Made by a program: the position numbers and the translations under genes
Source of the DNA: an uncultured Aquimarina sp.
Lineage (GTDB): Bacteria > Bacteroidota > Bacteroidia > Flavobacteriales > Flavobacteriaceae
Length of the DNA: 64,000 bases
Assembly: GCA_947498765.1 (NCBI GenBank)
Contig: CANMLG010000007.1
Location: 19,547-83,546, forward strand
Direction: 5' to 3'
The notes under the pieces: generated by a model
What the model was told of the DNA's origin: nothing
Database searches by the model: none
Seen by the model: only the letters and a program-made list of their open reading frames with translations
Shown: piece after piece, positions 1 to 64,000 of the stretch
How positions within the stretch are numbered: position 1 is the first letter of the stretch
Layout of the letters: each line of letters begins with the position of its first letter

Positions 1-566
1 ATGTAAAAGAAATAGAGCTTTTAGATGATGCATCGGGAATTTTGGTGAAGAAAATTAAGCCCAATTTTAAAGCTTTAGGGCCGCGTTTTGGGAAGGATAT
101 GAAGTTGATTGCAAATGAAATACAAAAGTTTGAGCAAACTAAAATTACAACACTAGAACAAAAAGGTGAAATCAATTTAGAAATTAATAGCAAAAGTATT
201 ACATTGCAATTGAGTGATGTAGAGATTTCATCACAAGATATTGAAGGTTGGTTAGTGGCCAATGCAAATGGATTAACGGTTGCTTTGGATGTAACTATAA
301 GTCCAGAATTAAAGAAAGAAGGAATAGCAAGGGAGTTAATAAACCGTATTCAAAATTTGCGTAAAGACCAAAAATTTGAAGTAATTGATGCTATAGAAAT
401 TAGCTTTACGACTAATGAAATAATAGAAGAAGCAGTAAAACAAAATAAGGATTATATAAAAACGGAAACTTTAGCAAAAGAGATAGTATTTAAGAAAGAA
501 TTAAATGAAGGTGTAGCTATTGAATTTGATGATATAAAAGCAGAAATTTTTATTAAAAAAATATAA
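1..566 (+). CDS. ileS: Isoleucyl-tRNA synthetase, C-terminal part (5'-truncated by the window edge)
   Basis: The frame is open from position 3 (DVKEIELLDD...). It has the motifs KPNFKALGPRFGKDMK and GIARELINRIQNLRK of type-2 IleRS C-termini, in the usual ileS-dksA-lspA order. Confidence 0.9.
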   Translation, partial: VKEIELLDDASGILVKKIKPNFKALGPRFGKDMKLIANEIQKFEQTKITTLEQKGEINLEINSKSITLQLSDVEISSQDIEGWLVANANGLTVALDVTISPELKKEGIARELINRIQNLRKDQKFEVIDAIEISFTTNEIIEEAVKQNKDYIKTETLAKEIVFKKELNEGVAIEFDDIKAEIFIKKI

Positions 567-571
567 TAATT

Positions 572-958
572 ATGGGACAAGAGATAAAAGAAAGATATTC
601 TGACGAGCATTTAGCTGAATTTAAGGCGATCATTTTAGATAAAATAGCTCATGCTCAACATGATTTAGAATTATTGAAAAGTGCTTATAAAAATGACGGA
701 AACAATGGTACCGATGATACATCGCCAACATTTAAAGCCTTTGAAGAAGGGAGTGAAACTATGTCGAAAGAAGCCAACTCTCAATTAGCGATACGCCAAG
801 AGAAATTTTTACGAGATTTAAAAAATGCTTTGAATCGTATTGAAAATAAAACCTATGGTATTTGTCGTGTAACAGGGAAATTAATAAATCCAGAGCGATT
901 AAAATTAGTTCCTCATGCAACATTGAGTATAGAGGCTAAAAAGATGCAGAAAAAATAA
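572..958 (+). CDS. DksA/TraR-family RNA polymerase-binding factor (Bacteroidota type)
   Basis: Coiled coil followed by ALNRIENKTYGICRVTGKLINPERLKLVPHATLSIEAK; only one of the four usual Zn-binding Cys is kept. Confidence 0.85.
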   Translation: MGQEIKERYSDEHLAEFKAIILDKIAHAQHDLELLKSAYKNDGNNGTDDTSPTFKAFEEGSETMSKEANSQLAIRQEKFLRDLKNALNRIENKTYGICRVTGKLINPERLKLVPHATLSIEAKKMQKK

Positions 959-981
959 AAGAATAAATGGTTTTAAAATGC

Positions 982-1012
982 AACGCTTCCCGTTTTGGAA
1001 GCGTTTGTTTTT
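982..1012 (+). terminator. Intrinsic terminator-like hairpin after the dksA-like gene
   Basis: Perfect 9-bp stem aacgcttcc (982-990) / ggaagcgtt (997-1005) followed by tgttttt. Confidence 0.7.
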
Positions 1013-1017
1013 AGGAG

Positions 1018-1644
1018 TTGGAAATTTTAAGCAAAAAAATGAATTTAAAAAAGGCAACGTTACTAATTTTATTAGTCCTTATAATTGATCAAGTTTCAAA
1101 AATATATGTAAAAACTCACTTTGCTTTAGGTGATTCTTTTGAAGTATTTAGTTGGTTTAAAATTCATTTTGTTGAAAATGAAGGTATGGCTTGGGGGGTT
1201 AAAATTCCAGGATCATATGGCAAATTATTTTTAAGTTTATTTAGGTTAGTGGCTATTTCGGGTATAGGGTATTGGTTATGGGATAGCATTCGCAAAAAGC
1301 AACCAGATTTACTAATTGTATCTATTTCATTAATATTTGCTGGAGCTACAGGGAATATCTTAGATTCTATTTTTCAAGGAATATTTTTTAGTCATAGTAA
1401 TGGACAGGTAGCCACATTTATGCCTGCCGAAGGAGGGTATGCATCGGTTTTTTATGGAAAAGTGGTGGATATGCTTTACTTTCCACTATACGAAGGCATT
1501 TTGCCAGATTGGATTCCGGTTTGGGGAGGTACTTATTTTACCTTTTTTGAGCCTGTTTTTAATGTGGCAGATTCAGCAATTTGTATTGCAGTTATTTTGC
1601 TAATTATATTCAATAAAAAGGTATTTCCCAAAGAGGAAAATTAA
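1018..1644 (+). CDS. lspA: Lipoprotein signal peptidase II (likely start ATG 1039)
   Basis: Motifs IIDQVSK, VENEGMAWG, GATGNILD, VVDM and PVFNVADSAI; membrane-spanning segments. Confidence 0.92.
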   Translation: MEILSKKMNLKKATLLILLVLIIDQVSKIYVKTHFALGDSFEVFSWFKIHFVENEGMAWGVKIPGSYGKLFLSLFRLVAISGIGYWLWDSIRKKQPDLLIVSISLIFAGATGNILDSIFQGIFFSHSNGQVATFMPAEGGYASVFYGKVVDMLYFPLYEGILPDWIPVWGGTYFTFFEPVFNVADSAICIAVILLIIFNKKVFPKEEN

Positions 1645-2048
1645 GAAGCAATCACATTACAGATAGTTTCAAAAGTTTTTAATGAAATAGGCTTGGATAT
1701 ATAATCTTGAACACTATCAATATTTTTTGCTTTTTCAGAATCCATAGGATCAATAGATGAGCTTACTACATATAAACTAGGCTTTAATCCTAGTTTTGAT
1801 TTTATTTGATTGTATTTTTCTAAAAATTCCCATCCATTCATAACAGGCATATTTAAATCTAATAAAATAAGCTCAGGTAATTGTTGGGTTTCTAAATTTT
1901 CTTGATTAAAATAATCCAGCGCTTCTTTTCCGTTTTTAAAAACGATAATATTATCGCATAGTTTTTTTAGCTGAAGTAATTTTTTTACAAGCTTAATATA
2001 TACAGTATCGTCATCGATAATGCAGGTAAGTTTCAATGTTGGGGACAT
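1641..2048 (-). CDS. Stand-alone response regulator receiver (CheY/Rcp1-like)
   Basis: CIIDDD acidic pocket, LILLDLNMPVMNGWEFL with the phospho-Asp, SSS and YISKP motifs; no output domain. Confidence 0.88.
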   Translation of the reverse strand: MSPTLKLTCIIDDDTVYIKLVKKLLQLKKLCDNIIVFKNGKEALDYFNQENLETQQLPELILLDLNMPVMNGWEFLEKYNQIKSKLGLKPSLYVVSSSIDPMDSEKAKNIDSVQDYISKPISLKTFETICNVIAS

Positions 2049-2049
2049 A

Positions 2050-2083
2050 TTGACTAACTTTGTGTTTTGACTAACTTTGTGTT
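2050..2083. repeat. Perfect 17-bp tandem duplication (ttgactaactttgtgtt x2)
   Basis: 2050-2066 is identical to 2067-2083; it lies between the -7 box (2088-2095) and the start codon (2048) of the receiver gene. Confidence 0.95.
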
Positions 2084-2087
2084 AACT

Positions 2088-2095
2088 CAAAGATA
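2088..2095 (-). promoter_or_regulatory. Bacteroidota sigma-A -7 box TATCTTTG for the receiver gene
   Basis: Plus-strand caaagata reads TATCTTTG on the minus strand, an exact TAnnTTTG match. Confidence 0.6.
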
Positions 2096-2133
2096 AAATT
2101 CCCATTCTAGTTTTGCTATGTTTTTTTACAATA

Positions 2134-2697
2134 TTAGATGAAATTGTAAGTTTTGTCGGGCAAAACGCAATAATTCAAAGGAATATCTAGCATATCGGCG
2201 TCATTTATTTTAATTTCGGCTTCAAAAAATGATAATCCAATGCAAAATTTAGGTTTCGAAAGACTTAAAAATCGATCATAAAAACCCTTACCATAGCCAA
2301 CTCGATTGCCTTGTTTGTCAAATGCCAATAGGGGAACAAAAACAACATCAATTTTATTATTAGGTATAGGGATACCATCGATAGGTTCTGGAATACCCCA
2401 TTTATTTAATGTTAGTTTTGTTTGGTCTGTAAGTAAATAATGAGAGAGACTTCCGTCAGAAAAATCACTTTTTGAAATTACAATATGCTTGTCTTTGCCT
2501 TGAAGAATATGAAGTATAAATTCTGTGTCAATTTCTTTTTGAGCCGTAATGGGTAAAAAAATATGATAATATTGGTAATTCCAAATGTTAAGTTGTAATA
2601 ATTGATTAGCTATAGCTATGCTTTTTTCTTCAATTTCCGTCGGAGATAATTGTTGGCGTAATGCTTTATATTTTTTCCGAAGTTCGGCTTTAGTCAT
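2134..2697 (-). CDS. ygfA: 5-formyltetrahydrofolate cyclo-ligase
   Basis: N-terminal KAELRKKYK, WGIPEP and VVFVPLLAFDKQGNRVGYGKGFYDRFL motifs. Confidence 0.93.
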   Translation of the reverse strand: MTKAELRKKYKALRQQLSPTEIEEKSIAIANQLLQLNIWNYQYYHIFLPITAQKEIDTEFILHILQGKDKHIVISKSDFSDGSLSHYLLTDQTKLTLNKWGIPEPIDGIPIPNNKIDVVFVPLLAFDKQGNRVGYGKGFYDRFLSLSKPKFCIGLSFFEAEIKINDADMLDIPLNYCVLPDKTYNFI

Positions 2698-3664
2698 TTG
2701 TCTTTTTTTTATCGTTGCTTATATGAAAAATAGCATCACCTTGGTAAACAATAGGAGCTTCATTAGTATTAATAATATAGCCATTATTGGATGCTTTTAC
2801 CACATGCCTTTTTGTTCCATAAGGATCAGTAATTGTAGCTAATTCATCTCCTTTTTTTACAAAAGCACCACAAGGTATTTTAAGGTGAAGCAAGCCACTG
2901 TATTTAGCTCTTATCCAGTGACTATTTTCAATAATAACAGAATTAAATTTAGGAGTTTCAATTTTAAAAACGGATTGTAACATTCCTAAATGATCTAAAA
3001 CACGTAGCGTACCTTCGAGGCCTTCTTTAGCAATTTTTTTGTCATTTGAAAGCGATTTCCCACCTTCAAATAATAAAATTGTTTTTTCTTTTTTTGCACA
3101 AGTGGCTCGGTAAGACTTGTCAATATTTTTTGAATACAAAAGGAAAGGAGCGTTAAAAACATGAGCTAATTTTAAGCTAGTTTCATTGTTTTTAGATATT
3201 CTAATTTGTGGTGCATTGTATCTGCTAGCTCCTCCAGTATGAAAATCAATACAAATGTCCGCATGAGGTAAAATTTCGGTGGTAAACTGGTAGGCAAATT
3301 GGCTGGCAAGTGATCCATTTTTTGAACCAGGAAACACTCGATTTAAATCGCGTCCATCTGGAAAATTTCGACTCATAGATAAAAACCCAAAAACATTTAG
3401 CACAGGAATACAAATAATAGTCCCTTTAGCAGGTCTATTTATTTTTTTTTGAATAAGTTGTCTAACAATTTCAACACCATTAATTTCATCGCCGTGTATT
3501 CCAGCGGTAATGAGAACTACTGGGCCAGGTTTTTTTGATCGTTCAACAATAATTGGGATTTCAACTTTAGTTGAGGTGTATAGCTTGGCTATATTTAAAT
3601 TGATAGTTTTTCGTTGTCCTAACTTAATTTCTTGTCCTAAAATATTTAAAATATCTGTATCCAT
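2690..3664 (-). CDS. Succinylglutamate desuccinylase/aspartoacylase-family (M14-like) Zn hydrolase
   Basis: GIHGDEINGVE, RDLNRVFPG and IDFHTGG motifs plus a C-terminal biotinyl-lipoyl-like segment. Confidence 0.88.
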   Translation of the reverse strand: MDTDILNILGQEIKLGQRKTINLNIAKLYTSTKVEIPIIVERSKKPGPVVLITAGIHGDEINGVEIVRQLIQKKINRPAKGTIICIPVLNVFGFLSMSRNFPDGRDLNRVFPGSKNGSLASQFAYQFTTEILPHADICIDFHTGGASRYNAPQIRISKNNETSLKLAHVFNAPFLLYSKNIDKSYRATCAKKEKTILLFEGGKSLSNDKKIAKEGLEGTLRVLDHLGMLQSVFKIETPKFNSVIIENSHWIRAKYSGLLHLKIPCGAFVKKGDELATITDPYGTKRHVVKASNNGYIINTNEAPIVYQGDAIFHISNDKKKTND

Positions 3665-3667
3665 TCA

Positions 3668-4540
3668 TTAAATATTTTTTTCAATATATCTAATAATAGT
3701 TTTGGCAATGTCTTTTTTTGTGGCCTTTTCAATGCCTTCAAGTCCAGGAGATGAATTTACTTCTAAAATCAAAGGGCCTCTTTCGCTCTGAAGCATATCT
3801 ACACCTGCCACACCTAATCCAAGTGCTTTGGCCGCTTTTATAGCTGCAATTTCTTCTTCATCACTAAGTTCAATAATGCTGGCTTTTCCTCCTTGGTGTA
3901 AATTAGATCTAAACTCACCATCTTTACCCTGTCTTTTCATGGCGCCAACAACATGGCCGTCCACAACAAAAGCTCTAATATCTGCTCCCTTGGCTTCTTT
4001 AACAAATTCTTGGACAATAACTCGAGCTTGTAAGCCATTAAAAGCTTCAATTACAGATTTTGCGGCATTGGTGGTTTCGGCTAAAACAACGCCTAAGCCT
4101 TGAGTGCCTTCTAATAATTTAATAATTAATGGAGCACCACCCACGTGATTAATAACTTCGTCAACGTTTTTTGAATAGTTTGTAAAAATAGTTTTTGGTA
4201 AGCCTAATTTTGCTTTGGTTAAAATTTGTAAGCTTTGGAGCTTATCGCGCGAAAGCACTAGTGCTTGAGAGCCTACTGTAGTCATAACTCCCATCATTTC
4301 AAATTGACGGACAACAGCCGTACCATAATAAGTTATAGATGCACCAATCCTAGGAATAACAGCATCTACCGATTCTAGTTTTTTACCTTTGTAATAAATG
4401 GCAGGGTTTTTCTTTTCAATAACAATGTCGCAATTTATTGGATCAATAATACGAACATTATGTTTTCGCTTTATGGCTGCTTGGGCTAAGGCGTCGGTGC
4501 TATACAAACTAGCGCTACGAGATAAGATAACAATATTCAT
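3668..4540 (-). CDS. rimK: RimK alpha-L-glutamate ligase (ATP-grasp)
   Basis: DAVIPRIGAS, KLLEGTQGLGVVLAET, EFRSNLHQGG and LEVNSSPGLEGIE motifs. Confidence 0.93.
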   Translation of the reverse strand: MNIVILSRSASLYSTDALAQAAIKRKHNVRIIDPINCDIVIEKKNPAIYYKGKKLESVDAVIPRIGASITYYGTAVVRQFEMMGVMTTVGSQALVLSRDKLQSLQILTKAKLGLPKTIFTNYSKNVDEVINHVGGAPLIIKLLEGTQGLGVVLAETTNAAKSVIEAFNGLQARVIVQEFVKEAKGADIRAFVVDGHVVGAMKRQGKDGEFRSNLHQGGKASIIELSDEEEIAAIKAAKALGLGVAGVDMLQSERGPLILEVNSSPGLEGIEKATKKDIAKTIIRYIEKNI

Positions 4541-4971
4541 AAATTATTTTTTAGGCCATATGATAAGTTAAGTTGCTTAGGATCTATAATAAATTTTCCG
4601 CTTAGAAATTTACGGCCAATTAAAACAGGGAAACGCATCTTGTCTCGATCATTTAAAGTTAGTGTAATAGGATATGTTTTGTCAAATAAATTGATTTTTG
4701 TTTTTATGGCATATCTTTTAGCAGCTATGCCATTACTGCTTTTTACAACAGTAGTTTTATAAGCGCTAAATGTAATTTTTTTTCTAATAATTTGCTTGTC
4801 TATTACATCATAAAATTCGCAATGTAGCAGATTATTAATTTCAATAACATTTTTACAATGAATGCTTGAAGTGTAAGCACCACTATCAATTTTTATAGAT
4901 ACATCATTGAGTGGTATTTCAGGAAAATCGGCAATATCTGATCGTCCAATAATAATTTTTTTATTTTCCAA
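4537..4971 (-). CDS. RimK-associated retropepsin-like protease (RimB/DUF785 type)
   Basis: KIDSGAYTSSIH catalytic motif and MRFPVLIGRKFL; first gene of the rimK operon. Confidence 0.8.
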   Translation of the reverse strand: MENKKIIIGRSDIADFPEIPLNDVSIKIDSGAYTSSIHCKNVIEINNLLHCEFYDVIDKQIIRKKITFSAYKTTVVKSSNGIAAKRYAIKTKINLFDKTYPITLTLNDRDKMRFPVLIGRKFLSGKFIIDPKQLNLSYGLKNNL

Positions 4972-5332
4972 ATGATTTTGTGGTATAAGAACTCGAAAAA
5001 GGTATTTTTTTAAACCTGAATTACAATCTAAATTTAGTAATCAAATTTTAAAAGTAAAAATACAAAGGGGCAATAATATCTAAAAGTCTTTTAATATTTG
5101 AAGTTGGTTTAAAGTGTAATGTGAATTTATTTTAAAATAAATGGATTTAAGGGTAGGGTAAATTTAAAGTGAGGCGTTATATATATGTATTTTGATTGGT
5201 TTTAGTATTTATTTGGTTTTTATTAAGTTTTAAGACTTTAAAGAAATTCGAATAGGTTAAAATCTGAAAAAAGTAAAATATAGTGTGTTTAGTTTTAGAG
5301 TTTTATCTATACCGTTGAAACTCTTTGGTAGT

Positions 5333-5369
5333 CCTCCCTTTCTATTTCAATAGTTAGGGAGGTTTTTTT
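5333..5369 (+). terminator. Intrinsic terminator with no annotated plus-strand gene upstream
   Basis: Stem cctccct (5333-5339) / agggagg (5356-5362) followed by 7 T. Confidence 0.6.
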
Positions 5370-5437
5370 ATAAATAGTAAGTAATATACATTTACTTAAT
5401 TAGTATATCAAAAAAGCTTGAAGTCAGCAGATAATTT

Positions 5438-5445
5438 TATCTTTG
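5438..5445 (+). promoter_or_regulatory. -7 box TATCTTTG just before uvrC (near-leaderless mRNA)
   Basis: Exact TAnnTTTG ending 4 nt before ATG 5450; TTG at 5418-5420 is a possible -33 element. Confidence 0.6.
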
Positions 5446-5449
5446 AATA

Positions 5450-7240
5450 ATGGATATTTCGGCCATAGATTTACAAGTAAAGGTGCTGCCTAGTGCACCT
5501 GGTGTTTATCAATATTTTGATAAAGAAGGGCGTATTTTGTATATAGGTAAGGCTAAAAACTTAAAAAAAAGAGTTGGTTCTTATTTTACAAAAAATCATG
5601 ATAGTGCGCGTTTGCGCATTTTGGTTCGGAAAATTGTAAGTATAAAACATATTGTTGTTAATACAGAATCTGATGCGTTATTACTGGAAAACACACTTAT
5701 TAAAAAACATCAACCACGCTATAACATTTTACTTAAGGATGATAAATCTTATCCTTGGATTTGTATAAAAAAAGAACGTTTTCCTCGGGTGTTCAGTACT
5801 CGAAGGATTGTTAAGGATGGTTCAGAATATTTTGGTCCATATACAAATAAGAATGTATTGTATACATTACTAAATTTAATAAAAGAATTATATCCTTTGC
5901 GCACATGTAGTTATGATTTGTCTTCATCAAATATTCAATCGGGGAAATATAAGGTTTGTTTGGAGTATCATTTAAAAAATTGTAATGGGCCATGTGAGGA
6001 TTATGAGTCTGAAGATCAATATAAAAGATATGTTTCAGCAGTGCGGAATATATTAAAAGGGAACTTTAAGGATTCTATTCAGTCTTTTAATAAACAAATG
6101 CTATTACATGCCAAGGCCATGGAATTTGAACAAGCACAGCAATATAAGTTAAAAATTGAAGCCCTTCAAAATTACCAATCAAAATCAACAGTGGTAAGTG
6201 CTAAAATTAGTAATGTTGATATATTTAGTATTGAGAGTGATGAAAGTTATGCCTATGTAAATTTTATGCAAGTGCATTATGGATCGGTAGTACGTTCACA
6301 TACCACCGAAATTAAAAAGAAGTTAGAAGAAACAGATGCTGAAATTTTAGAACTAGCAGTAGTGGAATTTAGAACCCGATTTAAATCGCTTTCGCGAGAA
6401 GTTTTACTTCCTTTTCCTGTAGCTGTACCAGAGGGGTTAAAAGTAACCGTGCCTCAGTTAGGAGATAAAAAAAAGCTAATTGATCTTTCATTACGTAATG
6501 CAAAATATAGCAGGCAAGAGCGTTTTAAACAAATAAAAATAGTAGATCCAGAGAGGCATACCAAGCGCATGTTAGCTCAAATTCAGAAAGATTTACGCTT
6601 ACCTGCGTTACCCGAACATATGGAATGTTTTGATAATTCAAATATTCAAGGAACAAATCCCGTAGCGGCATGTGTAGTATTTAAAAATGCCAAGCCAAGC
6701 AAAAAGGATTATCGAAAGTTTACTATTAAAACAGTTGAAGGGCCTGATGATTTTGCCTCCATGGAAGAGGTAGTATATCGAAGGTATAAGCGCTTATTAG
6801 ATGAAGGGGAGTCTTTACCGCAATTAATTATCGTAGATGGAGGTAAGGGACAATTATCATCTGGATTAAAAGCCTTAGATCAGTTAGGTATTAGAGGGAA
6901 AGTAACTATAGTGGGCATTGCAAAACGTTTAGAAGAAATTTACTATCCAGGTGATTCTTATCCCTTATATTTAGATAAAAAATCGGAGAGCTTAAAAGTG
7001 ATCCAGCATATGCGAAATGAAGCCCATCGTTTTGGGATTACATTTCATAGGCAAAAACGAAGTAAAGCGGCATTGGAAACAGAATTAGATACTATTCCAG
7101 GTATTGGTGAAAAAACAGCCATTGCTTTGTTAAAACATTTTAGATCAGTAACACGGATTAAAACGGCAAAAAAATCAGAATTAGTTGAAATTGTAGGTGT
7201 ATCAAAAGCTCAAAAAATTATTGATTATTATAAGGATTAA
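5450..7240 (+). CDS. uvrC: Excinuclease ABC subunit C
   Basis: GIY-YIG (PGVYQYFD...LYIGKAKNLKKRV), ECFDNSNIQG, VDGGKGQL and a C-terminal HhH (IPGIGEK). Confidence 0.97.
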   Translation: MDISAIDLQVKVLPSAPGVYQYFDKEGRILYIGKAKNLKKRVGSYFTKNHDSARLRILVRKIVSIKHIVVNTESDALLLENTLIKKHQPRYNILLKDDKSYPWICIKKERFPRVFSTRRIVKDGSEYFGPYTNKNVLYTLLNLIKELYPLRTCSYDLSSSNIQSGKYKVCLEYHLKNCNGPCEDYESEDQYKRYVSAVRNILKGNFKDSIQSFNKQMLLHAKAMEFEQAQQYKLKIEALQNYQSKSTVVSAKISNVDIFSIESDESYAYVNFMQVHYGSVVRSHTTEIKKKLEETDAEILELAVVEFRTRFKSLSREVLLPFPVAVPEGLKVTVPQLGDKKKLIDLSLRNAKYSRQERFKQIKIVDPERHTKRMLAQIQKDLRLPALPEHMECFDNSNIQGTNPVAACVVFKNAKPSKKDYRKFTIKTVEGPDDFASMEEVVYRRYKRLLDEGESLPQLIIVDGGKGQLSSGLKALDQLGIRGKVTIVGIAKRLEEIYYPGDSYPLYLDKKSESLKVIQHMRNEAHRFGITFHRQKRSKAALETELDTIPGIGEKTAIALLKHFRSVTRIKTAKKSELVEIVGVSKAQKIIDYYKD

Positions 7241-9506
7241 CAACCAATTGAATACAAGTGTTTTGAAGTATTTCTTTATTTTACTAAGTACTTTTTTCTG
7301 TTTGCTTAACGCAGAAGCACAACAGCAACAAAAAGATACTACTGATTTAAAAGTAGGTTTAGTATTAAGTGGAGGTGGAGCAAAAGGTTTAGCGCATATT
7401 GGTGCGTTAAAAGTAATTGATGAAGCAGGAATTCGGTTGGATTATATTTCGGGTTCAAGTATGGGGGCGATTGTGGGTGGTTTGTACGCTTCGGGCTATA
7501 CCGCAAATCAATTAGATTCCCTTTTTCATACTGTTAACTTTAATAATCTTATTCAAGATATACTTCCCAGAGGAAGCAAAACATTTTATGAAAAGGAAGA
7601 TGATGAAAAATATGCCCTAACCTTGCCCATTGTTAAAAATAAAGTAAGCCTTCCTAAAGGGATTTCTAATGGACAAAACTTTTATAATTTTTATTCGAAA
7701 TTAACCACTCATGTAAGGCATATTAATGATTTTAGTGAGTTGCCTGTTCCATTTTTTTGTACGGGAACAGATATTGAAACGGGCGAAGGACTTATTTTTG
7801 ATAAAGGATATTTACCCGATGTTGTAGCCGCTAGTGGTGCATTGCCCACAGTGTACAGTCCAGTAAAATTTAATGGGCGTTTGATTACCGATGGAGGTGT
7901 AACTAATAACTATCCTGTTGAAGAAATTAAAAAACGCGGTGTAGAAATGATTATTGGTGTCGATGTTCAGGATACATTAATGAATAAAAAGCAGCTCAAT
8001 ACAGTAACTGATATTATGCTGCAGATAAGCAATTTTAGGACAATTAAAGCCATGAAACGCAAGCAACCGCTTACCGATGTATATATAAAACCAGATATTA
8101 AAGCTTATTCGGTAGTTAGTTTTGATCAAGGGGATAAAATTATTGAGGAGGGAGAAAAAAGCGCTAGAGAGCAATTACCTATTTTAAAGGAAATAGCGAC
8201 AAAACAATCATTATCAATTAAAAGAAAAAAAGTTGAACCAACTAAAGATATTTTAGCCGTTTTTTTAGATATAGATGGACATAAGCGTTTTACAAGGGCA
8301 TATATAAAAGGAAAGTTACGACTAAAAACACCTTCTTTTGTAAGTTTAGATGAATTGAATCAAGGTTTAGATAATTTATATAGTACTGGGAATTTTGAAC
8401 GTATTCGATATAAAATTAAACCAAAGAGTCCGTTGGATAGTGAAGTTCGAATAAAAGTTGAAGAAAGTCCAGTAAAAAGTTTTGTGCGTTTCGGATTGCA
8501 TTATGATAATTTATATAAATCAGCAGCATTAGTTAATTATACACGTAAAAATTTATTTTTTAAAAGTGACGTATTATCACTGGATGCTATTTTAGGCGAT
8601 AAGCCTAGGTATAATATTGATTATTATATTGACAAAGGATATTATTGGAGTGTTGGAATTAAACATAGGCTTTATCAGTATGAAAAGCCTTTAGATTTTA
8701 CTTTTGTTAGAAGCCGATTAAATTTACCCGATCTTCCAATTAATTTTATTGATTTTGAAACCTTAGATATAACTAGTCAATTGTACTTAGAAACTATTCT
8801 AGGACAAAAATTTGGTTTTAGAATTGGATTAGAGCATAAATTTTTAAAAAATTCTACTGAAACTATTGGCGAAGATAGTGATCAAGTTCCAGGGACTGTT
8901 TTTTCGAGTGTGAATTATTATAGTGCCTATGCAGCTATTAAATATGATAGTTTTGATGATAAATATTTTCCGAAAAAAGGAGTTTTTTTTGAAGGCTCAT
9001 TTACAGGATATCCATTTTCGTCTATACCCATAGCAGAGTTTGAGGAGTTTGCGGTAACAAAGTTGTCTTTAAATTATGCCATTCCCATAACTACTCATTT
9101 TTCTGGATTATTACAGGCTGAAAGTGGTATACGTTTAGGGAATACTACAGGAGTAAATTCATTGGATTTTTTTGTGGGAGGTTTTGGTTCAAAATTAATT
9201 AACAATCAAGTGCCGTTTTATGGATATGATTTTTTACAACTTTCGGGTGAAAGTTACGTTAAAGGTTTAGTACAATTAGATTATAATTTTTGGAATAAGC
9301 ACCATTTAAATGCGGCCGCTAATTTTGCTAATGTTGGCGATGAAATTTTTAATATTAAAGAAATCATTGATTTAAAAGGTTTTTCGGGTTATGCATTAGG
9401 TTATGGGTATAATTCACCCATTGGGCCAATACAAGTTAAATATTCTTTTTCAGATGATCCAAGCTCAACATCAAAAGTTTTTTTTAGTGTTGGCTACTGG
9501 TTCTAG
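7197..9506 (+). CDS. Patatin-like phospholipase with POTRA and C-terminal beta-barrel (PlpD-like); likely start TTG 7263
   Basis: LSGGGAKGLAHIG, GSSMG nucleophile and DGG motifs; amphipathic strands ending FFSVGYWF. A signal peptide appears if translation starts at 7263. Confidence 0.85.
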   Translation: MYQKLKKLLIIIRINNQLNTSVLKYFFILLSTFFCLLNAEAQQQQKDTTDLKVGLVLSGGGAKGLAHIGALKVIDEAGIRLDYISGSSMGAIVGGLYASGYTANQLDSLFHTVNFNNLIQDILPRGSKTFYEKEDDEKYALTLPIVKNKVSLPKGISNGQNFYNFYSKLTTHVRHINDFSELPVPFFCTGTDIETGEGLIFDKGYLPDVVAASGALPTVYSPVKFNGRLITDGGVTNNYPVEEIKKRGVEMIIGVDVQDTLMNKKQLNTVTDIMLQISNFRTIKAMKRKQPLTDVYIKPDIKAYSVVSFDQGDKIIEEGEKSAREQLPILKEIATKQSLSIKRKKVEPTKDILAVFLDIDGHKRFTRAYIKGKLRLKTPSFVSLDELNQGLDNLYSTGNFERIRYKIKPKSPLDSEVRIKVEESPVKSFVRFGLHYDNLYKSAALVNYTRKNLFFKSDVLSLDAILGDKPRYNIDYYIDKGYYWSVGIKHRLYQYEKPLDFTFVRSRLNLPDLPINFIDFETLDITSQLYLETILGQKFGFRIGLEHKFLKNSTETIGEDSDQVPGTVFSSVNYYSAYAAIKYDSFDDKYFPKKGVFFEGSFTGYPFSSIPIAEFEEFAVTKLSLNYAIPITTHFSGLLQAESGIRLGNTTGVNSLDFFVGGFGSKLINNQVPFYGYDFLQLSGESYVKGLVQLDYNFWNKHHLNAAANFANVGDEIFNIKEIIDLKGFSGYALGYGYNSPIGPIQVKYSFSDDPSSTSKVFFSVGYWF

Positions 9507-9681
9507 TTTTATTGAATTGATTTAAAAATAATTGCATGTGGTTTGTTAGTAATAGAGGCTAGGAGAAATAGTATGAAGCTATGGATTTAGTAGTATGGTA
9601 TTTGTTAGACATAATGGTTTTAATTAATTTTGGAATAGAAATTGACTATATGTAATTGTATTTACATTTTAAATAGAAAAG

Positions 9682-10461
9682 ATGAAAAGAATTATCACCT
9701 ACATAGCAGTCTTGTTTGGTTTATTTTCTGGGTTTTCCCAAGCAATGGAAAATGAACCTGTGTTTTCTAATAACGAGTATATAGAATTTAAAATAAAGTA
9801 TCTTAGCTTTAATACAAGTACGGCTTCGTTACAAACAACAAAAAAAACTATCGATGGGAAAGAAGTTTACCATGTAGTAGGTAAAGGAAGGTCTTCAAAA
9901 TTTTTGAGCTTTTTTTTTAAGATAAGGGATCAATATGAAACCATAATTGACGCAGAAACGTATTTACCATATAAATTTGTTCGAAATATATACGAAGGAG
10001 GATATACAAAAGATATAGTTATTGATTTTGATCAAACCAATAATAAAGCTTTAGTGAATAATAAAAAACATAAAACAAAAAAAACCTTTGATGTTGCACC
10101 TAATGTACATGACATGTTATCATCATTTTATTATTTACGTAACTTAATTGATGTTACCAATTTAAAGGTAGGCGATGAAGAGACATTAACAATGTTTTTT
10201 GATGAAGAAAATTTTAAGTTTAAATTGCGCTTTTTAGGGAAAGAAACTATTAGAACGAAATACGGGAAAACATCTTGTTTAAAGTTTAGGCCATTAGTTA
10301 TGGCCGAACGTATTTTTAAGGAAGAAGAAAGCTTAACCGTATGGATAAGTAATGATGAGAATAAGATTCCTGTAAAGATTTCAGCTGATTTAGCAGTGGG
10401 ATCATTAACGGCAAATCTTTCCAAATACAGTGGATTAAAATATCCACTTGTAATAAAATAA
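9682..10461 (+). CDS. DUF3108-family secreted protein
   Basis: Signal peptide, FFKIRDQYETIID, VHDMLSSFYYLR and TVWISNDENKIPVKI patterns. Confidence 0.7.
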   Translation: MKRIITYIAVLFGLFSGFSQAMENEPVFSNNEYIEFKIKYLSFNTSTASLQTTKKTIDGKEVYHVVGKGRSSKFLSFFFKIRDQYETIIDAETYLPYKFVRNIYEGGYTKDIVIDFDQTNNKALVNNKKHKTKKTFDVAPNVHDMLSSFYYLRNLIDVTNLKVGDEETLTMFFDEENFKFKLRFLGKETIRTKYGKTSCLKFRPLVMAERIFKEEESLTVWISNDENKIPVKISADLAVGSLTANLSKYSGLKYPLVIK

Positions 10462-10467
10462 CGATGT

Positions 10468-11445
10468 ATGAGTGAATCGCTAGATCCTGAAATTGTAAAG
10501 CGTTTAGAACAATTAGAAGAAAAGTTTCGAAACTCCGGACAGGATTTAGGCTCTTACCTAGATGGGTTGTTGCATGATCGGTATTTAACCTATTGGGACT
10601 ATATCCATTTAGATACCTTACTTAGTTTACAAATACCCAGAACTCATTTTCCTGATGAAGAAATATTTATTACCTATCATCAAATAACAGAACTTTATTT
10701 CAAGTTGATTATTCACGAAATGAAGCAAATTGTGGATGATAAATTACAAACAGCTATTTTTTTTATTGAGAAGTTAAATCGAATAAATCGTTATTTTAAT
10801 GTATTAACAGATTCCTTTGATATCATGATAAAGGGAATGGATAAAGAACAATTTTTAAAGTACCGTATGTCTTTATTACCAGCAAGCGGATTTCAGTCGG
10901 TACAATTTCGAATGATCGAAGTGTATGCTACTCCTTTATGCAATTTAGTAAATGAAAAAAAGCGTAGTAATTTTTCTGAAAAAGAACCTTTAGAAGATAC
11001 TTACGAGCATTTGTATTGGAAATTTGGTGCTACCGAAACCGAAACAGGTGAAAAAACATTGACACTTAAGCAGTTTGAGTATCGTTACACTCCACGTTTA
11101 ATGCGTATAGCAAATCAAGTGCAGCATAGTACCGTGTATCATTGTTTTAAAAACCTTCCAGAAAGCGAGCAAAATAATGCAACGCTTATAAAAGCAATGC
11201 GTACTTTTGATGCCAATGTAAATATCAACTGGGGGCTAGTCCATTTAAAGGCCGCTTATAGATATTTAAATAAAATGGGAGATAAATCAGTTAAGGCAAC
11301 CGGTGGCACAAATTGGAAACAATTTTTACCTCCAAATTTCCAAAACATAAGTTTTTTTCCTTCGCTTTGGAGCGAAGAAGAATTGGCTAATTGGGGAAAA
11401 AAATGGGTTGAAGATTTAGTTAATACGAGTAATCATAATGTTTAA
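10468..11445 (+). CDS. kynA: Tryptophan 2,3-dioxygenase
   Basis: YWDYIHLDTLLSLQ, DEEIFITYHQITELYFK, PASGFQSVQFR and ATGGT heme/Trp-binding motifs. Confidence 0.88.
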   Translation: MSESLDPEIVKRLEQLEEKFRNSGQDLGSYLDGLLHDRYLTYWDYIHLDTLLSLQIPRTHFPDEEIFITYHQITELYFKLIIHEMKQIVDDKLQTAIFFIEKLNRINRYFNVLTDSFDIMIKGMDKEQFLKYRMSLLPASGFQSVQFRMIEVYATPLCNLVNEKKRSNFSEKEPLEDTYEHLYWKFGATETETGEKTLTLKQFEYRYTPRLMRIANQVQHSTVYHCFKNLPESEQNNATLIKAMRTFDANVNINWGLVHLKAAYRYLNKMGDKSVKATGGTNWKQFLPPNFQNISFFPSLWSEEELANWGKKWVEDLVNTSNHNV

Positions 11446-12754
11446 AAAGGGACTTCTTTTAATTATAGCTATAGTTTTCATTACGTGTAAAAAAAATACA
11501 CCTCCACCACAAATTGTAATTGAAAAACCAGCACCATTACCACCAATAGTAAAGGAATTTGACTTTGTGTTAAATGATTATTTGGTAGTTAAGGATACTA
11601 TAAAATCAGGAGATAGCTTTGGAGCTATCATGGATTCACATGGTGTAAGTAGATCTCGAGTTTTTGAAATTTCAAACCATGTAAAAGATAGTTTTAATGT
11701 AGCCAAAATTGCTGTTGGAAAACCATATACTATTTTAAAATCAAAGGATAGTATAGCTAAAGTAGAAGCGTTTATTTATCAGAAAAGTAAAGTAAGTTAT
11801 ACTGTAGTTCATGTTGCCGATTCAATTTATGCATTGAATAAAAAGAAAAAAGTAATTAGCAAGCGTAGATCAATGACAGGTGTCATTGAAAGTTCATTGT
11901 CACAAAGCATTGAAAATGAAAATGTGTCGCCATATTTGACACACATGCTTTCCAGTATCTATCAATGGAGTATAGATTTTTTTAAAATTCAAAAAGGAGA
12001 TCGTTTTAAAGTTATTTTTACGGAGCATTTTTTAGAAGATGGTACTTATGTGGGTATAGACAATGTAGAAGCAGCCATGTTTGAGCATAATAAAACGCCG
12101 TTTTATGCCTTTGAATATGAAGTCAAGGAAAGTGATAAAAAAGAAATTTCCTATTATGATGATGAAGCAAAATCATTACAAAGTTTTTTTTTAAAAGCCC
12201 CATTGCAATTTAGTCGTATTTCTTCTAGATATTCGCGTCGCAGATTTCACCCTGTACAAAAAAGATGGAAATCCCATAAGGGAACAGATTATGCGGCTCC
12301 GCATGGAACCCCTATCTGGTCTACAGCAAATGGAACAGTAGTAAAGGCAGGTTATACTTCCGGAAACGGAAAGTATGTAAAAGTAAAACATAATAATAAG
12401 TACAGTACTCAGTATTTACATATGTCTAAAATAGTAGTTAAAAAAGGACAATATGTAAAGCAAGGTGATATTATAGGACGTGTAGGAAGTACTGGTTTAG
12501 CCACTGGTCCACATGTATGTTATCGTTTTTGGGTAAACGGAAAGCAAGTGGATCCTTACCGTCAAAAATTACCAAGTTCTAAAAATATAGAAGAAAAGCA
12601 CAAAGAAGCTTATTTTGAATTTATTAAGCCAATAAAAATAGCATTAGATAGTATTCCTTTCAAATTAGCTAATAACACTAAAACGTATGAAAACATTACC
12701 ATCTCAGAATCCAACTCAAACAGCTGCATGGAAAGCCTTGCAGACGCATTATAA
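11438..12754 (+). CDS. M23-family peptidoglycan DD-endopeptidase (MepM-like)
   Basis: [19 protein letters not shown] and [10 protein letters not shown] Zn-binding motifs. Confidence 0.9.
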
Positions 12755-14327
12755 TGAAACAAAAGATCAACATTTAAAAGATCTTTTTAAAAAAGATGCT
12801 ACCAGAGGAGATACATTTCAAATTCAGTGGGAAGGTTTTTTTGTAGATTATTCTAAAAATAGAATAAATTCAAAAACAATTGAATTGTTGTTGGATTTGG
12901 CAAAAGAAGTAGGTTTAGCCGATGCTATTCAGAATTATTTTGGAGGCGAAGCTATTAATGCTACAGAAAATAGAGCGGTACAGCACATGGCTTTACGAGC
13001 ACCGGCTTCACAAAAAACAATAGTTGATGGTGTAAACATTGTTGCAGAGGTAGACCAAGTAAAGCAAAAAATAAAAGGTTTTTGCAAAAAAGTAATTTCT
13101 GGAGCGCATAAAGGCTATACAGGTAAAGCAATTACCGATATTGTAAATATTGGTATTGGAGGGTCAGATTTAGGACCAGTAATGATTGTGGAATCCTTAG
13201 AGTATTATAAAAATCATTTAAAAACTCATTTTATATCTAATGTTGACGGAGATCATATTCATCAACATTTGAAAAAGTTTGATCCTGAAACTACGTTATT
13301 TGTAGTAGTCTCTAAAACATTTTCAACGCAAGAAACTTTATCAAATGCGACCACTGCGCGTACTTGGTTTATTGAAAAAGCAAGTGCAGCGGATGTAAGT
13401 AAGCATTTTGTTGCCGTGTCAAGTAATATCAAAAATGTAACCGAATTTGGTATTGCCGAAGAAAATATTTTTCCGTTGTGGGACTGGGTAGGAGGTCGAT
13501 TTTCACTATGGAGTGCCGTTGGGCTTTCGGTAGCTTTATCTATTGGTTTTGATCAATTTGAAGAGTTATTAGCTGGGGCCCATGAAATGGACTCCCATTT
13601 TAAAAATGAATCTTTTGATAAAAACATCCCTGTTTTACTAGGTTTGTTAAGTGTGTGGTATAATAATTTTTATGAAGTAGAAACAGAAGCGATTATTCCT
13701 TACAGTCAATATTTACATCGTTTACCAGCATATTTACAACAAGGTATTATGGAAAGCAATGGTAAGGGAGTTGATCGTAATGGAAATAAAATAGATTACC
13801 AAACAGGAACTATTATTTGGGGTGAAGCAGGGACAAATTCACAACATGCCTTTTTCCAATTAATCCACCAAGGAACAAAAATTATTCCAACAGAATTTAT
13901 TGGATTTAAAGAGTCTTTATTTGGAGACAAGGAGCATCATGATAAGTTAATGGCTAACTTTTTTGCGCAAACAGAAGCTTTAATGAATGGAAAAGATAAA
14001 GGTGAAGTACTGGCAGAATTAGCATCAAAAAAATTATCTGAAACAGCATTAAATGCGTTGGCCCCGTTTAAAGAATTTCCTGGTAACAGGCCAACCACTA
14101 CATTGTTAATTAACAAATTAACTCCAAAAACATTAGGATCATTAGTAGCTATGTACGAGCATCGTATTTTTGTTCAAGGTATAGTTTGGAATATTTTTAG
14201 TTATGATCAATGGGGAGTGGAACTTGGAAAACAATTAGCATCGCAAATTTTGAGTGAAATAAAAGATAATAACCCAAGGGAACACGACAGTTCTACTACT
14301 AATCTTTTAAAAGCATATTTAAAATAA
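12687..14327 (+). CDS. pgi: Glucose-6-phosphate isomerase
   Basis: [44 protein letters not shown] and DQWGVELGK motifs. Confidence 0.97.
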
Positions 14328-14412
14328 TTAATTTGCCAAAGTGTTTATATATGGTTAGTAAAGACCATTTGTTTGATTAATATTAATTTAGTACATTAGA
14401 ATATAAAGAAAT

Positions 14413-14850
14413 ATGGAAAGTATTGTAAAAATAGTTCATTCAACTTGGGCCTATTTAGTATTAACAATATTAGTGTTAGCTACATTTAATGCTATTGCTG
14501 GTTTGGTAACTAAAAGAGAGTATGGAGCAAAGGATTTTAGAATTTCGTTATTTGCATTAATAGTAACCCACTTGCAATTTGTAATAGGATTTGTTTTATT
14601 TTTTTTATCAGGAAAAATATTATGGTTCACAGATATTCCTGTTAAAGATATTATGAGAAATGCCGAAATGCGTTTGTATAATGTAGAACACCCAACAATA
14701 ATGATATTAGCCATAGCAGCTTTAACAATTGGGTATTCAAAGCACAAAAAAAAATTAACTTCAACTCCTAAATTTAAATTTTTAGCCATTTTTTATTCAG
14801 TGGCATTATTATTGGTACTTTCAAGAATACCATGGAATGCGTGGTTCTAA
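14413..14850 (+). CDS. Small 4-TM membrane protein with conserved His residues (cytochrome b-like, function unknown)
   Basis: Four hydrophobic segments; HSTWAY, VTHLQ and VEHP His motifs. Confidence 0.6.
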   Translation: MESIVKIVHSTWAYLVLTILVLATFNAIAGLVTKREYGAKDFRISLFALIVTHLQFVIGFVLFFLSGKILWFTDIPVKDIMRNAEMRLYNVEHPTIMILAIAALTIGYSKHKKKLTSTPKFKFLAIFYSVALLLVLSRIPWNAWF

Positions 14851-14905
14851 AATTGTAAATTATTCTATAGTAATCAGCTAATACTGATGCAAAATTGATT
14901 GTAAT

Positions 14906-16963
14906 ATGAAGTTAAATTATATTTTAAATAGTACGTTAATTTTAGGTTTTTCAGGTGTTTCCCTTGCTCAAGGAACAAACATTACTATTGATTTAGGTAT
15001 AAAAAAATATATAGGTAAGGAAAGTAAATTAGATCGTTCTAAGTTTTTTGGAATTCAATCTGCAGCAACATCTAATGAGTTTAAAGATGAGAGTGCCTAT
15101 TTATTTTCGGAATTAAATACATACCCGTCTCGAGGCTTTGATGGTCCTCAGCCTTATGGAGACTTAGAAGATTTATCTACAGGAAAAATTAGTACTCAAA
15201 TTAAAGTGTCAAGTTCGGATTACAAGGGCACATCTATTTTTAAAGCCTATGGAAAAAGTAATTATGTAATTACACAAAAGCCATCTAAGGTATATAAAAT
15301 AGGAGCCGATCCGCAACTAGCTGTAGATAAAATTAGCACTTATATGAAAAGTGCTTTTCCTGAAAATGCAACAAATTATTTGGATTTAATGGATGAAGCT
15401 TTTGCTAATACTTCATTGTTTTCTGATGATACGGATGCCACAAAAAAAGAAATTAGTAAGTATTACGCCGAAATTGCTAAAGGATTAAAAAAGAAATTCC
15501 CAAAATTAAAAGTTGGAGGATATAGTTCCATAAGACCTCATTTTGAATTGAACGATTTTAAATATTGGGAAAACAACCATAAATTATTTATGGATATTGC
15601 TGGAGAGCAAATGGATTTTTTGTCTTTGAAGCTTTATGATCAGGTTGATAGGGATACCTCAACAATTAATTACTGTGCAGGGAGTGATTCCGAGGCTACT
15701 TTAGATCTTATTGAAACCTATAGTTTTAACAAATGGAATACGGTTAAACCAATACTAATTTCAGAGTATGGTTTAAAAGTTCCGTATTGGGAAGGAACCA
15801 CATATAGTTCGGACAGAGATGCTTTTATATTAGAATCACTAAATAAAATTGTAATGTCCTTATTGGATAAGCCAGATCGTATTGAAAAAGCAATACCCTA
15901 CATTTTAGGAAAGGCAGAAAAATTTTATAAAAATTCAGTAGCTAATCCAAAAGGAAATCCGCACCCATGGTCCATTAGTCATAAAACTGAAGATGGGAAA
16001 TCATACGAATATAGTAACTTAATCAAATTTTATGAATTTTGGAAAGATGTTGAAGGTGTACGTACATATATAGCATCAGATAATCCAGATATTCAAGTAA
16101 ATGCTTTTTATAATAAAGGCAAATGGATGTTGATTTTCAATAACCTTTCTGATGAATCTGAGCTATTGAACTTTAATTTTTCAGAATTTGATGCCGAAAG
16201 AATTACAAAATATACTTTACGAAGGTTATTTTTAAATGAATCTGGTTTGCCAGAGTTAACCGAGGCATTTACAGACATACATATTGATCAATGGGATATT
16301 GATCCAAATGAAACCTTAATGCTTATTTGTGATGTTCCAGAGGATATTGAATTTGCTACTTCAATAGTAGAATACAACAATTATTCAAAACAATTATTAA
16401 AACCAATAGTAGCCGATAAACCGATTGAATTTGAATTTATTAATGTGAAAACAGGAAAAGGTAAAGCAAATATACGTGTATCTTTTGGTAAAAAAATTAA
16501 TTCGGACTTACAGCCAATAGTAAAAATTAACGATAATATTGTCTTAACACCAAAAAACTGGGCAGGATATGATCAATCAAATAGAGAGACATTTTTTGGA
16601 ATGTTGTCTATCCCGATTCCAATGTCTTATTTAAAAGATACTAACGAAGTTGAGGTAACTTTTGCTGATACAGGTGGTAAAGTAAGTTCGGTAGTAATTA
16701 ACACAGAGTTATTTTCTACTGATGTAGAAAATAAAAATTACCAAGCACCAAATGCGTTAGTATATTCAAGTCATGGAGGGAATTTATTACATATTTCAAA
16801 TAAAATAAAATGTAAAAGTCCTAAAATAACAGATTTAAAAGGAAATACCGTAAAAAAGTTAAAAGCTTATAAAAATGGAGAAACGGTTGATATTTCGACA
16901 TTAAAAGTTGGTCAATATATTTTAGAAACAACTACGGACGGAAAACTTAAATTTAAAAAATAG
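14906..16963 (+). CDS. GH86-like (beta-porphyranase/agarase family) secreted protein with divergent active-site motifs and T9SS-type C-terminus
   Basis: Collinear by eye with the Bacteroides plebeius porphyranase as I recall it (SKLDRSKFF, GSDSEATLDLIETYS, KPILISEYG, SDNPDIQVNAF, NWAGYDQSNRETFFGM). The C-terminus DISTLKVGQYIL resembles a type A T9SS CTD. Confidence 0.75.
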   Translation: MKLNYILNSTLILGFSGVSLAQGTNITIDLGIKKYIGKESKLDRSKFFGIQSAATSNEFKDESAYLFSELNTYPSRGFDGPQPYGDLEDLSTGKISTQIKVSSSDYKGTSIFKAYGKSNYVITQKPSKVYKIGADPQLAVDKISTYMKSAFPENATNYLDLMDEAFANTSLFSDDTDATKKEISKYYAEIAKGLKKKFPKLKVGGYSSIRPHFELNDFKYWENNHKLFMDIAGEQMDFLSLKLYDQVDRDTSTINYCAGSDSEATLDLIETYSFNKWNTVKPILISEYGLKVPYWEGTTYSSDRDAFILESLNKIVMSLLDKPDRIEKAIPYILGKAEKFYKNSVANPKGNPHPWSISHKTEDGKSYEYSNLIKFYEFWKDVEGVRTYIASDNPDIQVNAFYNKGKWMLIFNNLSDESELLNFNFSEFDAERITKYTLRRLFLNESGLPELTEAFTDIHIDQWDIDPNETLMLICDVPEDIEFATSIVEYNNYSKQLLKPIVADKPIEFEFINVKTGKGKANIRVSFGKKINSDLQPIVKINDNIVLTPKNWAGYDQSNRETFFGMLSIPIPMSYLKDTNEVEVTFADTGGKVSSVVINTELFSTDVENKNYQAPNALVYSSHGGNLLHISNKIKCKSPKITDLKGNTVKKLKAYKNGETVDISTLKVGQYILETTTDGKLKFKK

Positions 16964-16964
16964 C

Positions 16965-18029
16965 ATGTGTTTTAAAATAATAAAGGCTTCACTCACAATT
17001 TGTATTGTAGTGGGGCTTTTTTCATGTAATAAATTAAAAAAACCACAATCCAAGATTTCAAATAACGAGCAAATTACTGCAGTTTCATTTCATCAGAATT
17101 ATATGAATGAAATAGAAAAATTACCAATTAAGCTTGATACAATAGCTGGTAAAAATATGGTTTTGGTTTCGGGTGGAAGTTTTTTAATGGGAGGGACTAG
17201 TGAACAAGCTAGACCCGATGAATTGCCTGCACATAGGGAAACAGTTGCCGATTTTTACATTGATATTGCAGAGGTAACTAATGCTCAATTTAAGGCTTTT
17301 GTTGAAGCTACTGGTTATGTTACTACTGCAGAAAGGCCTATTAATGCCGATTTTATAGCAGCTATTTCTGGGGTGAATTCTAAAACCGTAGATATCGATC
17401 CAGCGGCATTAGTATTTAATGGAGATCCGCAAATGTGGTGGTCAATGGTTAAAGGAGCCAATTGGAAACATCCAAAAGGACCAAAGAGCAGTATTGAAGG
17501 GAAAGATGAATATCCTGTTGTTCAAGTATCATGGTACGATGCCATGGCTTATTGCCATTGGATTGGAAAACGTTTGCCTACCGAAGAAGAGTTTGAGTAT
17601 GTGGCTCGAAATAAAGGAAAGCAAATTAAATATAATTGGGGGGATGATTTTGAAAAAGCTGTGGAATATGTTAATTTTCATCAAGGAAGTTTTCCTTCAC
17701 AAAATTTAAAAGAGGACAATTTTGATGGGTTGGCACCCGTAAAAAGTTTTAAAAGTAATCCTTTGGGACTATATGATATTGGAGGTAATGTATGGGAGTG
17801 GACATTAAATTCGTATTTTTCTGATGGATATGCTCGAAAGTTAAATTTTGAAAAGCCTATATTAGCTAATGATCAGTCAATACATCAAAAAAAAGTAATC
17901 CGAGGAGGGTCTTTTTTATGTAATGAAAGTTATTGTTCTGGGTATCGTGTAGCAGCTCGAATGAACTCTTCTCCAGATACTGGTTTGGAGCATTTAGGTT
18001 TTAGATGTGTAAAGGATGTGGCTAATTAG
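16965..18029 (+). CDS. Formylglycine-generating enzyme (FGE/SUMF1) family lipoprotein
   Basis: Lipobox LFSC; EVTNAQF, PVVQVSWYDAMAYC, RLPTEEEFE, GNVWEW and RGGSFLCNESYC..YRVAAR with both catalytic Cys. Confidence 0.88.
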   Translation: MCFKIIKASLTICIVVGLFSCNKLKKPQSKISNNEQITAVSFHQNYMNEIEKLPIKLDTIAGKNMVLVSGGSFLMGGTSEQARPDELPAHRETVADFYIDIAEVTNAQFKAFVEATGYVTTAERPINADFIAAISGVNSKTVDIDPAALVFNGDPQMWWSMVKGANWKHPKGPKSSIEGKDEYPVVQVSWYDAMAYCHWIGKRLPTEEEFEYVARNKGKQIKYNWGDDFEKAVEYVNFHQGSFPSQNLKEDNFDGLAPVKSFKSNPLGLYDIGGNVWEWTLNSYFSDGYARKLNFEKPILANDQSIHQKKVIRGGSFLCNESYCSGYRVAARMNSSPDTGLEHLGFRCVKDVAN

Positions 18030-18135
18030 CGGCATAAATTTTGATATTTAAATAATTCATACTTTATTCTTGTTTTTAAGAAAAAAAAATTAGCAAACAT
18101 TATAAAAAATAATAGTTTCGCATAAATTCAATATT

Positions 18136-18543
18136 ATGAAAAAGTTACTAGTAATTTTAAGTTTTGTTTTTTTAGGAAGTATCCAAGTTTATTCTCAGGC
18201 ATTTATAAAGTTTGCAGAGGAACCACCTATGCAGTTAAAACCAGCTCGCGATTTTTTTAATTATAAAATTGAATATAAAGCCTTAAAAAAGAGTACTATT
18301 TATTTGGAGTTAAAAAAAGGAGATTCTTTAGTAGGGAATAGTGTATATGATGTAACTAAACCCGATCAAAAAATAGTTTCGGTTAATTTGCGTGTATTTG
18401 AAAATATTGATCGTTTAGACTCGGGAGAGGATTATTCATATAATTTATATATGTATGAAGGTGGCCGAAATGATTGGTCAAAACGTGCTTGTGAAACTCA
18501 AAAAATAAATGGGGTTCAAGTGGTAGTCGCTAACGAAAAGTAA
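18136..18543 (+). CDS. Small secreted beta-rich hypothetical protein
   Basis: Signal peptide (MKKLLVIL...VYSQ); alternating hydrophobic beta pattern. Confidence 0.7.
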   Translation: MKKLLVILSFVFLGSIQVYSQAFIKFAEEPPMQLKPARDFFNYKIEYKALKKSTIYLELKKGDSLVGNSVYDVTKPDQKIVSVNLRVFENIDRLDSGEDYSYNLYMYEGGRNDWSKRACETQKINGVQVVVANEK

Positions 18544-19618
18544 CAGGTCGAACTAAATATAGGTAAACAGGAAAATGATCACTGTATCCTCCAGTATAAA
18601 TTCCCCTACTAAATGTTCGTAAAGGATAACCTTTGTAGTTGCCCTTAGCATGCATCAAAAACTTTGGATTATAAATATGTGTTTCATGCAACCTAAAGCC
18701 TATCGTATCCAATAGAGTATTAGAAACTATTAGTTGATCAAACAAATTCCATTTATCGCGATAAGCAAGACTTCCAATCCCTTTGTTATACATTTTTTCC
18801 ATGGGATTGTACCAATAAGAATTTGTTTGTTGAGTTATTGAGGCTTTAGTTTTTAATATTTTTTTAAAGCTTTTGTCATTAGGATCGTCATTAAAATCGC
18901 CCATAATAATAACAGGAGCTTTTGGGGTTAAATACATTATAGAGTCAGTTATTTTTTTACATAATTTTGCAGCTTCGATTCTTTTAGCTTCACTTCGTTG
19001 TTTCCCACCTCTTCTAGAAGGCCAATGATTTATTATAAGATATAATAATTCACCTCCTAAATAACCCGAAACGCATAATTGGTCTCTGGTGTAAATTGGG
19101 TTGTTATATTCATCGTGTAAAGCTAAGGGGTGTTTTTGAATGTTTTTTATTGTAAAAAAATTTCTGTCATAAAGTAAAGCAACATCTATGCCTCTTCGAT
19201 CGGGTGAGTTATAATGTGCAATTCCATAATCATTTTTTTGTAAAAGAGGATGACTTACAAGTTGTTCAAGTATATTTTTATTTTCAACTTCAGCAACTCC
19301 CAGAAGTGCAGGCGGGTGTTGTGTTTTTTTTGTGCCTATACTCGAAATAACTTCTGCTAAATGATCAAGTTTAGTATTTAATTTTTCTTCAGTCCATCTG
19401 TTTTTTCCTTTAGGGGTATAATCTTCATCAAAAGTTAGGGGATCATCAATACAATCAAATAAGTTTTCAAGATTATAAAAAGCAATAGTGGTTATGTTGT
19501 GTTTTTGACTATAAATTGATGAGCAAATACTCAAAAAAAAGAGCAGTACACTAAAAAAATGATAAGGCATAAATAATTGTTTAACAGCAAAATAATAAAT
19601 AATGTATTTTAAATTCAT
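18530..19618 (-). CDS. Endonuclease/exonuclease/phosphatase-family secreted nuclease
   Basis: FYNLENLFD, GVAEVEN, NHWPSRRGG, IMGDFNDDP, FDQ and GYSDHFPV motifs. Confidence 0.9.
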   Translation of the reverse strand: MNLKYIIYYFAVKQLFMPYHFFSVLLFFLSICSSIYSQKHNITTIAFYNLENLFDCIDDPLTFDEDYTPKGKNRWTEEKLNTKLDHLAEVISSIGTKKTQHPPALLGVAEVENKNILEQLVSHPLLQKNDYGIAHYNSPDRRGIDVALLYDRNFFTIKNIQKHPLALHDEYNNPIYTRDQLCVSGYLGGELLYLIINHWPSRRGGKQRSEAKRIEAAKLCKKITDSIMYLTPKAPVIIMGDFNDDPNDKSFKKILKTKASITQQTNSYWYNPMEKMYNKGIGSLAYRDKWNLFDQLIVSNTLLDTIGFRLHETHIYNPKFLMHAKGNYKGYPLRTFSRGIYTGGYSDHFPVYLYLVRPVTFR

Positions 19619-19638
19619 AAAAAGTAACCAACTTTTAT

Positions 19639-22431
19639 ATGACTAAATTTAATTACTGCATTTTTTTTATTTTGCAAAGTGTCTCTTTTTTTGCTCAAAA
19701 TCAACAGGTACTAGGTAAAATTATAGCGGGCATAACAGAAGAGCCAATTTTTGAAGCTAAAATAGTATTAGAAGGAACTGATTTTAGTGCATTAACCAAT
19801 AGGTTAGGCAAATTCAATCTGTCAGACGAATTACCGGTAGGCGAGCAAATTTTAAGTATTCAAAAAAAAGGCTTTTTGTTAATAAGAATACCAATAGTTA
19901 TTAATTCTGGCCAACCAATAGACTTAGGTGTACTAAGATTACAAACTGATTTTGTAAATAATCAACAAGCGTTTGCAAGTGTTGATTTGAATGAAATTCA
20001 ATTGGATTCAGATCAAGATGCTATTCAAAATCAACACTTATTGCAAGCTTCTCGAGATGCATTTTTAAATAGTGTGGCCTTTAATTGGAGTGCTACTTTT
20101 TTTAAATTAAGAGGGCTGGGTAATGAACACACTAAAGTATTAATAAACGGTATCGAAGTGAATAGCCTGTATAACAGTAGACCAAATTGGAATAATTGGT
20201 CAGGGTTAAATGATATACTGCGATCACAAGAAAATTCTATCTACACGAATTCAAATTCGTATAGTTTTGGAAGCTTATTAGGCGTAACCCATTTTAAGTT
20301 AAATGCATCAAGTTTTGCAAATGGGAAAAAGATAGCCTTGGCAAGTACCAATAGATCATATCAGGGCAGGCTTATGGGTACTTATCATTCAGGTGAATTG
20401 TCCAATGGATGGTCTTTTAGTATGTCAGCTTCGATTAGAAAAGCTGAAGAAGGATATGCCAATGGTACTAACTTATCAGCATTTAGTTTGTTTGGAAGTG
20501 TTCAAAAAAGAATTAACGAAAAGCATAGTGTCAGTATTACAGGCATATACACTCCAGTAATCCGAGGAAAATCTTCGCCAAATACAGATGAGGTTGTTGC
20601 TATTAGAGGAATACGCTATAATTCGTATTGGGGGATTCAAAATGGTAAATTCCGAAATTCAAGAGAAAAAAGGGTTCAAGAGCCAATAGTTACCTTATCC
20701 CATTTTTGGAAGCCAACTAAAAAATGGAATATTCAAAATAATATCCTTTTTAAAAAAGGAGAAGTAGGGAATAGTAGATTGGATTTTATTGGTAAAACGG
20801 TAAATGAAGCCAATGGGCAATCCTTTTTTGAAGGAGGGGGGCGTAATCCAGATCCAACGTATTATCAAATACTTCCTAGCTATTTTCTAAGAAATCCTCA
20901 GAATGAGAACTTTGAAGCTGCTTTTTTGGCAGATCGTAACTTTAGGGCAAACGGACAATTAGATTGGCAATTTTTACACGATTCAAATCGTACTACTTTA
21001 GGCAATGCAGTTTATGTATTGTATGAAGATCGCAATGATGAATTATTTATGGCAGCAAATAGCATACTGGATTATAATTTGTCAGAAAAAATAAGTCTTC
21101 AAGGGAAAGTAGCATTTAGAGGATTACAGAGTCAAAACTTTGCATCACTTACAGATCTACTTGATGGTAGGGGGTATTTAGATATTGATGGTTTTGCAGA
21201 AGGAAATATAGCTCAAAGTGATTTGAGAAACCCAAATAGAATCGTGAGAGAAGGAGATGCGTTTAAGTATAACTATGAGCTTACAGCATTTGATGCTAAT
21301 GGGTTTATGCAATTGAATTATACCTATAATAAGTGGAATATTAACGCAGCTATTTCAGCCAAAGCGCAACGGTATCAACGTAATGGAAAGTTTGAAAATG
21401 GAATGTATCCTGGAGCATTATCTTTGGGAAAAAGCAAAGAGTTAAAATTTTTAGGTTATGGTTTAAAGTTAGGGTTGCAAAGGCAGATTACTCCTAAATG
21501 GTATACAAGTGCTTCGCTATTAATGGAAAGTAAGCCGCCATTATTACAACATTCATTTACAAATCCACGACAAAATAATGCAACGGTAATTGGTTTAAGC
21601 AATGAAAAATTAACATCAAGTGACCTGAGTATTTTTTATCAATATGGAGCAATTAAAACCCGTTTTTCTGCTTATTGGGTACAGCAACAAAATGTAACAA
21701 ATCGTTCTTTCTTTTTTACAGATAATTTGGCTGGCTTAGGGCGTGTTGATAATGCAGGCTTTTTTCAAGAAATTATGACAGGAATTAACAAACAAAATGC
21801 AGGTATAGAATTTGGAGCAGAAGTAGGACTTACAAGCACACTCACTTTAAATGCATCTGCAGCATACGGAAAGCATATTTATAGCAATAATCCCAATTTA
21901 TATATCACAGCTAATACTATTGAAGCTCCTTTAGATATTGGTAAAACTTTTTTAAAAAATTACCATTTACCAACTGGGCCACAACAAGCATATGGATTGG
22001 GCTTTAGTTACCGAGATCCAACATATTGGTGGTTGAGTACACAATTAAATTATTTCTCCCATTCTTTTAGTAGTATTAGTCCATTTACGCGGACCCAAAA
22101 TTTTTCTACTGATGTCGATGGTCAACCGTTTACAGATTTTGATGAAACAAAAGCAAGAAAATTATTAAAGCAAGAACAATTTCCAGCTTATTTTTTATGG
22201 AATGTCATCGGAGGAAAATCTTGGAAAATAAAAAAAAACTATTTGGGATTTGTACTAGGAATTCAAAACATTTTAAACAATGTATTTAAAACTGGAGGGT
22301 TTGAACAATCCAGAAATTCAAATTATGCTACTTTAAAAGAAGATCAAAACAGAGTAAATCCTTTATTTGGATCTAAACATTGGTACGGTAGCGGGACTAC
22401 ATTTTATATAAATACGTATTATCGATTTTAA
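19639..22431 (+). CDS. TonB-dependent receptor with N-terminal carboxypeptidase-regulatory-like domain
   Basis: Plug motif FFKLRGLGNEHTKVLINGIEVN, long beta-barrel pattern and C-terminal YINTYYRF. Confidence 0.85.
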   Translation: MTKFNYCIFFILQSVSFFAQNQQVLGKIIAGITEEPIFEAKIVLEGTDFSALTNRLGKFNLSDELPVGEQILSIQKKGFLLIRIPIVINSGQPIDLGVLRLQTDFVNNQQAFASVDLNEIQLDSDQDAIQNQHLLQASRDAFLNSVAFNWSATFFKLRGLGNEHTKVLINGIEVNSLYNSRPNWNNWSGLNDILRSQENSIYTNSNSYSFGSLLGVTHFKLNASSFANGKKIALASTNRSYQGRLMGTYHSGELSNGWSFSMSASIRKAEEGYANGTNLSAFSLFGSVQKRINEKHSVSITGIYTPVIRGKSSPNTDEVVAIRGIRYNSYWGIQNGKFRNSREKRVQEPIVTLSHFWKPTKKWNIQNNILFKKGEVGNSRLDFIGKTVNEANGQSFFEGGGRNPDPTYYQILPSYFLRNPQNENFEAAFLADRNFRANGQLDWQFLHDSNRTTLGNAVYVLYEDRNDELFMAANSILDYNLSEKISLQGKVAFRGLQSQNFASLTDLLDGRGYLDIDGFAEGNIAQSDLRNPNRIVREGDAFKYNYELTAFDANGFMQLNYTYNKWNINAAISAKAQRYQRNGKFENGMYPGALSLGKSKELKFLGYGLKLGLQRQITPKWYTSASLLMESKPPLLQHSFTNPRQNNATVIGLSNEKLTSSDLSIFYQYGAIKTRFSAYWVQQQNVTNRSFFFTDNLAGLGRVDNAGFFQEIMTGINKQNAGIEFGAEVGLTSTLTLNASAAYGKHIYSNNPNLYITANTIEAPLDIGKTFLKNYHLPTGPQQAYGLGFSYRDPTYWWLSTQLNYFSHSFSSISPFTRTQNFSTDVDGQPFTDFDETKARKLLKQEQFPAYFLWNVIGGKSWKIKKNYLGFVLGIQNILNNVFKTGGFEQSRNSNYATLKEDQNRVNPLFGSKHWYGSGTTFYINTYYRF

Positions 22432-22441
22432 TATTAATATA

Positions 22442-23821
22442 ATGAAAATAGAAATCATCAAACCATTTATAGTATTTGCGTTGTTTTTTAATTGTTTGGG
22501 GTGCAGTGATGATTTTGAGGTTCCTGCAGCAAAAAGTATCGAAATCCCTAAGGGGAATATGGTAAGTATAGCCTCGGCAAAAGTAGGATTAGATCGTATG
22601 CTAGATAATACAACAACATTTACAACTGATCAGTTGATGGAGGCTTATGTAGTATCCACTGATCGAGGAGGTAATTTTTTTAAAGAATTAATTTTGCAAG
22701 ATAAACCCAAAAATCCAACAGCAGGCATTCATTTTTTATTAGATGAGCGTAGTTTGCATAATCGTTTTCCTTTTGGGAGCAAAATAATAATTCAGTTAAA
22801 TGGGTTAAGCGTTGGTTTTGGAAATGGAGTTGCTAAATTAGGTAAGCTTTTAGAAAATGATATTGTAGCGCTAAGTGCATTTGAAATAGATAAGCACGTA
22901 TTTCGTGCTAACGAGATAGTTTCTATTGAACCTTTGGAGCTTAGTTTAAGCGAACTTACCCAAGAAAAAGAATCCTTGTTAATTAATTTAGCGAATATGC
23001 AGTTTGCAAGTAGTCTTTTAACGGATTCTGGAAAAACCTTGGCAGGTGCATCCGCAGATAATTTTGATGGCTTACGACCTATTTTTAATTGTGATGAAGG
23101 GATCGAAATAATATTATGCACCAGTAATTTTTCTAGTTTTAGAAGTTTACTCTTGCCTGATGGATCAGGTGAAATAACAGGAGTGCTTAGTCGAGATTTT
23201 AGAGATGATTTTTTTGTATTGAAAATGAATACGGCAAATGATTTAAAATTTAATCAAGCTACGCGGTGCGATCCCGTTTTTTTTGAATGTAATAATACAA
23301 GCGATGAGGCGAATGAAGTTTTATTTTCGGAAGATTTTGAAACTATTACTAATGAAAATTTGTTAGAAGCTTTGGGTTGGATAAATATAAATACCACTGG
23401 TGATGAAAAAAGATGGACGGATAAAAAAATAACAAATGTTGCTAACAGAGTGATGACAATTTCGGCATTTAATACAAATTTAAGGCCATTAGAGGCGTGG
23501 TTGATAACTCCCGAAGTGGATTTGACTACTATTGAAGATGCTTTTTTTCAATGTAGAATTCGTACTCAGTTTAATAATGGGAAAATTTTAAATATTTGGA
23601 TCACAACTAATTTTACAGGCGATCCAAAAACTACTTCTTGGCAATTATTGCCGTTAAATATACCTACACTTAGTTCAAATTATAAGTTGTTAAAACAAAA
23701 TATTTCTTGTTTTTCGGAAAAAGTTCGAATTGGTTTTCAATATAAAGGTTTTGATCCTTTAGCTACTTCTACTTATCAAATTGACGACGTTCAATTTTAT
23801 GGAAATGTTAAAATACCGTAA
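22442..23821 (+). CDS. DUF5689-type surface lipoprotein with C-terminal beta-sandwich
   Basis: Lipobox LGC; EAYVVSTDRGGNFFKELILQD OB-fold-like motif; WLITP and YQIDDVQF jelly-roll end. Confidence 0.7.
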   Translation: MKIEIIKPFIVFALFFNCLGCSDDFEVPAAKSIEIPKGNMVSIASAKVGLDRMLDNTTTFTTDQLMEAYVVSTDRGGNFFKELILQDKPKNPTAGIHFLLDERSLHNRFPFGSKIIIQLNGLSVGFGNGVAKLGKLLENDIVALSAFEIDKHVFRANEIVSIEPLELSLSELTQEKESLLINLANMQFASSLLTDSGKTLAGASADNFDGLRPIFNCDEGIEIILCTSNFSSFRSLLLPDGSGEITGVLSRDFRDDFFVLKMNTANDLKFNQATRCDPVFFECNNTSDEANEVLFSEDFETITNENLLEALGWININTTGDEKRWTDKKITNVANRVMTISAFNTNLRPLEAWLITPEVDLTTIEDAFFQCRIRTQFNNGKILNIWITTNFTGDPKTTSWQLLPLNIPTLSSNYKLLKQNISCFSEKVRIGFQYKGFDPLATSTYQIDDVQFYGNVKIP

Positions 23822-24084
23822 ACTTTTTGTTCATTAACCCATATAAAAGGCCATGCTTTTTTTGTTAAGATTATTCCTACTATGTTAAATAATTGATTTT
23901 CAAGGCGTATGTTTGTAGGATAATTTTTAAATCAATTTTAGTTAAATTCTTAGTGCTAACTTTATGAATTTGAATATCAATTATTGATATAATTTTAAAT
24001 ATTTTTTTGCATATATTTAGCATATTATTATAATTAATTGAAAAAATATTGCCCTTTTAATCTACTAACCCAAAATTTGGATTT

Positions 24085-27000
24085 ATGAATTTAAAACTAT
24101 TTTCATTATTAACAGTCTTAGGACTGAGCGGCTCTGTGTTTTCTCAGGTTGAAGTTGATATAAACTTCGATATGAAGCACACAATTGGCGGTAAAGAGAC
24201 TTTTGACAGAGACAAGTTTATTGTTTTACATGCCGATGCTACTGAGAACGATTATAACGATGAGCTTGGCAAGTTGGATTCTTTAATAAACTTGTATGAT
24301 GCCTACTATGGTCGAGAGACAGGTCGTATGCGTTTTACTGCCGATCAAGTCCGAGAAAATACAAATAGACCAGGTTTTGCAGATCCGGCAAGTATTGCAG
24401 AATGGGGAACTATTTTGAATGATGCCTATGCTAACAGAACATCAAAACATCCTTTTGAAAAAGGAACAACTATAACAGCAGCTCAGGATGCACCGTTTTT
24501 CCCAAATGGGAATCATGCCACAGGTCAGGGCTGGTTTTTTTCACAAAATAATACTCCCGATGAGCCTTTTGGATCAGCAACAGGACAATATATGGGATTA
24601 TTTATGCGTGATCTTTATGCAGAAGGAGGAACAACAGGAGCTCCAAAACCTGAATATGTTGAGGTGATTAATGAGCCTTTTTTCCCTTTAGTTGACTTTG
24701 CAGCTGCAGGAGAAGCATCAAATGCTACGGATATTTTTGAAATGCATAAAACAGTAGCGGATTCAGTTAGAAAATATTCACCCGATAGTAAAATTGGAGG
24801 GTTTACAAATGCTTTTCCAGATTTAGAAGCTGAAGGTTTTGAAGCACAAAATAAAGTACCTTTTGGTCAATGGGAAGAGCGTTGGAGGCGTTTTATTGAC
24901 GAGGTAGGTCCAAAAATGGATTTCTATTCGATTCACTTGTACGACTTTCATAGTATTGGCGGAAAAGAACAATTACGAAAAGGTAGTAATATGGAAGCTA
25001 CCATGGATATGATTGAGCATTATAATACGCTTCAATATGGAGAAGTTAAGCCATGGGTAATTTCAGAATATGGAGGGCAACTAAATGATTTTTATGCTCA
25101 GCCATGGTCACCTGCTAGAGACTGGTTGATTTTAAAATCATTCTCATCAATGATGATGCAATTTATGGAGCGTCCCGATGTAATCCAAAAAACAGTGCCT
25201 TTTGCATTAGGTAAAGCCGAATTTTTATTTGGAGAACAAGCAGAAGGTTTTGCATACCCTTGGCGTATGATGCGTAAAAAGGATGAACCAGCGTCAAGAA
25301 ATAGTGATGAATATGTATTTACTGATGTAGTTAAATTTTATCAGTTATGGAGTGATGTCAAAGGTACACGAGTAGATACTAAATCTACTGATGTAGATAT
25401 ATTAGTAGATGCTTATGTTAATACACCTGAAAATAAAGCTTATTTGATTTTAAATAGTTTAGCAGAAACTAATTTAAGAGCAAATTTAAATGAATTTGGA
25501 TTGGGTAATAGTACCGTTACCAACGTTAAGATTAAACATTTGTATTTGGGTAATGATAACACACCTAAATTAGATATTACCGAAAGTAATACTGTACCAG
25601 ATTCTGTTGTTATTAATGAAGAAGGAACAGTAATTGTAGAATATACTTTTGATAATTCAGTAGCTATTACAGAAACATCTAGTGAAAGTAAAATATATGC
25701 AACAACATATAAGCAAGCAATTACAGCTGATCAAGCCATAACATTTACAATTCCTAATCTTAGTATTGGTGCTCAAGGAGAGGCAATTTTAAGATTGGGT
25801 GTAGGTAGAGCTAGTGAAGCAAATAGAATACCATCAATAACGGTAAATGGAAGTACTGTTACTGTGCCAACAGATTACCGTGGTGATATTCAAACAGACC
25901 GTGATTCCTTTTTTGGAATATTAGAAATTCCTGTTCCTTATGCTAATTTGATTGCTGGAAATAATGAAGTTACGGTAACTTATAATGATGATGGAGGTTT
26001 TGTGAGTAGTTTGGCATTACAAACATTTGATTTTTCACGTCAGGTAGACAGAACGCTAGCAGGCGATAGAGAACGAAGCTTAACGTTCGATAATATAACA
26101 GAATTTATTCCATTAGAAGGTACACTTCCTGAAGTAACGATTAGCCAAGATGTAAATTTGAATTTATCGTATGCTACAGGAATTACAAATGGTATCGAAG
26201 AAGATTTAGGGTATATCGCCGCTCAAATACGTCAGGTTGATGAGCTAGGAAATGAAGTAGCAACTAGTGAGTTTATAACACTAGCACCAGATGAGTCTGA
26301 TAATGCAGGTGTTGCAGAAAATTTTAGCTATAAAATCCCTACAAATTTTGCTACTCCTAATACAGATTTAATTCCAATAACTGCAGACTTACCTGAAGGA
26401 CATAAGTTATTCTTACTACTTTTTATGTCTGTTGATGGCGATACAGGTTTTGTAAATGCGAATACTGAAATTATAATTAACGAAGTGCCAGATCGAGCGC
26501 GTAGCTTAAGTTTTGATAATATTGCAGAATTTATTCCAGCAGGAGGTACTTTACCAGCTGTTGCTTACGGACAAGAAGTGTCATTGCAATTAACATATGC
26601 GACAGGTTTAACCGATAGAGTTGAAGAAGATTTATTTTATGTAGCCACTCAAATACGTCAGGTTGATGAATTTGGAAATGAAGTCGCTACAAGTGAATTT
26701 ACTACTGTTTTGCCAGATGAGTCTCCAAATAGTGGTACAGTAAACTTTACGTATACTATACCAACCGAATTTGCAACACCTACTACAGATCAAATTCCAA
26801 CTACAGCGGATTTGCCAGAGGGACATAGTTTAGTATTACTATTGTTTATGTCAACAGAAAATAATACGCTTTTTGCTAATGCGAATACAGCCATTGTGCT
26901 AAACGCTACGGCAGAAAGAACTAGAAATATTACATTTAATAATATTTCTGATTATATACTTTCTGGATCAAGTATTCCAACTTTTGAACAAGGACAAATA

Positions 27001-29307
27001 GCTCCCACTACTTTAACATATAGTACAGGAGTTACAAATGGTATTGAAGAAGATTTAGAATATTTAGCAATGCAAATACGCCAGTTTGATGAAAATTTTG
27101 AAGTAGTAAACACAAGTGCATTTCAAGCGGTAGTTGAGGCAGATGCTGAGAATGCAAATACGGTATCTTTTGATTATACAGTACCAACAACTTTTGAAGA
27201 CGGTACAACAATTCCATTATCATCAGAATTACCTGCGGGACATAAGTTGTTTTTATTAACATTTATGTCTGTAGATGGCGATACAGGTTTTGCTGATGCG
27301 AATACTGAAATTGAAATTATTGAACCGATTAGAAGAAGGAAAGTTACTTTTGATAATATTTCAGATTACATAGTATCAGGTGCCAGTATACCAACTTTTG
27401 AAAATGGACAAACATTTGGAACAACCTTAAGTTATAGTACAGGATTAAATGATGACGATACCGAGGAAGATTTGGTATATATAGCAATGCAAGTACGTCA
27501 GTTTGATGAAAATTTTGGAGTAGTAAATACAAGTACATTTCAGGCGGTAGTTAATGATGATGACCCAAATACCGGAATCGTTGATTTAGACTATACGTTA
27601 CCAACAGCTTTTGATAATGGTGACGTTATTCCGTTATCAAATGAACTACCAGAAGGCCATAAATTATTCTTATTAATTTTTATGTCTGTAGATGGCGATA
27701 CAGGTTTTGCTGATGCGAATACTGAAATTGAAATTATATTAGCAAATAGAGCTAGAGAAATTAGCTTTGATAATGTTGCAGACTATGTTTCTGAAGAAAC
27801 AGGTTTACCTACTTTCGACTTTGGACAAACATTTTCAACAACTTTAAGTTACACAACAGGAATTTTTGATAATGCCACTATTGAAGATTTGGATTTTGTA
27901 GCTATGCAGTTACGCCAGCTAGATCAAGCAGGAGGAGTAGTAAATATTAGTACATTTGAGGCAGTTGCTAACACTGATGCGCCAAATATTGATACGATTA
28001 CATTTGATTATGCATTACCTGTTGCTTATGATAATGGAGATCCAGTTTTAGATTCAGAAAATTTACCAGATGGACACAAATTAGAATTATTAATTTTTAT
28101 GTCTGTTGATGGTCAAACTGGTTTTGCAAACGCAGATGGAGAAATATTTATAAATGAACCAGCTGTTACGCAAGAAAGAGGCGTAGTTTTTGATAATTTA
28201 ACGGACTACATCCCAGAGGGAGAAACTTTGCCAGCATTTATTGAGGGAGATACATTTTCAGTATCATTAACATACAATACAGCGGTGTATCCAAATAGAG
28301 TTGAAGAATTATCAAGTTTAAGTCTTGAATTACGTCAAGTAGATCAAGAAAATGGTATTGTAAACACCATAAATGTAGGAGGGAATCTTGCTGTTGAACA
28401 AGCAGGAGCTCCAAATACAAGCACAGTAACAGTTGATTTTAGTTTGCCAACAACTTATAATAATGGAGATCCTGTATTATTTACAGAAGCATTACCCGAT
28501 GGACACCGACTTGTTTTAGCGGCAAAACTTGGTGTAGACGATGATGCAGCATTTACTGAAGTACTGGAAGAAATTGTTATAGAAGAATTGCTTGAAGATA
28601 GAAATGCTTTTATTACTTGGAACAATAAGGATGAATTTATTTCATTTAAAAGACATTTCCCTGTGTTTAATTTTAGAGAAACAATTGACTTAGATTTAAG
28701 TTACGCAACTCCAATTATAAACAATACTGAAGAAAGAATAGAATCAGTAAGAGTTCGTATAGTACAGGTAAATAGAAAAGGGAAAGTGATTAGAAGAACA
28801 AAAACAACTAAGTTGTTGTTGGATAATTCGCCTAATGCAGCGACTAACATTAAAGTGGCTTATGAGCTTCCAAATCAATTTAATAATGGTCGTTTAATTC
28901 CTAATTTAAAAAGGTTGCCAAGAGGGCATAGATTACGTTTGGTAATTGTTTTAAGAACTAAAGAATCTGAGCGTAGAGTTGCTAGAACTCGATCTGTAAT
29001 TGGATTTAAAGGCTTCAATTTCTATTTTTATAAGTATGGAAATTCTTTTGGAGCTAAAAATTTAGAATCAACAGCTAATGAAGTAAGTTTATATCCAAAT
29101 CCAGCTAATGAAGAAGTTATTGTTGATGCTACAGATAACTATACCACGGCAAGTATTTATAATTTAAATGGTTCGGTAATTGAAACAATAAATTTAGATA
29201 CCGAAACAAACTTTAATGTAACTCAATTGAGCGATGGAGTATATATTGTCAAGCTTTTTGGAGCTGATAATGTAATACAAACTCAAAAAATTGTAGTGAA
29301 GCATTAA
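24085..29307 (+). CDS. 1740-aa GH86-like porphyranase/agarase with 7 tandem ~140-aa repeats and T9SS CTD
   Basis: Intact clan GH-A motifs VINEPF, SIHLYD and VISEYGG; repeats at aa 661-1641; CTD YPNPA...LSDGVYIVK...QKIVVK. Confidence 0.85.
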   Translation: MNLKLFSLLTVLGLSGSVFSQVEVDINFDMKHTIGGKETFDRDKFIVLHADATENDYNDELGKLDSLINLYDAYYGRETGRMRFTADQVRENTNRPGFADPASIAEWGTILNDAYANRTSKHPFEKGTTITAAQDAPFFPNGNHATGQGWFFSQNNTPDEPFGSATGQYMGLFMRDLYAEGGTTGAPKPEYVEVINEPFFPLVDFAAAGEASNATDIFEMHKTVADSVRKYSPDSKIGGFTNAFPDLEAEGFEAQNKVPFGQWEERWRRFIDEVGPKMDFYSIHLYDFHSIGGKEQLRKGSNMEATMDMIEHYNTLQYGEVKPWVISEYGGQLNDFYAQPWSPARDWLILKSFSSMMMQFMERPDVIQKTVPFALGKAEFLFGEQAEGFAYPWRMMRKKDEPASRNSDEYVFTDVVKFYQLWSDVKGTRVDTKSTDVDILVDAYVNTPENKAYLILNSLAETNLRANLNEFGLGNSTVTNVKIKHLYLGNDNTPKLDITESNTVPDSVVINEEGTVIVEYTFDNSVAITETSSESKIYATTYKQAITADQAITFTIPNLSIGAQGEAILRLGVGRASEANRIPSITVNGSTVTVPTDYRGDIQTDRDSFFGILEIPVPYANLIAGNNEVTVTYNDDGGFVSSLALQTFDFSRQVDRTLAGDRERSLTFDNITEFIPLEGTLPEVTISQDVNLNLSYATGITNGIEEDLGYIAAQIRQVDELGNEVATSEFITLAPDESDNAGVAENFSYKIPTNFATPNTDLIPITADLPEGHKLFLLLFMSVDGDTGFVNANTEIIINEVPDRARSLSFDNIAEFIPAGGTLPAVAYGQEVSLQLTYATGLTDRVEEDLFYVATQIRQVDEFGNEVATSEFTTVLPDESPNSGTVNFTYTIPTEFATPTTDQIPTTADLPEGHSLVLLLFMSTENNTLFANANTAIVLNATAERTRNITFNNISDYILSGSSIPTFEQGQIAPTTLTYSTGVTNGIEEDLEYLAMQIRQFDENFEVVNTSAFQAVVEADAENANTVSFDYTVPTTFEDGTTIPLSSELPAGHKLFLLTFMSVDGDTGFADANTEIEIIEPIRRRKVTFDNISDYIVSGASIPTFENGQTFGTTLSYSTGLNDDDTEEDLVYIAMQVRQFDENFGVVNTSTFQAVVNDDDPNTGIVDLDYTLPTAFDNGDVIPLSNELPEGHKLFLLIFMSVDGDTGFADANTEIEIILANRAREISFDNVADYVSEETGLPTFDFGQTFSTTLSYTTGIFDNATIEDLDFVAMQLRQLDQAGGVVNISTFEAVANTDAPNIDTITFDYALPVAYDNGDPVLDSENLPDGHKLELLIFMSVDGQTGFANADGEIFINEPAVTQERGVVFDNLTDYIPEGETLPAFIEGDTFSVSLTYNTAVYPNRVEELSSLSLELRQVDQENGIVNTINVGGNLAVEQAGAPNTSTVTVDFSLPTTYNNGDPVLFTEALPDGHRLVLAAKLGVDDDAAFTEVLEEIVIEELLEDRNAFITWNNKDEFISFKRHFPVFNFRETIDLDLSYATPIINNTEERIESVRVRIVQVNRKGKVIRRTKTTKLLLDNSPNAATNIKVAYELPNQFNNGRLIPNLKRLPRGHRLRLVIVLRTKESERRVARTRSVIGFKGFNFYFYKYGNSFGAKNLESTANEVSLYPNPANEEVIVDATDNYTTASIYNLNGSVIETINLDTETNFNVTQLSDGVYIVKLFGADNVIQTQKIVVKH
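26065..29007 (+). repeat. Seven tandem intragenic domain repeats (~417-429 bp unit)
   Basis: Each unit follows the pattern R.i.FDN....LP....L.Y.T...EE.L..i..QiRQ.D....V.TS...Y.lP......LPeGHkL.L..fmsvdg......EI.I. Confidence 0.92.
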
Positions 29308-29344
29308 TAAATAAAGAATGCGAATTTATATAAGTAAATAAAAG

Positions 29345-29379
29345 TAAAAGAGGCTGTCTGTAAAAAGACAGCTTTTTTT
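29345..29379. terminator. Bidirectional intrinsic terminator between convergent genes
   Basis: Stem gctgtct (29353-29359) / agacagc (29366-29372), with an A-run before and a T-run after. Confidence 0.75.
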
Positions 29380-29956
29380 ATAATAAATCAATAATTTTTA
29401 ATGGATCATCTTTTTCATTAGTAATATCTATAGTTGGCGAAACGGGAAATTCATCTGTTCCTAAACATTCTTTTGAAAAGAAATTAAAAGAAAACATCAA
29501 AGTATTAGCATCATCGTTATTGAGTAAAAATTCGATATCAGATTTTTTTATAACTATTTCGGCATAGTTTGGACTACTTTCAAACCCCCATAAATTTCCG
29601 TGTGTACTGCTATTTAATATCCATTCCCAGCCTCCATTTTTATCAGTGTTATTATTTTCCAAAACTTCCCCTGTAATTTTTACGGCATCTATTTCAGGAA
29701 TATCTAATTTTTGAAGTTTAATAGTTATATCACAAACGGTTACGTGTTCATCCAAAATTTCAATTATTGGATCATTTTCATTAAATACATCGGTTTCAGT
29801 TTCTTCATTTTTATAAGATTCATTTTTATTTTTTGTACTAAAAATAGGTTTAAAAACGAAATTTTCAGTTGTATTTTCATCTTCCAAAGGGGAATTACAT
29901 GAAGAAGATATGATGCTGCCAAAACTGACTATTAAAAAAAGAATTTGCAATTTCAT
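29378..29956 (-). CDS. Hypothetical lipoprotein
   Basis: Lipoprotein signal (…IISSSC); acidic mature region; no family recognised. Confidence 0.65.
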   Translation of the reverse strand: MKLQILFLIVSFGSIISSSCNSPLEDENTTENFVFKPIFSTKNKNESYKNEETETDVFNENDPIIEILDEHVTVCDITIKLQKLDIPEIDAVKITGEVLENNNTDKNGGWEWILNSSTHGNLWGFESSPNYAEIVIKKSDIEFLLNNDDANTLMFSFNFFSKECLGTDEFPVSPTIDITNEKDDPLKIIDLL

Positions 29957-30198
29957 TTGTTATAACTTTTGTGGGGTGTTATGTTTAAACGTTTAAATTA
30001 ATGGGAACTTACTTTTTAATTTTATTAGATGTAATCTTCTTACAAAAGAATAAGTGTTATAAGTCCTAAGACTTTTAATGGTAGTATTTAAGCGATTTAT
30101 TAAAATTACTATTTCTTGAAAAGCTAATGCATTTTAACTGGTTTTTTATACATTAACCCAGATTATGTAATAGAACTTTGTAATGAGACATGCAACCA

Positions 30199-30323
30199 CA
30201 ATAAAAACAAGTGCTTTCTCAATTTCAGCATAGCAACGCTATGGTTAAATTGAAAAGTGCAACGAAGTGTTTGTTTTTGAAGTGGTTTTATGATATAATA
30301 AATTTTCTATTGCATAATTTGGG
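30199..30323 (+). repeat. 125-bp dispersed hairpin element, copy 1
   Basis: 113/125 identical, ungapped, to the reverse complement of 62606-62730 (hand alignment); internal stem tcaattt-cag-catagc-aac-gctatg-gtt-aaattga. Confidence 0.9.
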
Positions 30324-30328
30324 ATTAA

Positions 30329-31354
30329 CTATAAATCGAAAATTAATTTCACCTCCTTTCTATTTCCTAGTTGATCAAAAAAGAGTGTTTGCTCAGTACT
30401 GTTTTTGTTATAATTAGTTGGTGTAGTCGTTTTATAATTATCGTGCGCTACACTGGTAACTATGGCATCAAAACATTGGCTTGTACTAGTTATTAATTCT
30501 ATACCACAAGCGGCTTTTACTTTGGAAGGAAGGATGTGATTGTCCTGTACCTTTACATTAATTCCTTTTTGGTATAAAGCCATATATAAGGCTACTGCTT
30601 TGGAGTTTTTTATGTTGTTTGTATTTTTTTCACTGGTAATGCCTTTAAGTAAAATGCTAAATGCTTTTTTTGTTGGGTGTTGTTGTTTTAATGCCTTTTC
30701 AATTTTATTGGCAATTGTATTGGGATTTAGTTGTTGTTTTGTTTTTATAATTTTTAACGCAGTTACGTTTTCAAAAATGGTTTGTACTAAATCACGAGTT
30801 GTAACATCGTCACTTTTAATAGTTTTTTGATGCGTATTTAAAGTGATGGTCGAAATGATATTTGTTGTATAGGCTGTTTTAAAATCAATATGATGTTGTA
30901 AACCAGATATACGTTCTAATAGACTTATGTAAAATTCAATTTCTTGTTTTTGGTTATTCGTATTTTGAAATATAACAACATCACCTACTTTTAAATGCCT
31001 GGCTACCGTTGCAGTGGCTCTGTTTAAGGCTAAGTACTTGTTAGTATTGGTGTTGGTTATAATGTATAGTGCTGGTATTTCGAGTAAATTAGTAATATTA
31101 GTAGCAAAAAAGTCTTTGCCAATAAAATCTGTTGAGGTCATTTTTTTATTTGGATCCTTTTTTTGCTGAACCAAAGTAGCCAGATCTTTATTAGTGTCAT
31201 ATCCGATGACTCTATATTTAGTAGCTAAGTGTAAGGCTGTTTCAAGTCCTTCTTTACCCAAACCTACTACAGCTATTTTAGCTTCTTTGGTACATAGTTG
31301 ATTAAATAAGGTATCTGTTACTTGTGTCTCTGTATCTATATTTAAAGTTCCCAT
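30329..31354 (-). CDS. Degenerate UDP-glucose/UDP-HexNAc dehydrogenase homologue lacking the central catalytic domain
   Basis: Keeps IAVVGLGKEG, VIGYD, LKVGDVVIFQ, ISGL and the C-terminal KGIT.EKNTNNIKNSK / FDAIVTSVAH. It has no ESTVYPG, PER, KxxEN or GGHC; the frame is uninterrupted. Confidence 0.75.
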   Translation of the reverse strand: MGTLNIDTETQVTDTLFNQLCTKEAKIAVVGLGKEGLETALHLATKYRVIGYDTNKDLATLVQQKKDPNKKMTSTDFIGKDFFATNITNLLEIPALYIITNTNTNKYLALNRATATVARHLKVGDVVIFQNTNNQKQEIEFYISLLERISGLQHHIDFKTAYTTNIISTITLNTHQKTIKSDDVTTRDLVQTIFENVTALKIIKTKQQLNPNTIANKIEKALKQQHPTKKAFSILLKGITSEKNTNNIKNSKAVALYMALYQKGINVKVQDNHILPSKVKAACGIELITSTSQCFDAIVTSVAHDNYKTTTPTNYNKNSTEQTLFFDQLGNRKEVKLIFDL

Positions 31355-31477
31355 AATAGTAGATTTAAAAGGTTATATCAGCTAAATTATAGGATAGTAT
31401 TCTTGTTTTTTTTGTTTTTAGATTAGAGCAGTATACATTGTAGTTAATTGGTAATTTACTGTAGACGAATGGTTTTT

Positions 31478-31564
31478 GCGTTAGGGATAGTAGTGGAAAT
31501 CCTTTTTGAGAGGGACGAATAAAAAGATTGTATCGTATAGCCCGACCCTTGGGTAACGCCCAAA
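31478..31564 (+). ncRNA. Flavo-1-like structured RNA / repeat element
   Basis: Outer stem gcgttaggg...ccc...taacgc, inner atc-ttttt/aaaaa-gat stem and an agcccgacc motif. It matches my recollection of the Flavobacteria Flavo-1 motif, which I could not verify. Confidence 0.5.
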
Positions 31565-31586
31565 TGAATTTACTAATTTGTTGCAT

Positions 31587-31640
31587 CCATTCGCCGATAG
31601 ATAAAGGTTATCCACCGATAAAAAAAGAAGTCTTATCGAA
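31587..31640 (+). promoter_or_regulatory. Three 21-bp-periodic repeats (putative LytTR site) upstream of the signalling operon
   Basis: ccattcgccgat 31587, ttatccaccgat 31608, agtcttatcgaa 31629; near-consensus -7 box TTATTTTG at 31669. Confidence 0.7.
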
Positions 31641-31712
31641 AGTGAGTAATGATTTTTTTAATATTAAATTATTTTGTAGGATATTAATTATCAGTAATAT
31701 AACTTAGAACTA

Positions 31713-32123
31713 ATGAAATCGATTTCCTTTTTACTTATTGAAGATGATTTAATTGAAACGCTAAAGTTCAATCGAGTTTTAGATACTTTAGAGGCTAAAC
31801 ATTTGGTAAACCGGGTTGAAAATGGAGAGGAAGCTTTGGAATTTTTGAAAAATACAGATGAGGTACCCGATGTAATTTTATTGGATCTAAATATGCCTAA
31901 AATGAATGGAATCGAATTTTTAAAAATTTTAAAGGAAGATGAGGTATTAAAATACATTCCTGCAATAATACTATCGACATCAAATAATCAAAAGGATATT
32001 TTAGAATGTTATAAAATAGGAGTAGCAGGTTATATAATGAAACCATTGAAGTATGAGGATTACACTCTGAAAATTAAAAATTTAGTAGCCTATTGGTCTT
32101 GTAATGAATTTATAAAAATATAA
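31713..32123 (+). CDS. Single-domain response regulator (Rcp1-like)
   Basis: LLIEDD, ILLDLNMPKMNGIEFL, ILSTS and GYIMKP motifs. Confidence 0.9.
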   Translation: MKSISFLLIEDDLIETLKFNRVLDTLEAKHLVNRVENGEEALEFLKNTDEVPDVILLDLNMPKMNGIEFLKILKEDEVLKYIPAIILSTSNNQKDILECYKIGVAGYIMKPLKYEDYTLKIKNLVAYWSCNEFIKI

Positions 32124-32124
32124 A

Positions 32125-32664
32125 ATGAAAGGTATTGTATTTACAGAGTTTTTAGAATTAGTTGAAGAGAAGTTTGGTTTGGAAACGGTTGATAAAATTA
32201 TAAATGCGTCTAATTTACCAAGTGGAGGAGCATATACGGCTATAGGAACGTATGATTTTGCAGAAATGCTGAGTTTGTTATCGCATTTAAGTGATCATAC
32301 AAGTATTTCTATAGATGATTTATTATTGGTTTATGGGGAACATTTTTTTAGTGTTTTAGCACGTAGCTACCCACAGCTGATAGAAAAGTATAAAGGGCCC
32401 ATTGAATTACTTTCATCAATAGAAAATCATATACATGTGGAGGTTCGTAAGATTTATCCAGATGCCGAATTGCCTACTTTTGAAATTGTGGAAAAAACGG
32501 ATAAGGCATTGATAATGATTTACAAATCGAGCAGAGCAATGTCTAGTTTTGGATTGGGTTTAATGAATAAAACGTTTAATCATTACAATGCAAATGCAAC
32601 GATTTTATTGGATAAAATTAAGGCAGACGGAACAGAGGTTAAATTTAGTATTACTAAAAATTAA
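32125..32664 (+). CDS. H-NOX (heme nitric oxide binding) protein
   Basis: MKGIVFTEFLELVEEKFG start, proximal His in HIHVEVRK, DAELPTF and the YxSxR heme motif (YKSSR). Confidence 0.92.
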   Translation: MKGIVFTEFLELVEEKFGLETVDKIINASNLPSGGAYTAIGTYDFAEMLSLLSHLSDHTSISIDDLLLVYGEHFFSVLARSYPQLIEKYKGPIELLSSIENHIHVEVRKIYPDAELPTFEIVEKTDKALIMIYKSSRAMSSFGLGLMNKTFNHYNANATILLDKIKADGTEVKFSITKN

Positions 32665-33881
32665 TGAGTACAACTAATCTCGAAATATTACAAAGAGCGC
32701 TACTTCGTGAGAAAAAAGCTAGAAAAGCGGCCGAAAATATCTTGGAAGATAAGTCAAGGGAGCTGTATTCAATTACGCAACAATTAAAAGAAGCTAACGA
32801 AAAACTACAGTCTGGATTAACCGAAAAAACATCTGAGCTACAAGGCGTATTTGATAATTTAGTTGATGCTTATGTTTTAATGGATTTAGGTGGAAATGTT
32901 ATAAAATTGAATGAGGCAGCAAAAGAATTATTTGGATATGATGTGCCCAAGGAAACGGTTAATGTAGTCCGATTAATTTATAAAGAAGACTTTAACTATG
33001 CTATGCTGTCCTTTAATTTGTTAATTGAAACAGGTTCATTTAGCGATTATATAGCACGTGTTTATACTAAAAGTAAAGGCGTGCGTTGGGTGCATATTAA
33101 TGCGAGTATTATTAAAAATAGCAAGAATAAACCCATCGGGGCCCAAGGCATTGTTAAAGATATTACGGATCAAAGAGCCATTGAGGAGCAGAATAAAAAG
33201 TTAGTACAGGATTTAGAAAAAAGTAATGAAGAGCTTGCTGAGTATGCACATATAGTATCTCACGATTTAAAATCACCGCTAAGGAGTATTAATGCATTGG
33301 TAAATTGGCTTCGAGAAGACTATAAAAACGTATTGGATGATACCGGATTAGAAAACATTAAGCTTATTGAGCAAACATTAGAAAAAATGGAGCATTTGAT
33401 TAATGGCATTTTAAACTATTCTAGTGTAAACAATATAGGTATACTCAAAAACGAGAATGTAGATATTAATAGCATAATTAAAGAAATTGAAAATACCATT
33501 TTTATTCCTAAGTATATTAAAATTATAAAAAAGCAAAATTTACCAATAATAAAAGGAGATAAAACAAGGCTACAACAACTTTTTCAAAACATAATTAGTA
33601 ATGCCGTAAATTATATTGATAAAGAAATAGGGATTATTCAAATAAGTTTTGAAGATAAAAGCACGCATTATTTGTTTGAAATAAAAGATAATGGGGTGGG
33701 AATAGAGAAAGAATATTTTGATAAAATATTCAAGATTTTTCAGTCCCTAGGGAATAATAAAAATTCAACGGGTATAGGACTTTCTATTGTTAAAAAAATT
33801 ATAGAAATCTATGATGGTGAAATTTGGCTAGAGAGTGAACCTAAAATAGGCACTAGTTTTTTCTTTACATTAAAAAAATAG
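32664..33881 (+). CDS. PAS-domain sensor histidine kinase
   Basis: N-terminal coiled coil, PAS (WVHINAS...GIVKDIT), H-box SHDLKSPLR, N box NIISNA, DNGVGI and GIGLSIV. Confidence 0.93.
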   Translation: MSTTNLEILQRALLREKKARKAAENILEDKSRELYSITQQLKEANEKLQSGLTEKTSELQGVFDNLVDAYVLMDLGGNVIKLNEAAKELFGYDVPKETVNVVRLIYKEDFNYAMLSFNLLIETGSFSDYIARVYTKSKGVRWVHINASIIKNSKNKPIGAQGIVKDITDQRAIEEQNKKLVQDLEKSNEELAEYAHIVSHDLKSPLRSINALVNWLREDYKNVLDDTGLENIKLIEQTLEKMEHLINGILNYSSVNNIGILKNENVDINSIIKEIENTIFIPKYIKIIKKQNLPIIKGDKTRLQQLFQNIISNAVNYIDKEIGIIQISFEDKSTHYLFEIKDNGVGIEKEYFDKIFKIFQSLGNNKNSTGIGLSIVKKIIEIYDGEIWLESEPKIGTSFFFTLKK

Positions 33882-33884
33882 AAA

Positions 33885-35018
33885 ATGAAATTTCAGCAAT
33901 ACGAAAAACAAAAAAACATGGATTGGGTATTAGTTTCTTCAACTAAAATACAATTAAAAAAACCGCTTGTGTTGGTTTTTGGAAATCGCTTTTTGTTAGA
34001 AGAAGCTGCTGTTTATGAGGATGTGAAAAATATATTTCCAGATGGCGAAATTATATTAGGTTCGACGGCAGGGGAAATTATGCTAGAAAAAGTATACGAA
34101 GATTCTATTACGATTACAGCTATTGAGTTTGAAAAAAGTAGTTTTAAGGTGGAACGTGCCAATATTTTGGATTTTGATAAGGATGCTGTAGCTATTGGAA
34201 AACATTTGGCCGCACAATTGCCAAGTAAAAATTTGAAGCATATGTTTATCGTTTCGGAAGGGAGTTTTGTGAATGGATCAGCTTTAATAAATGGACTGGA
34301 GTCTGAAAATACAAATACTGCAATTACGGGAGGTTTGTGTGGAGATGATGCTCGCTTTGAAAAAACAGTGGTAGGTTATAATGAAAAACCTAAAGAAGGT
34401 GAAATAGTTGCCATTGGTTTTTACGGTGAAAGCTTAGAAATTAGTTTTGCTCAATATGGAGGTTGGACGCCCTTTGGCCCCGAACGGATAATAACAAAAT
34501 CTGAAGGGAATGTGCTTTTTGAATTGGATAATTTACCGGCTTTGGATTTGTATAAAAAATATTTGGGAGACAAGGCGGCTCAATTACCTCAATCAGCTTT
34601 ATTATACCCACTAAGTTTAATGCAAAAAGGAAAAAAGGAACCGATAGTTCGTACAATTCTTTCCATAAATGAAGGAAAAAATACAATGACCTTGGCAGGG
34701 GATGTGCCCATGGGATCGACGGTTCAATTAATGATGGCAAATATTGATAACATTGCCGAAGGGGCTTTGCATGCTGCCGATATAGGAATGAAAAACAGAA
34801 AAAATAAACCCGAGTTGGCTCTTTTGGTAAGCTGTGTGGGCCGAAAATTGGTTATGGATCAACGGGTGGAAGAGGAGATTGAAGAGGTCATTGAAATAAT
34901 TGGTGAGCAGGCCGTTGTTGGAGGTTTTTATTCCTATGGTGAGTTGGCTCCATTTTATGGGAATAAGTCGTGCGAGTTGCATAATCAGACTATGACGTTA
35001 ACTTTATTTAGTGAATAA
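33885..35018 (+). CDS. FIST-domain (NosP-like) sensor protein
   Basis: GSTAGEI, ITGGLCGDD, GGWTPFGP, ELDNLPAL, SCVGRK and GFYSYGE motifs of FIST_N + FIST_C. Confidence 0.9.
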   Translation: MKFQQYEKQKNMDWVLVSSTKIQLKKPLVLVFGNRFLLEEAAVYEDVKNIFPDGEIILGSTAGEIMLEKVYEDSITITAIEFEKSSFKVERANILDFDKDAVAIGKHLAAQLPSKNLKHMFIVSEGSFVNGSALINGLESENTNTAITGGLCGDDARFEKTVVGYNEKPKEGEIVAIGFYGESLEISFAQYGGWTPFGPERIITKSEGNVLFELDNLPALDLYKKYLGDKAAQLPQSALLYPLSLMQKGKKEPIVRTILSINEGKNTMTLAGDVPMGSTVQLMMANIDNIAEGALHAADIGMKNRKNKPELALLVSCVGRKLVMDQRVEEEIEEVIEIIGEQAVVGGFYSYGELAPFYGNKSCELHNQTMTLTLFSE

Positions 35019-35020
35019 AT

Positions 35021-36067
35021 ATGAATTCTTTATTGGCTAGACAACTACGGAAATTACTTGATGATGATCTAAAAAATGATCCTAGGTTAAGCTTATTTTT
35101 AAAAGCCATAGAAAGATCATACGAAAATTATGAAGATCAATTTAGTATGCTCCAACGGGCCATGTCTATAAGTTCGGAAGAATTATTTGATGCCAATACT
35201 AAATTAAAAGATGAAGCAAAACAGCAACAAAAAGTAATAGCGAGTTTACAGGAAGCTACTAAAGTATTGGAGCGGATTTCGGTTAAAAATAGAGTAGGAG
35301 AAAAGGAACAATCTTTGACGGGGATAGAGTTGGCAAAATTAATAGAAAAACAAGCCAAACAGATTTCTGAAATAGAAGAACAGCGTCAAAAAATATTAGA
35401 AGATCTTGAAAAAAGTAATCAACAACTAAGTGAATACGCACATGTGGTTTCTCATGATTTAAAATCTCCGTTGCGAACCATTAATACATTAATGAATTGG
35501 ATTAAAGAAGATAATGTGACAGGTTTATCGATTGATACACAGCATAATTTCAATTTAATAGATCAAAATATCCAAAAAATGGATCATCTTATAAATGATA
35601 TTTTAGAATATTCATTAATAGATAAAAAGCCTACCCGAAATGTAAGCATTAATGTGGAGCAATTAATGAATGAGATTATTGATGTGAGTACCATTCCAAA
35701 GCATATTAAAATTACTATAGGTGCATTGCCTAATATTTATATGGACAAGGTAAGGCTAAGGCAAGTGTTTCAAAATTTAATTGAAAATGCTATTACAAGT
35801 ATCGATAAACCAAAGGGAACTATTCATATTGAGGCTAAAGAACATTTAACAACCTGGGAATTTATTGTTGGGGATAATGGAAAAGGCATAGCAGAAAAAT
35901 ATCATGAAAAGATTTTTGAAGTTTTCCAATCATTAGAAGTTAAAGGAACTTCCACCGGTATAGGGCTTTCTATAGTTAAAAAAATAATTGAGTTTTATAA
36001 AGGAAAGGTCTGGGTAACTTCTCAAGTGGGAGTAGGAACTACATTTCATTTTACCATAAAAAAATAA
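35021..36067 (+). CDS. Cytoplasmic histidine kinase without a recognisable sensor domain
   Basis: Coiled-coil N-terminus; SHDLKSPLR, NLIENA, DNGKGI and GIGLSIV boxes. Confidence 0.92.
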   Translation: MNSLLARQLRKLLDDDLKNDPRLSLFLKAIERSYENYEDQFSMLQRAMSISSEELFDANTKLKDEAKQQQKVIASLQEATKVLERISVKNRVGEKEQSLTGIELAKLIEKQAKQISEIEEQRQKILEDLEKSNQQLSEYAHVVSHDLKSPLRTINTLMNWIKEDNVTGLSIDTQHNFNLIDQNIQKMDHLINDILEYSLIDKKPTRNVSINVEQLMNEIIDVSTIPKHIKITIGALPNIYMDKVRLRQVFQNLIENAITSIDKPKGTIHIEAKEHLTTWEFIVGDNGKGIAEKYHEKIFEVFQSLEVKGTSTGIGLSIVKKIIEFYKGKVWVTSQVGVGTTFHFTIKK

Positions 36068-36071
36068 TAGT

Positions 36072-36392
36072 ATGCAAGAGGCTCCAAACAATACTTACAT
36101 TAAACAATTGGCGAATGGAAATACAGCTTTTGAAAAGAAATTGATTGCTATTGTTAAAAGAGAATTCCCTGAAGAACAAGCAGAATTTATAAAAAATTAC
36201 AAGCATAAAAACTATATGGCTGCTGCAGAAAACGTACACAAATTAAAGAATAAAATAGGTATGCTAGGAATGGAAAAAGCGTACCAACTTGCTATTGATT
36301 TTGAAAATGATTTGAAAGTAGAAAAAACTATTTTATATCCTGAATTTATAGTACTTTTAAATCAGATGGAAGATTTTATTATGAATTTATAA
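36072..36392 (+). CDS. Stand-alone Hpt phosphotransfer protein
   Basis: Helical 106-aa protein with AAENVHKLKNKIGMLG (HxLK Hpt motif). Confidence 0.8.
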   Translation: MQEAPNNTYIKQLANGNTAFEKKLIAIVKREFPEEQAEFIKNYKHKNYMAAAENVHKLKNKIGMLGMEKAYQLAIDFENDLKVEKTILYPEFIVLLNQMEDFIMNL

Positions 36393-36404
36393 CATTGATA
36401 AAGA

Positions 36405-37124
36405 ATGAATTGTATTATTATTGACGATGAAGAAACAGCAAGAGTAATTATAGAACAATTATGTGATCAGGTAGAAAATTTAGACGTTATTGAATCGTTT
36501 CCAAATGCAATACAAGCCATTAAATTTTTAAATAAAAATGATATTGACCTTATTTTTTTAGATATACATATGCCCGATTTTACAGGTTTTGATTTTATTC
36601 AAACCTTAAAAAATCCGCCCAAAATAATATTAACCACTTCCGATAAAAATTTTGCACTTGAAGCTTTTGAGTATGATTGCATTGTGGATTATGTTGTAAA
36701 GCCAATTACATTAACTCGATTTACAAAAAGTATTGAAAAAGCAAAGATATTTGTCGATAAGGTAGCTAAGTCACAGCAAACAGACACAATTGCCACCGAA
36801 AATACAATTAGTGATACTGATTTGTATGTAAATATTGATCGTAGATTAATAAAAATCAACTTTTCGAGTATTGCTATAATTGAAGCCAAAGGCGATTATA
36901 TTCAAATAAAAACGGATACTAAAAATTATACGGTACACTCTACGCTTAAAAAAATTCAGGAAAAGCTACCGGATCATCTTTTTTTAAAAGTACATCGATC
37001 TTATATTATACACATCAAAAAAATTATTGATATCGAAGATAATAGTGTGCTAATTGCCAAAGATGTTATTCCTGTAAGTCGTTCTAATAGACCCGAGTTA
37101 ATGAAACGGCTTAACTTGTTGTAA
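36405..37124 (+). CDS. LytTR-family DNA-binding response regulator
   Basis: Receiver IIDDE/FLDIHMP/VVKP plus LytTR IEAKGDY, FLKVHRSYII and IPVSRS motifs. Confidence 0.95.
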   Translation: MNCIIIDDEETARVIIEQLCDQVENLDVIESFPNAIQAIKFLNKNDIDLIFLDIHMPDFTGFDFIQTLKNPPKIILTTSDKNFALEAFEYDCIVDYVVKPITLTRFTKSIEKAKIFVDKVAKSQQTDTIATENTISDTDLYVNIDRRLIKINFSSIAIIEAKGDYIQIKTDTKNYTVHSTLKKIQEKLPDHLFLKVHRSYIIHIKKIIDIEDNSVLIAKDVIPVSRSNRPELMKRLNLL

Positions 37125-37158
37125 TGTAACGGGTATAATTTTAAACCTTTCGAATAAA

Positions 37159-37227
37159 CCATTTACCGACACCAAATTACCACCCACCGAATATCCTTAA
37201 AATACAGATAGTTAAGATTTAGTTTTG
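37159..37227 (+). promoter_or_regulatory. Two 21-bp-spaced repeats plus -7 box upstream of the T9SS protein gene
   Basis: ccatttaccgac 37159, ccacccaccgaa 37180; exact TAGTTTTG at 37220-37227. Confidence 0.72.
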
Positions 37228-37256
37228 ATGTATGTAAAACTAAAATCACTACTGTC

Positions 37257-40200
37257 ATGAAAAAACAAGCACTTTTATTCATCGTTTTTTTAAGCTTTCA
37301 GGCTTTTTCTCAGCAAGCATTTGACTGTAATGACAGCAAATTTTATCAAGTAATTTCCGGAGCCCTAAAATCCTATGATCCAATTTTAGGAGCCTATTCC
37401 AAAGCACTACACACCTATTCCTCTTATAATGCTGGAGGTTATAATCCTCAAGATAATTTTTTATATGCTATAAAAGGAAAAGATAAACATCTTTTGCGTA
37501 TAGGAATGGATAGTATTATTGATTTAGGCGCTGTGGCAGCAAAAGGAACAGTTGTTTTTGGAGGGGGGTATGCCGCAGATGTGGATGCCGAAGGCAACCT
37601 TTGGGTATATCAAAATAATACAAAAAATAGTTTTCATAAAATAACTAATCTAGCGTCATACAATGGAGGAGCATCACCAGTTTTTGAAGTAGTCAATGTA
37701 AATGTAGCCTCGCCAAGTACCTGTGCGGATATTACCTATATAAATAATGCCTTTTATGGCGGAAGCCGAGGAAAACTTTATAAATGGGATCTGTCTACGG
37801 GTTCGCCTATATTTTCAAGTAAAACAGTAGCTAATTTACCTAAAAGTACTTTTGGAGCTGCGTATACCGATGCAAATAATCGACTGTATTTATCGGATAA
37901 TAACGGCGGTTTATATGTGGTAGATGCTTATGATAGTGACCAACCTGTGGCCACATTATTAAACTTAACCGAAATCACAAATTCTAATGATGGATTTAAA
38001 TGTGCCAATGGGATTTCTCCAATTGATAAAGACCAGGATGGAATTTTAGATACTATGGATCAAGATACGGATGGTGATGGAATACCCAATAGTATGGAGT
38101 CTAATAGTACTAATCCTTATGGGGATGATGATGGTGATGATACTTATAATTATTTAGATAATGACACTAGTGGTAGTGGTGATAGTGTGGTCCAACGTGC
38201 TTATGATAGAGATGCCGATGGAGTGCCCGATTTTTTTGATCAAGACTCGGACAATGATGGAATTTATGATATTGTTGAAGCAGGTTATGGCTATTTGGAC
38301 ACCAATATGGATGGGGTATTTAATACTAAGGATATGAATTATACTGATACGGATCAGGATGGTTTAGCAGATATATTTGATACGGATAATGGAGGAGAAC
38401 TAGTTTTGCTGGATACAGATAATGATGGTGTTTATAATGCATATGATACCGATTCTGATAATGATGGCATTGTAGACCTTATTGAAGGGCAAGAAAGTAC
38501 AACATATCAGTCTTTATCATATAAAGATGAAGATCAAGATGGAATGGATGATGCTTTTGATAGCAGTTTTGGAGGAGTAGCTAATGGAACAGTTAATTCG
38601 GATACTACAGATGCTTTTGATTATTTGGACTTGGATTCAAATAATGATGGAATATCAGATAGTGTGACAGCCTATGACAGTGATGGAGATGGCATAGCCG
38701 AAACAATTATTTCGGGGATCGACGGAGATGCAGATGGTTTAGATGATAGTTTTGATCTAATGAAGAGTAGCTTTTCTCCAGATAATGGAGGACAAACACC
38801 CGCTAGTTTTCCTATACCCGCTTTGTGTGATCGCTACAATTATTTAGGAGAATTTTCTGCAGATGGTACTCCCTTGTATTTGGATGAAAATGATGTTATT
38901 TCTCAAGCAACCATGGATATGGTAGCTAATGCATTGCCCGAAAGCTATCCAGTACCGGATTTTAATCCGCATTATATTTCTTCGGGTTATGATACGGATG
39001 TAGTAGTGCAAGAACAAGCAGATATATGGGTCACTTTTATTAGCGAAGGTGCAGTCTACAAAAATACTTTAGGCTTTTATACTTATGATAGCAATAACCC
39101 GATAACCACTACCCCAAACCCAGAGGATATTACCATTATTTTTCCAAATGTATCTGCTCTGGATAGTGGAGGTAGTTTAGTGGCAGGAAACAAAGTAAAA
39201 ATTGGTAGTTTTCCACCAAATACTGGAATTGGATGGGTGTTATTAGCCAATGCTTGGTCAGATGGATGTGTTGGAGCTGGGAATTGGTCGTTATTTTCTA
39301 ACCCAGATTTTAATCCCGAAAGCAATCCTACTTTACAATATCATAATGTGTTATTGTCAGATCCCGATAATGAAAGAATCATTCTTGGGTTTGAAGATAT
39401 AAGAAGGGATTATGCCTCATGCGATCAAGATTTTAATGATGCATTATTTTATATTACCGCAAGCCCTTATAGTGCAATAAAAAATGTGAATTATGCTACT
39501 ATTGAAAGTGCTACGAATGTTACTTCGGCTAACGACGGGGGATTAGAGAGTAATGGCGATTTAGCCAAATTAATTGCAAAGCGTAACTTTAATAGAGCAA
39601 AGAAAAATACATTTCATAATCAAAAATCAACACAGTCCAGATTCATTGCTGGAATGCATTCGGGGAAATCCTTGAATTCATTAAATGGATATTTCCCAGC
39701 AACAGGAATGTATGGTACCGAAACTACATTTATTTCGAGTCCCGATGATCTAATAGAAATCACAAATGCCAAAGAGGTTTTCGCTATAGATTATTATCAA
39801 AATGAGGCACGAGTTGCAGCGGCATTTGCAACAGCAACAACAGGAAGTATTTACGATCATTCAAAAATTATTTGTGATCGATTAAATGGATCAAGTCTAT
39901 TGGATGTACGTACACTTTTTATTAGAAATCATAGATTAATAAATACCAAAATTAAAAGAGCCAATGGCGAAATTGAGCAAACCTTGTCTTTTTCAGTAAA
40001 ACTTGGCGAAGTTAGTAATGAGTTGTATAGTTTTTGGAATATTGATCAATACCCGACAGGGGATTATTTAAATTTTCAAATTTGGGGAGGCTCAGTAGGA
40101 CAAGTAGCTACTATTGCAAACACTATTATAGATAAATTAAAAGAAACCAAAACTTTAGTAAGCACTCCTGTAGCTGATCAAATTCCAACTGTTTTTGTTC

Positions 40201-41270
40201 AAAAAGGGAGTTATAAAGCAGGTAAGCTGGAATTGAAAATCACCAATAAAAATGGAGTAAAAGAAGTCACATTTAAAAGTAACCTACGTAAGACCGAATT
40301 AAGTGCTGAAGAATCAAAAACTGAAATTTTAAATTTATCTGGAGCTTATGAAGAAGAAATTACAGTAACTACAGGTTATTTATTTGATATCGGTTTTTCG
40401 ATATCAGTTGAGGGATCTGAGCGATCAGATGCTTTATACCTTGCCGATGGTCCTTGGGGTATTGATTACCGATCGACAGAGGTTAAAATAGCAGCCTTTG
40501 ATATTAATGAACAAAATGATTTTGAAACCATAGAAAATCACTTAGTGGAGCGTAGTGTATCATTACAAGGCGAAGTAAAAGGAACAGTTAATATATTTCG
40601 AAATGTACTAGCAGGGGATCTAAGTTTGGATGTAGATAGTACCGGAGGTATTCAATTTAACATGGAGGCAAACACTGCTGTAGAAGTAATTTTGGTGCCC
40701 AGAGTATTAGCTAACTGGAACAATAGATTGCGTTACACTATTACACCAACTGAAGCGGCTAAAACCTATAGCATTCCCTTTGAAAGTTTTGTAGATGCTT
40801 CGGGTAAATCAGCCGATTTAGAAAATATAAGAAGTGTGGTGTTTTCAATACAAGGGGATTATACCACATTTAAAGAATTTGATGTTGCTGTAACTAGTTT
40901 AAAAATAGTAAATACTATGGATGCTGAAATAGTAGTAGCTGAGGTCGAAACAAAAGACCCAGAAACTACTATTACATCGGAAACATTAACTATTACACCT
41001 AATTTTCCAGCCTCACAAAAAATCAAAAAATTAAGTAACTATCCTAATCCGTTTATAAATCAGACCACCATACAATTACCTGATGGGATAGTAGCAAATA
41101 GCATACAAGTTGTTGATATGCATGGTAAAATAGTAAGAACCGAAGCCTTAATAGCAAACACCATTAAAGACTTTAATTTTGAAGCAAAAAAATTAAGTGC
41201 TGGATATTACATATATATTATAACAGACATTCAAGGGAAGGTATTTAAAGGGAGTTTTGTTATTCGATAA
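37257..41270 (+). CDS. 1337-aa T9SS-secreted adhesin-like protein (propeller-like N-domain, DxDxDG Ca-binding repeats, DUF4114-like domain, CBM-like domain, CTD)
   Basis: Signal peptide; thrombospondin type 3-like DxDxDG repeats ~38025-38757; GFEDIRRD...DQDFNDALF DUF4114-like motif; NYPNPF...LSAGYYIY CTD. Confidence 0.8.
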   Translation: MKKQALLFIVFLSFQAFSQQAFDCNDSKFYQVISGALKSYDPILGAYSKALHTYSSYNAGGYNPQDNFLYAIKGKDKHLLRIGMDSIIDLGAVAAKGTVVFGGGYAADVDAEGNLWVYQNNTKNSFHKITNLASYNGGASPVFEVVNVNVASPSTCADITYINNAFYGGSRGKLYKWDLSTGSPIFSSKTVANLPKSTFGAAYTDANNRLYLSDNNGGLYVVDAYDSDQPVATLLNLTEITNSNDGFKCANGISPIDKDQDGILDTMDQDTDGDGIPNSMESNSTNPYGDDDGDDTYNYLDNDTSGSGDSVVQRAYDRDADGVPDFFDQDSDNDGIYDIVEAGYGYLDTNMDGVFNTKDMNYTDTDQDGLADIFDTDNGGELVLLDTDNDGVYNAYDTDSDNDGIVDLIEGQESTTYQSLSYKDEDQDGMDDAFDSSFGGVANGTVNSDTTDAFDYLDLDSNNDGISDSVTAYDSDGDGIAETIISGIDGDADGLDDSFDLMKSSFSPDNGGQTPASFPIPALCDRYNYLGEFSADGTPLYLDENDVISQATMDMVANALPESYPVPDFNPHYISSGYDTDVVVQEQADIWVTFISEGAVYKNTLGFYTYDSNNPITTTPNPEDITIIFPNVSALDSGGSLVAGNKVKIGSFPPNTGIGWVLLANAWSDGCVGAGNWSLFSNPDFNPESNPTLQYHNVLLSDPDNERIILGFEDIRRDYASCDQDFNDALFYITASPYSAIKNVNYATIESATNVTSANDGGLESNGDLAKLIAKRNFNRAKKNTFHNQKSTQSRFIAGMHSGKSLNSLNGYFPATGMYGTETTFISSPDDLIEITNAKEVFAIDYYQNEARVAAAFATATTGSIYDHSKIICDRLNGSSLLDVRTLFIRNHRLINTKIKRANGEIEQTLSFSVKLGEVSNELYSFWNIDQYPTGDYLNFQIWGGSVGQVATIANTIIDKLKETKTLVSTPVADQIPTVFVQKGSYKAGKLELKITNKNGVKEVTFKSNLRKTELSAEESKTEILNLSGAYEEEITVTTGYLFDIGFSISVEGSERSDALYLADGPWGIDYRSTEVKIAAFDINEQNDFETIENHLVERSVSLQGEVKGTVNIFRNVLAGDLSLDVDSTGGIQFNMEANTAVEVILVPRVLANWNNRLRYTITPTEAAKTYSIPFESFVDASGKSADLENIRSVVFSIQGDYTTFKEFDVAVTSLKIVNTMDAEIVVAEVETKDPETTITSETLTITPNFPASQKIKKLSNYPNPFINQTTIQLPDGIVANSIQVVDMHGKIVRTEALIANTIKDFNFEAKKLSAGYYIYIITDIQGKVFKGSFVIR

Positions 41271-41293
41271 ATAGTTGTCCCCCCAACCCTGTG

Positions 41294-41330
41294 AAAGGTG
41301 GAAATGCTTCGGTATTTCTGCCTTTTTCTT
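41294..41330 (+). terminator. Intrinsic terminator
   Basis: aaaggtggaaatgc-TTCG-gtatttctgccttt hairpin followed by Ts. Confidence 0.75.
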
Positions 41331-41361
41331 TGTTTATGGATGAGCTTGAATAAAAGGATAG

Positions 41362-43227
41362 TTATTTTTTTAGTGCTTTTATAATTCTTTCTTCATTAAT
41401 TACAATATCCCTGAATAATACATGTGGCAGATTAGAGTATTTAGATATTTTAAATTCATCAAAAATTTTAGTTAAAGAAGACGCTTTTAAAAGAGATAAA
41501 TTCATTTCCATATCCATTTCACAGTCAGTTATAAAATCATCACTAAATTCAGGAGCAACTAATAAGGTTTTTATAATTCTTAAATTATTAGCTTCAACAA
41601 GTTTTTGGTACGATTTTAATTGTCTTGAAACAGAACTGAATTTATTGTAACCCTTTTCTTTGCTAGTTTTACATTCAATAATTATAACTTCATCATTACT
41701 TAAGTTAATAAGTATATCTATTTGATCTTTTAATGTATTAACTGTCTTTTTTAATTTTTCATCAATATTAAAACCTAGCTTTTTGAAGATAATTTTAGTA
41801 AGTTCTTCAAATTTTAAACCGAGTTCACTTTCTTTAATAATTATGCCATTATCTTTTAATTGATTTAAATCTCTGTAAGCAATATTTTCATAATTTTCTA
41901 GAAAAAGGTTTTCAGCATCTTTATAATTTTCTAAAATATTTAAAATATCATCTCCACGTTGCTTGATCCCATTATTCTTTATGAATTTAGACAAGTCATC
42001 TTTATCTATTAAATCTAAAATATCTCTTGGCTTTATATTGTAATTCAACAAGAAATTTGCATTTAATATAAATTCATCTTGAAGTTCAAATTGATCTTTT
42101 AGTTGTTTATTTAATTTTGGTAATGACTCGTTTAATTCGGTCAACATTTTTTCAAATCCATCTAATGAGATACCAACTTTTTCATCTTTTTCAATTATTT
42201 CAAAATAATTGATTAGACTATTTATTTTGTCATTTAAAGTGCTGCCCTTTAGTGTCGATATATTTAGTCCCTTTTCACATAAATCACTAAGTTGCTTTTT
42301 TTTATCAGTTAATGTTGTTCCATCTTTGTACATATCGTTTAATAATATTCCTCTTAATGAAACTCCTTCTTTAATAATTTCTTCAATTTTTTCAGAATTA
42401 TTTAATTTCCGATCAACATTATGAATTTTAGCAATTTGATTAATTATTGGAGGTCTCATAATTTTTAAAGTTCTTCTTAGGAATTTATCAGCAATTTCTT
42501 TTTCTCTTAGTTTCCTTAATAGGCGAACTATTTCGTCGGCTAAATAAATTGTGTTTTCTTTTTTTGAGAAGAAGAGGACTCCAATATTTTTTAGACTATT
42601 TATTACGTCTTGAATATCCATTTTTTTAATGGGAAGAATGGAGTAGTTAATTAGTTTTATTTCTTCTTGAGATAAACCAAGTTCTTTTGATAATGTTAAT
42701 AATATAGAAAGTTCATCCGATGTTATTTTAGCTTCTCGGTTATTTTCTAAATCATTTTGATAGGCTGTTTTTAAACAAGAAAGGTAAATTTTATAATCTC
42801 TTTTCCTGAATTCAGATAAATCCGATTTATCATTTTCTATATCAGATTTTAGATTTTTTAATCTGGATTTCAAGTGTTTTAATTCGTTGTCGTATAGCCT
42901 AGAAAACCAATCTTGTTTCATTATACAATTGCCATCACGTATAATTATATCAATTAAAATGTCTAATTGAGATGAAGTGTCCTGGAATTCAGCCTTTAAA
43001 TAATCAAAGCATTCTCTCTGTATTAAATTAAATATTTTAACAATATTTTGACTGTCAACAGATTTAAGTCCTTTATCTGCTGAACTTAAAATTTTATCAA
43101 TTTCTTTACTGTTTTTTGGTGATCTAGAAATAATATTATCAATTACTTTTATGAATGAGTTCTTTTCTAATGAGCCTAGTTTATCTAATATTTTTTCTAA
43201 TTTCATATTTATTGTTTTGATATTCAA
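41362..43227 (-). CDS. Large helical protein with C-terminal Mrr-like PD-(D/E)XK nuclease domain (likely start ATG 43206)
   Basis: GLKFEELTKIIFKKLGF...QIDILI...IIIECKT...RQLKSY...LLVAPEFS; the N-terminal ~470 aa are unrecognised. Confidence 0.7.
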   Translation of the reverse strand: MNIKTINMKLEKILDKLGSLEKNSFIKVIDNIISRSPKNSKEIDKILSSADKGLKSVDSQNIVKIFNLIQRECFDYLKAEFQDTSSQLDILIDIIIRDGNCIMKQDWFSRLYDNELKHLKSRLKNLKSDIENDKSDLSEFRKRDYKIYLSCLKTAYQNDLENNREAKITSDELSILLTLSKELGLSQEEIKLINYSILPIKKMDIQDVINSLKNIGVLFFSKKENTIYLADEIVRLLRKLREKEIADKFLRRTLKIMRPPIINQIAKIHNVDRKLNNSEKIEEIIKEGVSLRGILLNDMYKDGTTLTDKKKQLSDLCEKGLNISTLKGSTLNDKINSLINYFEIIEKDEKVGISLDGFEKMLTELNESLPKLNKQLKDQFELQDEFILNANFLLNYNIKPRDILDLIDKDDLSKFIKNNGIKQRGDDILNILENYKDAENLFLENYENIAYRDLNQLKDNGIIIKESELGLKFEELTKIIFKKLGFNIDEKLKKTVNTLKDQIDILINLSNDEVIIIECKTSKEKGYNKFSSVSRQLKSYQKLVEANNLRIIKTLLVAPEFSDDFITDCEMDMEMNLSLLKASSLTKIFDEFKISKYSNLPHVLFRDIVINEERIIKALKK

Positions 43228-43283
43228 ATACTCTTAATAGACATAAATATATCATAATTATATATAAATCAATTGCTTGTGTG

Positions 43284-45368
43284 TTAATTTAGGCTTTGTA
43301 ACCCCATTATCTTCCTATCAAAAAGAGGGCGTTTCATAAAATACCATTTAAGTAATAAACCAAATTCGGTAAATTGAAATCCTGCAGCTGTGGCAGAAGC
43401 AATATTACTGTGTTTGATATAGGTGTTTGCCGAAAAACGATCTGTGAATTGATATCCTAATTTCCCTTCCAAGCGAAAAGTTTCTGAGGCGGGATCATTT
43501 TCTATAAACTGAAAACCTGCAGCAGCATTGGCGCCATAGGAGAGCTTACCAGTTTGTTTGCTAATAAGATCTGTAAAAACTTCTACAACATGGAACTTTT
43601 TTGGACTAAAATAAATATTAGGCACTTGATTTTTAAAGGCAATAGTTTGATAATTAATACCTGCTTTTACAATAGGTCTATGGAATAGTTTATAGTAAAG
43701 CGAAGTGAATAAAAGGTTACGTATGTTATTATCTGTTTGATTGGTAAACATGTATTGTGTATACCAACCTAAATTAAAATTGGTGTTTAAATTGTAATTC
43801 AAAAAATAGTTGTTCATTACAATTTCTCTGTCGATAAGGTCGGCATTAAAGTTTTGTAAGGCGCGTTGATATCCAGCTTCCAAATTTTGCAGTTTAAAAA
43901 GCTTAGTTTTAAGTTTTATTTCTCCAGTCCATTGTGTATACTCATTAGTAATGGCATTGGATTTACTCGCACCAATTTTAGAAGCTAAAGTGAACATTCC
44001 ATTAAATTTATATGCAAAACCAGTAGTGAGTTCATTTGTAGCTGCTTTTACATTAGAGGTGGTGTTTTCGGTAGTTCGATGTATATAGCTAGCACTAATG
44101 GTCGTTTTAGTGGATATTGGAATTTTTGTAAGCAATTCGGCACTTATACTTTCATTATTTCCATTATCAAAAGTAAAGGCGGTTTTCTGTTGTACCCATG
44201 GAGTATGTGATTGTTTTAAGGATTTTAGTAATTTTTCGGCATCAGGTTGTTGTTTATAGTAATCCAATGTTTTAAAAATATATTCGTAACTCTTTAAGTC
44301 ATCCCCGGTAGCTCTGTAGGCATTAGCAATGCCTAAATTTCCATCAAATGATTTGGGTTGCTTTTTTAGTATGGTGGTATAGTTTTGTAAACTTTTTTTA
44401 AAGTTACTTGTGTACATGCCGTGAGTGGCTTGCAAGCTTTGTACTCGGGTAGTATTGGGATATTGTTTTTCTAGCTTCTTAATTTCGGCAGCAGCCAAAT
44501 TAAATTTTCTATTCCATAATAAAGCTTGTATATAGCGCTCTTTTGTAGATAAGTATATCTTAGTGTTTGATTGGTGATTTTCAACTTTAGCTACAGCTTC
44601 AGTACTAATTTTTAAAGCTTTTTTTTCTTTAAAAGCCTTATGCGCTACTAAAGCCAAACCATTAAGCGAAACAATGCTATCAATGGGGGAAGTGGCTAAT
44701 GAAGTATATGTCTTTTCTGCATTTAAAAGATCATTTGTAATTAAGTAAATAGTCGCTTGATTAAGTTTGGTGTCTTTATCATTAGGGAAATCTTTTAAGT
44801 TTAAGGTTAATATGTCTAAGGCTTTCTCATATTCTTTGTTTTGCGATAATTGATTCGCATAGCCTAAACGCATATATTTTCGAGAAATTAGGGCGTTTTT
44901 ATTCCCATTTTGAAGTTGTAAAGCTGTGTTTACCTGTGTGAGTGCCTGTTTATATTTTTTTAAGTTAGATAGCGTATTGGCATAGCCCAATGTGGCAGGA
45001 AAACTATTTGGGTCTTCATTAATTAAAGTTTCATAAAAGCCTTCCGCTTTAGCGTATTGTTTATCCCATAATAAAGATTCGGCATAATTCAATTTAATTT
45101 CAAAATCCAAAGGATAGTTTTGTTTTAAATCAGTAAAAATAATCACTGCTTTTTTAGAGTTCCCCGATAAACCTATAGCACGACCATAGCAAAGTTGGGC
45201 CGTTTTATTATTTGGATAGGCTTTAAGAATGTCTTCAAAAAAAACAACGGCCTTTTCATATTTACCAGTTTCTAAATAGGTAAAACCCTTTTGCATTTGT
45301 TGAGCAAACAAAAAGGAAAGATTCAGAAACAACATAATCAGAAATAGTATTTTTTTTAGCATAGGCAA
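43284..45368 (-). CDS. TPR-repeat protein with C-terminal outer-membrane beta-barrel (PgaA/BcsC/PelB-like export porin); likely start ATG 45362
   Basis: Signal peptide, ~8 TPR-like repeats, then amphipathic strands including IYFSPK and ending FGLLLKWYF. Confidence 0.7.
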   Translation of the reverse strand: MPMLKKILFLIMLFLNLSFLFAQQMQKGFTYLETGKYEKAVVFFEDILKAYPNNKTAQLCYGRAIGLSGNSKKAVIIFTDLKQNYPLDFEIKLNYAESLLWDKQYAKAEGFYETLINEDPNSFPATLGYANTLSNLKKYKQALTQVNTALQLQNGNKNALISRKYMRLGYANQLSQNKEYEKALDILTLNLKDFPNDKDTKLNQATIYLITNDLLNAEKTYTSLATSPIDSIVSLNGLALVAHKAFKEKKALKISTEAVAKVENHQSNTKIYLSTKERYIQALLWNRKFNLAAAEIKKLEKQYPNTTRVQSLQATHGMYTSNFKKSLQNYTTILKKQPKSFDGNLGIANAYRATGDDLKSYEYIFKTLDYYKQQPDAEKLLKSLKQSHTPWVQQKTAFTFDNGNNESISAELLTKIPISTKTTISASYIHRTTENTTSNVKAATNELTTGFAYKFNGMFTLASKIGASKSNAITNEYTQWTGEIKLKTKLFKLQNLEAGYQRALQNFNADLIDREIVMNNYFLNYNLNTNFNLGWYTQYMFTNQTDNNIRNLLFTSLYYKLFHRPIVKAGINYQTIAFKNQVPNIYFSPKKFHVVEVFTDLISKQTGKLSYGANAAAGFQFIENDPASETFRLEGKLGYQFTDRFSANTYIKHSNIASATAAGFQFTEFGLLLKWYFMKRPLFDRKIMGLQSLN

Positions 45369-45456
45369 ATCGGTTATTTTTAATGTATTACTAAGTTAAC
45401 CATATCTTTTGTAGATAAGCTTAAATGTCTTATTTTAAATAAGTTAAAAATAATGA

Positions 45457-46683
45457 ATGAACTTATCTATACTCAAAAAAATAACCTCGGAACAATGGTT
45501 TATGTTGAGTGCACTTTTTGTAAATGCAGGAAATTATGCCTATAATTTAATATTAGGGCGCCTATTAGGGCCAGAACAGTTTGCCGATGCGGCTATTTTA
45601 ATCACCTTTTTATTAGTACTTTCATTTATTGCCATGACCTTTCAGTTAGCTACGGCTAAATTTTCGGTGCTTTTTGAAAATCAAAACTTCATTAATTTTT
45701 TAAGTAAAGTATATAGATATGCTTTATGGACAGGAATTGTTTTAGGAATTGGAATTGTAGTAGCGGCTAAATTTTTGCAAGATATATTTCATACGCAAAG
45801 TCATTATATGTTTGTTTTTTTTGGTATCGGAGTGCCATTATACTTTATAATGAGTGTAAACCGAGGGGTATTACAAGGAAAAGAACGTTTCGGAAAATTG
45901 GCGATTACCTACCAAACCGAAATGTTAAGTAGGTTGTTTTTAACTATAAGTTTACTTTTTTTACTAAAAATAGAAACCGCTATTTTAGTAGCTATTGGTA
46001 TTATAACTTCATTGATATTTGGATTGTTTCCCTTTGCGGAAGAAAGGATTTCTTTAAAAAAAGGCATGGCTTTATCCATGGAACATAGTAGCCGCATCAA
46101 AAAGTTTTTTTTACTGACCGCCTTTTACGAGCTGAGTCAGATTATTATTAATAACAGCGATATTCTGTTGGTGAAACATTATTTTGAAGCCTATGATGCA
46201 GGTTTATATGCCTCATTAGCTTTAATAGGACGGGTAGTTTATTTTGTAGCTTGGATGTTTGTAATGATTTTATTACCCAAAGTAGTGCAATTACATAAGG
46301 CAGGAAAACCCACAGCACCCATATTGTCAAAATACGTATTGTATATTGGCGTATTATCATTTGGAATTATTTTAAGCTGTTATTTCTTTCCAACTTTTGT
46401 AGTAGAATTGTTATTTGGTAGTGCCTATGTGAGTATTGCTCCATTGTTGTGGAAATATGCTGTGGCCACGTCATTATTTGCGATCTCTAATATTTTTGCC
46501 TATTATTTTTTATCATTGGACACTTATATTCCGGTAATATTATCTGCTTTACTTGGCATTACGCAGGTGTTATTAATTATTTTCTTTCATAATTCGTTAT
46601 TGGAAGTGGTACTTATGCAAATTTATGCCATGGCAGTTTTGTTGGGAGTGCAGCTAATTTATTGGCACCGCCAAAGGCTATAA
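45457..46683 (+). CDS. Wzx/MATE-like oligosaccharide flippase
   Basis: About 12 TM segments; NAGNYAYNLILGRLLGPEQF, DILLVKHYF and AGLYASLALIGR patterns. Confidence 0.82.
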   Translation: MNLSILKKITSEQWFMLSALFVNAGNYAYNLILGRLLGPEQFADAAILITFLLVLSFIAMTFQLATAKFSVLFENQNFINFLSKVYRYALWTGIVLGIGIVVAAKFLQDIFHTQSHYMFVFFGIGVPLYFIMSVNRGVLQGKERFGKLAITYQTEMLSRLFLTISLLFLLKIETAILVAIGIITSLIFGLFPFAEERISLKKGMALSMEHSSRIKKFFLLTAFYELSQIIINNSDILLVKHYFEAYDAGLYASLALIGRVVYFVAWMFVMILLPKVVQLHKAGKPTAPILSKYVLYIGVLSFGIILSCYFFPTFVVELLFGSAYVSIAPLLWKYAVATSLFAISNIFAYYFLSLDTYIPVILSALLGITQVLLIIFFHNSLLEVVLMQIYAMAVLLGVQLIYWHRQRL

Positions 46684-46713
46684 TACTCCGAGGTAGTTTA
46701 CTTTTTTTGTTTT

Positions 46714-46804
46714 TCGGATATCGATACACAAAAACCACTCGCCGATAGCAATTTGTAACTCGCCGAAAATGAGCCTATAAAGCGCGTATATCGAAGCATC
46801 TTTA
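46714..46804 (+). promoter_or_regulatory. Three 21-bp-periodic repeats plus weak -7 box upstream of GT4
   Basis: tcggatatcgat 46714, ccactcgccgat 46735, taactcgccgaa 46756; CATCTTTA (2 mismatches to TAnnTTTG) at 46797. Confidence 0.68.
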
Positions 46805-46828
46805 TACTATAACTTAAAGACTTGTAGT

Positions 46829-48031
46829 ATGAAACTTGCCATTGTAACTGCCTATCCGCCTAGTAAAGTAACTTTAAATGAATATGCCTATTATTTAGTA
46901 AAGCATTTCAGAAAACACCAAGAAGTAAGTGAATTGATTTTACTTACCGATGTACTACCTGAAGAAGCTGATATCCATTTTGAAGAAGAAGCTTGTAAAA
47001 TCAGTGTAAGACACTGTTGGACTTTTAATAGTTATACCAATTTGTTTTCGGTAATGAAAACAATTAATGAAGTAAAACCAGATGCCGTATTGTTTAATTT
47101 ACAATTCATGAAGTTTGGTGATAAAAAAATCCCTGCTGCTTTAGGCTTGTTATTGCCCGGAGTTTGTAAGCTAAAAGGAATACCTACCATTACACTGTTA
47201 CATAATATTTTAGAGCAAGTAGATTTAAAAAGCGCTGGGTTTACGTCTAATAAAATAATGCAGAAAGCTTATAATTTTATAGGAACAACATTAACACGAT
47301 TTATTTTAGCATCGGATACAGTAGCGGTAACTATTAGTAAATATGTAGAGGTGTTAAATGAAAAGTATAAGGCAACAAACGTAAAGTTAATTCCGCATGG
47401 TACATTTGAAATCCCTGAAAAACCAAATTATAATGTCCCAAAAGGACCTTTAAAAGTAATGACTTTTGGAAAGTTTGGTACCTATAAAAAAGTTGAAATT
47501 TTAATAGAAGCTATTGAAAAAACAAGAGCAACAACAAATAAAGATATAGAAATCGTAGTGGCTGGAACAGACAATCCTAATGTGCCTGGGTATTTAAAAT
47601 CGGTACAAGAAACCTATAAAAATGTACCACAATTAACATTTACAGGTTATGTGGCAGAGGAAGATGTGGCGGGCTTATTCGAAGAAAGTGCCGTGGTAGT
47701 TTTTCCGTATACTTCAACTACCGGAAGCTCGGGTGTATTACACCAAGCAGGAAGTTATGGGAAAGCCGTGGTAATGCCAGATTTAGGTGATCTTAGTATT
47801 TTAGTTAAAGAAGAAGGCTACCGAGGTGAATTTTTTACTCCCGAAAGTGTTGACAGTTTAGCAACGGCAATACAAAGTATTTTGGAAAACGATGCTTATC
47901 GTATTTCTTTAGGAAAAGCAAATTACAACGCAGCTACTGCATTACCCATGTCTAAAATTGTAGACATGTATATGGATGAATTTAATGAAATTATGGATCG
48001 TAAAGTTAGTGGCGTATTTGATGTGGCTTAA
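46829..48031 (+). CDS. Family 4 (GT-B) glycosyltransferase
   Basis: LIPHG, TFGKFGTYKKVE, VVFPYTSTTGSSGVLHQA and GKAVV motifs. Confidence 0.88.
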   Translation: MKLAIVTAYPPSKVTLNEYAYYLVKHFRKHQEVSELILLTDVLPEEADIHFEEEACKISVRHCWTFNSYTNLFSVMKTINEVKPDAVLFNLQFMKFGDKKIPAALGLLLPGVCKLKGIPTITLLHNILEQVDLKSAGFTSNKIMQKAYNFIGTTLTRFILASDTVAVTISKYVEVLNEKYKATNVKLIPHGTFEIPEKPNYNVPKGPLKVMTFGKFGTYKKVEILIEAIEKTRATTNKDIEIVVAGTDNPNVPGYLKSVQETYKNVPQLTFTGYVAEEDVAGLFEESAVVVFPYTSTTGSSGVLHQAGSYGKAVVMPDLGDLSILVKEEGYRGEFFTPESVDSLATAIQSILENDAYRISLGKANYNAATALPMSKIVDMYMDEFNEIMDRKVSGVFDVA

Positions 48032-48062
48032 TGAAAAGAATTGGTAGGGCGATCAATAATTA

Positions 48063-48485
48063 TTAAATAATGGGATTGCTAGCAAGATACTCTTTAGCAG
48101 TTAATACGGGTAGTTTGGAATTTTTGAAATCCTTTTTATTTCTGGTAATAATAATATCAACTTGGTTTTCAATAGCTGAGTAATATTGCAATCCATCTTC
48201 AAAATCAGGAAAGTTATCATCATTTAAAGCAAGTTCAGTAACTTTATCATCTAAACTTAAAGTTTCAACAAGTACTTTAAATTTCCTTAATATAGTTCTG
48301 GATTCTTTTTTTGATTTTAACTGAGTTAAAATGTAATTAGTATTAGCAAAACTCAGCGAAGAAACTGTTAGCCTTAATAAATTTTTATCGGCCATAGAAA
48401 ATAAAGCAGCAGCTTCAGGATAAAATGCTTCTCTTTTGGCCAATAGATCAATAATAATATTAGTGTCAATTAATAATCGAATCAT
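48063..48485 (-). CDS. PIN-domain (VapC-like) toxin
   Basis: LLIDTNIIID and DFEDGLQYYSA...IITRNKKDF acidic PIN residues. Confidence 0.9.
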   Translation of the reverse strand: MIRLLIDTNIIIDLLAKREAFYPEAAALFSMADKNLLRLTVSSLSFANTNYILTQLKSKKESRTILRKFKVLVETLSLDDKVTELALNDDNFPDFEDGLQYYSAIENQVDIIITRNKKDFKNSKLPVLTAKEYLASNPII

Positions 48486-48727
48486 TTGTATTTCTCTATT
48501 AAAAAATTACCATAATTATCAGTTATATTTTCGGCATTGTTTAAATCGATTACACCGCTTAAACTTTCGACTAGTGGAGTAATTTCTTGCGAATGCTCTT
48601 TTCTTTTATTTAGTGAAGCCAAATAGGATTCAATAAGTTTTGATAGACTTGTTTTATTGGATTTTGCATATTTTTTAGCTTGTTCAATAACCGATTTATC
48701 AAGACTTAAGGTAAGTTTAGTATCCAT
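48482..48727 (-). CDS. Ribbon-helix-helix antitoxin (DUF6364-like)
   Basis: MDTKLTLSLDKSVIEQAKKYAK...SLSKLIESYL; overlaps the toxin start by 4 nt. Confidence 0.85.
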   Translation of the reverse strand: MDTKLTLSLDKSVIEQAKKYAKSNKTSLSKLIESYLASLNKRKEHSQEITPLVESLSGVIDLNNAENITDNYGNFLIEKYK

Positions 48728-48796
48728 AATAAATTTATTTACGTATAAAAATACAAAATTTACACGTAAAAAAACAATGTTATTATCAAAATAAGA

Positions 48797-50341
48797 TCAT
48801 TCTTCAAAAAACTGAAATGCTTTTTTTGAGCTTCCATTAGCATCAATAAAACCAAAATGTTTTTGCTTGTGTTTTCGCCAAGGGAGTTTGCCAACCACCG
48901 AAGTCGGAATTTGAGTAAAATCATATAAAGTCCAGGGTAGATAATGCACATTTTGCTGATCTAACATTTCTTTGAATGTAGTGTAATATTCAGCTTGTGT
49001 TTTTTCGGAAGGACCAAAAGGATTCCATAGCCCTTTGTTTGATGACAAACCAAATTCTTGTAACACTAAGGGTTTTGATGTTTTAGATTGTAAATCAGTG
49101 TATTTTTTTTCAAACTTGTCTATATCTTCATAATAATGAAAGGAAACAACATCTACATTTTTCTGTAATAAATGGGCTACTTTAGTATTTGACCAACCAA
49201 TAGTAACCAAATGATTAGGATCATATGTTTTAATTTGTGTTGCCATTTCTTTTAACCAAGCCAACACATTGGTTTTATTACGCGTTTTAAAATCCAAGTC
49301 AGGTTCATTTTTAATATCCCAGGCCAGTACAGCTTTATGGTTTTTAAATCGACTTATGAGTTGTTCGGCATGCCTGTGGGTCAATGTCCAATCAAGCACA
49401 TCATAGTTTCCATAAAAATCAAAAAGAGTAACAATTACTTTTAGGTCTTTTACCCGGGCTAGGTCCAATACTTGCTCTAGTTTGTTTAGTTTTTCAGGGA
49501 TCACTTCGGCTTTGCCAAAATCGTCATAATCCACAAATATTCGAATACTATTTAAATGAGCTTTTTTAATAATATCAAAATCTTTAGCAATAATAGTGGT
49601 GTTAAAATGATCACCAAACATATCCCATGGAGTGGCTTGTGGGTAGTAGTTGATGCCTTTGATTTGAAAAGGGGTATTTTCAAAAAATACTTGCCCGTTT
49701 TTAACGGAACTAATAGGAGTAGGTTTTGTAGTTTCAACTAATGGCTCATTAGATTGTTTTACTATATGACGAATTTTCCAAAAACCATCTTCCAACAATA
49801 AAACTACTTTATAGCTAGCAATAGTTTGGGTTTCTAACAATAGACTGTCTTGTTTAAATAGGCGCTGATATTGTCGACTGTTTTTATCAGTAAGTACGGC
49901 CAATTGACCGTCGAGACTATAAAAATCTAAGGATAAATTATGGTTTAATGTGGTAGCTTCAATACTGATATTTTTTTCTTTCTGATCCGATATGTGGTTT
50001 ACTATATTTTTGCGAGCATGCTGAGTGTAATAATCATCAATTCCATAAAGGTCATTGTTCTTATACGCTATGTTTTTCACATGCCAAGCTTTTAGGTAAT
50101 CCGATTGTATCCTGGCTAGGCTTTGTTTTTCTATAGGTCTACCTGGATTATCCGTGTTGTTCCAAATTACTTTAGGTAAATACACATTGGCATCTGGTAA
50201 TGTAACATGAAGTATTGAAGAACGATCTGCTCCTGTATTCAAATAAGAAAACAGTTGACCAATCCCAAACAGAATAAGCATATTGACACCAATAAATAAG
50301 CTAAGTAGCAAAGCACGATATGTGTTTTTACGATGCTTCAT
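48797..50341 (-). CDS. Membrane-anchored clan GH-A glycoside hydrolase (GH5/GH2-like TIM barrel) with N-terminal NTF2-like domain
   Basis: N-terminal TM; IKGINYYP, LNSIRIF, WDIKNEPD (acid/base), VVSFHYY and LVLQEFG (nucleophile). Confidence 0.85.
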   Translation of the reverse strand: MKHRKNTYRALLLSLFIGVNMLILFGIGQLFSYLNTGADRSSILHVTLPDANVYLPKVIWNNTDNPGRPIEKQSLARIQSDYLKAWHVKNIAYKNNDLYGIDDYYTQHARKNIVNHISDQKEKNISIEATTLNHNLSLDFYSLDGQLAVLTDKNSRQYQRLFKQDSLLLETQTIASYKVVLLLEDGFWKIRHIVKQSNEPLVETTKPTPISSVKNGQVFFENTPFQIKGINYYPQATPWDMFGDHFNTTIIAKDFDIIKKAHLNSIRIFVDYDDFGKAEVIPEKLNKLEQVLDLARVKDLKVIVTLFDFYGNYDVLDWTLTHRHAEQLISRFKNHKAVLAWDIKNEPDLDFKTRNKTNVLAWLKEMATQIKTYDPNHLVTIGWSNTKVAHLLQKNVDVVSFHYYEDIDKFEKKYTDLQSKTSKPLVLQEFGLSSNKGLWNPFGPSEKTQAEYYTTFKEMLDQQNVHYLPWTLYDFTQIPTSVVGKLPWRKHKQKHFGFIDANGSSKKAFQFFEE

Positions 50342-51564
50342 AATTTAATATTCGAATGAATTGATGTAAGTCCCAAGGCTTCTATAATAAAAGAATAGGT
50401 GCCAGGAGAATAAAAGCCTTTTTCTAAATCAAAAGAAATCATTCCTTTAGCGGTAGTTTTTAGTTTTGTTTCTAAAATTTGTTCATTTTTGGTTATTGTT
50501 AGTTTTACAATAGCCCCATCGGGAATCAATTGTTCCATAAAGCTTTGCAAAGGGCCAATGCTAATTCTTCTATTAGCATTGGTAAAACGTACAGGTAGTT
50601 TTTCGGTTACGCCTTTGTAGTTAATGTGAATCGTATTACTTGTGGCCATGCCATTTATTTGTGAAGTAACTTCCCAAGTGGCTTTATGATCGGGATGTAG
50701 CATAAAAGCTGTTGCCACCCCATTAATACTCATGCCTTGTGTTTTTAATGAACTGTTGTTTTGGTTTTTAATTATAAAATTCACTAAAGTACCATCGCTA
50801 ATCGTATTTCCATAAGTATCTTTTATTACCGAAGTGGTAAAAGTGGTGATTTGATTCCCATCGGCATAAATGTGTTCACGTTGATAATCAATAGTAAAAT
50901 TTGTGGGTTGTGCCGGAAAAACCTCAATAGAAAATTCTTTTGAACTAACATCATTTAGTGTTGATGAAACTAATATCCGTCCTGATTTGGTATCCGAATG
51001 TATCGTTTTCCAGGCGATCAGGTCGGTGGTTTTAATCGAAGCTTCTTTTTGATCATCTAAAAATTGATGTTTAATTGAAATAGGTGTATTATTTGCAATA
51101 GGATTGTCATAGCCATCGGTAGGCACTACAACTAGCATAGTATAATCGTGTGTGCCAGCAGAAATACTTGGGGGTCCAATGTAGGATTCTAGTTTATGCG
51201 TATTTTTAGTATTTGCAGTAATTGTAATGTTTCCTTGGTATAAAGTAACGCCTTCAGAAATTAATTGAAAATCGAGTACTCCTTTTTTAGTGCTTATTTT
51301 TTCTGGAAAGGAAAAAGAAGCGTCGGATAACTCATAATCTGGATTAATAATTGTAGTTCCGTAGGCACTATGGCAGACTAAATTTACTGTTGTAGGGGCA
51401 TTCAACTCAAATTCCAAAGTGATGTGCTCACTAGCTTCAAAAACCGTTTGTGTGGTAGTTAATTTGGCCGTTATTGCCTGTTGCACGAATGCATACGAAT
51501 AGCAACTTAGGCATATAAGGCATAAGGATATGAATAGACTATTATGTTGATTATTTAACTTCAA
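50338..51564 (-). CDS. Exported protein with Ig-like (invasin/Big-type) domains
   Basis: Signal peptide; ADGNQITTFTTSVIKDTYGNTISDGTLVNF motif of Big_1-type folds. Confidence 0.6.
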   Translation of the reverse strand: MKLNNQHNSLFISLCLICLSCYSYAFVQQAITAKLTTTQTVFEASEHITLEFELNAPTTVNLVCHSAYGTTIINPDYELSDASFSFPEKISTKKGVLDFQLISEGVTLYQGNITITANTKNTHKLESYIGPPSISAGTHDYTMLVVVPTDGYDNPIANNTPISIKHQFLDDQKEASIKTTDLIAWKTIHSDTKSGRILVSSTLNDVSSKEFSIEVFPAQPTNFTIDYQREHIYADGNQITTFTTSVIKDTYGNTISDGTLVNFIIKNQNNSSLKTQGMSINGVATAFMLHPDHKATWEVTSQINGMATSNTIHINYKGVTEKLPVRFTNANRRISIGPLQSFMEQLIPDGAIVKLTITKNEQILETKLKTTAKGMISFDLEKGFYSPGTYSFIIEALGLTSIHSNIKL

Positions 51565-51574
51565 TTCTTCATAT

Positions 51575-54500
51575 TTAATTTGGTGCTCCTACGTAATTAT
51601 TCAATGCTATTTTTAGGTATGAAAAGCCTTTTCCTTTTACAGGAATTAAATCATCATTTTTGCTTTTATACTTTGTGCCTACATCTATTTTTTCAAGTAA
51701 AGCTTTATTGGGTAATCCATTTACAAAGGTGTTTTCGGTAGTATCTTTAAGTACGTTTAAGCCAATAATATTTGGCAGTTCAAATGAAAAAAATTGTTTG
51801 CGTTGTTGTCTAATTCCTTCGGGTAAAAAGTGATGCGTTACCCAAATTAATTGTTTGTTTTTATCATAATAAGAAACCAATAGTTGGGGAATGGTTACTT
51901 CTTGCAAGCCCGCATTAAAGAGTATTCCTGTAATAGTTTCATTAGTTATCGTTATTTCTTGGAGTGCCACACTTTTGTAAAGATCTACATTGGCAACATT
52001 TCCCGCGCACTGTAAATCAAAAGTAGCCGGTATTTCTTTTATAGAAGCTGGTGTAAATTCCTTTGGGTTAAAAGTTTTAGGGCCTTTGTCCGTATTTTTT
52101 TGCCAAGCAATCCCTTCAAAATTTATGCGAAAGCTTGTGACTTCTTTAGGAAGTAATTTATGTTTCATTTGATGCATTACATTATAGGAAGCTAATTTGT
52201 TATTGGAGTGGTTGTATAAGGAAGCATTAACAACAACATCGGCAGGAACATCATCTACATTCTGTAACTGACCAATAATACTATATTGATTATTGAATTG
52301 AATAAGTTTGGAAGAAAGTACTTCTAATACAGGCTGTTTTAAAACATCTTCGTGATGTGTTTGTTCAGAGGTAATTCGACGTCGTCCGTGATTGTGAAAT
52401 TTAGTGGTGTTTACTGAAAATAATTGATCTGGTGGTAAGTCTAAATCATAATCCGATGGTGTAATAAACCATTTGTTATTTAGCTTATATAATTCATGGT
52501 GGTATTCCTTTTCAATACGTTCCAAAGGAGTAATCCAAAAAGTGTTTACCGTTACTTTTGCAATACTATCGTTTTGTGAAATAAGCTTGGTTTTAATAGC
52601 ATCAAGTTTGGCATAAGAGCTCAATAATCCATCATTTACAGCAATTTCTAACATATACTGGTCTTTAGTTTTATGATTTTTAGGGTTTAAATAGGAATAA
52701 GCACGTTCAAATTCTTTAAAATCCAAGGCATCATAATACGCAGCAATCACATTTTGAGGACTAATTTGTGTGGCGTTTACTAAGTAAAATTTATAGCTTC
52801 CTAAACCTAAAAAAAATAAGCAGAGCAGAATCCAACCCAAAGAAAAAGAAATAATCTGTGGATTAAATTTTATGTACGAAATAGAAAAGTTGAGATAGTT
52901 AGCTTTTGGCAAAGGGATTATTTTAAGCACTCGATTCCAAAGGCGTTTAAAATGTAATAGAAATACGATAATTAGCGTACTTACGGGAACAATGCCCCAA
53001 AGTAATTTTTGAAAAAGCGGAATTTCATCTTTGGGTAAAATACTGGCTAATGGTTTGACATTTAGTTTTTCCCAAACCATAATGCCATTTTCTAACTGGC
53101 GCAAGCGTTGCCAACCACAAAAATAAAGGATGGGATCATAAAATTTATCGTTAGAAAATACATACTTTAAATGATATTTTTCGGGTACCGTAAGGAATTG
53201 TTGTAAAGACCCTAAGCCTTCGATTCCTCTAAATTTCGAATTTTCTAAACGCTCTACAGCTCTGGTTGTTAATTCGGGTAACCTGCGAGCGGAGTGGTAA
53301 TTTCCATCGACCGTCATGGCATTAGTTTGCGCTGATAGCCATGCCATTTGATCGCCAAAACCTAAGGGTAAAAATCGCCAATGGTCATGCTGATCTTGAT
53401 TTAAAAAATTAAGAATAGGAAGCATGTTAATTTTTTGGGGTTGCGAAGGTTTAAAATAGCTAAGGTTGACCGAAAAAATGAATACGCCTATAATTCCGCT
53501 GACCAAAAAACCTCCTAATAAACGATGCAAAACACTTCCAAATTTGCGTTGTAAAGTTTCTTTTAAATCTCCTTCAATAAAACGAAAAAGGAATTCGCCA
53601 AATAAAGGCAAGGCCATAATGGAGGCCCAAAGAGTAAATCGATCAAGCGTAAGGATGTTAAAGGCATTTTCGCCTAATATTAATTTAGGGATAGGCGTAG
53701 TGCCCCCTGTGCCTAAAAGCGTAAGAAAACTAAAAGATAAACCGAAAAATAAGTAACGTTTGCTGTAAAATCGATAAAATAAATAGGGAAATACAAAGAG
53801 TAATATACCCCAAGGAATAATAAAAAAGACTAAGCCCGATGAGGTTACCTCTATAAAATTATCTCGTGACCCATGAGGTATGGGAACTTGAGTAATGGGA
53901 TTGTTTTTAGTGTTTATCCAATAGGGAAGGATACAAAATATGATTAATGCTAAAGCATTTATTCCAAAACTTAAAATGCGTTTAAAGTGTTTAAAAAATG
54001 TTTTTAAAAACAAAGTAAAACGTACTTTTTTATAAGAACCTACATTTTCACGGGCAATGTCCATAAGCACCATTCCCAGTAAAGGGAAAATAAAGAATAC
54101 CATTCCAAAAATAGGAGTCACATGATGCGATGTAATGGTAACAGCAAGTAAACTAAGAGCCGCTAACAGGTGCTTGTATTTCTTAGTTGTAATCCATAAA
54201 TAAATTTCGGGCAGACAATGCATAAGTACCGAAATGCCAATAATACTAGGTAGTTGCCCAAAAACATGTAAAGTTTCGACAAATGAAGAAGAAAATACGG
54301 CTGCAATTGCGGCATAACCCGCCACTTTTCTGTCCCCTGTAAATAGTAATGAAAACCGATAAACGCCCGTAATAAATAAAAGTATGGCAATAAAGGCTAC
54401 AGCAAATAAGCCAAATTTTAAACCGCCGATAAAGGAAAACAGGGCAATAGATTGATGCACCAAAGGTGGATAGCCCGTTACAGTAAAGCCAGTATACCAT

Positions 54501-54664
54501 TTGTAGTTCCAGGGTTCAAACCAATGACTGGCATAATGCTCGGCAAAGCACAAATGTATAAGTGCATCATAGGTGGTTTCCAGGGTAAAAAACAAACTGA
54601 TTCCATGTAAGGTAATCCCTAGTATTAAGGCACTAATTAGGTATTTATTGGTTTTAATTGGCAT
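51575..54664 (-). CDS. 1029-aa polytopic membrane protein, GT-C-like N-half plus extracytoplasmic NTF2-like and FxLYD-like domains
   Basis: TYDALIH after TM1, GYPPLVHQ, SHHVT and DRFTLW motifs; ~13 TM segments; C-terminal IIGQLQN...VNASLYN. Confidence 0.6.
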   Translation of the reverse strand: MPIKTNKYLISALILGITLHGISLFFTLETTYDALIHLCFAEHYASHWFEPWNYKWYTGFTVTGYPPLVHQSIALFSFIGGLKFGLFAVAFIAILLFITGVYRFSLLFTGDRKVAGYAAIAAVFSSSFVETLHVFGQLPSIIGISVLMHCLPEIYLWITTKKYKHLLAALSLLAVTITSHHVTPIFGMVFFIFPLLGMVLMDIARENVGSYKKVRFTLFLKTFFKHFKRILSFGINALALIIFCILPYWINTKNNPITQVPIPHGSRDNFIEVTSSGLVFFIIPWGILLFVFPYLFYRFYSKRYLFFGLSFSFLTLLGTGGTTPIPKLILGENAFNILTLDRFTLWASIMALPLFGEFLFRFIEGDLKETLQRKFGSVLHRLLGGFLVSGIIGVFIFSVNLSYFKPSQPQKINMLPILNFLNQDQHDHWRFLPLGFGDQMAWLSAQTNAMTVDGNYHSARRLPELTTRAVERLENSKFRGIEGLGSLQQFLTVPEKYHLKYVFSNDKFYDPILYFCGWQRLRQLENGIMVWEKLNVKPLASILPKDEIPLFQKLLWGIVPVSTLIIVFLLHFKRLWNRVLKIIPLPKANYLNFSISYIKFNPQIISFSLGWILLCLFFLGLGSYKFYLVNATQISPQNVIAAYYDALDFKEFERAYSYLNPKNHKTKDQYMLEIAVNDGLLSSYAKLDAIKTKLISQNDSIAKVTVNTFWITPLERIEKEYHHELYKLNNKWFITPSDYDLDLPPDQLFSVNTTKFHNHGRRRITSEQTHHEDVLKQPVLEVLSSKLIQFNNQYSIIGQLQNVDDVPADVVVNASLYNHSNNKLASYNVMHQMKHKLLPKEVTSFRINFEGIAWQKNTDKGPKTFNPKEFTPASIKEIPATFDLQCAGNVANVDLYKSVALQEITITNETITGILFNAGLQEVTIPQLLVSYYDKNKQLIWVTHHFLPEGIRQQRKQFFSFELPNIIGLNVLKDTTENTFVNGLPNKALLEKIDVGTKYKSKNDDLIPVKGKGFSYLKIALNNYVGAPN

Positions 54665-54724
54665 CTAAAATAAATATACAACAAAGGCTTTATTTTTAGG
54701 TAACTGTTTGACTTTTAATTAAAA

Positions 54725-54794
54725 CCATTCGGCTATAGCAAGCTTCTACTCATCGAAATATCCCTATTTAAGCAGGCATGCAGCGGTACATTTG
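54725..54794 (+). promoter_or_regulatory. Two 21-bp-spaced repeats plus -7 box upstream of GT2
   Basis: ccattcggctat 54725, ctactcatcgaa 54746; exact TACATTTG at 54787-54794. Confidence 0.68.
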
Positions 54795-54818
54795 GGTATA
54801 ATCAAAACCCAAATTATT

Positions 54819-55622
54819 ATGAAAACTGGAATAATCATACCTTGTTATAATGAAGAAAATAGATTAGATGTTACTGCATTTAAAAACTTTATTACTACGG
54901 ATAATGCCTATCATTTATGTTTTGTAAATGATGGAAGTAAGGATAATACCATTGATGTGTTAAAAGGGATTCAAAAAACGAATCCGAATAAAGTGAGCAT
55001 TGTTGATGTAAAAGAAAATGCAGGTAAAGCTGCAGCGGTTAGATCAGGAGCAAAATATTTGTACACACAAAAAAAGGTAGATTATATAGGTTTTATGGAT
55101 GCAGACCTTTCAACAGATTTTAATGATTTTGGAAATTTAGTACATACACTACACACAGATAAAAAATTAGGTTTTGTTTTTGGATCTCGAGCAAAAGAGG
55201 CTTCTTCCGAAATTAAAAAAGATGGGGTAAGAGCCATAATTTCAAAACTTATAAATGTATTAATTGTATTTATTATAGGTTTGTCAATAGCCGATACTCA
55301 ATGTGGAGCAAAAGTGTTTAATGCAAATTTAGTACCGTTACTTTTTGGAAGGAAATTTTACACCAAATGGTTATTTGATGTAGAAATGTTTATTCGAATG
55401 AAAAGATACTTTGGAAAGCAAAAAACAATGCAAATGATTTTAGAGCAGCCTTTACACAGATGGATACATATGGAAGATTCTAAATTAGGATGGAGAGATT
55501 CTATTGAAATCCCATTTCGATTATTATCAATTTGGATGAATTACAATATTTTCAATTTTGGAATGGAATTTCAACCTGAAGCAATAGCGAACTTATCAAA
55601 TGAATTAATCTGGGTTAAATAG
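54819..55622 (+). CDS. GT2 polyprenyl-phosphate glycosyltransferase (Dol-P-Glc/Dol-P-Man synthase-like)
   Basis: IIIPCYNEE, VNDGSKD, GKAAAV, FMDADLST, DTQCGAKVF and WLFDVE. The ORF-track start TTG 54792 lies inside the -7 box, so ATG 54819 is preferred. Confidence 0.88.
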   Translation: MKTGIIIPCYNEENRLDVTAFKNFITTDNAYHLCFVNDGSKDNTIDVLKGIQKTNPNKVSIVDVKENAGKAAAVRSGAKYLYTQKKVDYIGFMDADLSTDFNDFGNLVHTLHTDKKLGFVFGSRAKEASSEIKKDGVRAIISKLINVLIVFIIGLSIADTQCGAKVFNANLVPLLFGRKFYTKWLFDVEMFIRMKRYFGKQKTMQMILEQPLHRWIHMEDSKLGWRDSIEIPFRLLSIWMNYNIFNFGMEFQPEAIANLSNELIWVK

Positions 55623-55703
55623 TATAAACAATTCAATTCTGGTTTTTTAGGGAAGCTTTTTGCTGATTTTTCTCTCTTTTTGAAAAGTGTATTACTAAAG
55701 AAA

Positions 55704-56774
55704 TTAAAACTCAGCAAAACGCTTATCAAAAATGAAATTAGTATCCGTGAGTGTTTTTAAAAAAGCAATCAATTGTTCTTTTTCCTCTGCTGTCAAAGGA
55801 ATACCTATTTTGCCATCTTTATTTAATGAGGGATCAAGAGTATTGCTGTTTTCCATACCAGAATCATAAAAATCTAATACATCTTTTAAGGTTTTAAATC
55901 GGCCATCATGCATGTATGGTAATGTTAGCTCAACATTACGCAGGCTGGGTACTCTAAATTTTCTGGCATCAGCTTCTAAGCCCGAAACTAATTGACGCCC
56001 TATATCATTATATTCTGGATGTAGTGGTAATCCATTATTTCGATAGGACTGATCGGTAAATAGTATACCTGCATGGCAACTGGCACATTTAGACTCAAAA
56101 AGTACTTGCCCCATTTCTTCCTCCTTAGTTAGGCTTATTCCACCTTCATTACGAATAGATTTGTCATACTTACTATCTGCAGAAATCATGGTTAGCATAA
56201 ATTGTGAAAGTGCTTTTAGCATATTTTCCGAATCAATTTTTCCATTCTCGAAAGCCGCTTCAAATAAAGAAGGGTAATCCTCATCTTCCGATAATTTTTT
56301 TAGTACGTTAGTAAAAGTTTCATTCATTTCAACGTCCGAAGTAATCGGTATTATAGGTTGCATATCTAAATGATTTGCAGCGCCATCCCAATTGAACGCT
56401 TGCATAAACGCCATATTTTGAATAGGAGGTGAATTTCGAGTTCCTAATAAACCATTTACACCGTGACTTACAATGTGCTTATGGTGTGTAAATGAAAATT
56501 CTTGTCTATGACACTCACCACATGAAATTACTCCTGTGGATGATAATTTGCCTTCGTAAAATAAGCGCTTTCCTAAAGCAAAACCTTCTTGAGTTGGAGG
56601 GTTTAATGCTAAATCATAAGTTAATTTTTCAAAATTTTCGGGTATTTCAATTTTTAAAGGAGTTGGATTAAAGGCTTTTTTTTGGGGGATATCTTCATAG
56701 TTTGTTTCTTTCTCTGTATCATTTGAACAGGAAAAAAGAACTATATATGATATCATTACAAAAGCGATTCTCAT
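55704..56774 (-). CDS. Di-heme cytochrome c peroxidase-family lipoprotein (MbnH/MauG-like)
   Basis: Two CxxCH motifs (CGECH, CASCH), RNSPPI, FRVPSLRNV and PYMHDG; lipobox LFSC. Confidence 0.88.
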   Translation of the reverse strand: MRIAFVMISYIVLFSCSNDTEKETNYEDIPQKKAFNPTPLKIEIPENFEKLTYDLALNPPTQEGFALGKRLFYEGKLSSTGVISCGECHRQEFSFTHHKHIVSHGVNGLLGTRNSPPIQNMAFMQAFNWDGAANHLDMQPIIPITSDVEMNETFTNVLKKLSEDEDYPSLFEAAFENGKIDSENMLKALSQFMLTMISADSKYDKSIRNEGGISLTKEEEMGQVLFESKCASCHAGILFTDQSYRNNGLPLHPEYNDIGRQLVSGLEADARKFRVPSLRNVELTLPYMHDGRFKTLKDVLDFYDSGMENSNTLDPSLNKDGKIGIPLTAEEKEQLIAFLKTLTDTNFIFDKRFAEF

Positions 56775-56780
56775 TATTCT

Positions 56781-57569
56781 TTACTCTTTTATCGAAAACA
56801 TAGTTTGCACATTTGCGGCATATTTAGGTGAATTTTCAGGATCTATCTGTATTTCATCTTTTGTGGCAAGTGACATTGTATTCACAGCATCAAATACTTT
56901 GGCTATATCTACTTCTAAAGTTGTATAGGTGTTTTTTAAAGTAGTAACGACAAGTGAATTAAGGGGTAGTGCTACTTCTTTGTAATTGTCAACATTTGTT
57001 CCATGACTGCCTACATGAATTAAAAAATCTTTAGTTGTTGCTTGCGCAGAAGTTTTATAAGTACCCTCAAATTTGATAAATTTATAGCCTGCTGCCCATC
57101 CCCAAAGCATTTTTGCTTCTTCCGCTTTTGGAATAAAATTTAAGGTTCCTGATTTTATAGGATACTTACTTTGATCTACTCCAAAACCAAATTTAAGAGA
57201 TGTATATTCTCCGGTAGGTACATTTGAAAAATTGAGACTTAGTGTTTCTGTATCGGCTTGATTGATTAAAAAATAGCTATTGCTTTTTGGGTATACAAAC
57301 TCATTACCATCGTTATCTATAAATACAAAATCACTCAAAATATATTTTAATTCAGAAACGCTATACGTTTCTCCTGAAGCATTTGTATACGAATCAGAAT
57401 TTAAAACCAATGTAGCATTTTGAACAAGATTAGTTACACTTAGTGTTACATTGCCAAATTCAGCCTCCTTTTGTTTGGCCTCATTTTTATCATCAGTAGT
57501 ACAGGTAAATAAGCTTAGGCATAGTAGACTTATTGCAAAAATTTGGTTTTTTTTCATTTTCTTAATCAT
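56781..57569 (-). CDS. MbnP-family copper-binding lipoprotein
   Basis: MLWGWAAGYKFIKFEG (WxW motif) and IHVG; directly upstream of the CcP-family gene. Confidence 0.8.
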   Translation of the reverse strand: MIKKMKKNQIFAISLLCLSLFTCTTDDKNEAKQKEAEFGNVTLSVTNLVQNATLVLNSDSYTNASGETYSVSELKYILSDFVFIDNDGNEFVYPKSNSYFLINQADTETLSLNFSNVPTGEYTSLKFGFGVDQSKYPIKSGTLNFIPKAEEAKMLWGWAAGYKFIKFEGTYKTSAQATTKDFLIHVGSHGTNVDNYKEVALPLNSLVVTTLKNTYTTLEVDIAKVFDAVNTMSLATKDEIQIDPENSPKYAANVQTMFSIKE

Positions 57570-58957
57570 TTTGATAAGCTAATTACAAGCGCATCTTTTT
57601 TTCCTTTATTATTTATTTGTGTATCGGCACTTTCCGAATCGCCGACTACCAAAATATTTCCGTTGTTATCTTCTAAAATTCCGTAAGCAAAATCAAAACT
57701 ATCCCCTCCAAAAGCGGAGGACCATTGCAATTTTAAATCCTGATCAATTTCTGTTATGTAATAATCATTTTCATTTTTACTATTTAATACGTCACCATCT
57801 TTACTACGAGTGTGCCCCGAAATTAAAAAAGTACCCGATTTTGTTTCAAAAATATCCTGTGCAGTATCAAAATCAGTTCCACCTATTGAAAGTTGCTCTA
57901 ATAGGTCTCCATTGGTGTTAATTTTTATGATCCAAACATCAGCATTGCCTTTGTTTTCATTTACATCGCCATCAGCACTTCTGGAATCACCAATAATAAC
58001 ATAATTTCCATCATTAGTTTGGGTAATGGCATTTGCGATATCAATGCCCGAACCGCCAAAAGTTTTTTCCCAAATTAAATCACCCAAAGCATTAATTTTA
58101 ACTACCCAATAATCATAACTTCCTTTGTTATTTGAAATATCAAAATCGTTACTCTCAGTAGCTCCAATTAAAATAAAATGCCCTTCATTAGTTACTATAA
58201 TATCATTGGCTCTGTCATTGCTAGATCCGCCAAAAAACTTTTCCCACTCTTTAATGCCATTTTTATCTAATTTGTGCACCCAAAATTCACCTACACCATG
58301 GAGTGTTTTTAATGATTTGGCAGCTTTATTAGTTTTAACAGGTACTATATTGGGGCCTTCATAATTATCAACATCCAAAAAACCAGCAGTAACAAAGCCC
58401 TCATCGGGTGTTTGTTTTACAGCAAAAGCGCGATCATCACCTAAAAAGCCAAAAGTTTTTTCCCAAAGTAAATTTCCTTCAGCATCTAGCTTTACAATCC
58501 AATGATCGTAAGACCCTGAATTAGTAGACACATTGCCATCATTACTTCGGCTATAGCCAGAAACAATAAAACCACCATCGGTAGTTTTAGAAATAGTTTC
58601 ACCTCTATCATCATCACTACCGCCATAAGTTTTACTCCAAATAATGTTGCCTTCTGGACTTAATTTAACTATCCAAAAATCTTGAGTTCCTAGTGTTCTA
58701 TTTAAATCACCATCAACGCTTTCGGTATTGCCGAGTAAAATATAATTATCGCCTTGCAATACCACAGATTTTATCTCATCATTTAAGCTTCCACCAATAT
58801 TTTTAATCCAGTTTTGTTGTAATGTTACTGAAAGTATTGGCTTATTTGAATTTAGGTTATCTGATTCATTTTCATTGTTTTCTGAAGAGGAACAACTCAA
58901 ACAAAAAATAGTTACTATTACAGTGAAAAAAAAATATTTTATTAAATTTTTAAACAT
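57566..58957 (-). CDS. Beta-propeller repeat lipoprotein
   Basis: Lipobox LSC; repeated D.WivKld.eGnliWeKtfGGs.dD blades. Confidence 0.75.
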   Translation of the reverse strand: MFKNLIKYFFFTVIVTIFCLSCSSSENNENESDNLNSNKPILSVTLQQNWIKNIGGSLNDEIKSVVLQGDNYILLGNTESVDGDLNRTLGTQDFWIVKLSPEGNIIWSKTYGGSDDDRGETISKTTDGGFIVSGYSRSNDGNVSTNSGSYDHWIVKLDAEGNLLWEKTFGFLGDDRAFAVKQTPDEGFVTAGFLDVDNYEGPNIVPVKTNKAAKSLKTLHGVGEFWVHKLDKNGIKEWEKFFGGSSNDRANDIIVTNEGHFILIGATESNDFDISNNKGSYDYWVVKINALGDLIWEKTFGGSGIDIANAITQTNDGNYVIIGDSRSADGDVNENKGNADVWIIKINTNGDLLEQLSIGGTDFDTAQDIFETKSGTFLISGHTRSKDGDVLNSKNENDYYITEIDQDLKLQWSSAFGGDSFDFAYGILEDNNGNILVVGDSESADTQINNKGKKDALVISLSK

Positions 58958-58963
58958 AACACC

Positions 58964-60235
58964 TTATTCTGACTTTTGTATAATAAATAAGCCTTGCGTA
59001 GTATCATTAAAAATAATAGTACCACTTTTAAAAAAAGGGTAGACACTCCAGACACCACCAAAAGAAGCCTGGTTTGAAGTAGGAACGCTATCAAAAAAAC
59101 CTACCTCAGTCATGTTTTTATTAGCTACATCACTTACGTCAATTATACGTACTCCTGCGTGGTAGTTTGCTAAATAAAATAGATTTCCTTTTACATAACC
59201 ATTATGATCAATGGCATTTGTAGGGCCTAAATATTCCATGTGAATTTTAGGCGTATCCAAATCCGTAAAATCAAATACAATGGTTCGTGATTTAAACCCA
59301 AAATCTTGCTCATCCAACTCATCACCAAGCAAAAAATAGGTTTGATCCTCGGTAAACCACCCTTGATGCGTATATCCAAAATTATTATATCTAATTTCTG
59401 AAATTTTTATTGGGTTATTCTTATCGGTAACATCAACAATTACTACTTCATCTTCATTACTACCTACATAAATTTCTTTTCCTTGATAATCAGCATCAGG
59501 TCCGTTATAAGTTACTACTTGCGCATCATGCGAATATCCATCGGCGGCATATCCGCCAACCCCTACAGGTGATTTTGGATTTGTTACATCAATAAAAACA
59601 GCACCTCCTCCAAAAATACTTCTATCAGTTCCGTTAATATAAGCATAACTTTTAGATTCATTGATTACTATATTATGTGCGTTTCCAAACTCATTAAAAG
59701 TAGTATCGGCACTAAAAGTCGAACCAACAGAAGCACTTCGTAATCTAGTTAAATCAAAAACTTGCATACCATGATTATCTGCTTCGCTAACTATAAATGC
59801 ATGATCTCCGTATACCTTAATGTCACGCCAAGTACTGTTTTCGGTTGCGGTTGGTAATACTCCAATTACTATTGGTTCCAATGGGTTAGAAACATCTACA
59901 AACGATGTGCCAGAGCCTCCTCCTACAATGGCATACTCCTTTTGTGTTGTATCATCAGTCCAGCCCCAAATATCATTACCAAAAGGTTCGTTTTCATTAA
60001 AACCGAGATTTTTTAAGGATACATTGGCCATTAAATCATAGTCATTACAAGGGTAAATACCTGCAAAACCATTTTCACAAATTATTCGTTCAGCTTTTAT
60101 AGGTGTTGGGTTGTCAACATCAATAGAAGATGAATTTTTAAAACTAACATCATCATCACTTTTGCAACCATACATCATTAACAAAAATAAAAGGAGTATA
60201 GACTTATGAGAAAAAAAACTATGCTTACATATCAT
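58964..60235 (-). CDS. Choice-of-anchor B family (LVIVD-repeat) lipoprotein
   Basis: GNDIWGW, WRDIKVY, AHNIVIN, YSHDAQ, YTHQGW and IDHNGY motifs; lipobox YGC. Confidence 0.8.
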   Translation of the reverse strand: MICKHSFFSHKSILLLFLLMMYGCKSDDDVSFKNSSSIDVDNPTPIKAERIICENGFAGIYPCNDYDLMANVSLKNLGFNENEPFGNDIWGWTDDTTQKEYAIVGGGSGTSFVDVSNPLEPIVIGVLPTATENSTWRDIKVYGDHAFIVSEADNHGMQVFDLTRLRSASVGSTFSADTTFNEFGNAHNIVINESKSYAYINGTDRSIFGGGAVFIDVTNPKSPVGVGGYAADGYSHDAQVVTYNGPDADYQGKEIYVGSNEDEVVIVDVTDKNNPIKISEIRYNNFGYTHQGWFTEDQTYFLLGDELDEQDFGFKSRTIVFDFTDLDTPKIHMEYLGPTNAIDHNGYVKGNLFYLANYHAGVRIIDVSDVANKNMTEVGFFDSVPTSNQASFGGVWSVYPFFKSGTIIFNDTTQGLFIIQKSE

Positions 60236-60443
60236 AATAACTCATGCTTAATTTTTAACGTAGAAAATTTAAAAGAAATATATAATTAGTCCTTTTTAAC
60301 TTTTCTTACAATTTAGGTATAAATTCTTATAATAAGCAAAGGCTTTTTGTTTTACATGTTATTGTTTGGGTTATATTATTGATTAAGTTTTCCTTTTTTG
60401 AACATATTAAAAGTTGAAAACAAACATAAATGCTTTAGCTGTG

Positions 60444-60494
60444 AAAAAGCCTTTAAAACATAGTGTCTTAAAGGCTTTAACGTGGTTTCACATG
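60444..60494 (-). repeat. Degenerate duplicate of the tRNA 3' end plus terminator (att-like)
   Basis: aaaaagcctttaaaacatagtgtcttaaaggctttaacgtggtttcacatg vs aaaaagcctttaaaacatagtgttttaaaggctttaacgtggccccacatg. Confidence 0.85.
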
Positions 60495-60555
60495 TTTTTC
60501 TTTAAAACAGTGCTATGGAATAATACGGAGTATTATGTGATAATTTTAACTTATC

Positions 60556-62454
60556 TTATTTATTACAATTTTCGCAATACATTTTTCGTAAGTATAAATC
60601 CTCAAGCAATTGAAATGTAATGCCGTGTTCTGTTTTGTAACTATCAAATAATTTACAGAAACGTTTTTTATTCTTATCAAAAGCATTTAGCATAGCTGCT
60701 CTGTAAATATTTGATTCAGTATTCGCACTATTTGTAACCGTTAAATTTAGATAATAAAATAAAAGATCTTCACTGGCATCAATTTTATTGATGCGTTGAT
60801 TTAGCATATTAACAGCATTCTCCTTAAAACCAAAGGTTGCTAGATAATTGGCTAGGTTAAGATAATCACTATCACTAAGGTTTACATTATTGTAAATCCC
60901 ATAGGCTTGTTTTAAACTGCTCTCTCTTAATTTGGTGTCGTTTGATTGTATTGAAAATCTAACATTGGTTAAATGATAATTGATTAAGAGTCTATTTACT
61001 AAAGTTGAAGGAATCCCATAATTTTTTAAATTATGAATATCATTTTTTAGTTTTTTAACATCAATTTTTTTCCAATTGTTATACCAAATTATAAGCTGTG
61101 TGGCGCATATGTTATATTTGATATGTCCATTTTTTGGCAACAATTTTTCTATTTTTTTAAGTTTGTCAAAGGCAATATTTCCAAAACTTTTATTGATTAA
61201 AAAACTAAATGAAACATTTTTATTGGCAAGTTTGGCAAATTCTTTTGAAGCTGGTACTTTAAGTTTTTCAAGGTCCTTAACACCTATTTCATTTCCTTTG
61301 ATGCGTTCAAAAATAGCACTTTGGATCAACTCAGCTTTGTTCAATGATTTTTCTTGTACTGCATTTACAAATAAATTGTACAATACTTCAGAAGTCATTT
61401 CTTTATAAGGATCTTTCTTTTCTAACTCTAGTGATACCAGTGCTTTTCTATGATTTTTCAAATAAGGTTCAAGCTTTTGGTTTGTAGCACCCACTAATTT
61501 GCTTTTTATCTGTTTTTTGGACAAAGAGGTAAATGAAGCATAAGGTGTATTTTCAATATCATTAAAAAATTCCACCCAATTTTCGGTGGTTTCAATACTC
61601 GTTTTAATAGTTGGTTTTTGAAAACTTTGTAGTGCATTAGCGATACTTGAGGCACGTTGGTTTTGCAATTCTAAGTTCCGCTCAGTACTTCCTTCTACGG
61701 AAGAGTAAGCTTTAATGTCAATTGTTTTAATGTCAAAATCAGTAAGGCGCAATGAGTCGTATAAAGGTTTTATATCTACTTCGGAGTAGATGGCCTTGTT
61801 TTTTTCAAAAGGAATAACAAAATCTAAAGTTTTATATTTCATTTTAAAACCTTCCTTAAGTGTTTTTGTTTTGATATCGGAGGTAAAGGTTATGGTATCT
61901 AGAAACATTCCACTATCAATTAATCCTAATTTAGCACCTCTAATATTATACACTCTTGAATAGAAGCAGAAAAAATTATTTCTAATAAAATAGATATTGA
62001 ATTCTAAATCTTTTCCAATTAAATCAGAAGGTACTTTTCCGATAATTGCTCTGTAGCGTCCGTTTTTATGTTTTTTGAGTTTAGGAAGTAGTTTTCCTTT
62101 CCAAACAGGAGGTAATGTCCTGCCAATTAGACCATATTTTGATGCTGGGAGTGTTTCTAAAGCGCAATCATAACGCTCTTTTGATGCGATGTCAATCATA
62201 AAGCCATCTTTTGAACCTTTTAAAAAAGTATTCAACCAATTTTTATCAGTAACTTCAAAAAAGATATTATTATTGGCATCACTATCAGCTCGAAAACTTA
62301 CTGATCTTGGCTTAGATTTTATAGCTTGATTACAAGGTTGACATACATTCCCATCATTACTAGTGGGTATTTTTACACCAAACTGATTTTGTGCAAAAAT
62401 TAAAAATGGAAAAATTAATAAATATAGAAAGAGTAATTTTTTCTGCAGAGGCAT
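60556..62454 (-). CDS. Exported hypothetical protein with a central OmpA-like domain and a helical/TPR-like C-terminus
   Basis: Signal peptide; IPFEKNKA...IDIKAYSSVEGSTERNLELQNQRASSI OmpA-like pattern. Confidence 0.55.
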   Translation of the reverse strand: MPLQKKLLFLYLLIFPFLIFAQNQFGVKIPTSNDGNVCQPCNQAIKSKPRSVSFRADSDANNNIFFEVTDKNWLNTFLKGSKDGFMIDIASKERYDCALETLPASKYGLIGRTLPPVWKGKLLPKLKKHKNGRYRAIIGKVPSDLIGKDLEFNIYFIRNNFFCFYSRVYNIRGAKLGLIDSGMFLDTITFTSDIKTKTLKEGFKMKYKTLDFVIPFEKNKAIYSEVDIKPLYDSLRLTDFDIKTIDIKAYSSVEGSTERNLELQNQRASSIANALQSFQKPTIKTSIETTENWVEFFNDIENTPYASFTSLSKKQIKSKLVGATNQKLEPYLKNHRKALVSLELEKKDPYKEMTSEVLYNLFVNAVQEKSLNKAELIQSAIFERIKGNEIGVKDLEKLKVPASKEFAKLANKNVSFSFLINKSFGNIAFDKLKKIEKLLPKNGHIKYNICATQLIIWYNNWKKIDVKKLKNDIHNLKNYGIPSTLVNRLLINYHLTNVRFSIQSNDTKLRESSLKQAYGIYNNVNLSDSDYLNLANYLATFGFKENAVNMLNQRINKIDASEDLLFYYLNLTVTNSANTESNIYRAAMLNAFDKNKKRFCKLFDSYKTEHGITFQLLEDLYLRKMYCENCNK

Positions 62455-62605
62455 ATTGTTTTTTTAAATAGTGTACAATCTTAAATTTTTCATAAATATA
62501 ATATTCGTAAGGAGATTTATACAATTTTCTCAAAAAGAACTTTACATGTGTTTTATTTCTTTTTAATTGTTGTCTGATTAAAGAAAAAATTTAATAAAGA
62601 TTTAA

Positions 62606-62730
62606 CCCAAATTAAGCATTAGAAAATTTATTACTTTATGAAATCACTTCAAAAACAAACACTTTGTTTCACTTTTCAATTTAACCATAGCGGTGCTATG
62701 ATGAAATTGAGAAAGTACTTGTTTTTATTG
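62606..62730 (-). repeat. 125-bp dispersed hairpin element, copy 2
   Basis: The reverse complement is 113/125 identical to 30199-30323. Confidence 0.9.
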
Positions 62731-62901
62731 AGCTTTAATACTTCATTGAAAAGTTCTAGTGCATAATCCGGGTTTAATATTTTCGGGCAAGGATATTCCT
62801 CAATTGGATAGCTTAATTGCCGATTACAAAGTGCAGCACAACTTAGAGTTTTTCTGCTACTACTGAAAACCTGGAAAGAAACCTTGAAACATTTTCAGAA
62901 G

Positions 62902-62937
62902 AAAAAAGCCTTTAAAACATAGTGTTTTAAAGGCTTT
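62902..62937 (-). terminator. tRNA terminator
   Basis: Perfect 14-bp stem aaagcctttaaaac / gttttaaaggcttt; a T-run follows on the minus strand. Confidence 0.85.
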
Positions 62938-62941
62938 AACG

Positions 62942-63015
62942 TGGCCCCACATGGGCTCGAACCATGGACTTTCTGATTATGAGTCAGATACTCTAACCAG
63001 CTGAGTTATAGGGCC
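62942..63015 (-). tRNA. tRNA with CAT anticodon, most likely tRNA-Ile2 (lysidine type) rather than Met; CCA not encoded
   Basis: GGCCCTATAACTCAGCTGGTTAGAGTATCTGACTCATAATCAGAAAGTCCATGGTTCGAGCCCATGTGGGGCCA folds as a cloverleaf; the GGCCC...GACTCATAATC pattern resembles ileX-type tRNAs. Confidence 0.93.
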
Positions 63016-63054
63016 AGAATTTTTAAAATCACAAGTGATATAAAATTCGGTTTG

Positions 63055-63086
63055 CAAATGTATATAATTAAGCTAATGTGAGCAAA
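63055..63086 (-). promoter_or_regulatory. Consensus Bacteroidota promoter of the tRNA
   Basis: Minus-strand TTTG (63086-63083) - 20 nt - TACATTTG (63062-63055). Confidence 0.75.
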
Positions 63087-63255
63087 ACAAAATGCATAAA
63101 TAATCAAATTATATTTGTTTTGAGTAGAATATGTAATAATACAATAAATACACTTAAACCTTTATAATTGTATTTAAAAGATGTTAAAATAGTATTATTG
63201 TGTAAATTAACACTTTTAAAGTAAGTAAAAACTTATTAATATGTCTTTTTGATTT

Positions 63256-63263
63256 TATCTTTG
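63256..63263 (+). promoter_or_regulatory. -7 box TATCTTTG for the terminal lipoprotein gene
   Basis: Exact TAnnTTTG about 30 nt before ATG 63293. Confidence 0.55.
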
Positions 63264-63292
63264 CCGACTTAAAAAAGTTAGATAGAAGATTT

Positions 63293-64000
63293 ATGAAATT
63301 GAAATATGTATTAAGTGTATTGATTATATCCTTAAGCTTAAGTTGTTCAAAAGAAAGTGGTACAGAGTCTGTAAATACAAAACCTATTTCGACAGATCAA
63401 TCTTTTTTAATAAAAGAAGAATTAACTGAAAATGATGTTGTTGGGGTTGTTGTAGCATCAGATAATGAAGAAGATGCTCTAAGTTATGAGTTAGTTGAAA
63501 AAAATACTCCTTTTGTAGTTGATACCATTACTGGAGAAATTAAATTGATATCGGGCATAGCTAATGAGATAAAATACGAGTTAACAGCAAAGGTAAGTGA
63601 TGGTGATCTGTCTACTACTATTAAAATAGCTATTGAGGTTAATTTTCCAAGTAAGAAAAAAGAAATAGTAACAGCGGATAATAGATTAATTGATGTATTT
63701 AAATTTTTAGCTTTTAAACAAGAAAGAAAGTCGCCAAATAAATATATTAATAAATGGGATGAAGAGATTAGGTTTTTTATATCGGGTGATTTTAATTCAA
63801 ATGACATCAATGTTATTGAAGAATTTATTGAAAAGTTGCAAAGCATTGTTTCGGAATTAAAATTAAAAATAGTGTCATCAAAGGAGGCTTCAAATGTTGA
63901 AATATATTTTAGTAGTATAGAAGCATATAAGCGGGATAGACCAAACTATATTAAAGACTACACACCGACGGACAAAAATTCAGGAAGATCTAAGGTTTTT
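63293..64000 (+). CDS. Lipoprotein with cadherin-like domain followed by a DUF2927-like domain (3'-truncated; absent from the ORF track because it has no stop in the window)
   Basis: MKLKYVLSVLIISLSLSC lipobox; VASDNEEDALSYEL...FVVDTITGEI...LTAKVSDG cadherin motif; KWDEEIRFFI; open to the window end. Confidence 0.75.
   Translation, partial: MKLKYVLSVLIISLSLSCSKESGTESVNTKPISTDQSFLIKEELTENDVVGVVVASDNEEDALSYELVEKNTPFVVDTITGEIKLISGIANEIKYELTAKVSDGDLSTTIKIAIEVNFPSKKKEIVTADNRLIDVFKFLAFKQERKSPNKYINKWDEEIRFFISGDFNSNDINVIEEFIEKLQSIVSELKLKIVSSKEASNVEIYFSSIEAYKRDRPNYIKDYTPTDKNSGRSKVF

What the first reader, a model, noticed from the sequence alone, without database searches (positions are those of the whole stretch)
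24085..29307. Giant GH86-like enzyme carrying seven tandem copies of an unrecognised ~140-aa domain
Seen: an intact catalytic module (aa ~1-660), 7 repeats (26065-29007) with a conserved QiRQ.D / LPeGHkL signature, then a T9SS CTD. I do not recognise the repeat as a named CBM or Pfam family. Inference: a new carbohydrate-binding or spacer domain projecting the enzyme from the cell surface.
Basis: partly seen in the sequence, partly recalled or inferred. Interest (0 to 1): 0.65.

Follow-up and report, generated by a model that had tools for sequence, protein, structure and literature searches.

The report
Agarase with seven agarose-binding modules
A marine Aquimarina bacterium encodes a 1,740-residue secreted agar-degrading enzyme with seven tandem copies of a rare domain that is not new: it belongs to an agarose-binding module family whose structure was solved in 2024, so this is an unusually large but ordinary multi-module agarase.

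Summary
ORF 24085-29307 (+) encodes 1,740 aa: signal peptide, an intact GH86 module with both catalytic Glu (about 50% identical by eye to the Bacteroides uniformis agarase BuGH86), seven tandem 138-143-aa repeats (nt 26074-29025), and a T9SS type A C-terminal domain.

The claim that the repeat is unrecognised holds only for Pfam and NCBIfam, which have no model. A profile of the repeats hits PDB 8WAC at E=4.5e-11. 8WAC is titled [quoted passage not shown] (Wenyingzhuangia fucanilytica, released 2024). AlphaFold models of repeats 1 and 7 have 8WAC as their only significant structural match (TM up to 0.86, rmsd 1.8 Å). This is probably CAZy family CBM101, but I could not confirm the number.

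The domain is rare: 41 of 1.84 billion representative proteins and 7 of 401 Flavobacteriaceae genomes. Where a catalytic module was identified it is nearly always GH86 or GH16 agarase-type. This genome has 14 copies in 7 secreted proteins. Relatives carry 8 copies, so 7 is not the record.

All repeats are positionally orthologous and under purifying selection.

One feature is unexplained: the last repeat is strongly basic (net +16, against -15 to -22 for the others), and this is conserved.

Verdict: a new member of a known kind, of modest interest.

The parts
24085..29307 (+). Whole gene: 1,740-aa secreted multi-modular GH86 beta-agarase-like enzyme
24085..24144 (+). Signal peptide (aa 1-20, MNLKLFSLLTVLGLSGSVFS|Q)
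   Evidence: Read from the sequence. Homology to the mature BuGH86 chain starts at aa 18. The cleavage site is inferred.
24145..25395 (+). GH86 catalytic (beta/alpha)8 module (aa ~21-437). Acid/base Glu197 lies in EVINEP (nt 24673-24675) and nucleophile Glu328 in ISEYGG (nt 25066-25068).
   Evidence: 5TA1 E 1.4e-173. Glu328 aligns with the E->Q site of the 5TA0 variant.
25396..25716 (+). GH86 beta-sandwich domain 1 (Porphyrn_cat_1, aa 438-544)
   Evidence: E 5.5e-25
25741..26025 (+). GH86 C-terminal beta-sandwich (BPA_C, aa 553-647)
   Evidence: E 6.8e-27
26074..26499 (+). Repeat 1 (aa 664-805), 8WAC-type CBM, long form, net charge -19
   Evidence: AF2 model pLDDT 76; Foldseek 8WAC E 9.5e-7.
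26500..26922 (+). Repeat 2 (aa 806-946), net charge -15
   Evidence: (BLASTP vs 8WAC 2e-10)
26923..27336 (+). Repeat 3 (aa 947-1084), the closest to 8WAC
   Evidence: BLASTP 29% identity, E 4e-13; phmmer of the whole protein against PDB 1.2e-8
27337..27753 (+). Repeat 4 (aa 1085-1223), 70% identical to repeat 3
27754..28176 (+). Repeat 5 (aa 1224-1364)
28177..28605 (+). Repeat 6 (aa 1365-1507)
28606..29025 (+). Repeat 7 (aa 1508-1647): same fold but charge-reversed (pI 11.25, net +16). It forms a distinct clade with the last repeat of the 8-copy relatives.
   Evidence: AF2 pLDDT 91.8; Foldseek 8WAC TM 0.74/0.86, rmsd 1.8 Å.
29089..29298 (+). T9SS type A C-terminal sorting domain (aa 1669-1738)
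   Evidence: PF18962 E 8.8e-11; TIGR04183 46.6 bits against cutoff 23
29353..29372 (.). G+C-rich palindromic hairpin between the convergent gene ends; likely a bidirectional terminator
   Evidence: 1 found, 0 expected in shuffles

Best explanation
The gene encodes a secreted endo-beta-agarase-type GH86 enzyme of an Aquimarina species. Its catalytic module is followed by seven tandem copies of a beta-sandwich carbohydrate-binding module. That module belongs to the family typified by the agarose-binding CBM of a Wenyingzhuangia fucanilytica agarase (PDB 8WAC; probably CAZy family CBM101). The copies here are a 'long form': the 8WAC core of about 117 aa plus three short insertions.

Shown: homology in sequence and fold; near-exclusive association of the domain with agarase-type catalytic modules; antiquity of each copy and purifying selection on it.

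Inferred: each copy binds agarose or agar chains weakly, and seven in series give avidity for the insoluble, gel-like agar of red-algal walls, holding the enzyme (and the cell, if it stays attached) on the substrate. The T9SS sorting domain is at the C-terminus. If the protein is anchored after export, the array also acts as a stalk of roughly 25-30 nm with the catalytic module at the far end. The anchor-proximal repeat 7 has the same fold but a reversed (basic) surface charge. Its role is not established. It may bind anionic partners such as sulfated agar or porphyran, or the anionic cell surface.
For: The repeat profile against all PDB sequences gives a single hit, 8WAC_A, at E 4.5e-11. Single repeats by BLASTP are 25-29% identical to it, with E from 4e-13 to 2e-3. 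The alignment runs end to end, from ITWNN/TFDNI to FANxNTxI.

AF2 models of R1 (pLDDT 76) and R7 (pLDDT 91.8) each have 8WAC as the only Foldseek hit at E<=1e-3. The PDB title is 'novel agarose-binding carbohydrate binding module of an agarase'. Scores are E 9.5e-7 and 6.5e-7, TM 0.67/0.78 and 0.74/0.86, and rmsd 1.8 Å for R7. The 8WAC construct is listed as 'Agarase, Wenyingzhuangia fucanilytica'. A review table lists CBM101 as beta-sandwich, agarose (PMC11122601).

Association with agarases: this genome has 14 copies in 7 proteins, namely 2 GH86, 4 GH16 beta-agarase-like (best PDB hits AgaA at E 7e-34 and AgaD at E 3e-148), and one unknown N-terminus with RicinB. All end in a T9SS CTD. Elsewhere the carriers whose catalytic module was identified are almost all GH86 or GH16. 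A metagenomic GH86 fragment has a short-form module 46% identical to 8WAC in the same slot, GH86-module-CTD.

Catalytic module: about 50% identical by eye to the agarase BuGH86 (E 1.4e-173), against E 3.6e-58 for the porphyranase BpGH86A. Both catalytic Glu are present.

Constraint: per-repeat dN/dS is 0.05-0.27 among four Aquimarina orthologues, and the repeats are positionally orthologous in the tree.
Against: No binding data exist for the long form. Identity to 8WAC is only 25-29%, with three insertions. The repeats R1-R6 contain no Trp, whereas 8WAC has two. One of those aligns to Phe in TFDN and the other to a non-aromatic loop position. I could not obtain the 8WAC paper, so I could not check whether the ligand-contacting residues are conserved. 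The CAZy family number (CBM101) rests on a review table plus the PDB title, not on a direct statement. T9SS type A substrates are anchored in some species and released in others, so the stalk role is conjecture. The gene is not in a SusC/SusD agar PUL; its neighbours are a TonB receptor, a DUF5689 protein and a nuclease block.
Confidence: 0.75

Rival explanations
1. The repeats are chiefly a passive spacer or stalk. They would be beta-sandwich beads that have lost ligand binding and merely hold the catalytic module away from the outer membrane.
For: There are seven to eight head-to-tail copies with almost no linkers. The array sits between the catalytic module and the T9SS CTD. There is no Trp in R1-R6, and the repeats are only 25-29% identical to the characterised binder. 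The weaker Foldseek hits are Ig-like or arrestin-like sandwiches.
Against: The domain also occurs as one or two copies on GH16 and GH86 enzymes, where a spacer role makes little sense. It is nearly always attached to agarase-type modules. The signature residues Y33, T35, E43, Q54 and LPxGH are invariant across 44 copies, which is more than a spacer would need. dN/dS is 0.05-0.27.
Confidence: 0.1
2. The long-form repeats bind a different red-algal galactan (porphyran, or sulfated agar/agaropectin) rather than neutral agarose. Alternatively the array combines specificities, with the basic repeat 7 dedicated to sulfated chains.
For: The long form differs from 8WAC by three insertions. R7 carries net +16, with 8 positions basic in all six terminal repeats examined. 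That would suit an anionic ligand. A GH86 paralogue next to a sulfatase-maturating enzyme lies 7 kb upstream. GH86 includes porphyranases (4AW7).
Against: R1-R6 are strongly acidic (net -15 to -22), which is unfavourable for sulfated ligands. The attached catalytic modules are closest to agarases (BuGH86, AgaA, AgaD), not porphyranases. The only characterised homologue is described as agarose-binding.
Confidence: 0.12
3. This is the first reader's reading: a wholly new domain family unrelated to any named CBM.
For: There is no Pfam-A or NCBIfam hit even at E<=10 for single repeats. The public annotation of the orthologues is only 'T9SS type A sorting domain-containing protein'.
Against: There are significant and mutually consistent sequence and structure matches to 8WAC.
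Confidence: 0.03

Closest known systems
Agarose-binding CBM of a Wenyingzhuangia fucanilytica agarase (PDB 8WAC, released 2024-09-11; probably the founding structure of CAZy family CBM101)
   Same: Homologous over the whole domain (profile E 4.5e-11). Same beta-sandwich fold (TM up to 0.86, rmsd 1.8 Å). Shared motifs: W/F-N-N near the start, xTYxxG, PN, LPxG, and FANxNTxI at the end. Appended to agarases of marine Flavobacteriaceae. A close short-form relative sits directly after a GH86 module and before a T9SS CTD, as here.
   Different: The copies here are about 140 aa against about 117 aa, through three insertions. They are 25-29% identical to 8WAC. They have LPxGH where 8WAC has LPSGN, and Q-x-R-Q-x-D where 8WAC has VLQEMN. 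R1-R6 have no Trp. There are seven tandem copies rather than a single characterised module. The last copy is charge-reversed. Binding is untested.
BuGH86 (Bacteroides uniformis NP1 GH86 beta-agarase; PDB 5TA0/5TA1/5TA5) and the GH86 beta-agarase of PDB 8H97
   Same: The catalytic (beta/alpha)8 module plus two beta-sandwich domains align over aa 18-654 (E 1.4e-173 and 2.5e-151). Both catalytic Glu are conserved.
   Different: BuGH86 is a 649-residue chain with no appended CBM array. The protein here adds 984 aa of CBM repeats and a T9SS sorting domain.
Multi-CBM agarases in general, e.g. GH16 agarases with three CBM6 modules (Pseudomonas vesicularis AgaA, PMC4394494, abstract seen)
   Same: The design principle is the same: an endo-agarase followed by tandem non-catalytic agar-binding modules that raise affinity for the insoluble substrate.
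   Different: The CBM family is different (8WAC type, not CBM6). The copy number is higher (7-8). The secretion route is T9SS.

Membership tests
8WAC-type agarose-binding CBM family (probably CAZy CBM101) | Significant sequence similarity to the characterised founding module | tested here: met
   Profile against PDB E 4.5e-11. Whole-protein phmmer 1.2e-8. BLASTP of R1-R7 against 8WAC: 7e-8, 2e-10, 4e-13, 3e-11, 5e-9, 2e-5 and 2e-3, at 25-29% identity.
8WAC-type agarose-binding CBM family (probably CAZy CBM101) | Same three-dimensional fold (beta-sandwich) | tested here: met
   Foldseek against PDB gives 8WAC as the only hit at E<=1e-3 for both models: R1 TM 0.67/0.78, and R7 TM 0.74/0.86 with rmsd 1.8 Å.
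8WAC-type agarose-binding CBM family (probably CAZy CBM101) | Occurs as a non-catalytic module within carbohydrate-active enzymes acting on the ligand | tested here: met
   Found on GH86 and GH16 beta-agarase-type enzymes in this genome and elsewhere.
8WAC-type agarose-binding CBM family (probably CAZy CBM101) | Demonstrated binding to agarose | not testable with these tools
   Needs protein biochemistry. Only the PDB title of the homologue asserts binding.
8WAC-type agarose-binding CBM family (probably CAZy CBM101) | Conservation of the ligand-contacting residues of the founding member | not tested
   The primary paper is not in the held library and no model coordinates are returned. Columns invariant between the long and short forms are N7, Y33 and L111.
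8WAC-type agarose-binding CBM family (probably CAZy CBM101) | That 8WAC is the CAZy family numbered CBM101 | tested here: inconclusive
   A review table lists CBM101 as beta-sandwich, agarose (PMC11122601), and the PDB title says 'novel agarose-binding CBM'. No document that I could read links the two explicitly.
Glycoside hydrolase family 86 | Homology of the catalytic module and both accessory beta-sandwiches to structurally characterised GH86 enzymes | tested here: met
   5TA1 E 1.4e-173, 8H97 2.5e-151, 4AW7 3.6e-58. PF18206 and PF18040 score above their cutoffs.
Glycoside hydrolase family 86 | Clan GH-A catalytic pair: acid/base Glu in an NEP motif, plus a nucleophile Glu | tested here: met
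   EVINEP gives Glu197. ISEYGG gives Glu328, aligned to the E->Q position that distinguishes 5TA0 from 5TA1.
Glycoside hydrolase family 86 | Substrate specificity (beta-agarase versus beta-porphyranase) | tested here: inconclusive
   Much closer to the agarases BuGH86 and 8H97 than to the porphyranase BpGH86A. Subsite residues were not analysed.
T9SS type A cargo | C-terminal sorting domain scoring above the curated threshold | tested here: met
   TIGR04183 46.6 bits (cutoff 23) and PF18962 42.4 bits (cutoff 27), at aa 1669-1739.
T9SS type A cargo | T9SS machinery present in the genome, and actual export or anchoring | not tested
   All six other carriers of the domain in this genome also end in the same CTD type. 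The machinery genes were not searched.

The most novel reading that the evidence does not exclude
The CTD-proximal repeat (R7 here, R8 in the 8-copy relatives) is a functionally diverged module. It has the same fold and the same signature residues, but a conserved basic surface: net +16 here and +1 to +12 in the five relatives, against the acidic charge of nearly every other copy of the family. It would have switched partner to an anionic polymer, either sulfated agar or porphyran in the algal wall, or the bacterium's own anionic surface lipopolysaccharide. That would make the array a polarised device, with a basic 'foot' next to the anchor and six acidic agarose-binding beads beyond it.
Probability: 0.25. 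Interest if true: 0.5.

Novelty: new member of a known kind. Interest (0 to 1): 0.3.

Why it matters
The practical value is in annotation. Orthologues in Aquimarina agarilytica and A. agarivorans are labelled only 'T9SS type A sorting domain-containing protein', and Pfam and NCBIfam have no model for 57% of the protein (984 of 1,740 aa). Assigning that stretch to the 8WAC agarose-binding CBM family explains it, and it also explains the unassigned middle regions of six further secreted enzymes in this genome.

The data set expands a very small family (about 40 clusters at 50% identity) with a 'long form'. It documents arrays of up to 8 copies and shows that the domain marks agar-active enzymes. 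That makes the unassigned N-terminal modules attached to it (contig 21 protein; P0044 beta-helix protein) candidates for new red-algal polysaccharide enzymes.

The tandem array and the charge-reversed last module are convenient material for testing avidity in CBM arrays, and for engineering agar-binding probes or tags.

Tried and rejected
1. Pfam-A and NCBIfam scans of the whole protein, and of each repeat at E<=10, gave nothing credible for aa 660-1650. The best hits were DUF7490 at E 0.11 and DUF3931 at E 0.15-0.21, which I rejected as noise.

2. Five literature searches for the paper behind 8WAC or CBM101 did not find the primary paper. A sixth found only a review table listing CBM101 as beta-sandwich, agarose, read. 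Another paper merely lists 8WAC as a low-homology benchmark target.

3. I tried to find the parent enzyme of 8WAC in the species-representative genomes. No relative was confirmed. Alignments A1 and A2 were too divergent for the pattern-based locus finder.

4. P0048, a 3,778-aa protein with 11 partial matches, is a HYR/DUF11 adhesin. The similarity covers only profile positions 13-74. I rejected it as a family member.

5. An assembly artefact or recent repeat expansion is rejected. The copies are 22-70% identical, are positionally orthologous across species, and recur in independent assemblies.

6. The idea that seven copies is the largest array is rejected, because P0005 and P0007 have eight.

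7. Earlier scan notes by sequence gave nothing relevant.
Full report
**1. Observation**

The window has one long ORF at 24085-29307 on the + strand, encoding 1,740 aa. Pfam recognises the two beta-sandwich domains specific to GH86 enzymes and a T9SS sorting domain:
- Porphyrn_cat_1 at aa 438-544
- BPA_C at aa 553-647
- Por_Secre_tail at aa 1669-1738; NCBIfam TIGR04183 agrees

Nothing in either library covers aa 660-1650.

Motif searches and a MAFFT alignment show seven head-to-tail repeats of 138-143 aa (aa 664-1647, nt 26074-29025). At DNA level only R3-R5 still register as a 417-bp tandem repeat.

**2. Catalytic module**

Residues 18-654 align to the Bacteroides uniformis GH86 agarase (5TA1) at E 1.4e-173, and to another GH86 beta-agarase (8H97) at 2.5e-151. 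The porphyranase BpGH86A (4AW7) scores only 3.6e-58.

The acid/base Glu lies in EVINEP (Glu197). The Glu of ISEYGG (Glu328) aligns with the single E->Q difference between the 5TA1 and 5TA0 chains, which marks it as a catalytic residue. The module is intact and agarase-like.

**3. What the repeat is**

Single repeats give no Pfam hit even at E<=10. A profile of the seven repeats searched against all PDB sequences gives exactly one hit: 8WAC chain A, a 127-residue 'Agarase' fragment, at E 4.5e-11. Evidence that this is real homology:
- The whole protein finds it by phmmer at 1.2e-8.
- Pairwise BLASTP of R1-R7 against it gives 25-29% identity, with E from 4e-13 (R3) to 2e-3 (R7).
- An AlphaFold2 model of R1 built on the 7-repeat alignment (pLDDT 76, pTM 0.72) has 8WAC as its only significant Foldseek hit in the PDB (E 9.5e-7, TM 0.67/0.78). 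The entry title is 'Crystal structure of a novel agarose-binding carbohydrate binding module of an agarase', released 2024-09-11.
- The representative-protein search returned the His-tagged 8WAC construct itself (P0050). UniRef names it 'Agarase, Wenyingzhuangia fucanilytica'.

Aligned together, the repeats and 8WAC match from the first strand (TFDNI / ITWNN) to the last (FANANTEI / FANDNTQI). The repeats are longer through three insertions of about 9, 4 and 10 residues.

A review table lists CAZy family CBM101 as 'beta-sandwich, agarose' and CBM99 as 'porphyran' (PMC11122601). So 8WAC is most probably the CBM101 structure. I could not find the primary paper in the held library, so the family number remains an inference.

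**4. Which proteins carry it**

An exhaustive HMMER search of 1.84 billion representative proteins finds only 41 at E<=1e-3, of which 30 are at E<=1e-30. Of 401 Flavobacteriaceae genomes sampled roughly one per genus, 7 have it, this one included. Named carriers are:
- Aquimarina agarilytica ZC1
- A. agarivorans HQM9
- four uncultured or MAG Aquimarina
- Algibacter amylolyticus
- a Bacteroidota MAG
- an Arenicella MAG

The window's own genome (3.84 Mb) holds 14 copies in 7 proteins:
- this GH86 (7 copies)
- a second GH86 on contig 40 (1 copy)
- a GH16 AgaA-like enzyme on contig 23 (2 copies)
- three GH16 AgaD-like enzymes on contigs 5 and 7 (1 copy each; the one searched gives AgaD E 3e-148, the other two are assigned by sequence similarity to it)
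- a contig 21 protein with an unassigned 600-aa N-terminus plus a RicinB lectin domain (1 copy)

Every one of them ends in a T9SS CTD. Other carriers in the databases are again GH86 or GH16, or have unassigned N-termini. One has a beta-helix region plus CBM6/35 modules. A metagenomic GH86 fragment (P0054) has a short-form module 46% identical to 8WAC directly after BPA_C and before the CTD, which is the same architectural slot as here. So the domain is nearly always attached to agarase-type catalytic modules.

**5. The array**

Copy numbers in the family run from 1 to 8. The three 1,737-1,740-aa Aquimarina orthologues have 7, and two 1,852-1,854-aa relatives (about 58% identical) have 8, so seven is not the maximum.

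A maximum-likelihood tree of 63 copies shows positional orthology: the R1s group together, the R2s together, and so on. The array therefore predates the divergence of these species, and the 8-copy form arose by an internal duplication in the R3/R4 group.

Per-repeat dN/dS among four orthologues is 0.05-0.27. For comparison it is 0.03 for the catalytic barrel and 0.21-0.35 for the linker plus CTD. Every copy is being maintained.

**6. The odd last repeat**

R1-R6 are strongly acidic (pI about 4, net -15 to -22), as is nearly every other copy in the family. R7 has pI 11.25 and net +16. The last repeat of the five related 7- or 8-copy proteins is also positive, from +1 to +12.

These terminal repeats form their own clade (support 99/98) on a long branch. 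They keep all nine residues that are invariant across 44 copies: Y33, T35, E43, Q54, P89 and L-P-x-G-H. Modelled with that alignment, R7 gives pLDDT 91.8, and 8WAC is again the only significant structural match (TM 0.74/0.86, rmsd 1.8 Å). Eight positions are Lys or Arg in all six terminal repeats examined.

The fold is conserved and the charge reversal is old and maintained. Its purpose is not established.

**7. Context**

The gene appears to stand alone. It has a 263-bp AT-rich upstream gap and a G+C-rich hairpin at 29353-29372 shared with the convergent downstream gene.

Upstream lie an EEP-family nuclease, a TonB-dependent receptor and a DUF5689 protein. The order receptor, DUF5689, GH86 is kept in three other Aquimarina genomes. 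A second GH86 (14906-16963), followed by a formylglycine-generating-enzyme homologue, lies 7 kb upstream. There is no SusC/SusD pair next to the gene.

**8. Mechanism**

Shown: this is a secreted GH86 agarase-type enzyme carrying seven homologues of a characterised agarose-binding module.

Inferred from what is established for CBM arrays in general: individual modules bind polysaccharide chains weakly, and tandem copies add avidity for insoluble or gelled substrate, keeping the enzyme on agar in red-algal walls.

Also inferred: the sorting domain is C-terminal. If the protein is attached to the cell surface after T9SS export, as type A cargo is in some Bacteroidota, the array also acts as a stalk of about 25-30 nm (seven beta-sandwiches of roughly 4 nm each), with the catalytic module outermost and the basic repeat next to the anionic surface.

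Rivals are a pure spacer function, or a shifted or mixed specificity towards sulfated galactans. None can be settled without binding assays.

**9. Verdict**

The claim of an unrecognised new domain is refuted by its own criterion. The finding is a new, unusually large member of a known kind: a multi-CBM agarase with an 8WAC-type (probably CBM101) module, here in a long-form subgroup. The remaining points of interest are the missing Pfam/NCBIfam coverage, the domain's value as a marker for agar-active enzymes, and the conserved charge-reversed terminal module.

Noticed in passing
window 28606-29025 (repeat 7); also the last repeat in L009, L010, L011, L012 and L014: The CTD-proximal repeat is charge-reversed (net +16 here, +1 to +12 in the five relatives), while nearly every other copy of the family is acidic. 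It forms its own clade, and eight positions are basic in all six terminal repeats examined.
   Followed up: partly
own genome G000, contig C21 (oriented open frame 99563-102490; domain copy at C21:656-1063, - strand): A 969-aa T9SS protein carries one copy of this CBM and a RicinB lectin domain behind an N-terminal region of about 600 aa. That region has no Pfam or PDB sequence match and its sequence looks like beta-helix repeats. P0044 elsewhere combines a Beta_helix region, this CBM and CBM6/35. These are candidate uncharacterised enzymes acting on red-algal polysaccharide.
   Followed up: partly
window 14906-18029: There is a second GH86 paralogue (685 aa, without the repeat), immediately followed by a formylglycine-generating-enzyme (sulfatase-maturating) homologue. 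This hints at sulfated-galactan (porphyran) metabolism nearby.
   Followed up: partly
window 18530-23821, and L009/L010/L011 upstream of the GH86: An EEP nuclease, a TonB-dependent receptor (non-SusC type) and a DUF5689 protein precede the GH86. The order receptor, DUF5689, GH86 is conserved in three other Aquimarina genomes. Whether they are functionally linked is unknown.
   Followed up: partly
P0008 / L017 (Arenicella MAG) and P0020: GH86 enzymes with five copies of the domain occur in a gammaproteobacterial MAG. They end not in a T9SS CTD but in a short Cys-containing tail (...CFPIKAKNGNILVICL / ...CFPIKTKTDRFMVLCI). This suggests lateral transfer with a swapped C-terminal sorting signal of unknown type.
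   Followed up: no
P0052, P0056, P0047, P0049 (representative-library hits): Short secreted proteins of 139-233 aa consist of little more than one module of this family, with or without a CTD. They may be stand-alone agar-binding proteins.
   Followed up: no
P0013 (GH16 + 4 copies): The precomputed Pfam list names PF27413, an accession newer than the local Pfam copy. It is absent from the other carriers, so it probably does not describe the repeat. I could not check what it covers.
   Followed up: no
window 29378-29956 (- strand): A 192-aa ORF convergent with the GH86 has no Pfam match. It is conserved (73% identity) only in the closest relative, L009.
   Followed up: no

Follow-up and report, generated by a model that had tools for sequence, protein, structure and literature searches.

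A phased direct-repeat operator predicted for a REC-LytTR regulator at five promoters of an uncultured Aquimarina sp.

Five promoters within 25 kb of an uncultured Aquimarina sp. genome share tandem 14-bp sites placed about 21 bp apart, and the gene for a REC-LytTR response regulator (36405-37124) lies among them. From sequence comparison, we consider it likely that these repeats are the autoregulated, activator-type operator of this regulator, with nitric oxide (NO) as a putative input. Because the layout recurs across marine Flavobacteriaceae, the regulator probably drives its own operon, a surface protein and sugar-polymer genes. Coordinates are positions in the window, the whole 64,000-nt stretch that was analysed (GCA_947498765.1, contig CANMLG010000007.1, 19,547-83,546, forward strand).

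Operator sites and promoters in the window

The first-pass annotation had described ten sites at four promoters. All ten are present at the positions it gave, with an exact 21-bp period, and all four promoters were confirmed; the count is nevertheless five, as the minus-strand operator P5, divergent from P1, had been missed. The operators are listed with their scores from a matrix trained only on sites of other genomes (the independent matrix):

P1 operator, 31587..31642, plus strand: three 14-mers upstream of the signalling operon (31587 CCATTCGCCGATAG, 31608 TTATCCACCGATAA, 31629 AGTCTTATCGAAAG); 34.1 bits
P2 operator, 37159..37193, plus strand: two 14-mers before the T9SS protein gene (37159 CCATTTACCGACAC, 37180 CCACCCACCGAATA); 36.5 bits
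P3 operator, 46714..46769, plus strand: weak distal site (46714 TCGGATATCGATAC) and two strong sites (46735 CCACTCGCCGATAG, 46756 TAACTCGCCGAAAA); 36.1 bits
P4 operator, 54725..54759, plus strand: two 14-mers before the GT2 gene (54725 CCATTCGGCTATAG, 54746 CTACTCATCGAAAT); 33.2 bits
P5 operator, 31416..31472, minus strand: newly found, two sites (31472 CCATTCGTCTACAG, 31451 CCAATTAACTACAA) and a degenerate third at about 31429; 33.4 bits

The step between sites is exactly 21 bp at P1-P4; at P5 the first step is 21 bp and the second 22 bp. Scored singly, the site at 31629 reaches 8.4 bits and that at 46714 reaches 7.7 bits (1.8 when held out); relatives have weakly conserved third sites in the same phase as these two. 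The third site of P5 is also weak.

Besides the signalling operon behind P1, the operators precede the following genes:

P5 target, 30329..31354, minus strand: nucleotide-sugar dehydrogenase-like (PF03720, PF03721)
P2 target, 37257..41270, plus strand: T9SS-secreted surface protein of 1337 aa (DUF6923, DUF4114, Por_Secre_tail)
P3 target, 46829..48031, plus strand: GT4 glycosyltransferase (PF13692, PF00534)
P4 target, 54819..55622, plus strand: GT2 glycosyltransferase (PF00535)

The P5 target has Pfam matches to the N- and C-terminal domains only, without a central-domain match, and scores far below the cut-off of NCBIfam TIGR03026. For the T9SS protein, the domain content suggests a putative adhesin. 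The operator is absent from most minus-strand glycan genes (GT-C-like, GH5, invasin-like, TPR) and from the plus-strand flippase gene. Thus, the earlier proposal that some 25 kb form one circuit stands for the five transcription units that carry a site, but not for the remaining glycan genes and the flippase.

In Bacteroidota, sigma-A promoters carry TAnnTTTG at -7 and TTTG at -33, the latter about 19-21 bp upstream. Candidate -7 boxes were located between each operator and its gene:

P1 -7-like box TTATTTTG, 31669..31676, plus strand: core C 32 bp before, ATG 44 bp after
P2 -7 box TAGTTTTG, 37220..37227, plus strand: core C 32 bp before, ATG 37 bp after
P3 weak -7-like box CATCTTTA, 46797..46804, plus strand: core C 33 bp before, ATG 32 bp after
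P4 -7 box TACATTTG, 54787..54794, plus strand: core C 33 bp before, ATG 32 bp after
P5 -7-like box TAATTTAG, 31382..31389, minus strand: core C 32 bp before, ATG (31354) 35 bp after

Agreement with TAnnTTTG is perfect at P2 and P4, extends to 5/6 specified positions at P1 and P5, and is poor at P3 (4/6). The distance of 32-33 bp that had been claimed between the last CGA core and the box was recovered on measurement (32, 32, 33 and 33 bp at P1-P4), and P5 falls in the same range. Of 171 promoters compared, 40 have TAnnTTTG at +61/62; with three sites present, its position is +82/83. No conserved -33 element was found between operator and -7 box, and since this element is not conserved the promoters look activator-dependent. 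No site overlaps the -7 box: all are upstream of it, and the proximal one ends about 27 bp before it. A fixed distance from the -7 box without a conserved -33 supports a predicted activator geometry.

Recurrence in the genome and in related loci

Genome scans covered 3.84 Mb (7.68 million positions) of a 75-contig draft assembly, so further sites in unassembled DNA are possible. The independent matrix returned five matches of 33.2-36.5 bits, namely P1-P5, all inside 25 kb around the regulator gene; the next best position scored 13.9 bits. When each promoter was left out of training in turn, P1, P2 and P3 ranked first and P4 third among non-training positions of the genome. Scans of orthologous regions and of the whole genome had been proposed with the original observation; the match in this genome is far beyond chance (33 versus 14 bits). 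A motif-only metagenome search returned five contigs, 5/5 with genes of this same cluster, and the divergent operator arrangement is also present in one metagenome locus (L082).

The comparative set consisted of 80 orthologous Flavobacteriaceae loci from more than 15 genera. Counted at a threshold of at least 20 bits, the dimer CCATTCGTCKACAS-N7-YCAYYCRYCGAAA has 293 matches in these loci, and 290 share the orientation of the regulator. The operator lies upstream of the signalling operon (REC orthologues) in 74/80 loci, before T9SS-protein orthologues in 42 and before a STAS gene in 33. GT4 orthologues carry it in 28 loci, with a weak third site in phase; a full-length UDP-glucose dehydrogenase gene follows it in 7 related loci and a GT2 orthologue in one (L043). 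Flippase, OEP, Wzc-like and Wzy-like genes are further operator-bearing classes in relatives. Together, the gene classes predicted to be regulated form a coherent set.

An unbiased spacing histogram for the relatives places 128 of about 150 close pairs at 21 bp, with 8 pairs at 22 bp, 4 at 42 bp, fewer than three at nearly all other distances and none at 10-11 bp. Information content is 1-2.6 bits per column within the sites and none in the flanks. A search for enriched 8-mers in front of REC orthologues, run without a seed motif, recovered GTCGACAC, CATTCGTC and CCATTCGT in 48-54/77 loci. Sites of the distal type (TCKACAS) differ systematically from the proximal ones (YCGAAA).

The REC-LytTR regulator and comparable systems

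The signalling operon (31713..37124, plus strand) comprises seven genes, annotated with Pfam and NCBIfam:

REC, 31713-32123, plus strand: stand-alone receiver, acceptor Asp present
H-NOX, 32125-32664, plus strand: PF07700, E 4.8e-39
PAS-HisKA-HATPase kinase, 32664-33881, plus strand
FIST/NosP-like protein, 33885-35018, plus strand: strong FIST_N and FIST_C matches
HisKA-HATPase kinase, 35021-36067, plus strand
Hpt, 36072-36392, plus strand: HKLKN motif present
REC-LytTR regulator, 36405-37124, plus strand: PF04397 E 3.2e-19, PF00072 E 3.5e-18

Operon synteny is found in 73-80/80 loci, with FIST in 38/80. The regulator combines its LytTR domain with an intact, phosphorylatable receiver (DD pocket, D53 in LIFLDIHMP, K in VVKP); its closest NCBIfam models, BtsR and LytR, are both far below cut-off. 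It is the sole protein of the conserved cluster with a recognisable DNA-binding domain. The H-NOX protein keeps the proximal His (HIHVE) and the YxSxR heme motif (YKSSR), and its gene is overlapped at 32664 by that of the neighbouring PAS-HisKA-HATPase kinase, as would befit an H-NOX pathway. The FIST protein scores 60.3 bits against the NCBIfam NosP model NF041558 (cut-off 450), a score so far below the cut-off that NosP identity and an NO signal are conjecture.

In LytTR sites, repeats of 9-11 nt are separated by 11-13 nt (PMC4847170), and direct repeats with a period of about 21 bp are what we see just upstream of the promoters here, the regulator's own operon included. We would assign the sites to this regulator from linkage and because they look like those of other LytTR proteins. 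For example, AlgR of the AlgZ/AlgR system of Pseudomonas aeruginosa, likewise of the LytTR family, has footprinted sites CCGTTCGTC/CCGTTCATC (PMC4064291, PMC4787818), and the 5' half here, CCATTCGTC/CCATTCATC, is one base apart from that core. AlgR controls exopolysaccharide (alginate) and surface-structure genes, and similar gene classes stand behind the predicted operator. On the other hand, many AlgR sites stand alone, they occur in both orientations and their distances are very variable (-700 to +390), whereas those described here are strictly tandem direct repeats with a 21-bp period, fixed at about -94 to -39; the AlgR input is a LytS-like membrane kinase, in contrast to the soluble H-NOX-/FIST-associated kinases and Hpt relay of this operon.

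The YehT oligonucleotide ACCGCTTA-N13-ACCACTCA (PMC4847170) contains a half-site, ACCACTCA, that matches aCCACTCR here. Operators of the YehT(BtsR)/YpdB, AgrA, ComE and PlnC types share with the present one at least two direct repeats, the 21-bp period, a promoter just downstream, a cooperative activator geometry and autoregulation of the regulator's own operon (both predicted here). Unlike them, the present operator belongs to a Bacteroidota host with a -7 TAnnTTTG, has distinct distal and proximal sites and is linked to a putative multi-component phosphorelay input; its predicted targets serve exopolysaccharide production and the T9SS, where those of the other operators serve peptide quorum sensing, pyruvate uptake or bacteriocins. 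The LytTR-operator reading of the first-pass annotation is therefore supported by the 21-bp repeats, the likeness to AlgR and YehT sites, the own-operon site in 74/80 loci and exclusivity within the genome.

The H-NOX/HnoK and NosP/NahK networks of Shewanella, Vibrio, Pseudomonas and Legionella likewise pair an H-NOX gene with an adjoining histidine kinase gene. They also place a FIST/NosP-like gene beside that of another kinase, relay through an Hpt protein and have an output of the biofilm type. Their known outputs are c-di-GMP enzymes, LuxU/LuxO or HnoC, as opposed to a LytTR protein with a small, locally encoded putative regulon. Our literature search found no paper tying H-NOX or NosP to LytTR or Flavobacteriaceae.

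Predicted circuit, alternatives and meaning

We infer which protein binds, whether it activates, how the phosphorelay is ordered and that NO is the signal as follows. Two heme-type sensors, H-NOX and the FIST/NosP-like protein, would most likely provide the input to a split phosphorelay made up of two soluble kinases, the stand-alone receiver and Hpt. The phosphorylated regulator would occupy two or three 14-bp sites in tandem at a spacing of two helical turns (21 bp), with the promoter-proximal site (YCAYYCRYCGAAA type) at roughly -52 to -39, and would recruit housekeeping sigma-A polymerase to -7-box promoters that lack a conserved -33. Its own seven-gene operon would be switched on, giving positive feedback, along with the nucleotide-sugar-dehydrogenase-like gene, the T9SS calcium-repeat surface protein, GT4 and GT2.

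Proximity can mislead the assignment of a regulator to its targets, and a genuine conserved operator could be bound by an unlinked factor, be it a further LytTR paralogue or a direct-repeat binder from outside the LytTR family. The genome does encode about two further LytTR response regulators (contigs C5 and C68, at most 34% identity), but the whole-genome matrix scan placed no operator sites near them; sites occur only around the linked regulator gene, whose own operon carries them in 74/80 loci. Motif-first metagenome matches always fall in this cluster, and the cluster has no other DNA-binding domain. Moreover, the 10-11 bp sub-period expected for OmpR/PhoB-type sites is missing, and only a single base separates the half-site from that of AlgR. 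We regard an unlinked factor as unlikely.

It also seems improbable that the adjacent regulator binds the sites mainly as a repressor or roadblock, or independently of NO (responding to O2, redox state or another ligand). AlgR acts as an activator and also as a repressor; however, the sites here lie clear of the -7 box, with the proximal end about 27 bp before it, and the missing conserved -33 makes the promoters look activator-dependent. As to the signal, H-NOX domains of some organisms sense O2 or redox state and the FIST protein falls well short of the NosP cut-off, against which stands the retained heme pocket of the H-NOX protein (proximal His, YxSxR). That the promoters resemble each other by chance, or as leftovers of duplicated or mobile DNA without regulatory role, is highly improbable: third sites are individually weak and the core YCGA is simple and short, but leave-one-out ranks, the 33 versus 14 bit gap under the independent matrix, sites kept in 80 genomes amid randomised flanks, and the fixed 21-bp phase, orientation and -7-box distance effectively refute it.

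The predicted activator-type operator of the linked REC-LytTR regulator offers a testable wiring diagram, with one regulator, a phased 14-bp site and five promoters in this genome. In at least 80 species, the predicted core regulon joins the signalling operon to genes for a T9SS protein, STAS, GT4 and further exopolysaccharide functions, and the distal (TCKACAS) and proximal (YCGAAA) types may set the order of occupancy. The putative NO input would be tied directly to transcription rather than to c-di-GMP, and the promoters and operators are a candidate inducible set for Bacteroidota genetics. We tentatively suggest, as a possibility held with some doubt, that this is the first defined LytTR regulon of Bacteroidota and the first H-NOX/NosP pathway to end in a LytTR factor, a positively autoregulated, self-contained cassette inducing a T9SS cohesion protein and exopolysaccharide upon NO.

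Marine Flavobacteriaceae play a key part in colonising algae and particles and, to our knowledge, almost nothing is known about the regulation of their matrix and adhesins or the targets of their H-NOX/FIST sensors. If correct, the proposed circuit would be a "surface-matrix switch" with sensors, relay, regulator and every target promoter in one locus, no target elsewhere in the genome, and conservation across marine Flavobacteriaceae genera. Algal- and particle-associated bacteria would then turn on a T9SS cohesion protein and exopolysaccharide upon nitric oxide.

Operator sites and their place in the genome

Tandem 14-mers of the form CCAYTCRCCGAWAN were read in the sequence at four promoters (P1 to P4), at the coordinates and with the exact 21-bp period that the first-pass annotation had assigned to them. 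The Bacteroidota -7 consensus is TAnnTTTG, and boxes resembling it follow the sites at each promoter. The sites and boxes, together with a fifth promoter (P5) absent from that annotation, are:

31587, 31608, 31629 (+): P1 operator sites, 21-bp period
31669 (+): P1 -7-like box TTATTTTG, one position off TAnnTTTG
37159, 37180 (+): P2 operator sites, 21-bp period
37220 (+): P2 -7 box TAGTTTTG, perfect TAnnTTTG match
46714, 46735, 46756 (+): P3 operator sites, 21-bp period
46797 (+): P3 -7-like box CATCTTTA, weak match
54725, 54746 (+): P4 operator sites, 21-bp period
54787 (+): P4 -7 box TACATTTG, perfect TAnnTTTG match
31382-31472 (-): P5, with box TAATTTAG 32 bp past the core and 35 bp before the ATG

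The distance from the C of the last CGA core to the box was measured as 32, 32, 33 and 33 bp at P1 to P4, in agreement with the 32-33 bp claimed earlier, and these boxes stand 32-44 bp ahead of the start codons. The -7 boxes are imperfect at three of the five promoters and the third sites are weak. A TTCGAAT element at 37143-37156, 16 bp 5' of the first P2 site, was rejected as an extra P2 site because that distance places it outside the 21-bp phase.

We scanned both strands of the draft genome (3.84 Mb in 75 contigs, 32% G+C; 7.68 million positions). When a matrix was built from three promoters and the fourth was scored as a 21-bp dimer, the held-out P1, P2 and P3 each ranked first among all non-training positions and P4 ranked third. 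We judged as the stronger test an independent 38-column matrix trained on sites of other genomes only, which leaves out the sites first annotated altogether. It returned exactly five matches: P2 (36.5 bits), P3 (36.1 bits) and P1 (34.1 bits), a new minus-strand match at 31472 (P5, 33.4 bits) and P4 (33.2 bits). The next best position in the genome reaches 13.9 bits. The genome-wide motif scan that had been proposed sets these promoters apart, and further regulon members elsewhere in the draft genome were rejected. The 21-bp pairs of 18-21 bits found in an earlier scan, which appear to be coding, vanish with the independent matrix.

The P5 dimer reads CCATTCGTCTACAG-taaatta-CCAATTAACTACAA and is followed by a degenerate third site one 22-bp step beyond the second. 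Since it lies on the minus strand ahead of the gene at 30329-31354, P1 and P5 form divergent promoters in one intergenic region.

Conservation across Flavobacteriaceae

Using the LytTR regulator encoded at 36405-37124 (+) as the query and one genome per species, we recovered 80 orthologous loci (70-77% identity) from Aquimarina, Winogradskyella, Algibacter, Dokdonia, Lacinutrix, Psychroserpens, Flavivirga, Tenacibaculum, Nonlabens and other Flavobacteriaceae. These loci share the synteny of the signalling operon, with REC, H-NOX, both kinases and Hpt in 73-79 of the 80. Both kinases and Hpt occur in 79 loci, whereas the FIST/NosP-like gene (33885-35018) was detected in at least 38 of 80, so that the second sensor module is variable. 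Genes for the T9SS protein, a TPR protein, a flippase, GT4 and GH5 recur downstream.

Over 1.57 Mb of the relatives' loci, the matrix of the first-pass sites found 189 dimers scoring 19 bits or more, and a refined matrix found 293 scoring 20 bits or more, of which 290 share the strand of the regulator. Aligned promoters carry 1-2.6 bits per column in the sites and about 0 in the flanks, which amounts to a phylogenetic footprint. After refinement the consensus reads CCATTCGTCKACAS-N7-YCAYYCRYCGAAA, and two site types can be told apart, the distal ending in TCKACAS and the promoter-proximal in YCGAAA. Among 171 non-redundant promoters, 40 have TAnnTTTG starting at +61/62; with a third site, the start shifts to +82/83, and the 32-33 bp rule is thereby reproduced. 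Between the operator and the -7 box, these alignments show no conserved -33 element.

Three checks were run against circularity. In a histogram of single-site matches with no spacing imposed, 128 pairs fell at 21 bp, 8 at 22, 4 at 42 and exactly 3 at 43 bp, with fewer than 3 at every other distance. Unseeded 8-mer enrichment was applied upstream of the REC orthologues, where 48-54 of 77 loci yielded GTCGACAC, CATTCGTC and CCATTCGT, and upstream of the GT4 orthologues, where it recovered TCGTCTAC and CATTCGTC. Finally, a motif-only metagenome search returned five contigs, all five of which carry genes of the cluster. On one of these metagenome contigs (L082:5820-7132), a row of four operators, spaced by about 280-540 bp, lies on the opposite strand to the REC operon, and one more faces the operon. 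The row diverges from the REC operon promoter, as P5 does in the window, and its layout is suggestive of several small regulated genes in succession.

Direct repeats of the OmpR/PhoB type were rejected because their 10-11 bp sub-period is absent from the spacing histogram; a mobile or REP-like repeat was also dismissed, the orientation and distance to the -7 box being fixed and the flanks unconserved.

Putatively regulated genes and their neighbours

The gene labels of the first-pass annotation hold in Pfam and NCBIfam. The genes behind the five operators are:

31713-37124 (+): behind P1, tight signalling operon of seven genes
Behind P2 (+): 1337-aa protein with DUF6923, DUF4114 and a T9SS C-terminal sorting domain
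Behind P3 (+): GT4 glycosyltransferase
Behind P4 (+): GT2 glycosyltransferase
30329-31354 (-): predicted from sequence to be driven by P5, truncated nucleotide-sugar-dehydrogenase-like gene (N- and C-terminal domains only)

The operon encodes, in order, REC, H-NOX, a PAS-HisKA-HATPase kinase, FIST, a HisKA-HATPase kinase, Hpt and the REC-LytTR regulator. For each operator in the relatives, the ORF next downstream was counted as its putative target.

Gene classes behind the operator in related loci
REC gene of the signalling operon: 74 loci
T9SS protein: 42 loci
98-aa STAS protein: 33 loci
GT4: 28 loci
Polysaccharide flippase: 8 loci
UDP-glucose dehydrogenase: 7 loci
Outer-membrane efflux protein (OEP): 6 loci
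Wzc-like chain-length protein: 4 loci
Wzy-like protein: 4 loci

According to this tally, the putative regulon takes in its own sensor operon together with a secreted surface protein and an exopolysaccharide pathway. The operator-led STAS gene of relatives sits ahead of the flippase. It is absent from the whole present genome, and no operator precedes the flippase gene at 45457 in the 89-bp intergenic region (45368-45457), where the sole promoter-like feature is a -7-like TCTTTTG. The missing gene and the operator-free region suggest that one regulon member was lost. Operators are also absent from the minus-strand cluster genes (the 1029-aa membrane protein, invasin-like, GH5, TPR and Mrr-like ORFs). 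The earlier proposal of a single 25-kb circuit therefore stands for the five operator-bearing transcription units and falls for the other genes of the interval.

A PIN (PF13470) and DUF6364 pair within the glycan cluster (48063-48727, -), absent from all 80 related loci, is probably a toxin-antitoxin module. The 621-aa ORF at 41362-43227 (-), whose sole match is a weak Mrr_cat nuclease (E 0.0025), was not found in any of the 80 loci and thus appears to have been inserted between the T9SS and TPR genes. The 1029-aa protein (51575-54664, -), divergent from P4, gave no match in Pfam or NCBIfam and occurs in 6 related loci within 10-kb flanks.

The candidate binding protein and a proposed mechanism

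The LytTR regulator is the sole recognisable DNA-binding protein of the conserved cluster, and its receiver retains the acidic pocket, D53 and the conserved Lys. Its nearest NCBIfam families are BtsR and LytR, with scores far under their cut-offs. About two other LytTR regulators occur in the genome (at most 34% identity to it), and the genome-wide scan with the independent matrix placed no operator near them. A PDB sequence search gave receiver-domain matches only, with no LytTR-DNA complex close enough for mapping contact residues. The operator arrangement in the window agrees with published LytTR operators, in which repeats of 9-11 nt are parted by a spacer of 11-13 nt (PMC4847170). The YehT target, ACCGCTTA-N13-ACCACTCA (PMC4847170), has a 21-bp period and a half-site matching aCCACTCR of the window operators; the footprinted and ChIP-seq-derived AlgR site, CCGTTCGTC, with its natural variant CCGTTCATC (PMC4064291, PMC4787818), is one base from the window's CCATTCGTC/CCATTCATC. 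This resemblance suggests, short of proof, that the regulator binds the operator.

The system belongs to a classical kind, the autoregulated LytTR operator built of 21-bp tandem repeats. We found no literature that connects H-NOX or NosP with a LytTR output or with Flavobacteriaceae, nor any defining a LytTR regulon in Bacteroidota. New here are the divergent promoter P5, the genome-wide exclusivity of five sites with a gap of 33 versus 14 bits, the reverse test that starts from the motif, the separation of distal from proximal site types, and the tally of regulated gene classes.

On their sequence motifs the signalling domains are intact: H-NOX retains its His and YKSSR, Hpt its HKLKN and the stand-alone REC its D58. 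That NO is the signal is a conjecture, since the FIST protein scores 60 bits against the NCBIfam NosP cut-off of 450. We propose that H-NOX and the FIST/NosP-like protein would modulate the two soluble kinases, both feeding a relay from REC through Hpt to the LytTR regulator. Once phosphorylated, the regulator would fill the phased sites along one helix face, the promoter-proximal site lying at roughly -52 to -39, and would activate sigma-A promoters that lack a -33 element. Activation of its own operon would then provide positive feedback.

Follow-up and report, generated by a model that had tools for sequence, protein, structure and literature searches.

The window, by which we mean the whole stretch of 64,000 nucleotides that was analysed, from an uncultured Aquimarina sp., encodes on its reverse strand a 614-residue protein that is, according to structural models, a nuclease fusion with a structurally novel N-terminal module and a candidate single-gene defence protein. 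It is predicted to consist of a standard restriction-type nuclease domain at the C-terminus and a large, well-folded module, without structural relative, in front of it. The horizontal acquisition of its gene is strongly supported by comparison with related genomes. Our best reading of the protein, to which we give slightly less than even confidence, is that of a candidate single-protein, restriction-like defence against phages or other mobile DNA.

The open reading frame at 41362..43227 (reverse strand) is present in the window and intact. The initial annotation took it in its long form, which opens at TTG 43227. The reading frame is real, but the start has to be moved: MKLEKIL is the N-terminus of all homologues, which are 614-615 residues long, and the true start is therefore ATG 43206, so that the coding sequence, stop codon included, spans 41362..43206 (-). 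The gene lies at the convergent junction of a glycan cluster, between a gene on the forward strand and one on its own strand. The convergent neighbour encodes a T9SS-sorted protein of 1337 residues with the domains DUF6923, DUF4114 and Por_Secre_tail, while upstream on the same strand there is a TPR/outer-membrane gene and then a glycosyltransferase gene. Other neighbours are a GH5 gene and a PIN/DUF6364 pair. No methyltransferase gene lies within ~7 kb on either side. Both this absence and the convergent position had been noted in the initial annotation, and both hold.

The C-terminal domain (residues 456-614; 41365..41841, -) belongs, as judged from its motifs and predicted fold, to the PD-(D/E)XK superfamily, and its catalytic set is complete. 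The putative catalytic core (41665..41718, -) is formed by D497 within DILINL (41701-41718) and by E511-x-K513 within IECKT (41665-41679). The first helix of the nuclease contains FEELTK (residues 466-471; 41794..41811, -) with the motif I glutamate, E467, and the ExK strand is followed by the helix SRQLKSY (41608..41628, -), which carries a QxxxY-type motif made up of Q529 and Y533. In an alignment of 25 family members, at 28-87% identity, D497, E511, K513, Q529 and Y533 are invariant, while E467 and the motif VAPEFSDDF are conserved. The motif set that had been picked out at the start is thus real and shared by the whole alignment. The nuclease core predicted by AlphaFold2 has the order alpha-beta-beta-beta-alpha-beta, with helices at residues 459-476 and 523-539 and strands at 498-503, 506-512 and 543-551.

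The protein had also been called Mrr-like. At the superfamily level this is correct, but the Pfam family Mrr_cat matches residues 471-525 of the long reading frame at E 0.0025 and 18.3 bits, under the cut-off of 21 bits, and the Mrr_N winged-helix domain is absent in all 25 members. Mrr_cat matches seven of the 25 at E <= 0.1 (best 2.3e-6) and is the best Pfam match for those seven. A few of the 25 members match Card1_endonuc, HSDR_N, NucS_C or Hjc, which are likewise PD-(D/E)XK families. For the window protein PADLOC gives a weak domain-level match to the PD-(D/E)XK protein DruK (E 2e-4), and the NCBIfam scan gave nothing useful. Sequence searches of the PDB, with the protein and with a profile of the family, returned no match. 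When the whole chain was compared with PDB structures by Foldseek, FokI came first (E 1.7e-3, probability 0.99, TM only 0.23), followed by RPB5, EndoMS/NucS, MspJI, McrC and Cap4, all matched via the nuclease domain. FokI, EndoMS/NucS, MspJI, McrC and Cap4 are DNA endonucleases that serve in restriction, repair or defence.

The N-terminal module (residues 1-455; 41842..43206, -) is all-helical in the AlphaFold2 models. The model of the whole chain, built from the family alignment, has a pLDDT of 89.7 and a pTM of 0.81 and consists of ~30 helices, one small beta-hairpin unit and then the nuclease core; a separate model of residues 1-455 has a pLDDT of 88.3 and a pTM of 0.86. A winged-helix-like unit of helices and hairpin is predicted within the module at about residues 163-233. 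The conserved residues are D91-G92, C144, N151, E165, E182, E225, K241, R245, K273, G321 and D395, and the invariant ones include G92, C144, E165, E225, K241, G321 and D395. The first pair is part of an RDGN motif (residues 90-93; 42928..42939, -), in which G92 is invariant and D91 nearly so.

The initial annotation described a large N-terminal region with no recognisable domain, and this description stands for a region of ~455 residues. Pfam, run over the 25 members, finds nothing there, and NCBIfam and PADLOC are likewise empty. Compared alone with the folds of the PDB, the model of residues 1-455 has no match better than E 1.8; matches to winged helices of the MarR/MntR type are weak and generic, with E > 2. 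The FokI match vanishes when the N-terminal model is searched by itself, so a FokI-like recognition domain is unsupported. A TerB-like N-terminus found no support from HMM and fold searches, and helices of the SAP/HeH type, a visual impression, likewise lack HMM or fold support.

The term FokI-like fits the predicted cleavage domain and the overall arrangement of the protein, but it does not extend to the recognition domain. As in FokI (Type IIS, 2FOK), a large N-terminal module is joined to a PD-(D/E)XK cleavage domain that is comparable in size and presumably non-specific. However, in addition to the low TM of the structural match, the module of the window protein is unlike the three winged-helix subdomains (D1-D3) of FokI, and there is no partner methyltransferase.

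A word-indexed search returned >2,870 relatives. The best 120 of these are 614-618 residues long and 74-87% identical to the window protein, and they come from many genera of Flavobacteriaceae, among them Muricauda/Flagellimonas, Spongiivirga, Sediminicola, Winogradskyella, Olleya, Gelidibacter, Aquimarina, Psychroserpens, Nonlabens and Wenyingzhuangia. When 1.84 billion cluster representatives were searched exhaustively, only 341 matched, and the full-length ones among them keep the identical architecture. Full-length homologues at 36% identity are carried by chromids of Pseudoalteromonas. By sequence similarity the protein belongs to a family that is mainly one of Flavobacteriaceae, with distant members in Pseudoalteromonas.

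Few members of this family of bacteria carry the gene: 4 of the 25 genomes from its own genus (16%), whose copies are 71-81% identical, and 12 of the 200 other genera of Flavobacteriaceae (6%), among which one genome has two copies. Identity between genera is 71-87%, the copies of Muricauda and Spongiivirga being 82-83% identical, and copies within the genus are no closer. Rarity together with this lack of within-genus closeness is what one expects of an accessory gene that moves horizontally. A conserved core gene, for which a cross-genus identity of 75-87% might be taken, is ruled out by these counts and by the empty sites described below. The possibility of a phage gene was also considered: the PHROG family phrog_34709 matches the protein over its full length (E 6.5e-110), but tblastn against 50,697 phage records gave no match and IMG/VR no confirmed one. 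In a viral fold library the only matches are via the nuclease domain.

At the locus in the window, the two closest relatives without the gene (G007 and G010, with 95% and 91% identity in the neighbouring protein) have an empty site. There the genes of the T9SS protein and of the TPR protein are directly convergent, 168-295 bp apart. By alignment to these empty sites, the insert begins on the left at ~41340, just beyond the terminator hairpin of the neighbour and 22 nt away from the stop codon of the nuclease gene, and ends on the right at ~43305, within the final codons of the TPR gene. The C-terminus of the TPR protein is consequently unlike that of its relatives. The insert of ~1.95 kb is thus the reading frame plus ~100 nt of upstream DNA. 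The 5' flank (43207..43305, -), a putative promoter region that is absent from the empty sites, gives the TPR gene its last codons and stop. The 3' flank (41340..41361, -) is ~22 nt long, and homology resumes at the terminator of the T9SS gene. As read from these alignments, the insertion of a unit that is the reading frame only into the convergent intergenic spacer is demonstrated at this locus. In the solitary copies of other genomes conservation stops at the ends of the reading frame. Ends of the transposon or MITE type were rejected, as these copies share no conserved non-coding flank or terminal repeat.

Further, several relatives are found in arrays of gene cassettes. In Wenyingzhuangia (L040) the nuclease gene is cassette 10 of an array in which all genes are on the same strand and every spacer contains an attC-like repeat of ~190 nt, with 19 copies in 17.8 kb. 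In 18 of 18 cassettes the variable bases that follow the ...CCGTT of the start are the reverse complement of those that precede the ...AAC of the cassette's own end; for the nuclease cassette the ends are GTTGCCCAC and GTGGGCAAC. This pairing of GTT… and …AAC ends is the signature of integron-type cassettes that recombine at G|TT. At the site of the nuclease cassette the bottom strand folds with its ends paired (z = -4.2). In Muricauda sp. SCSIO 64092 the nuclease cassette (GTTAGCCAC / GTGGCTAAC) is the second one after a divergently oriented tyrosine recombinase of the XerA type, which scores 234 bits on NF040815, over the cut-off, and 206 on the integron-integrase model, below its cut-off of 265. 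Spongiivirga carries a homologous attC-like site, and in a metagenome copy the cassette ends agree with one mismatch. Over the loci examined, the feature of the cassette ends is present in L040, L010 and L054, and with one mismatch in L012.

At the level of sequence, these arrays establish that relatives of the nuclease, as seen in Wenyingzhuangia, Muricauda and Spongiivirga, move between marine Flavobacteriaceae as cassettes of an integron-like kind, and such cassettes provide horizontal acquisition with a mechanism in the relatives. The genome of the window has a system of this kind as well: a recombinase and no fewer than five cassettes are on its contig C56, and an HMM made from the sites of this genome detects 33 sites spread over 20 contigs, most of them tiny. 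The same HMM finds no site on the contig of the window. The window copy itself is not a cassette of this type, with no folded attC-like site after the stop codon and ~22 nt to the terminator of the neighbour. In its 5' flank, at about 43275-43299, the sequence ACAAAGCCTA...CACAAGC resembles, by eye, the end of a Wenyingzhuangia site followed by a cassette start. The resemblance is suggestive only, but it may be a relic of an upstream cassette junction. The initial proposal of a horizontally acquired single gene is thus borne out by the patchy distribution, the empty sites in two relatives, the varied contexts and the cassettes of relatives.

The genomic context differs in every genome examined. 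Of the contexts seen, roughly half are regions with defence or toxin-antitoxin genes or mobile DNA. In Aquimarina sp. AU58 the gene comes directly after a Septu-like PtuA/PtuB pair, in Spongiivirga it precedes Pepco and a Lit-type Peptidase_U49, and one relative is held in a cassette array rich in ParE. The neighbours in Pseudoalteromonas include genes for an HNH endonuclease and a methyltransferase, a helicase and NERD proteins, and some copies lie in DNA dense in IS elements or integrases. The other half, roughly, is housekeeping: to it belong the window, G002 (Lgt/SSF), G017 (near UvrA), Nonlabens, the metagenome contig and Olleya/Psychroserpens, where an RNase_T exonuclease gene is found 40 bp downstream of the nuclease gene.

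The initial annotation proposed a defence system, with the clustering of homologues in defence islands as a check. Neighbours of the Septu-like, Lit-type, ParE and HNH/NERD kinds are in line with defence for part of the family, but the housekeeping contexts are not. Further, no system model of PADLOC-DB v2 matches the family, and single members have only weak hits to CARF-PDDEXK or PDC models. According to two preprints (bioRxiv 10.1101/2024.07.02.601686, 10.1101/2024.07.02.601719), compact defence systems abound in integron cassettes, and Mrr_cat fusions are among them. Taken together, the contexts, this literature on cassettes and the invariant catalytic site favour a single-protein defence nuclease over the other readings.

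If the protein acts in this way, the helical module of 455 residues would recognise some feature of invading DNA, or restrain the enzyme. The C-terminal domain would then cut DNA, probably after dimerisation as in enzymes of the FokI and Mrr types. The DNA of the host would escape for lack of the recognised feature, and not through a cognate methylase. A bolder version of this reading, which we consider possible but rather doubtful, is that this is an undescribed family of single-protein immune nucleases that are spread through marine Flavobacteriaceae by cassettes and use the helical domain as a new sensor or DNA reader. In that case the pairing with a voltage-gated cation channel in a sister clade would point to gating by ions or membrane potential as a signal of infection.

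The pairing in question is found in a sister clade at ~57% identity, where a full-length nuclease gene of the same family lies directly downstream of a voltage-gated-channel gene in two of 13 carriers (G045 and G061). In contrast, the window copy and the examined members of the clade at 71-87% identity are solitary and have no channel gene beside them. The genome of the window does have an Ion_trans gene, which is on contig C15, while the gene upstream of the nuclease is the TPR/outer-membrane gene.

This arrangement also bears on the alternative of abortive infection, in which the N-terminal module would sense a phage protein or another signal of infection and release a non-specific nuclease on the DNA of both host and phage. 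The channel gene next to the sister clade would fit activation gated by a signal, and a solitary protein, without an immunity or methylase partner and with a large conserved N-terminal domain in which no DNA-binding fold can be recognised, is what such a mechanism might use. However, a domain of the sensor type (STAND, TPR, CARF, SAVED and so on) is absent, and the channel is lacking exactly where the window copy and its closer clade are concerned. We regard abortive infection as unlikely, though it is the strongest of the alternatives.

Another explanation is that the nuclease serves itself or a mobile element, with no benefit for the defence of the host, for example by promoting its own spread or the maintenance of the array. 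It would be in line with this that the conserved unit is the reading frame alone, its flanks not being conserved outside cassette arrays, that the gene is frequent in IS- or integrase-rich DNA and that one genome has two copies. On the other hand, the loci all differ, and there is no single cognate site as there is for homing endonucleases. The mobility is, besides, already accounted for by the recombinase of the cassette system. A selfish nuclease is improbable.

The initial annotation named modification-dependent restriction as one possible mode of action, and this part of it found no support here. The enzyme would then be a classical one of Type IV, which cuts m5C- or m6A-modified DNA as Mrr does. 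The weak similarity to Mrr_cat, the absence of a methylase partner and the reported frequency of small Type II and Type IV enzymes in integron cassettes all speak for it, and the protein does share with Mrr (PF04471) a C-terminal PD-(D/E)XK domain with D...ExK, a single polypeptide and the lack of a cognate methylase. However, its N-terminal 455 residues are unrelated to Mrr, and searches of Pfam, NCBIfam, PADLOC and folds for the readers Mrr_N, SRA, DpnI-type wH, YTH, GmrS/DUF262 and SBD found none of them.

In addition, carriers of the gene retain m5C and m6A methyltransferases, with which an enzyme of the Mrr type should not easily coexist. In a coarse test by class of methylase, a C5 methylase is present in 9 of 13 carriers, compared with 98 of 201 in the sample of the family. 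Of 16 carriers, 10 have an N6_Mtase and 3 a methylase of the D12 class; one of these three is the genome of the window, which encodes a fused D12 and C5 methylase reading frame. Carriers are thus not depleted of either type, and we give a Type IV enzyme of the classical kind about as little credit as the selfish nuclease, if anything a shade less. A specificity for the hypermodified bases of phages is possible. The N6-methyladenine-dependent Type IV enzymes with a fused winged helix, of the family of DpnI and HhiV4I (PMC11037411), offer a similar comparison: there, too, a DNA-binding module and a nuclease, PD-(D/E)XK or other, are found in a single chain without a methylase, but the window protein has no similarity to a reader of the DpnI type beyond its weak predicted winged-helix-like unit, and its carriers have N6 methylases.

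Finally, a housekeeping nuclease of DNA repair or recombination, similar to NucS, Hjc or RecB, can practically be dismissed, as the weak NucS_C and Hjc matches, the EndoMS fold matches and a location near uvrA in one relative are outweighed by the small share of genera (6%) and of genomes of its own genus (16%) that carry it, by its clean absence from the closest relatives and by contexts that are all different.

For the single-protein defence nuclease, close parallels are systems such as Epona and Divona (bioRxiv 10.1101/2024.07.02.601686), which are single-gene fusions of Mrr-type nucleases in the arrays of sedentary chromosomal integrons. Their partner domains are a holin or DUF4365/crr6, whereas here the partner is a new helical module that is predicted from models. 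Further, the system here is that of a Xer-like recombinase of Flavobacteriaceae with sites of ~140-190 nt, and the window copy is outside any array. Should the defence role be confirmed, a widespread family with a uniform architecture of 614 residues would join the one-gene immune nucleases and add to them an N-terminal domain that is confidently folded but has no structural relative. The integron-like cassette system of Flavobacteriaceae would gain a cargo that can be interpreted, and the relatives coupled to channels could be read against a solitary reference form.

The base composition of the gene is also distinct. A scan for sigma-70 promoters did no better than on shuffled sequence, the consensus being ill-suited to promoters of Bacteroidota. 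The G+C of the gene is 24.5%, compared to a mean of 32.6% (sd 2.5), and it is the lowest among the 32 reading frames of at least 250 residues in the window, in agreement with the earlier description of the gene as very AT-rich. At second and third codon positions the values are 0.22 (GC2) and 0.17 (GC3), and the low G+C is a consequence of a protein rich in K, N, I, L, D and E and of AT-rich third positions.

The insertion that carries the nuclease gene has altered the 3' end of the neighbouring TPR/outer-membrane gene (43284-43305 within a gene at window positions 43284-45368, minus strand). The final few codons and the stop of this gene have been replaced by the insertion, so the protein now ends in …IMGLQSLN, unlike its close relatives without the insert.

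An integron-like cassette system is present elsewhere in the same genome: it occupies the entire 7.4 kb of contig C56 and is found on 19 further contigs, none of which is the one containing the window. On C56 a gene for a 380-aa Xer-like recombinase is followed by cassettes, whose ends pair as GTTxxxxxx/xxxxxxAAC and whose attC-like sites, the repeats that close each cassette, are about 190 nt long. With an HMM built from these sites, 33 attC-like sites are seen. Because they are scattered over 20 contigs, many of them tiny, the array was probably split during assembly. The recombinase gene also occurs a second time, within a cassette.

Wenyingzhuangia sp. (GCA_054111205.1) also has a cassette array, at positions 1-17845 of locus L040; it comprises at least 19 units, and its sites are highly uniform, at about 190 nt each. 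The stretch covered does not include the recombinase gene. Some of the cassettes are duplicated, and two ParE toxin pairs are among the cargo.

In Olleya and Psychroserpens, a gene for a 170-aa exonuclease of the RNase_T family lies 40 bp downstream of the nuclease gene (L011 11885-12397 and L039 9885-10397, respectively), and the surroundings of the two genes are otherwise syntenic between these genomes. The exonuclease may be a partner gene of the nuclease in this lineage. In two other Flavobacteriaceae genomes, G045 and G061, a nuclease homologue of about 57% identity is preceded, at a distance of 57-74 bp, by an Ion_trans (voltage-gated-type) channel gene that shares its strand (G045:C1:66870-69468 and G061:C112:39686-42282). 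Ion_trans matches these paired channels at about 1e-27 to 1e-29, which is weaker than its matches of about 1e-35 to 1e-38 to the remaining channels of about 270 aa in the carrier genomes.

On the chromid of Pseudoalteromonas donghaensis, a nuclease homologue of 36% identity belongs to a variable island (L008 7572-20199), which has a porin gene on one side and a LysR gene on the other and also encodes a SAM methyltransferase, an HNH endonuclease, a metallophosphoesterase, a GTPase-like protein, a 1050-aa DEAD/DEAH helicase and a NERD protein. In a sister strain the island is reduced to the methyltransferase, the HNH endonuclease and the nuclease homologue.

Elsewhere in the genome of the window, a 701-aa open frame on contig C34 (9183-11051, minus strand) appears from its sequence to be a fused double methyltransferase, since it matches methylases of two kinds, D12-class N6-adenine and C5-cytosine. 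Finally, the glycan cluster of the window contains a toxin-antitoxin-like pair in which a PIN (PIN_3) toxin gene overlaps a DUF6364 gene by 4 nt (48063-48727, minus strand), placed between a glycosyltransferase gene and a GH5 gene.
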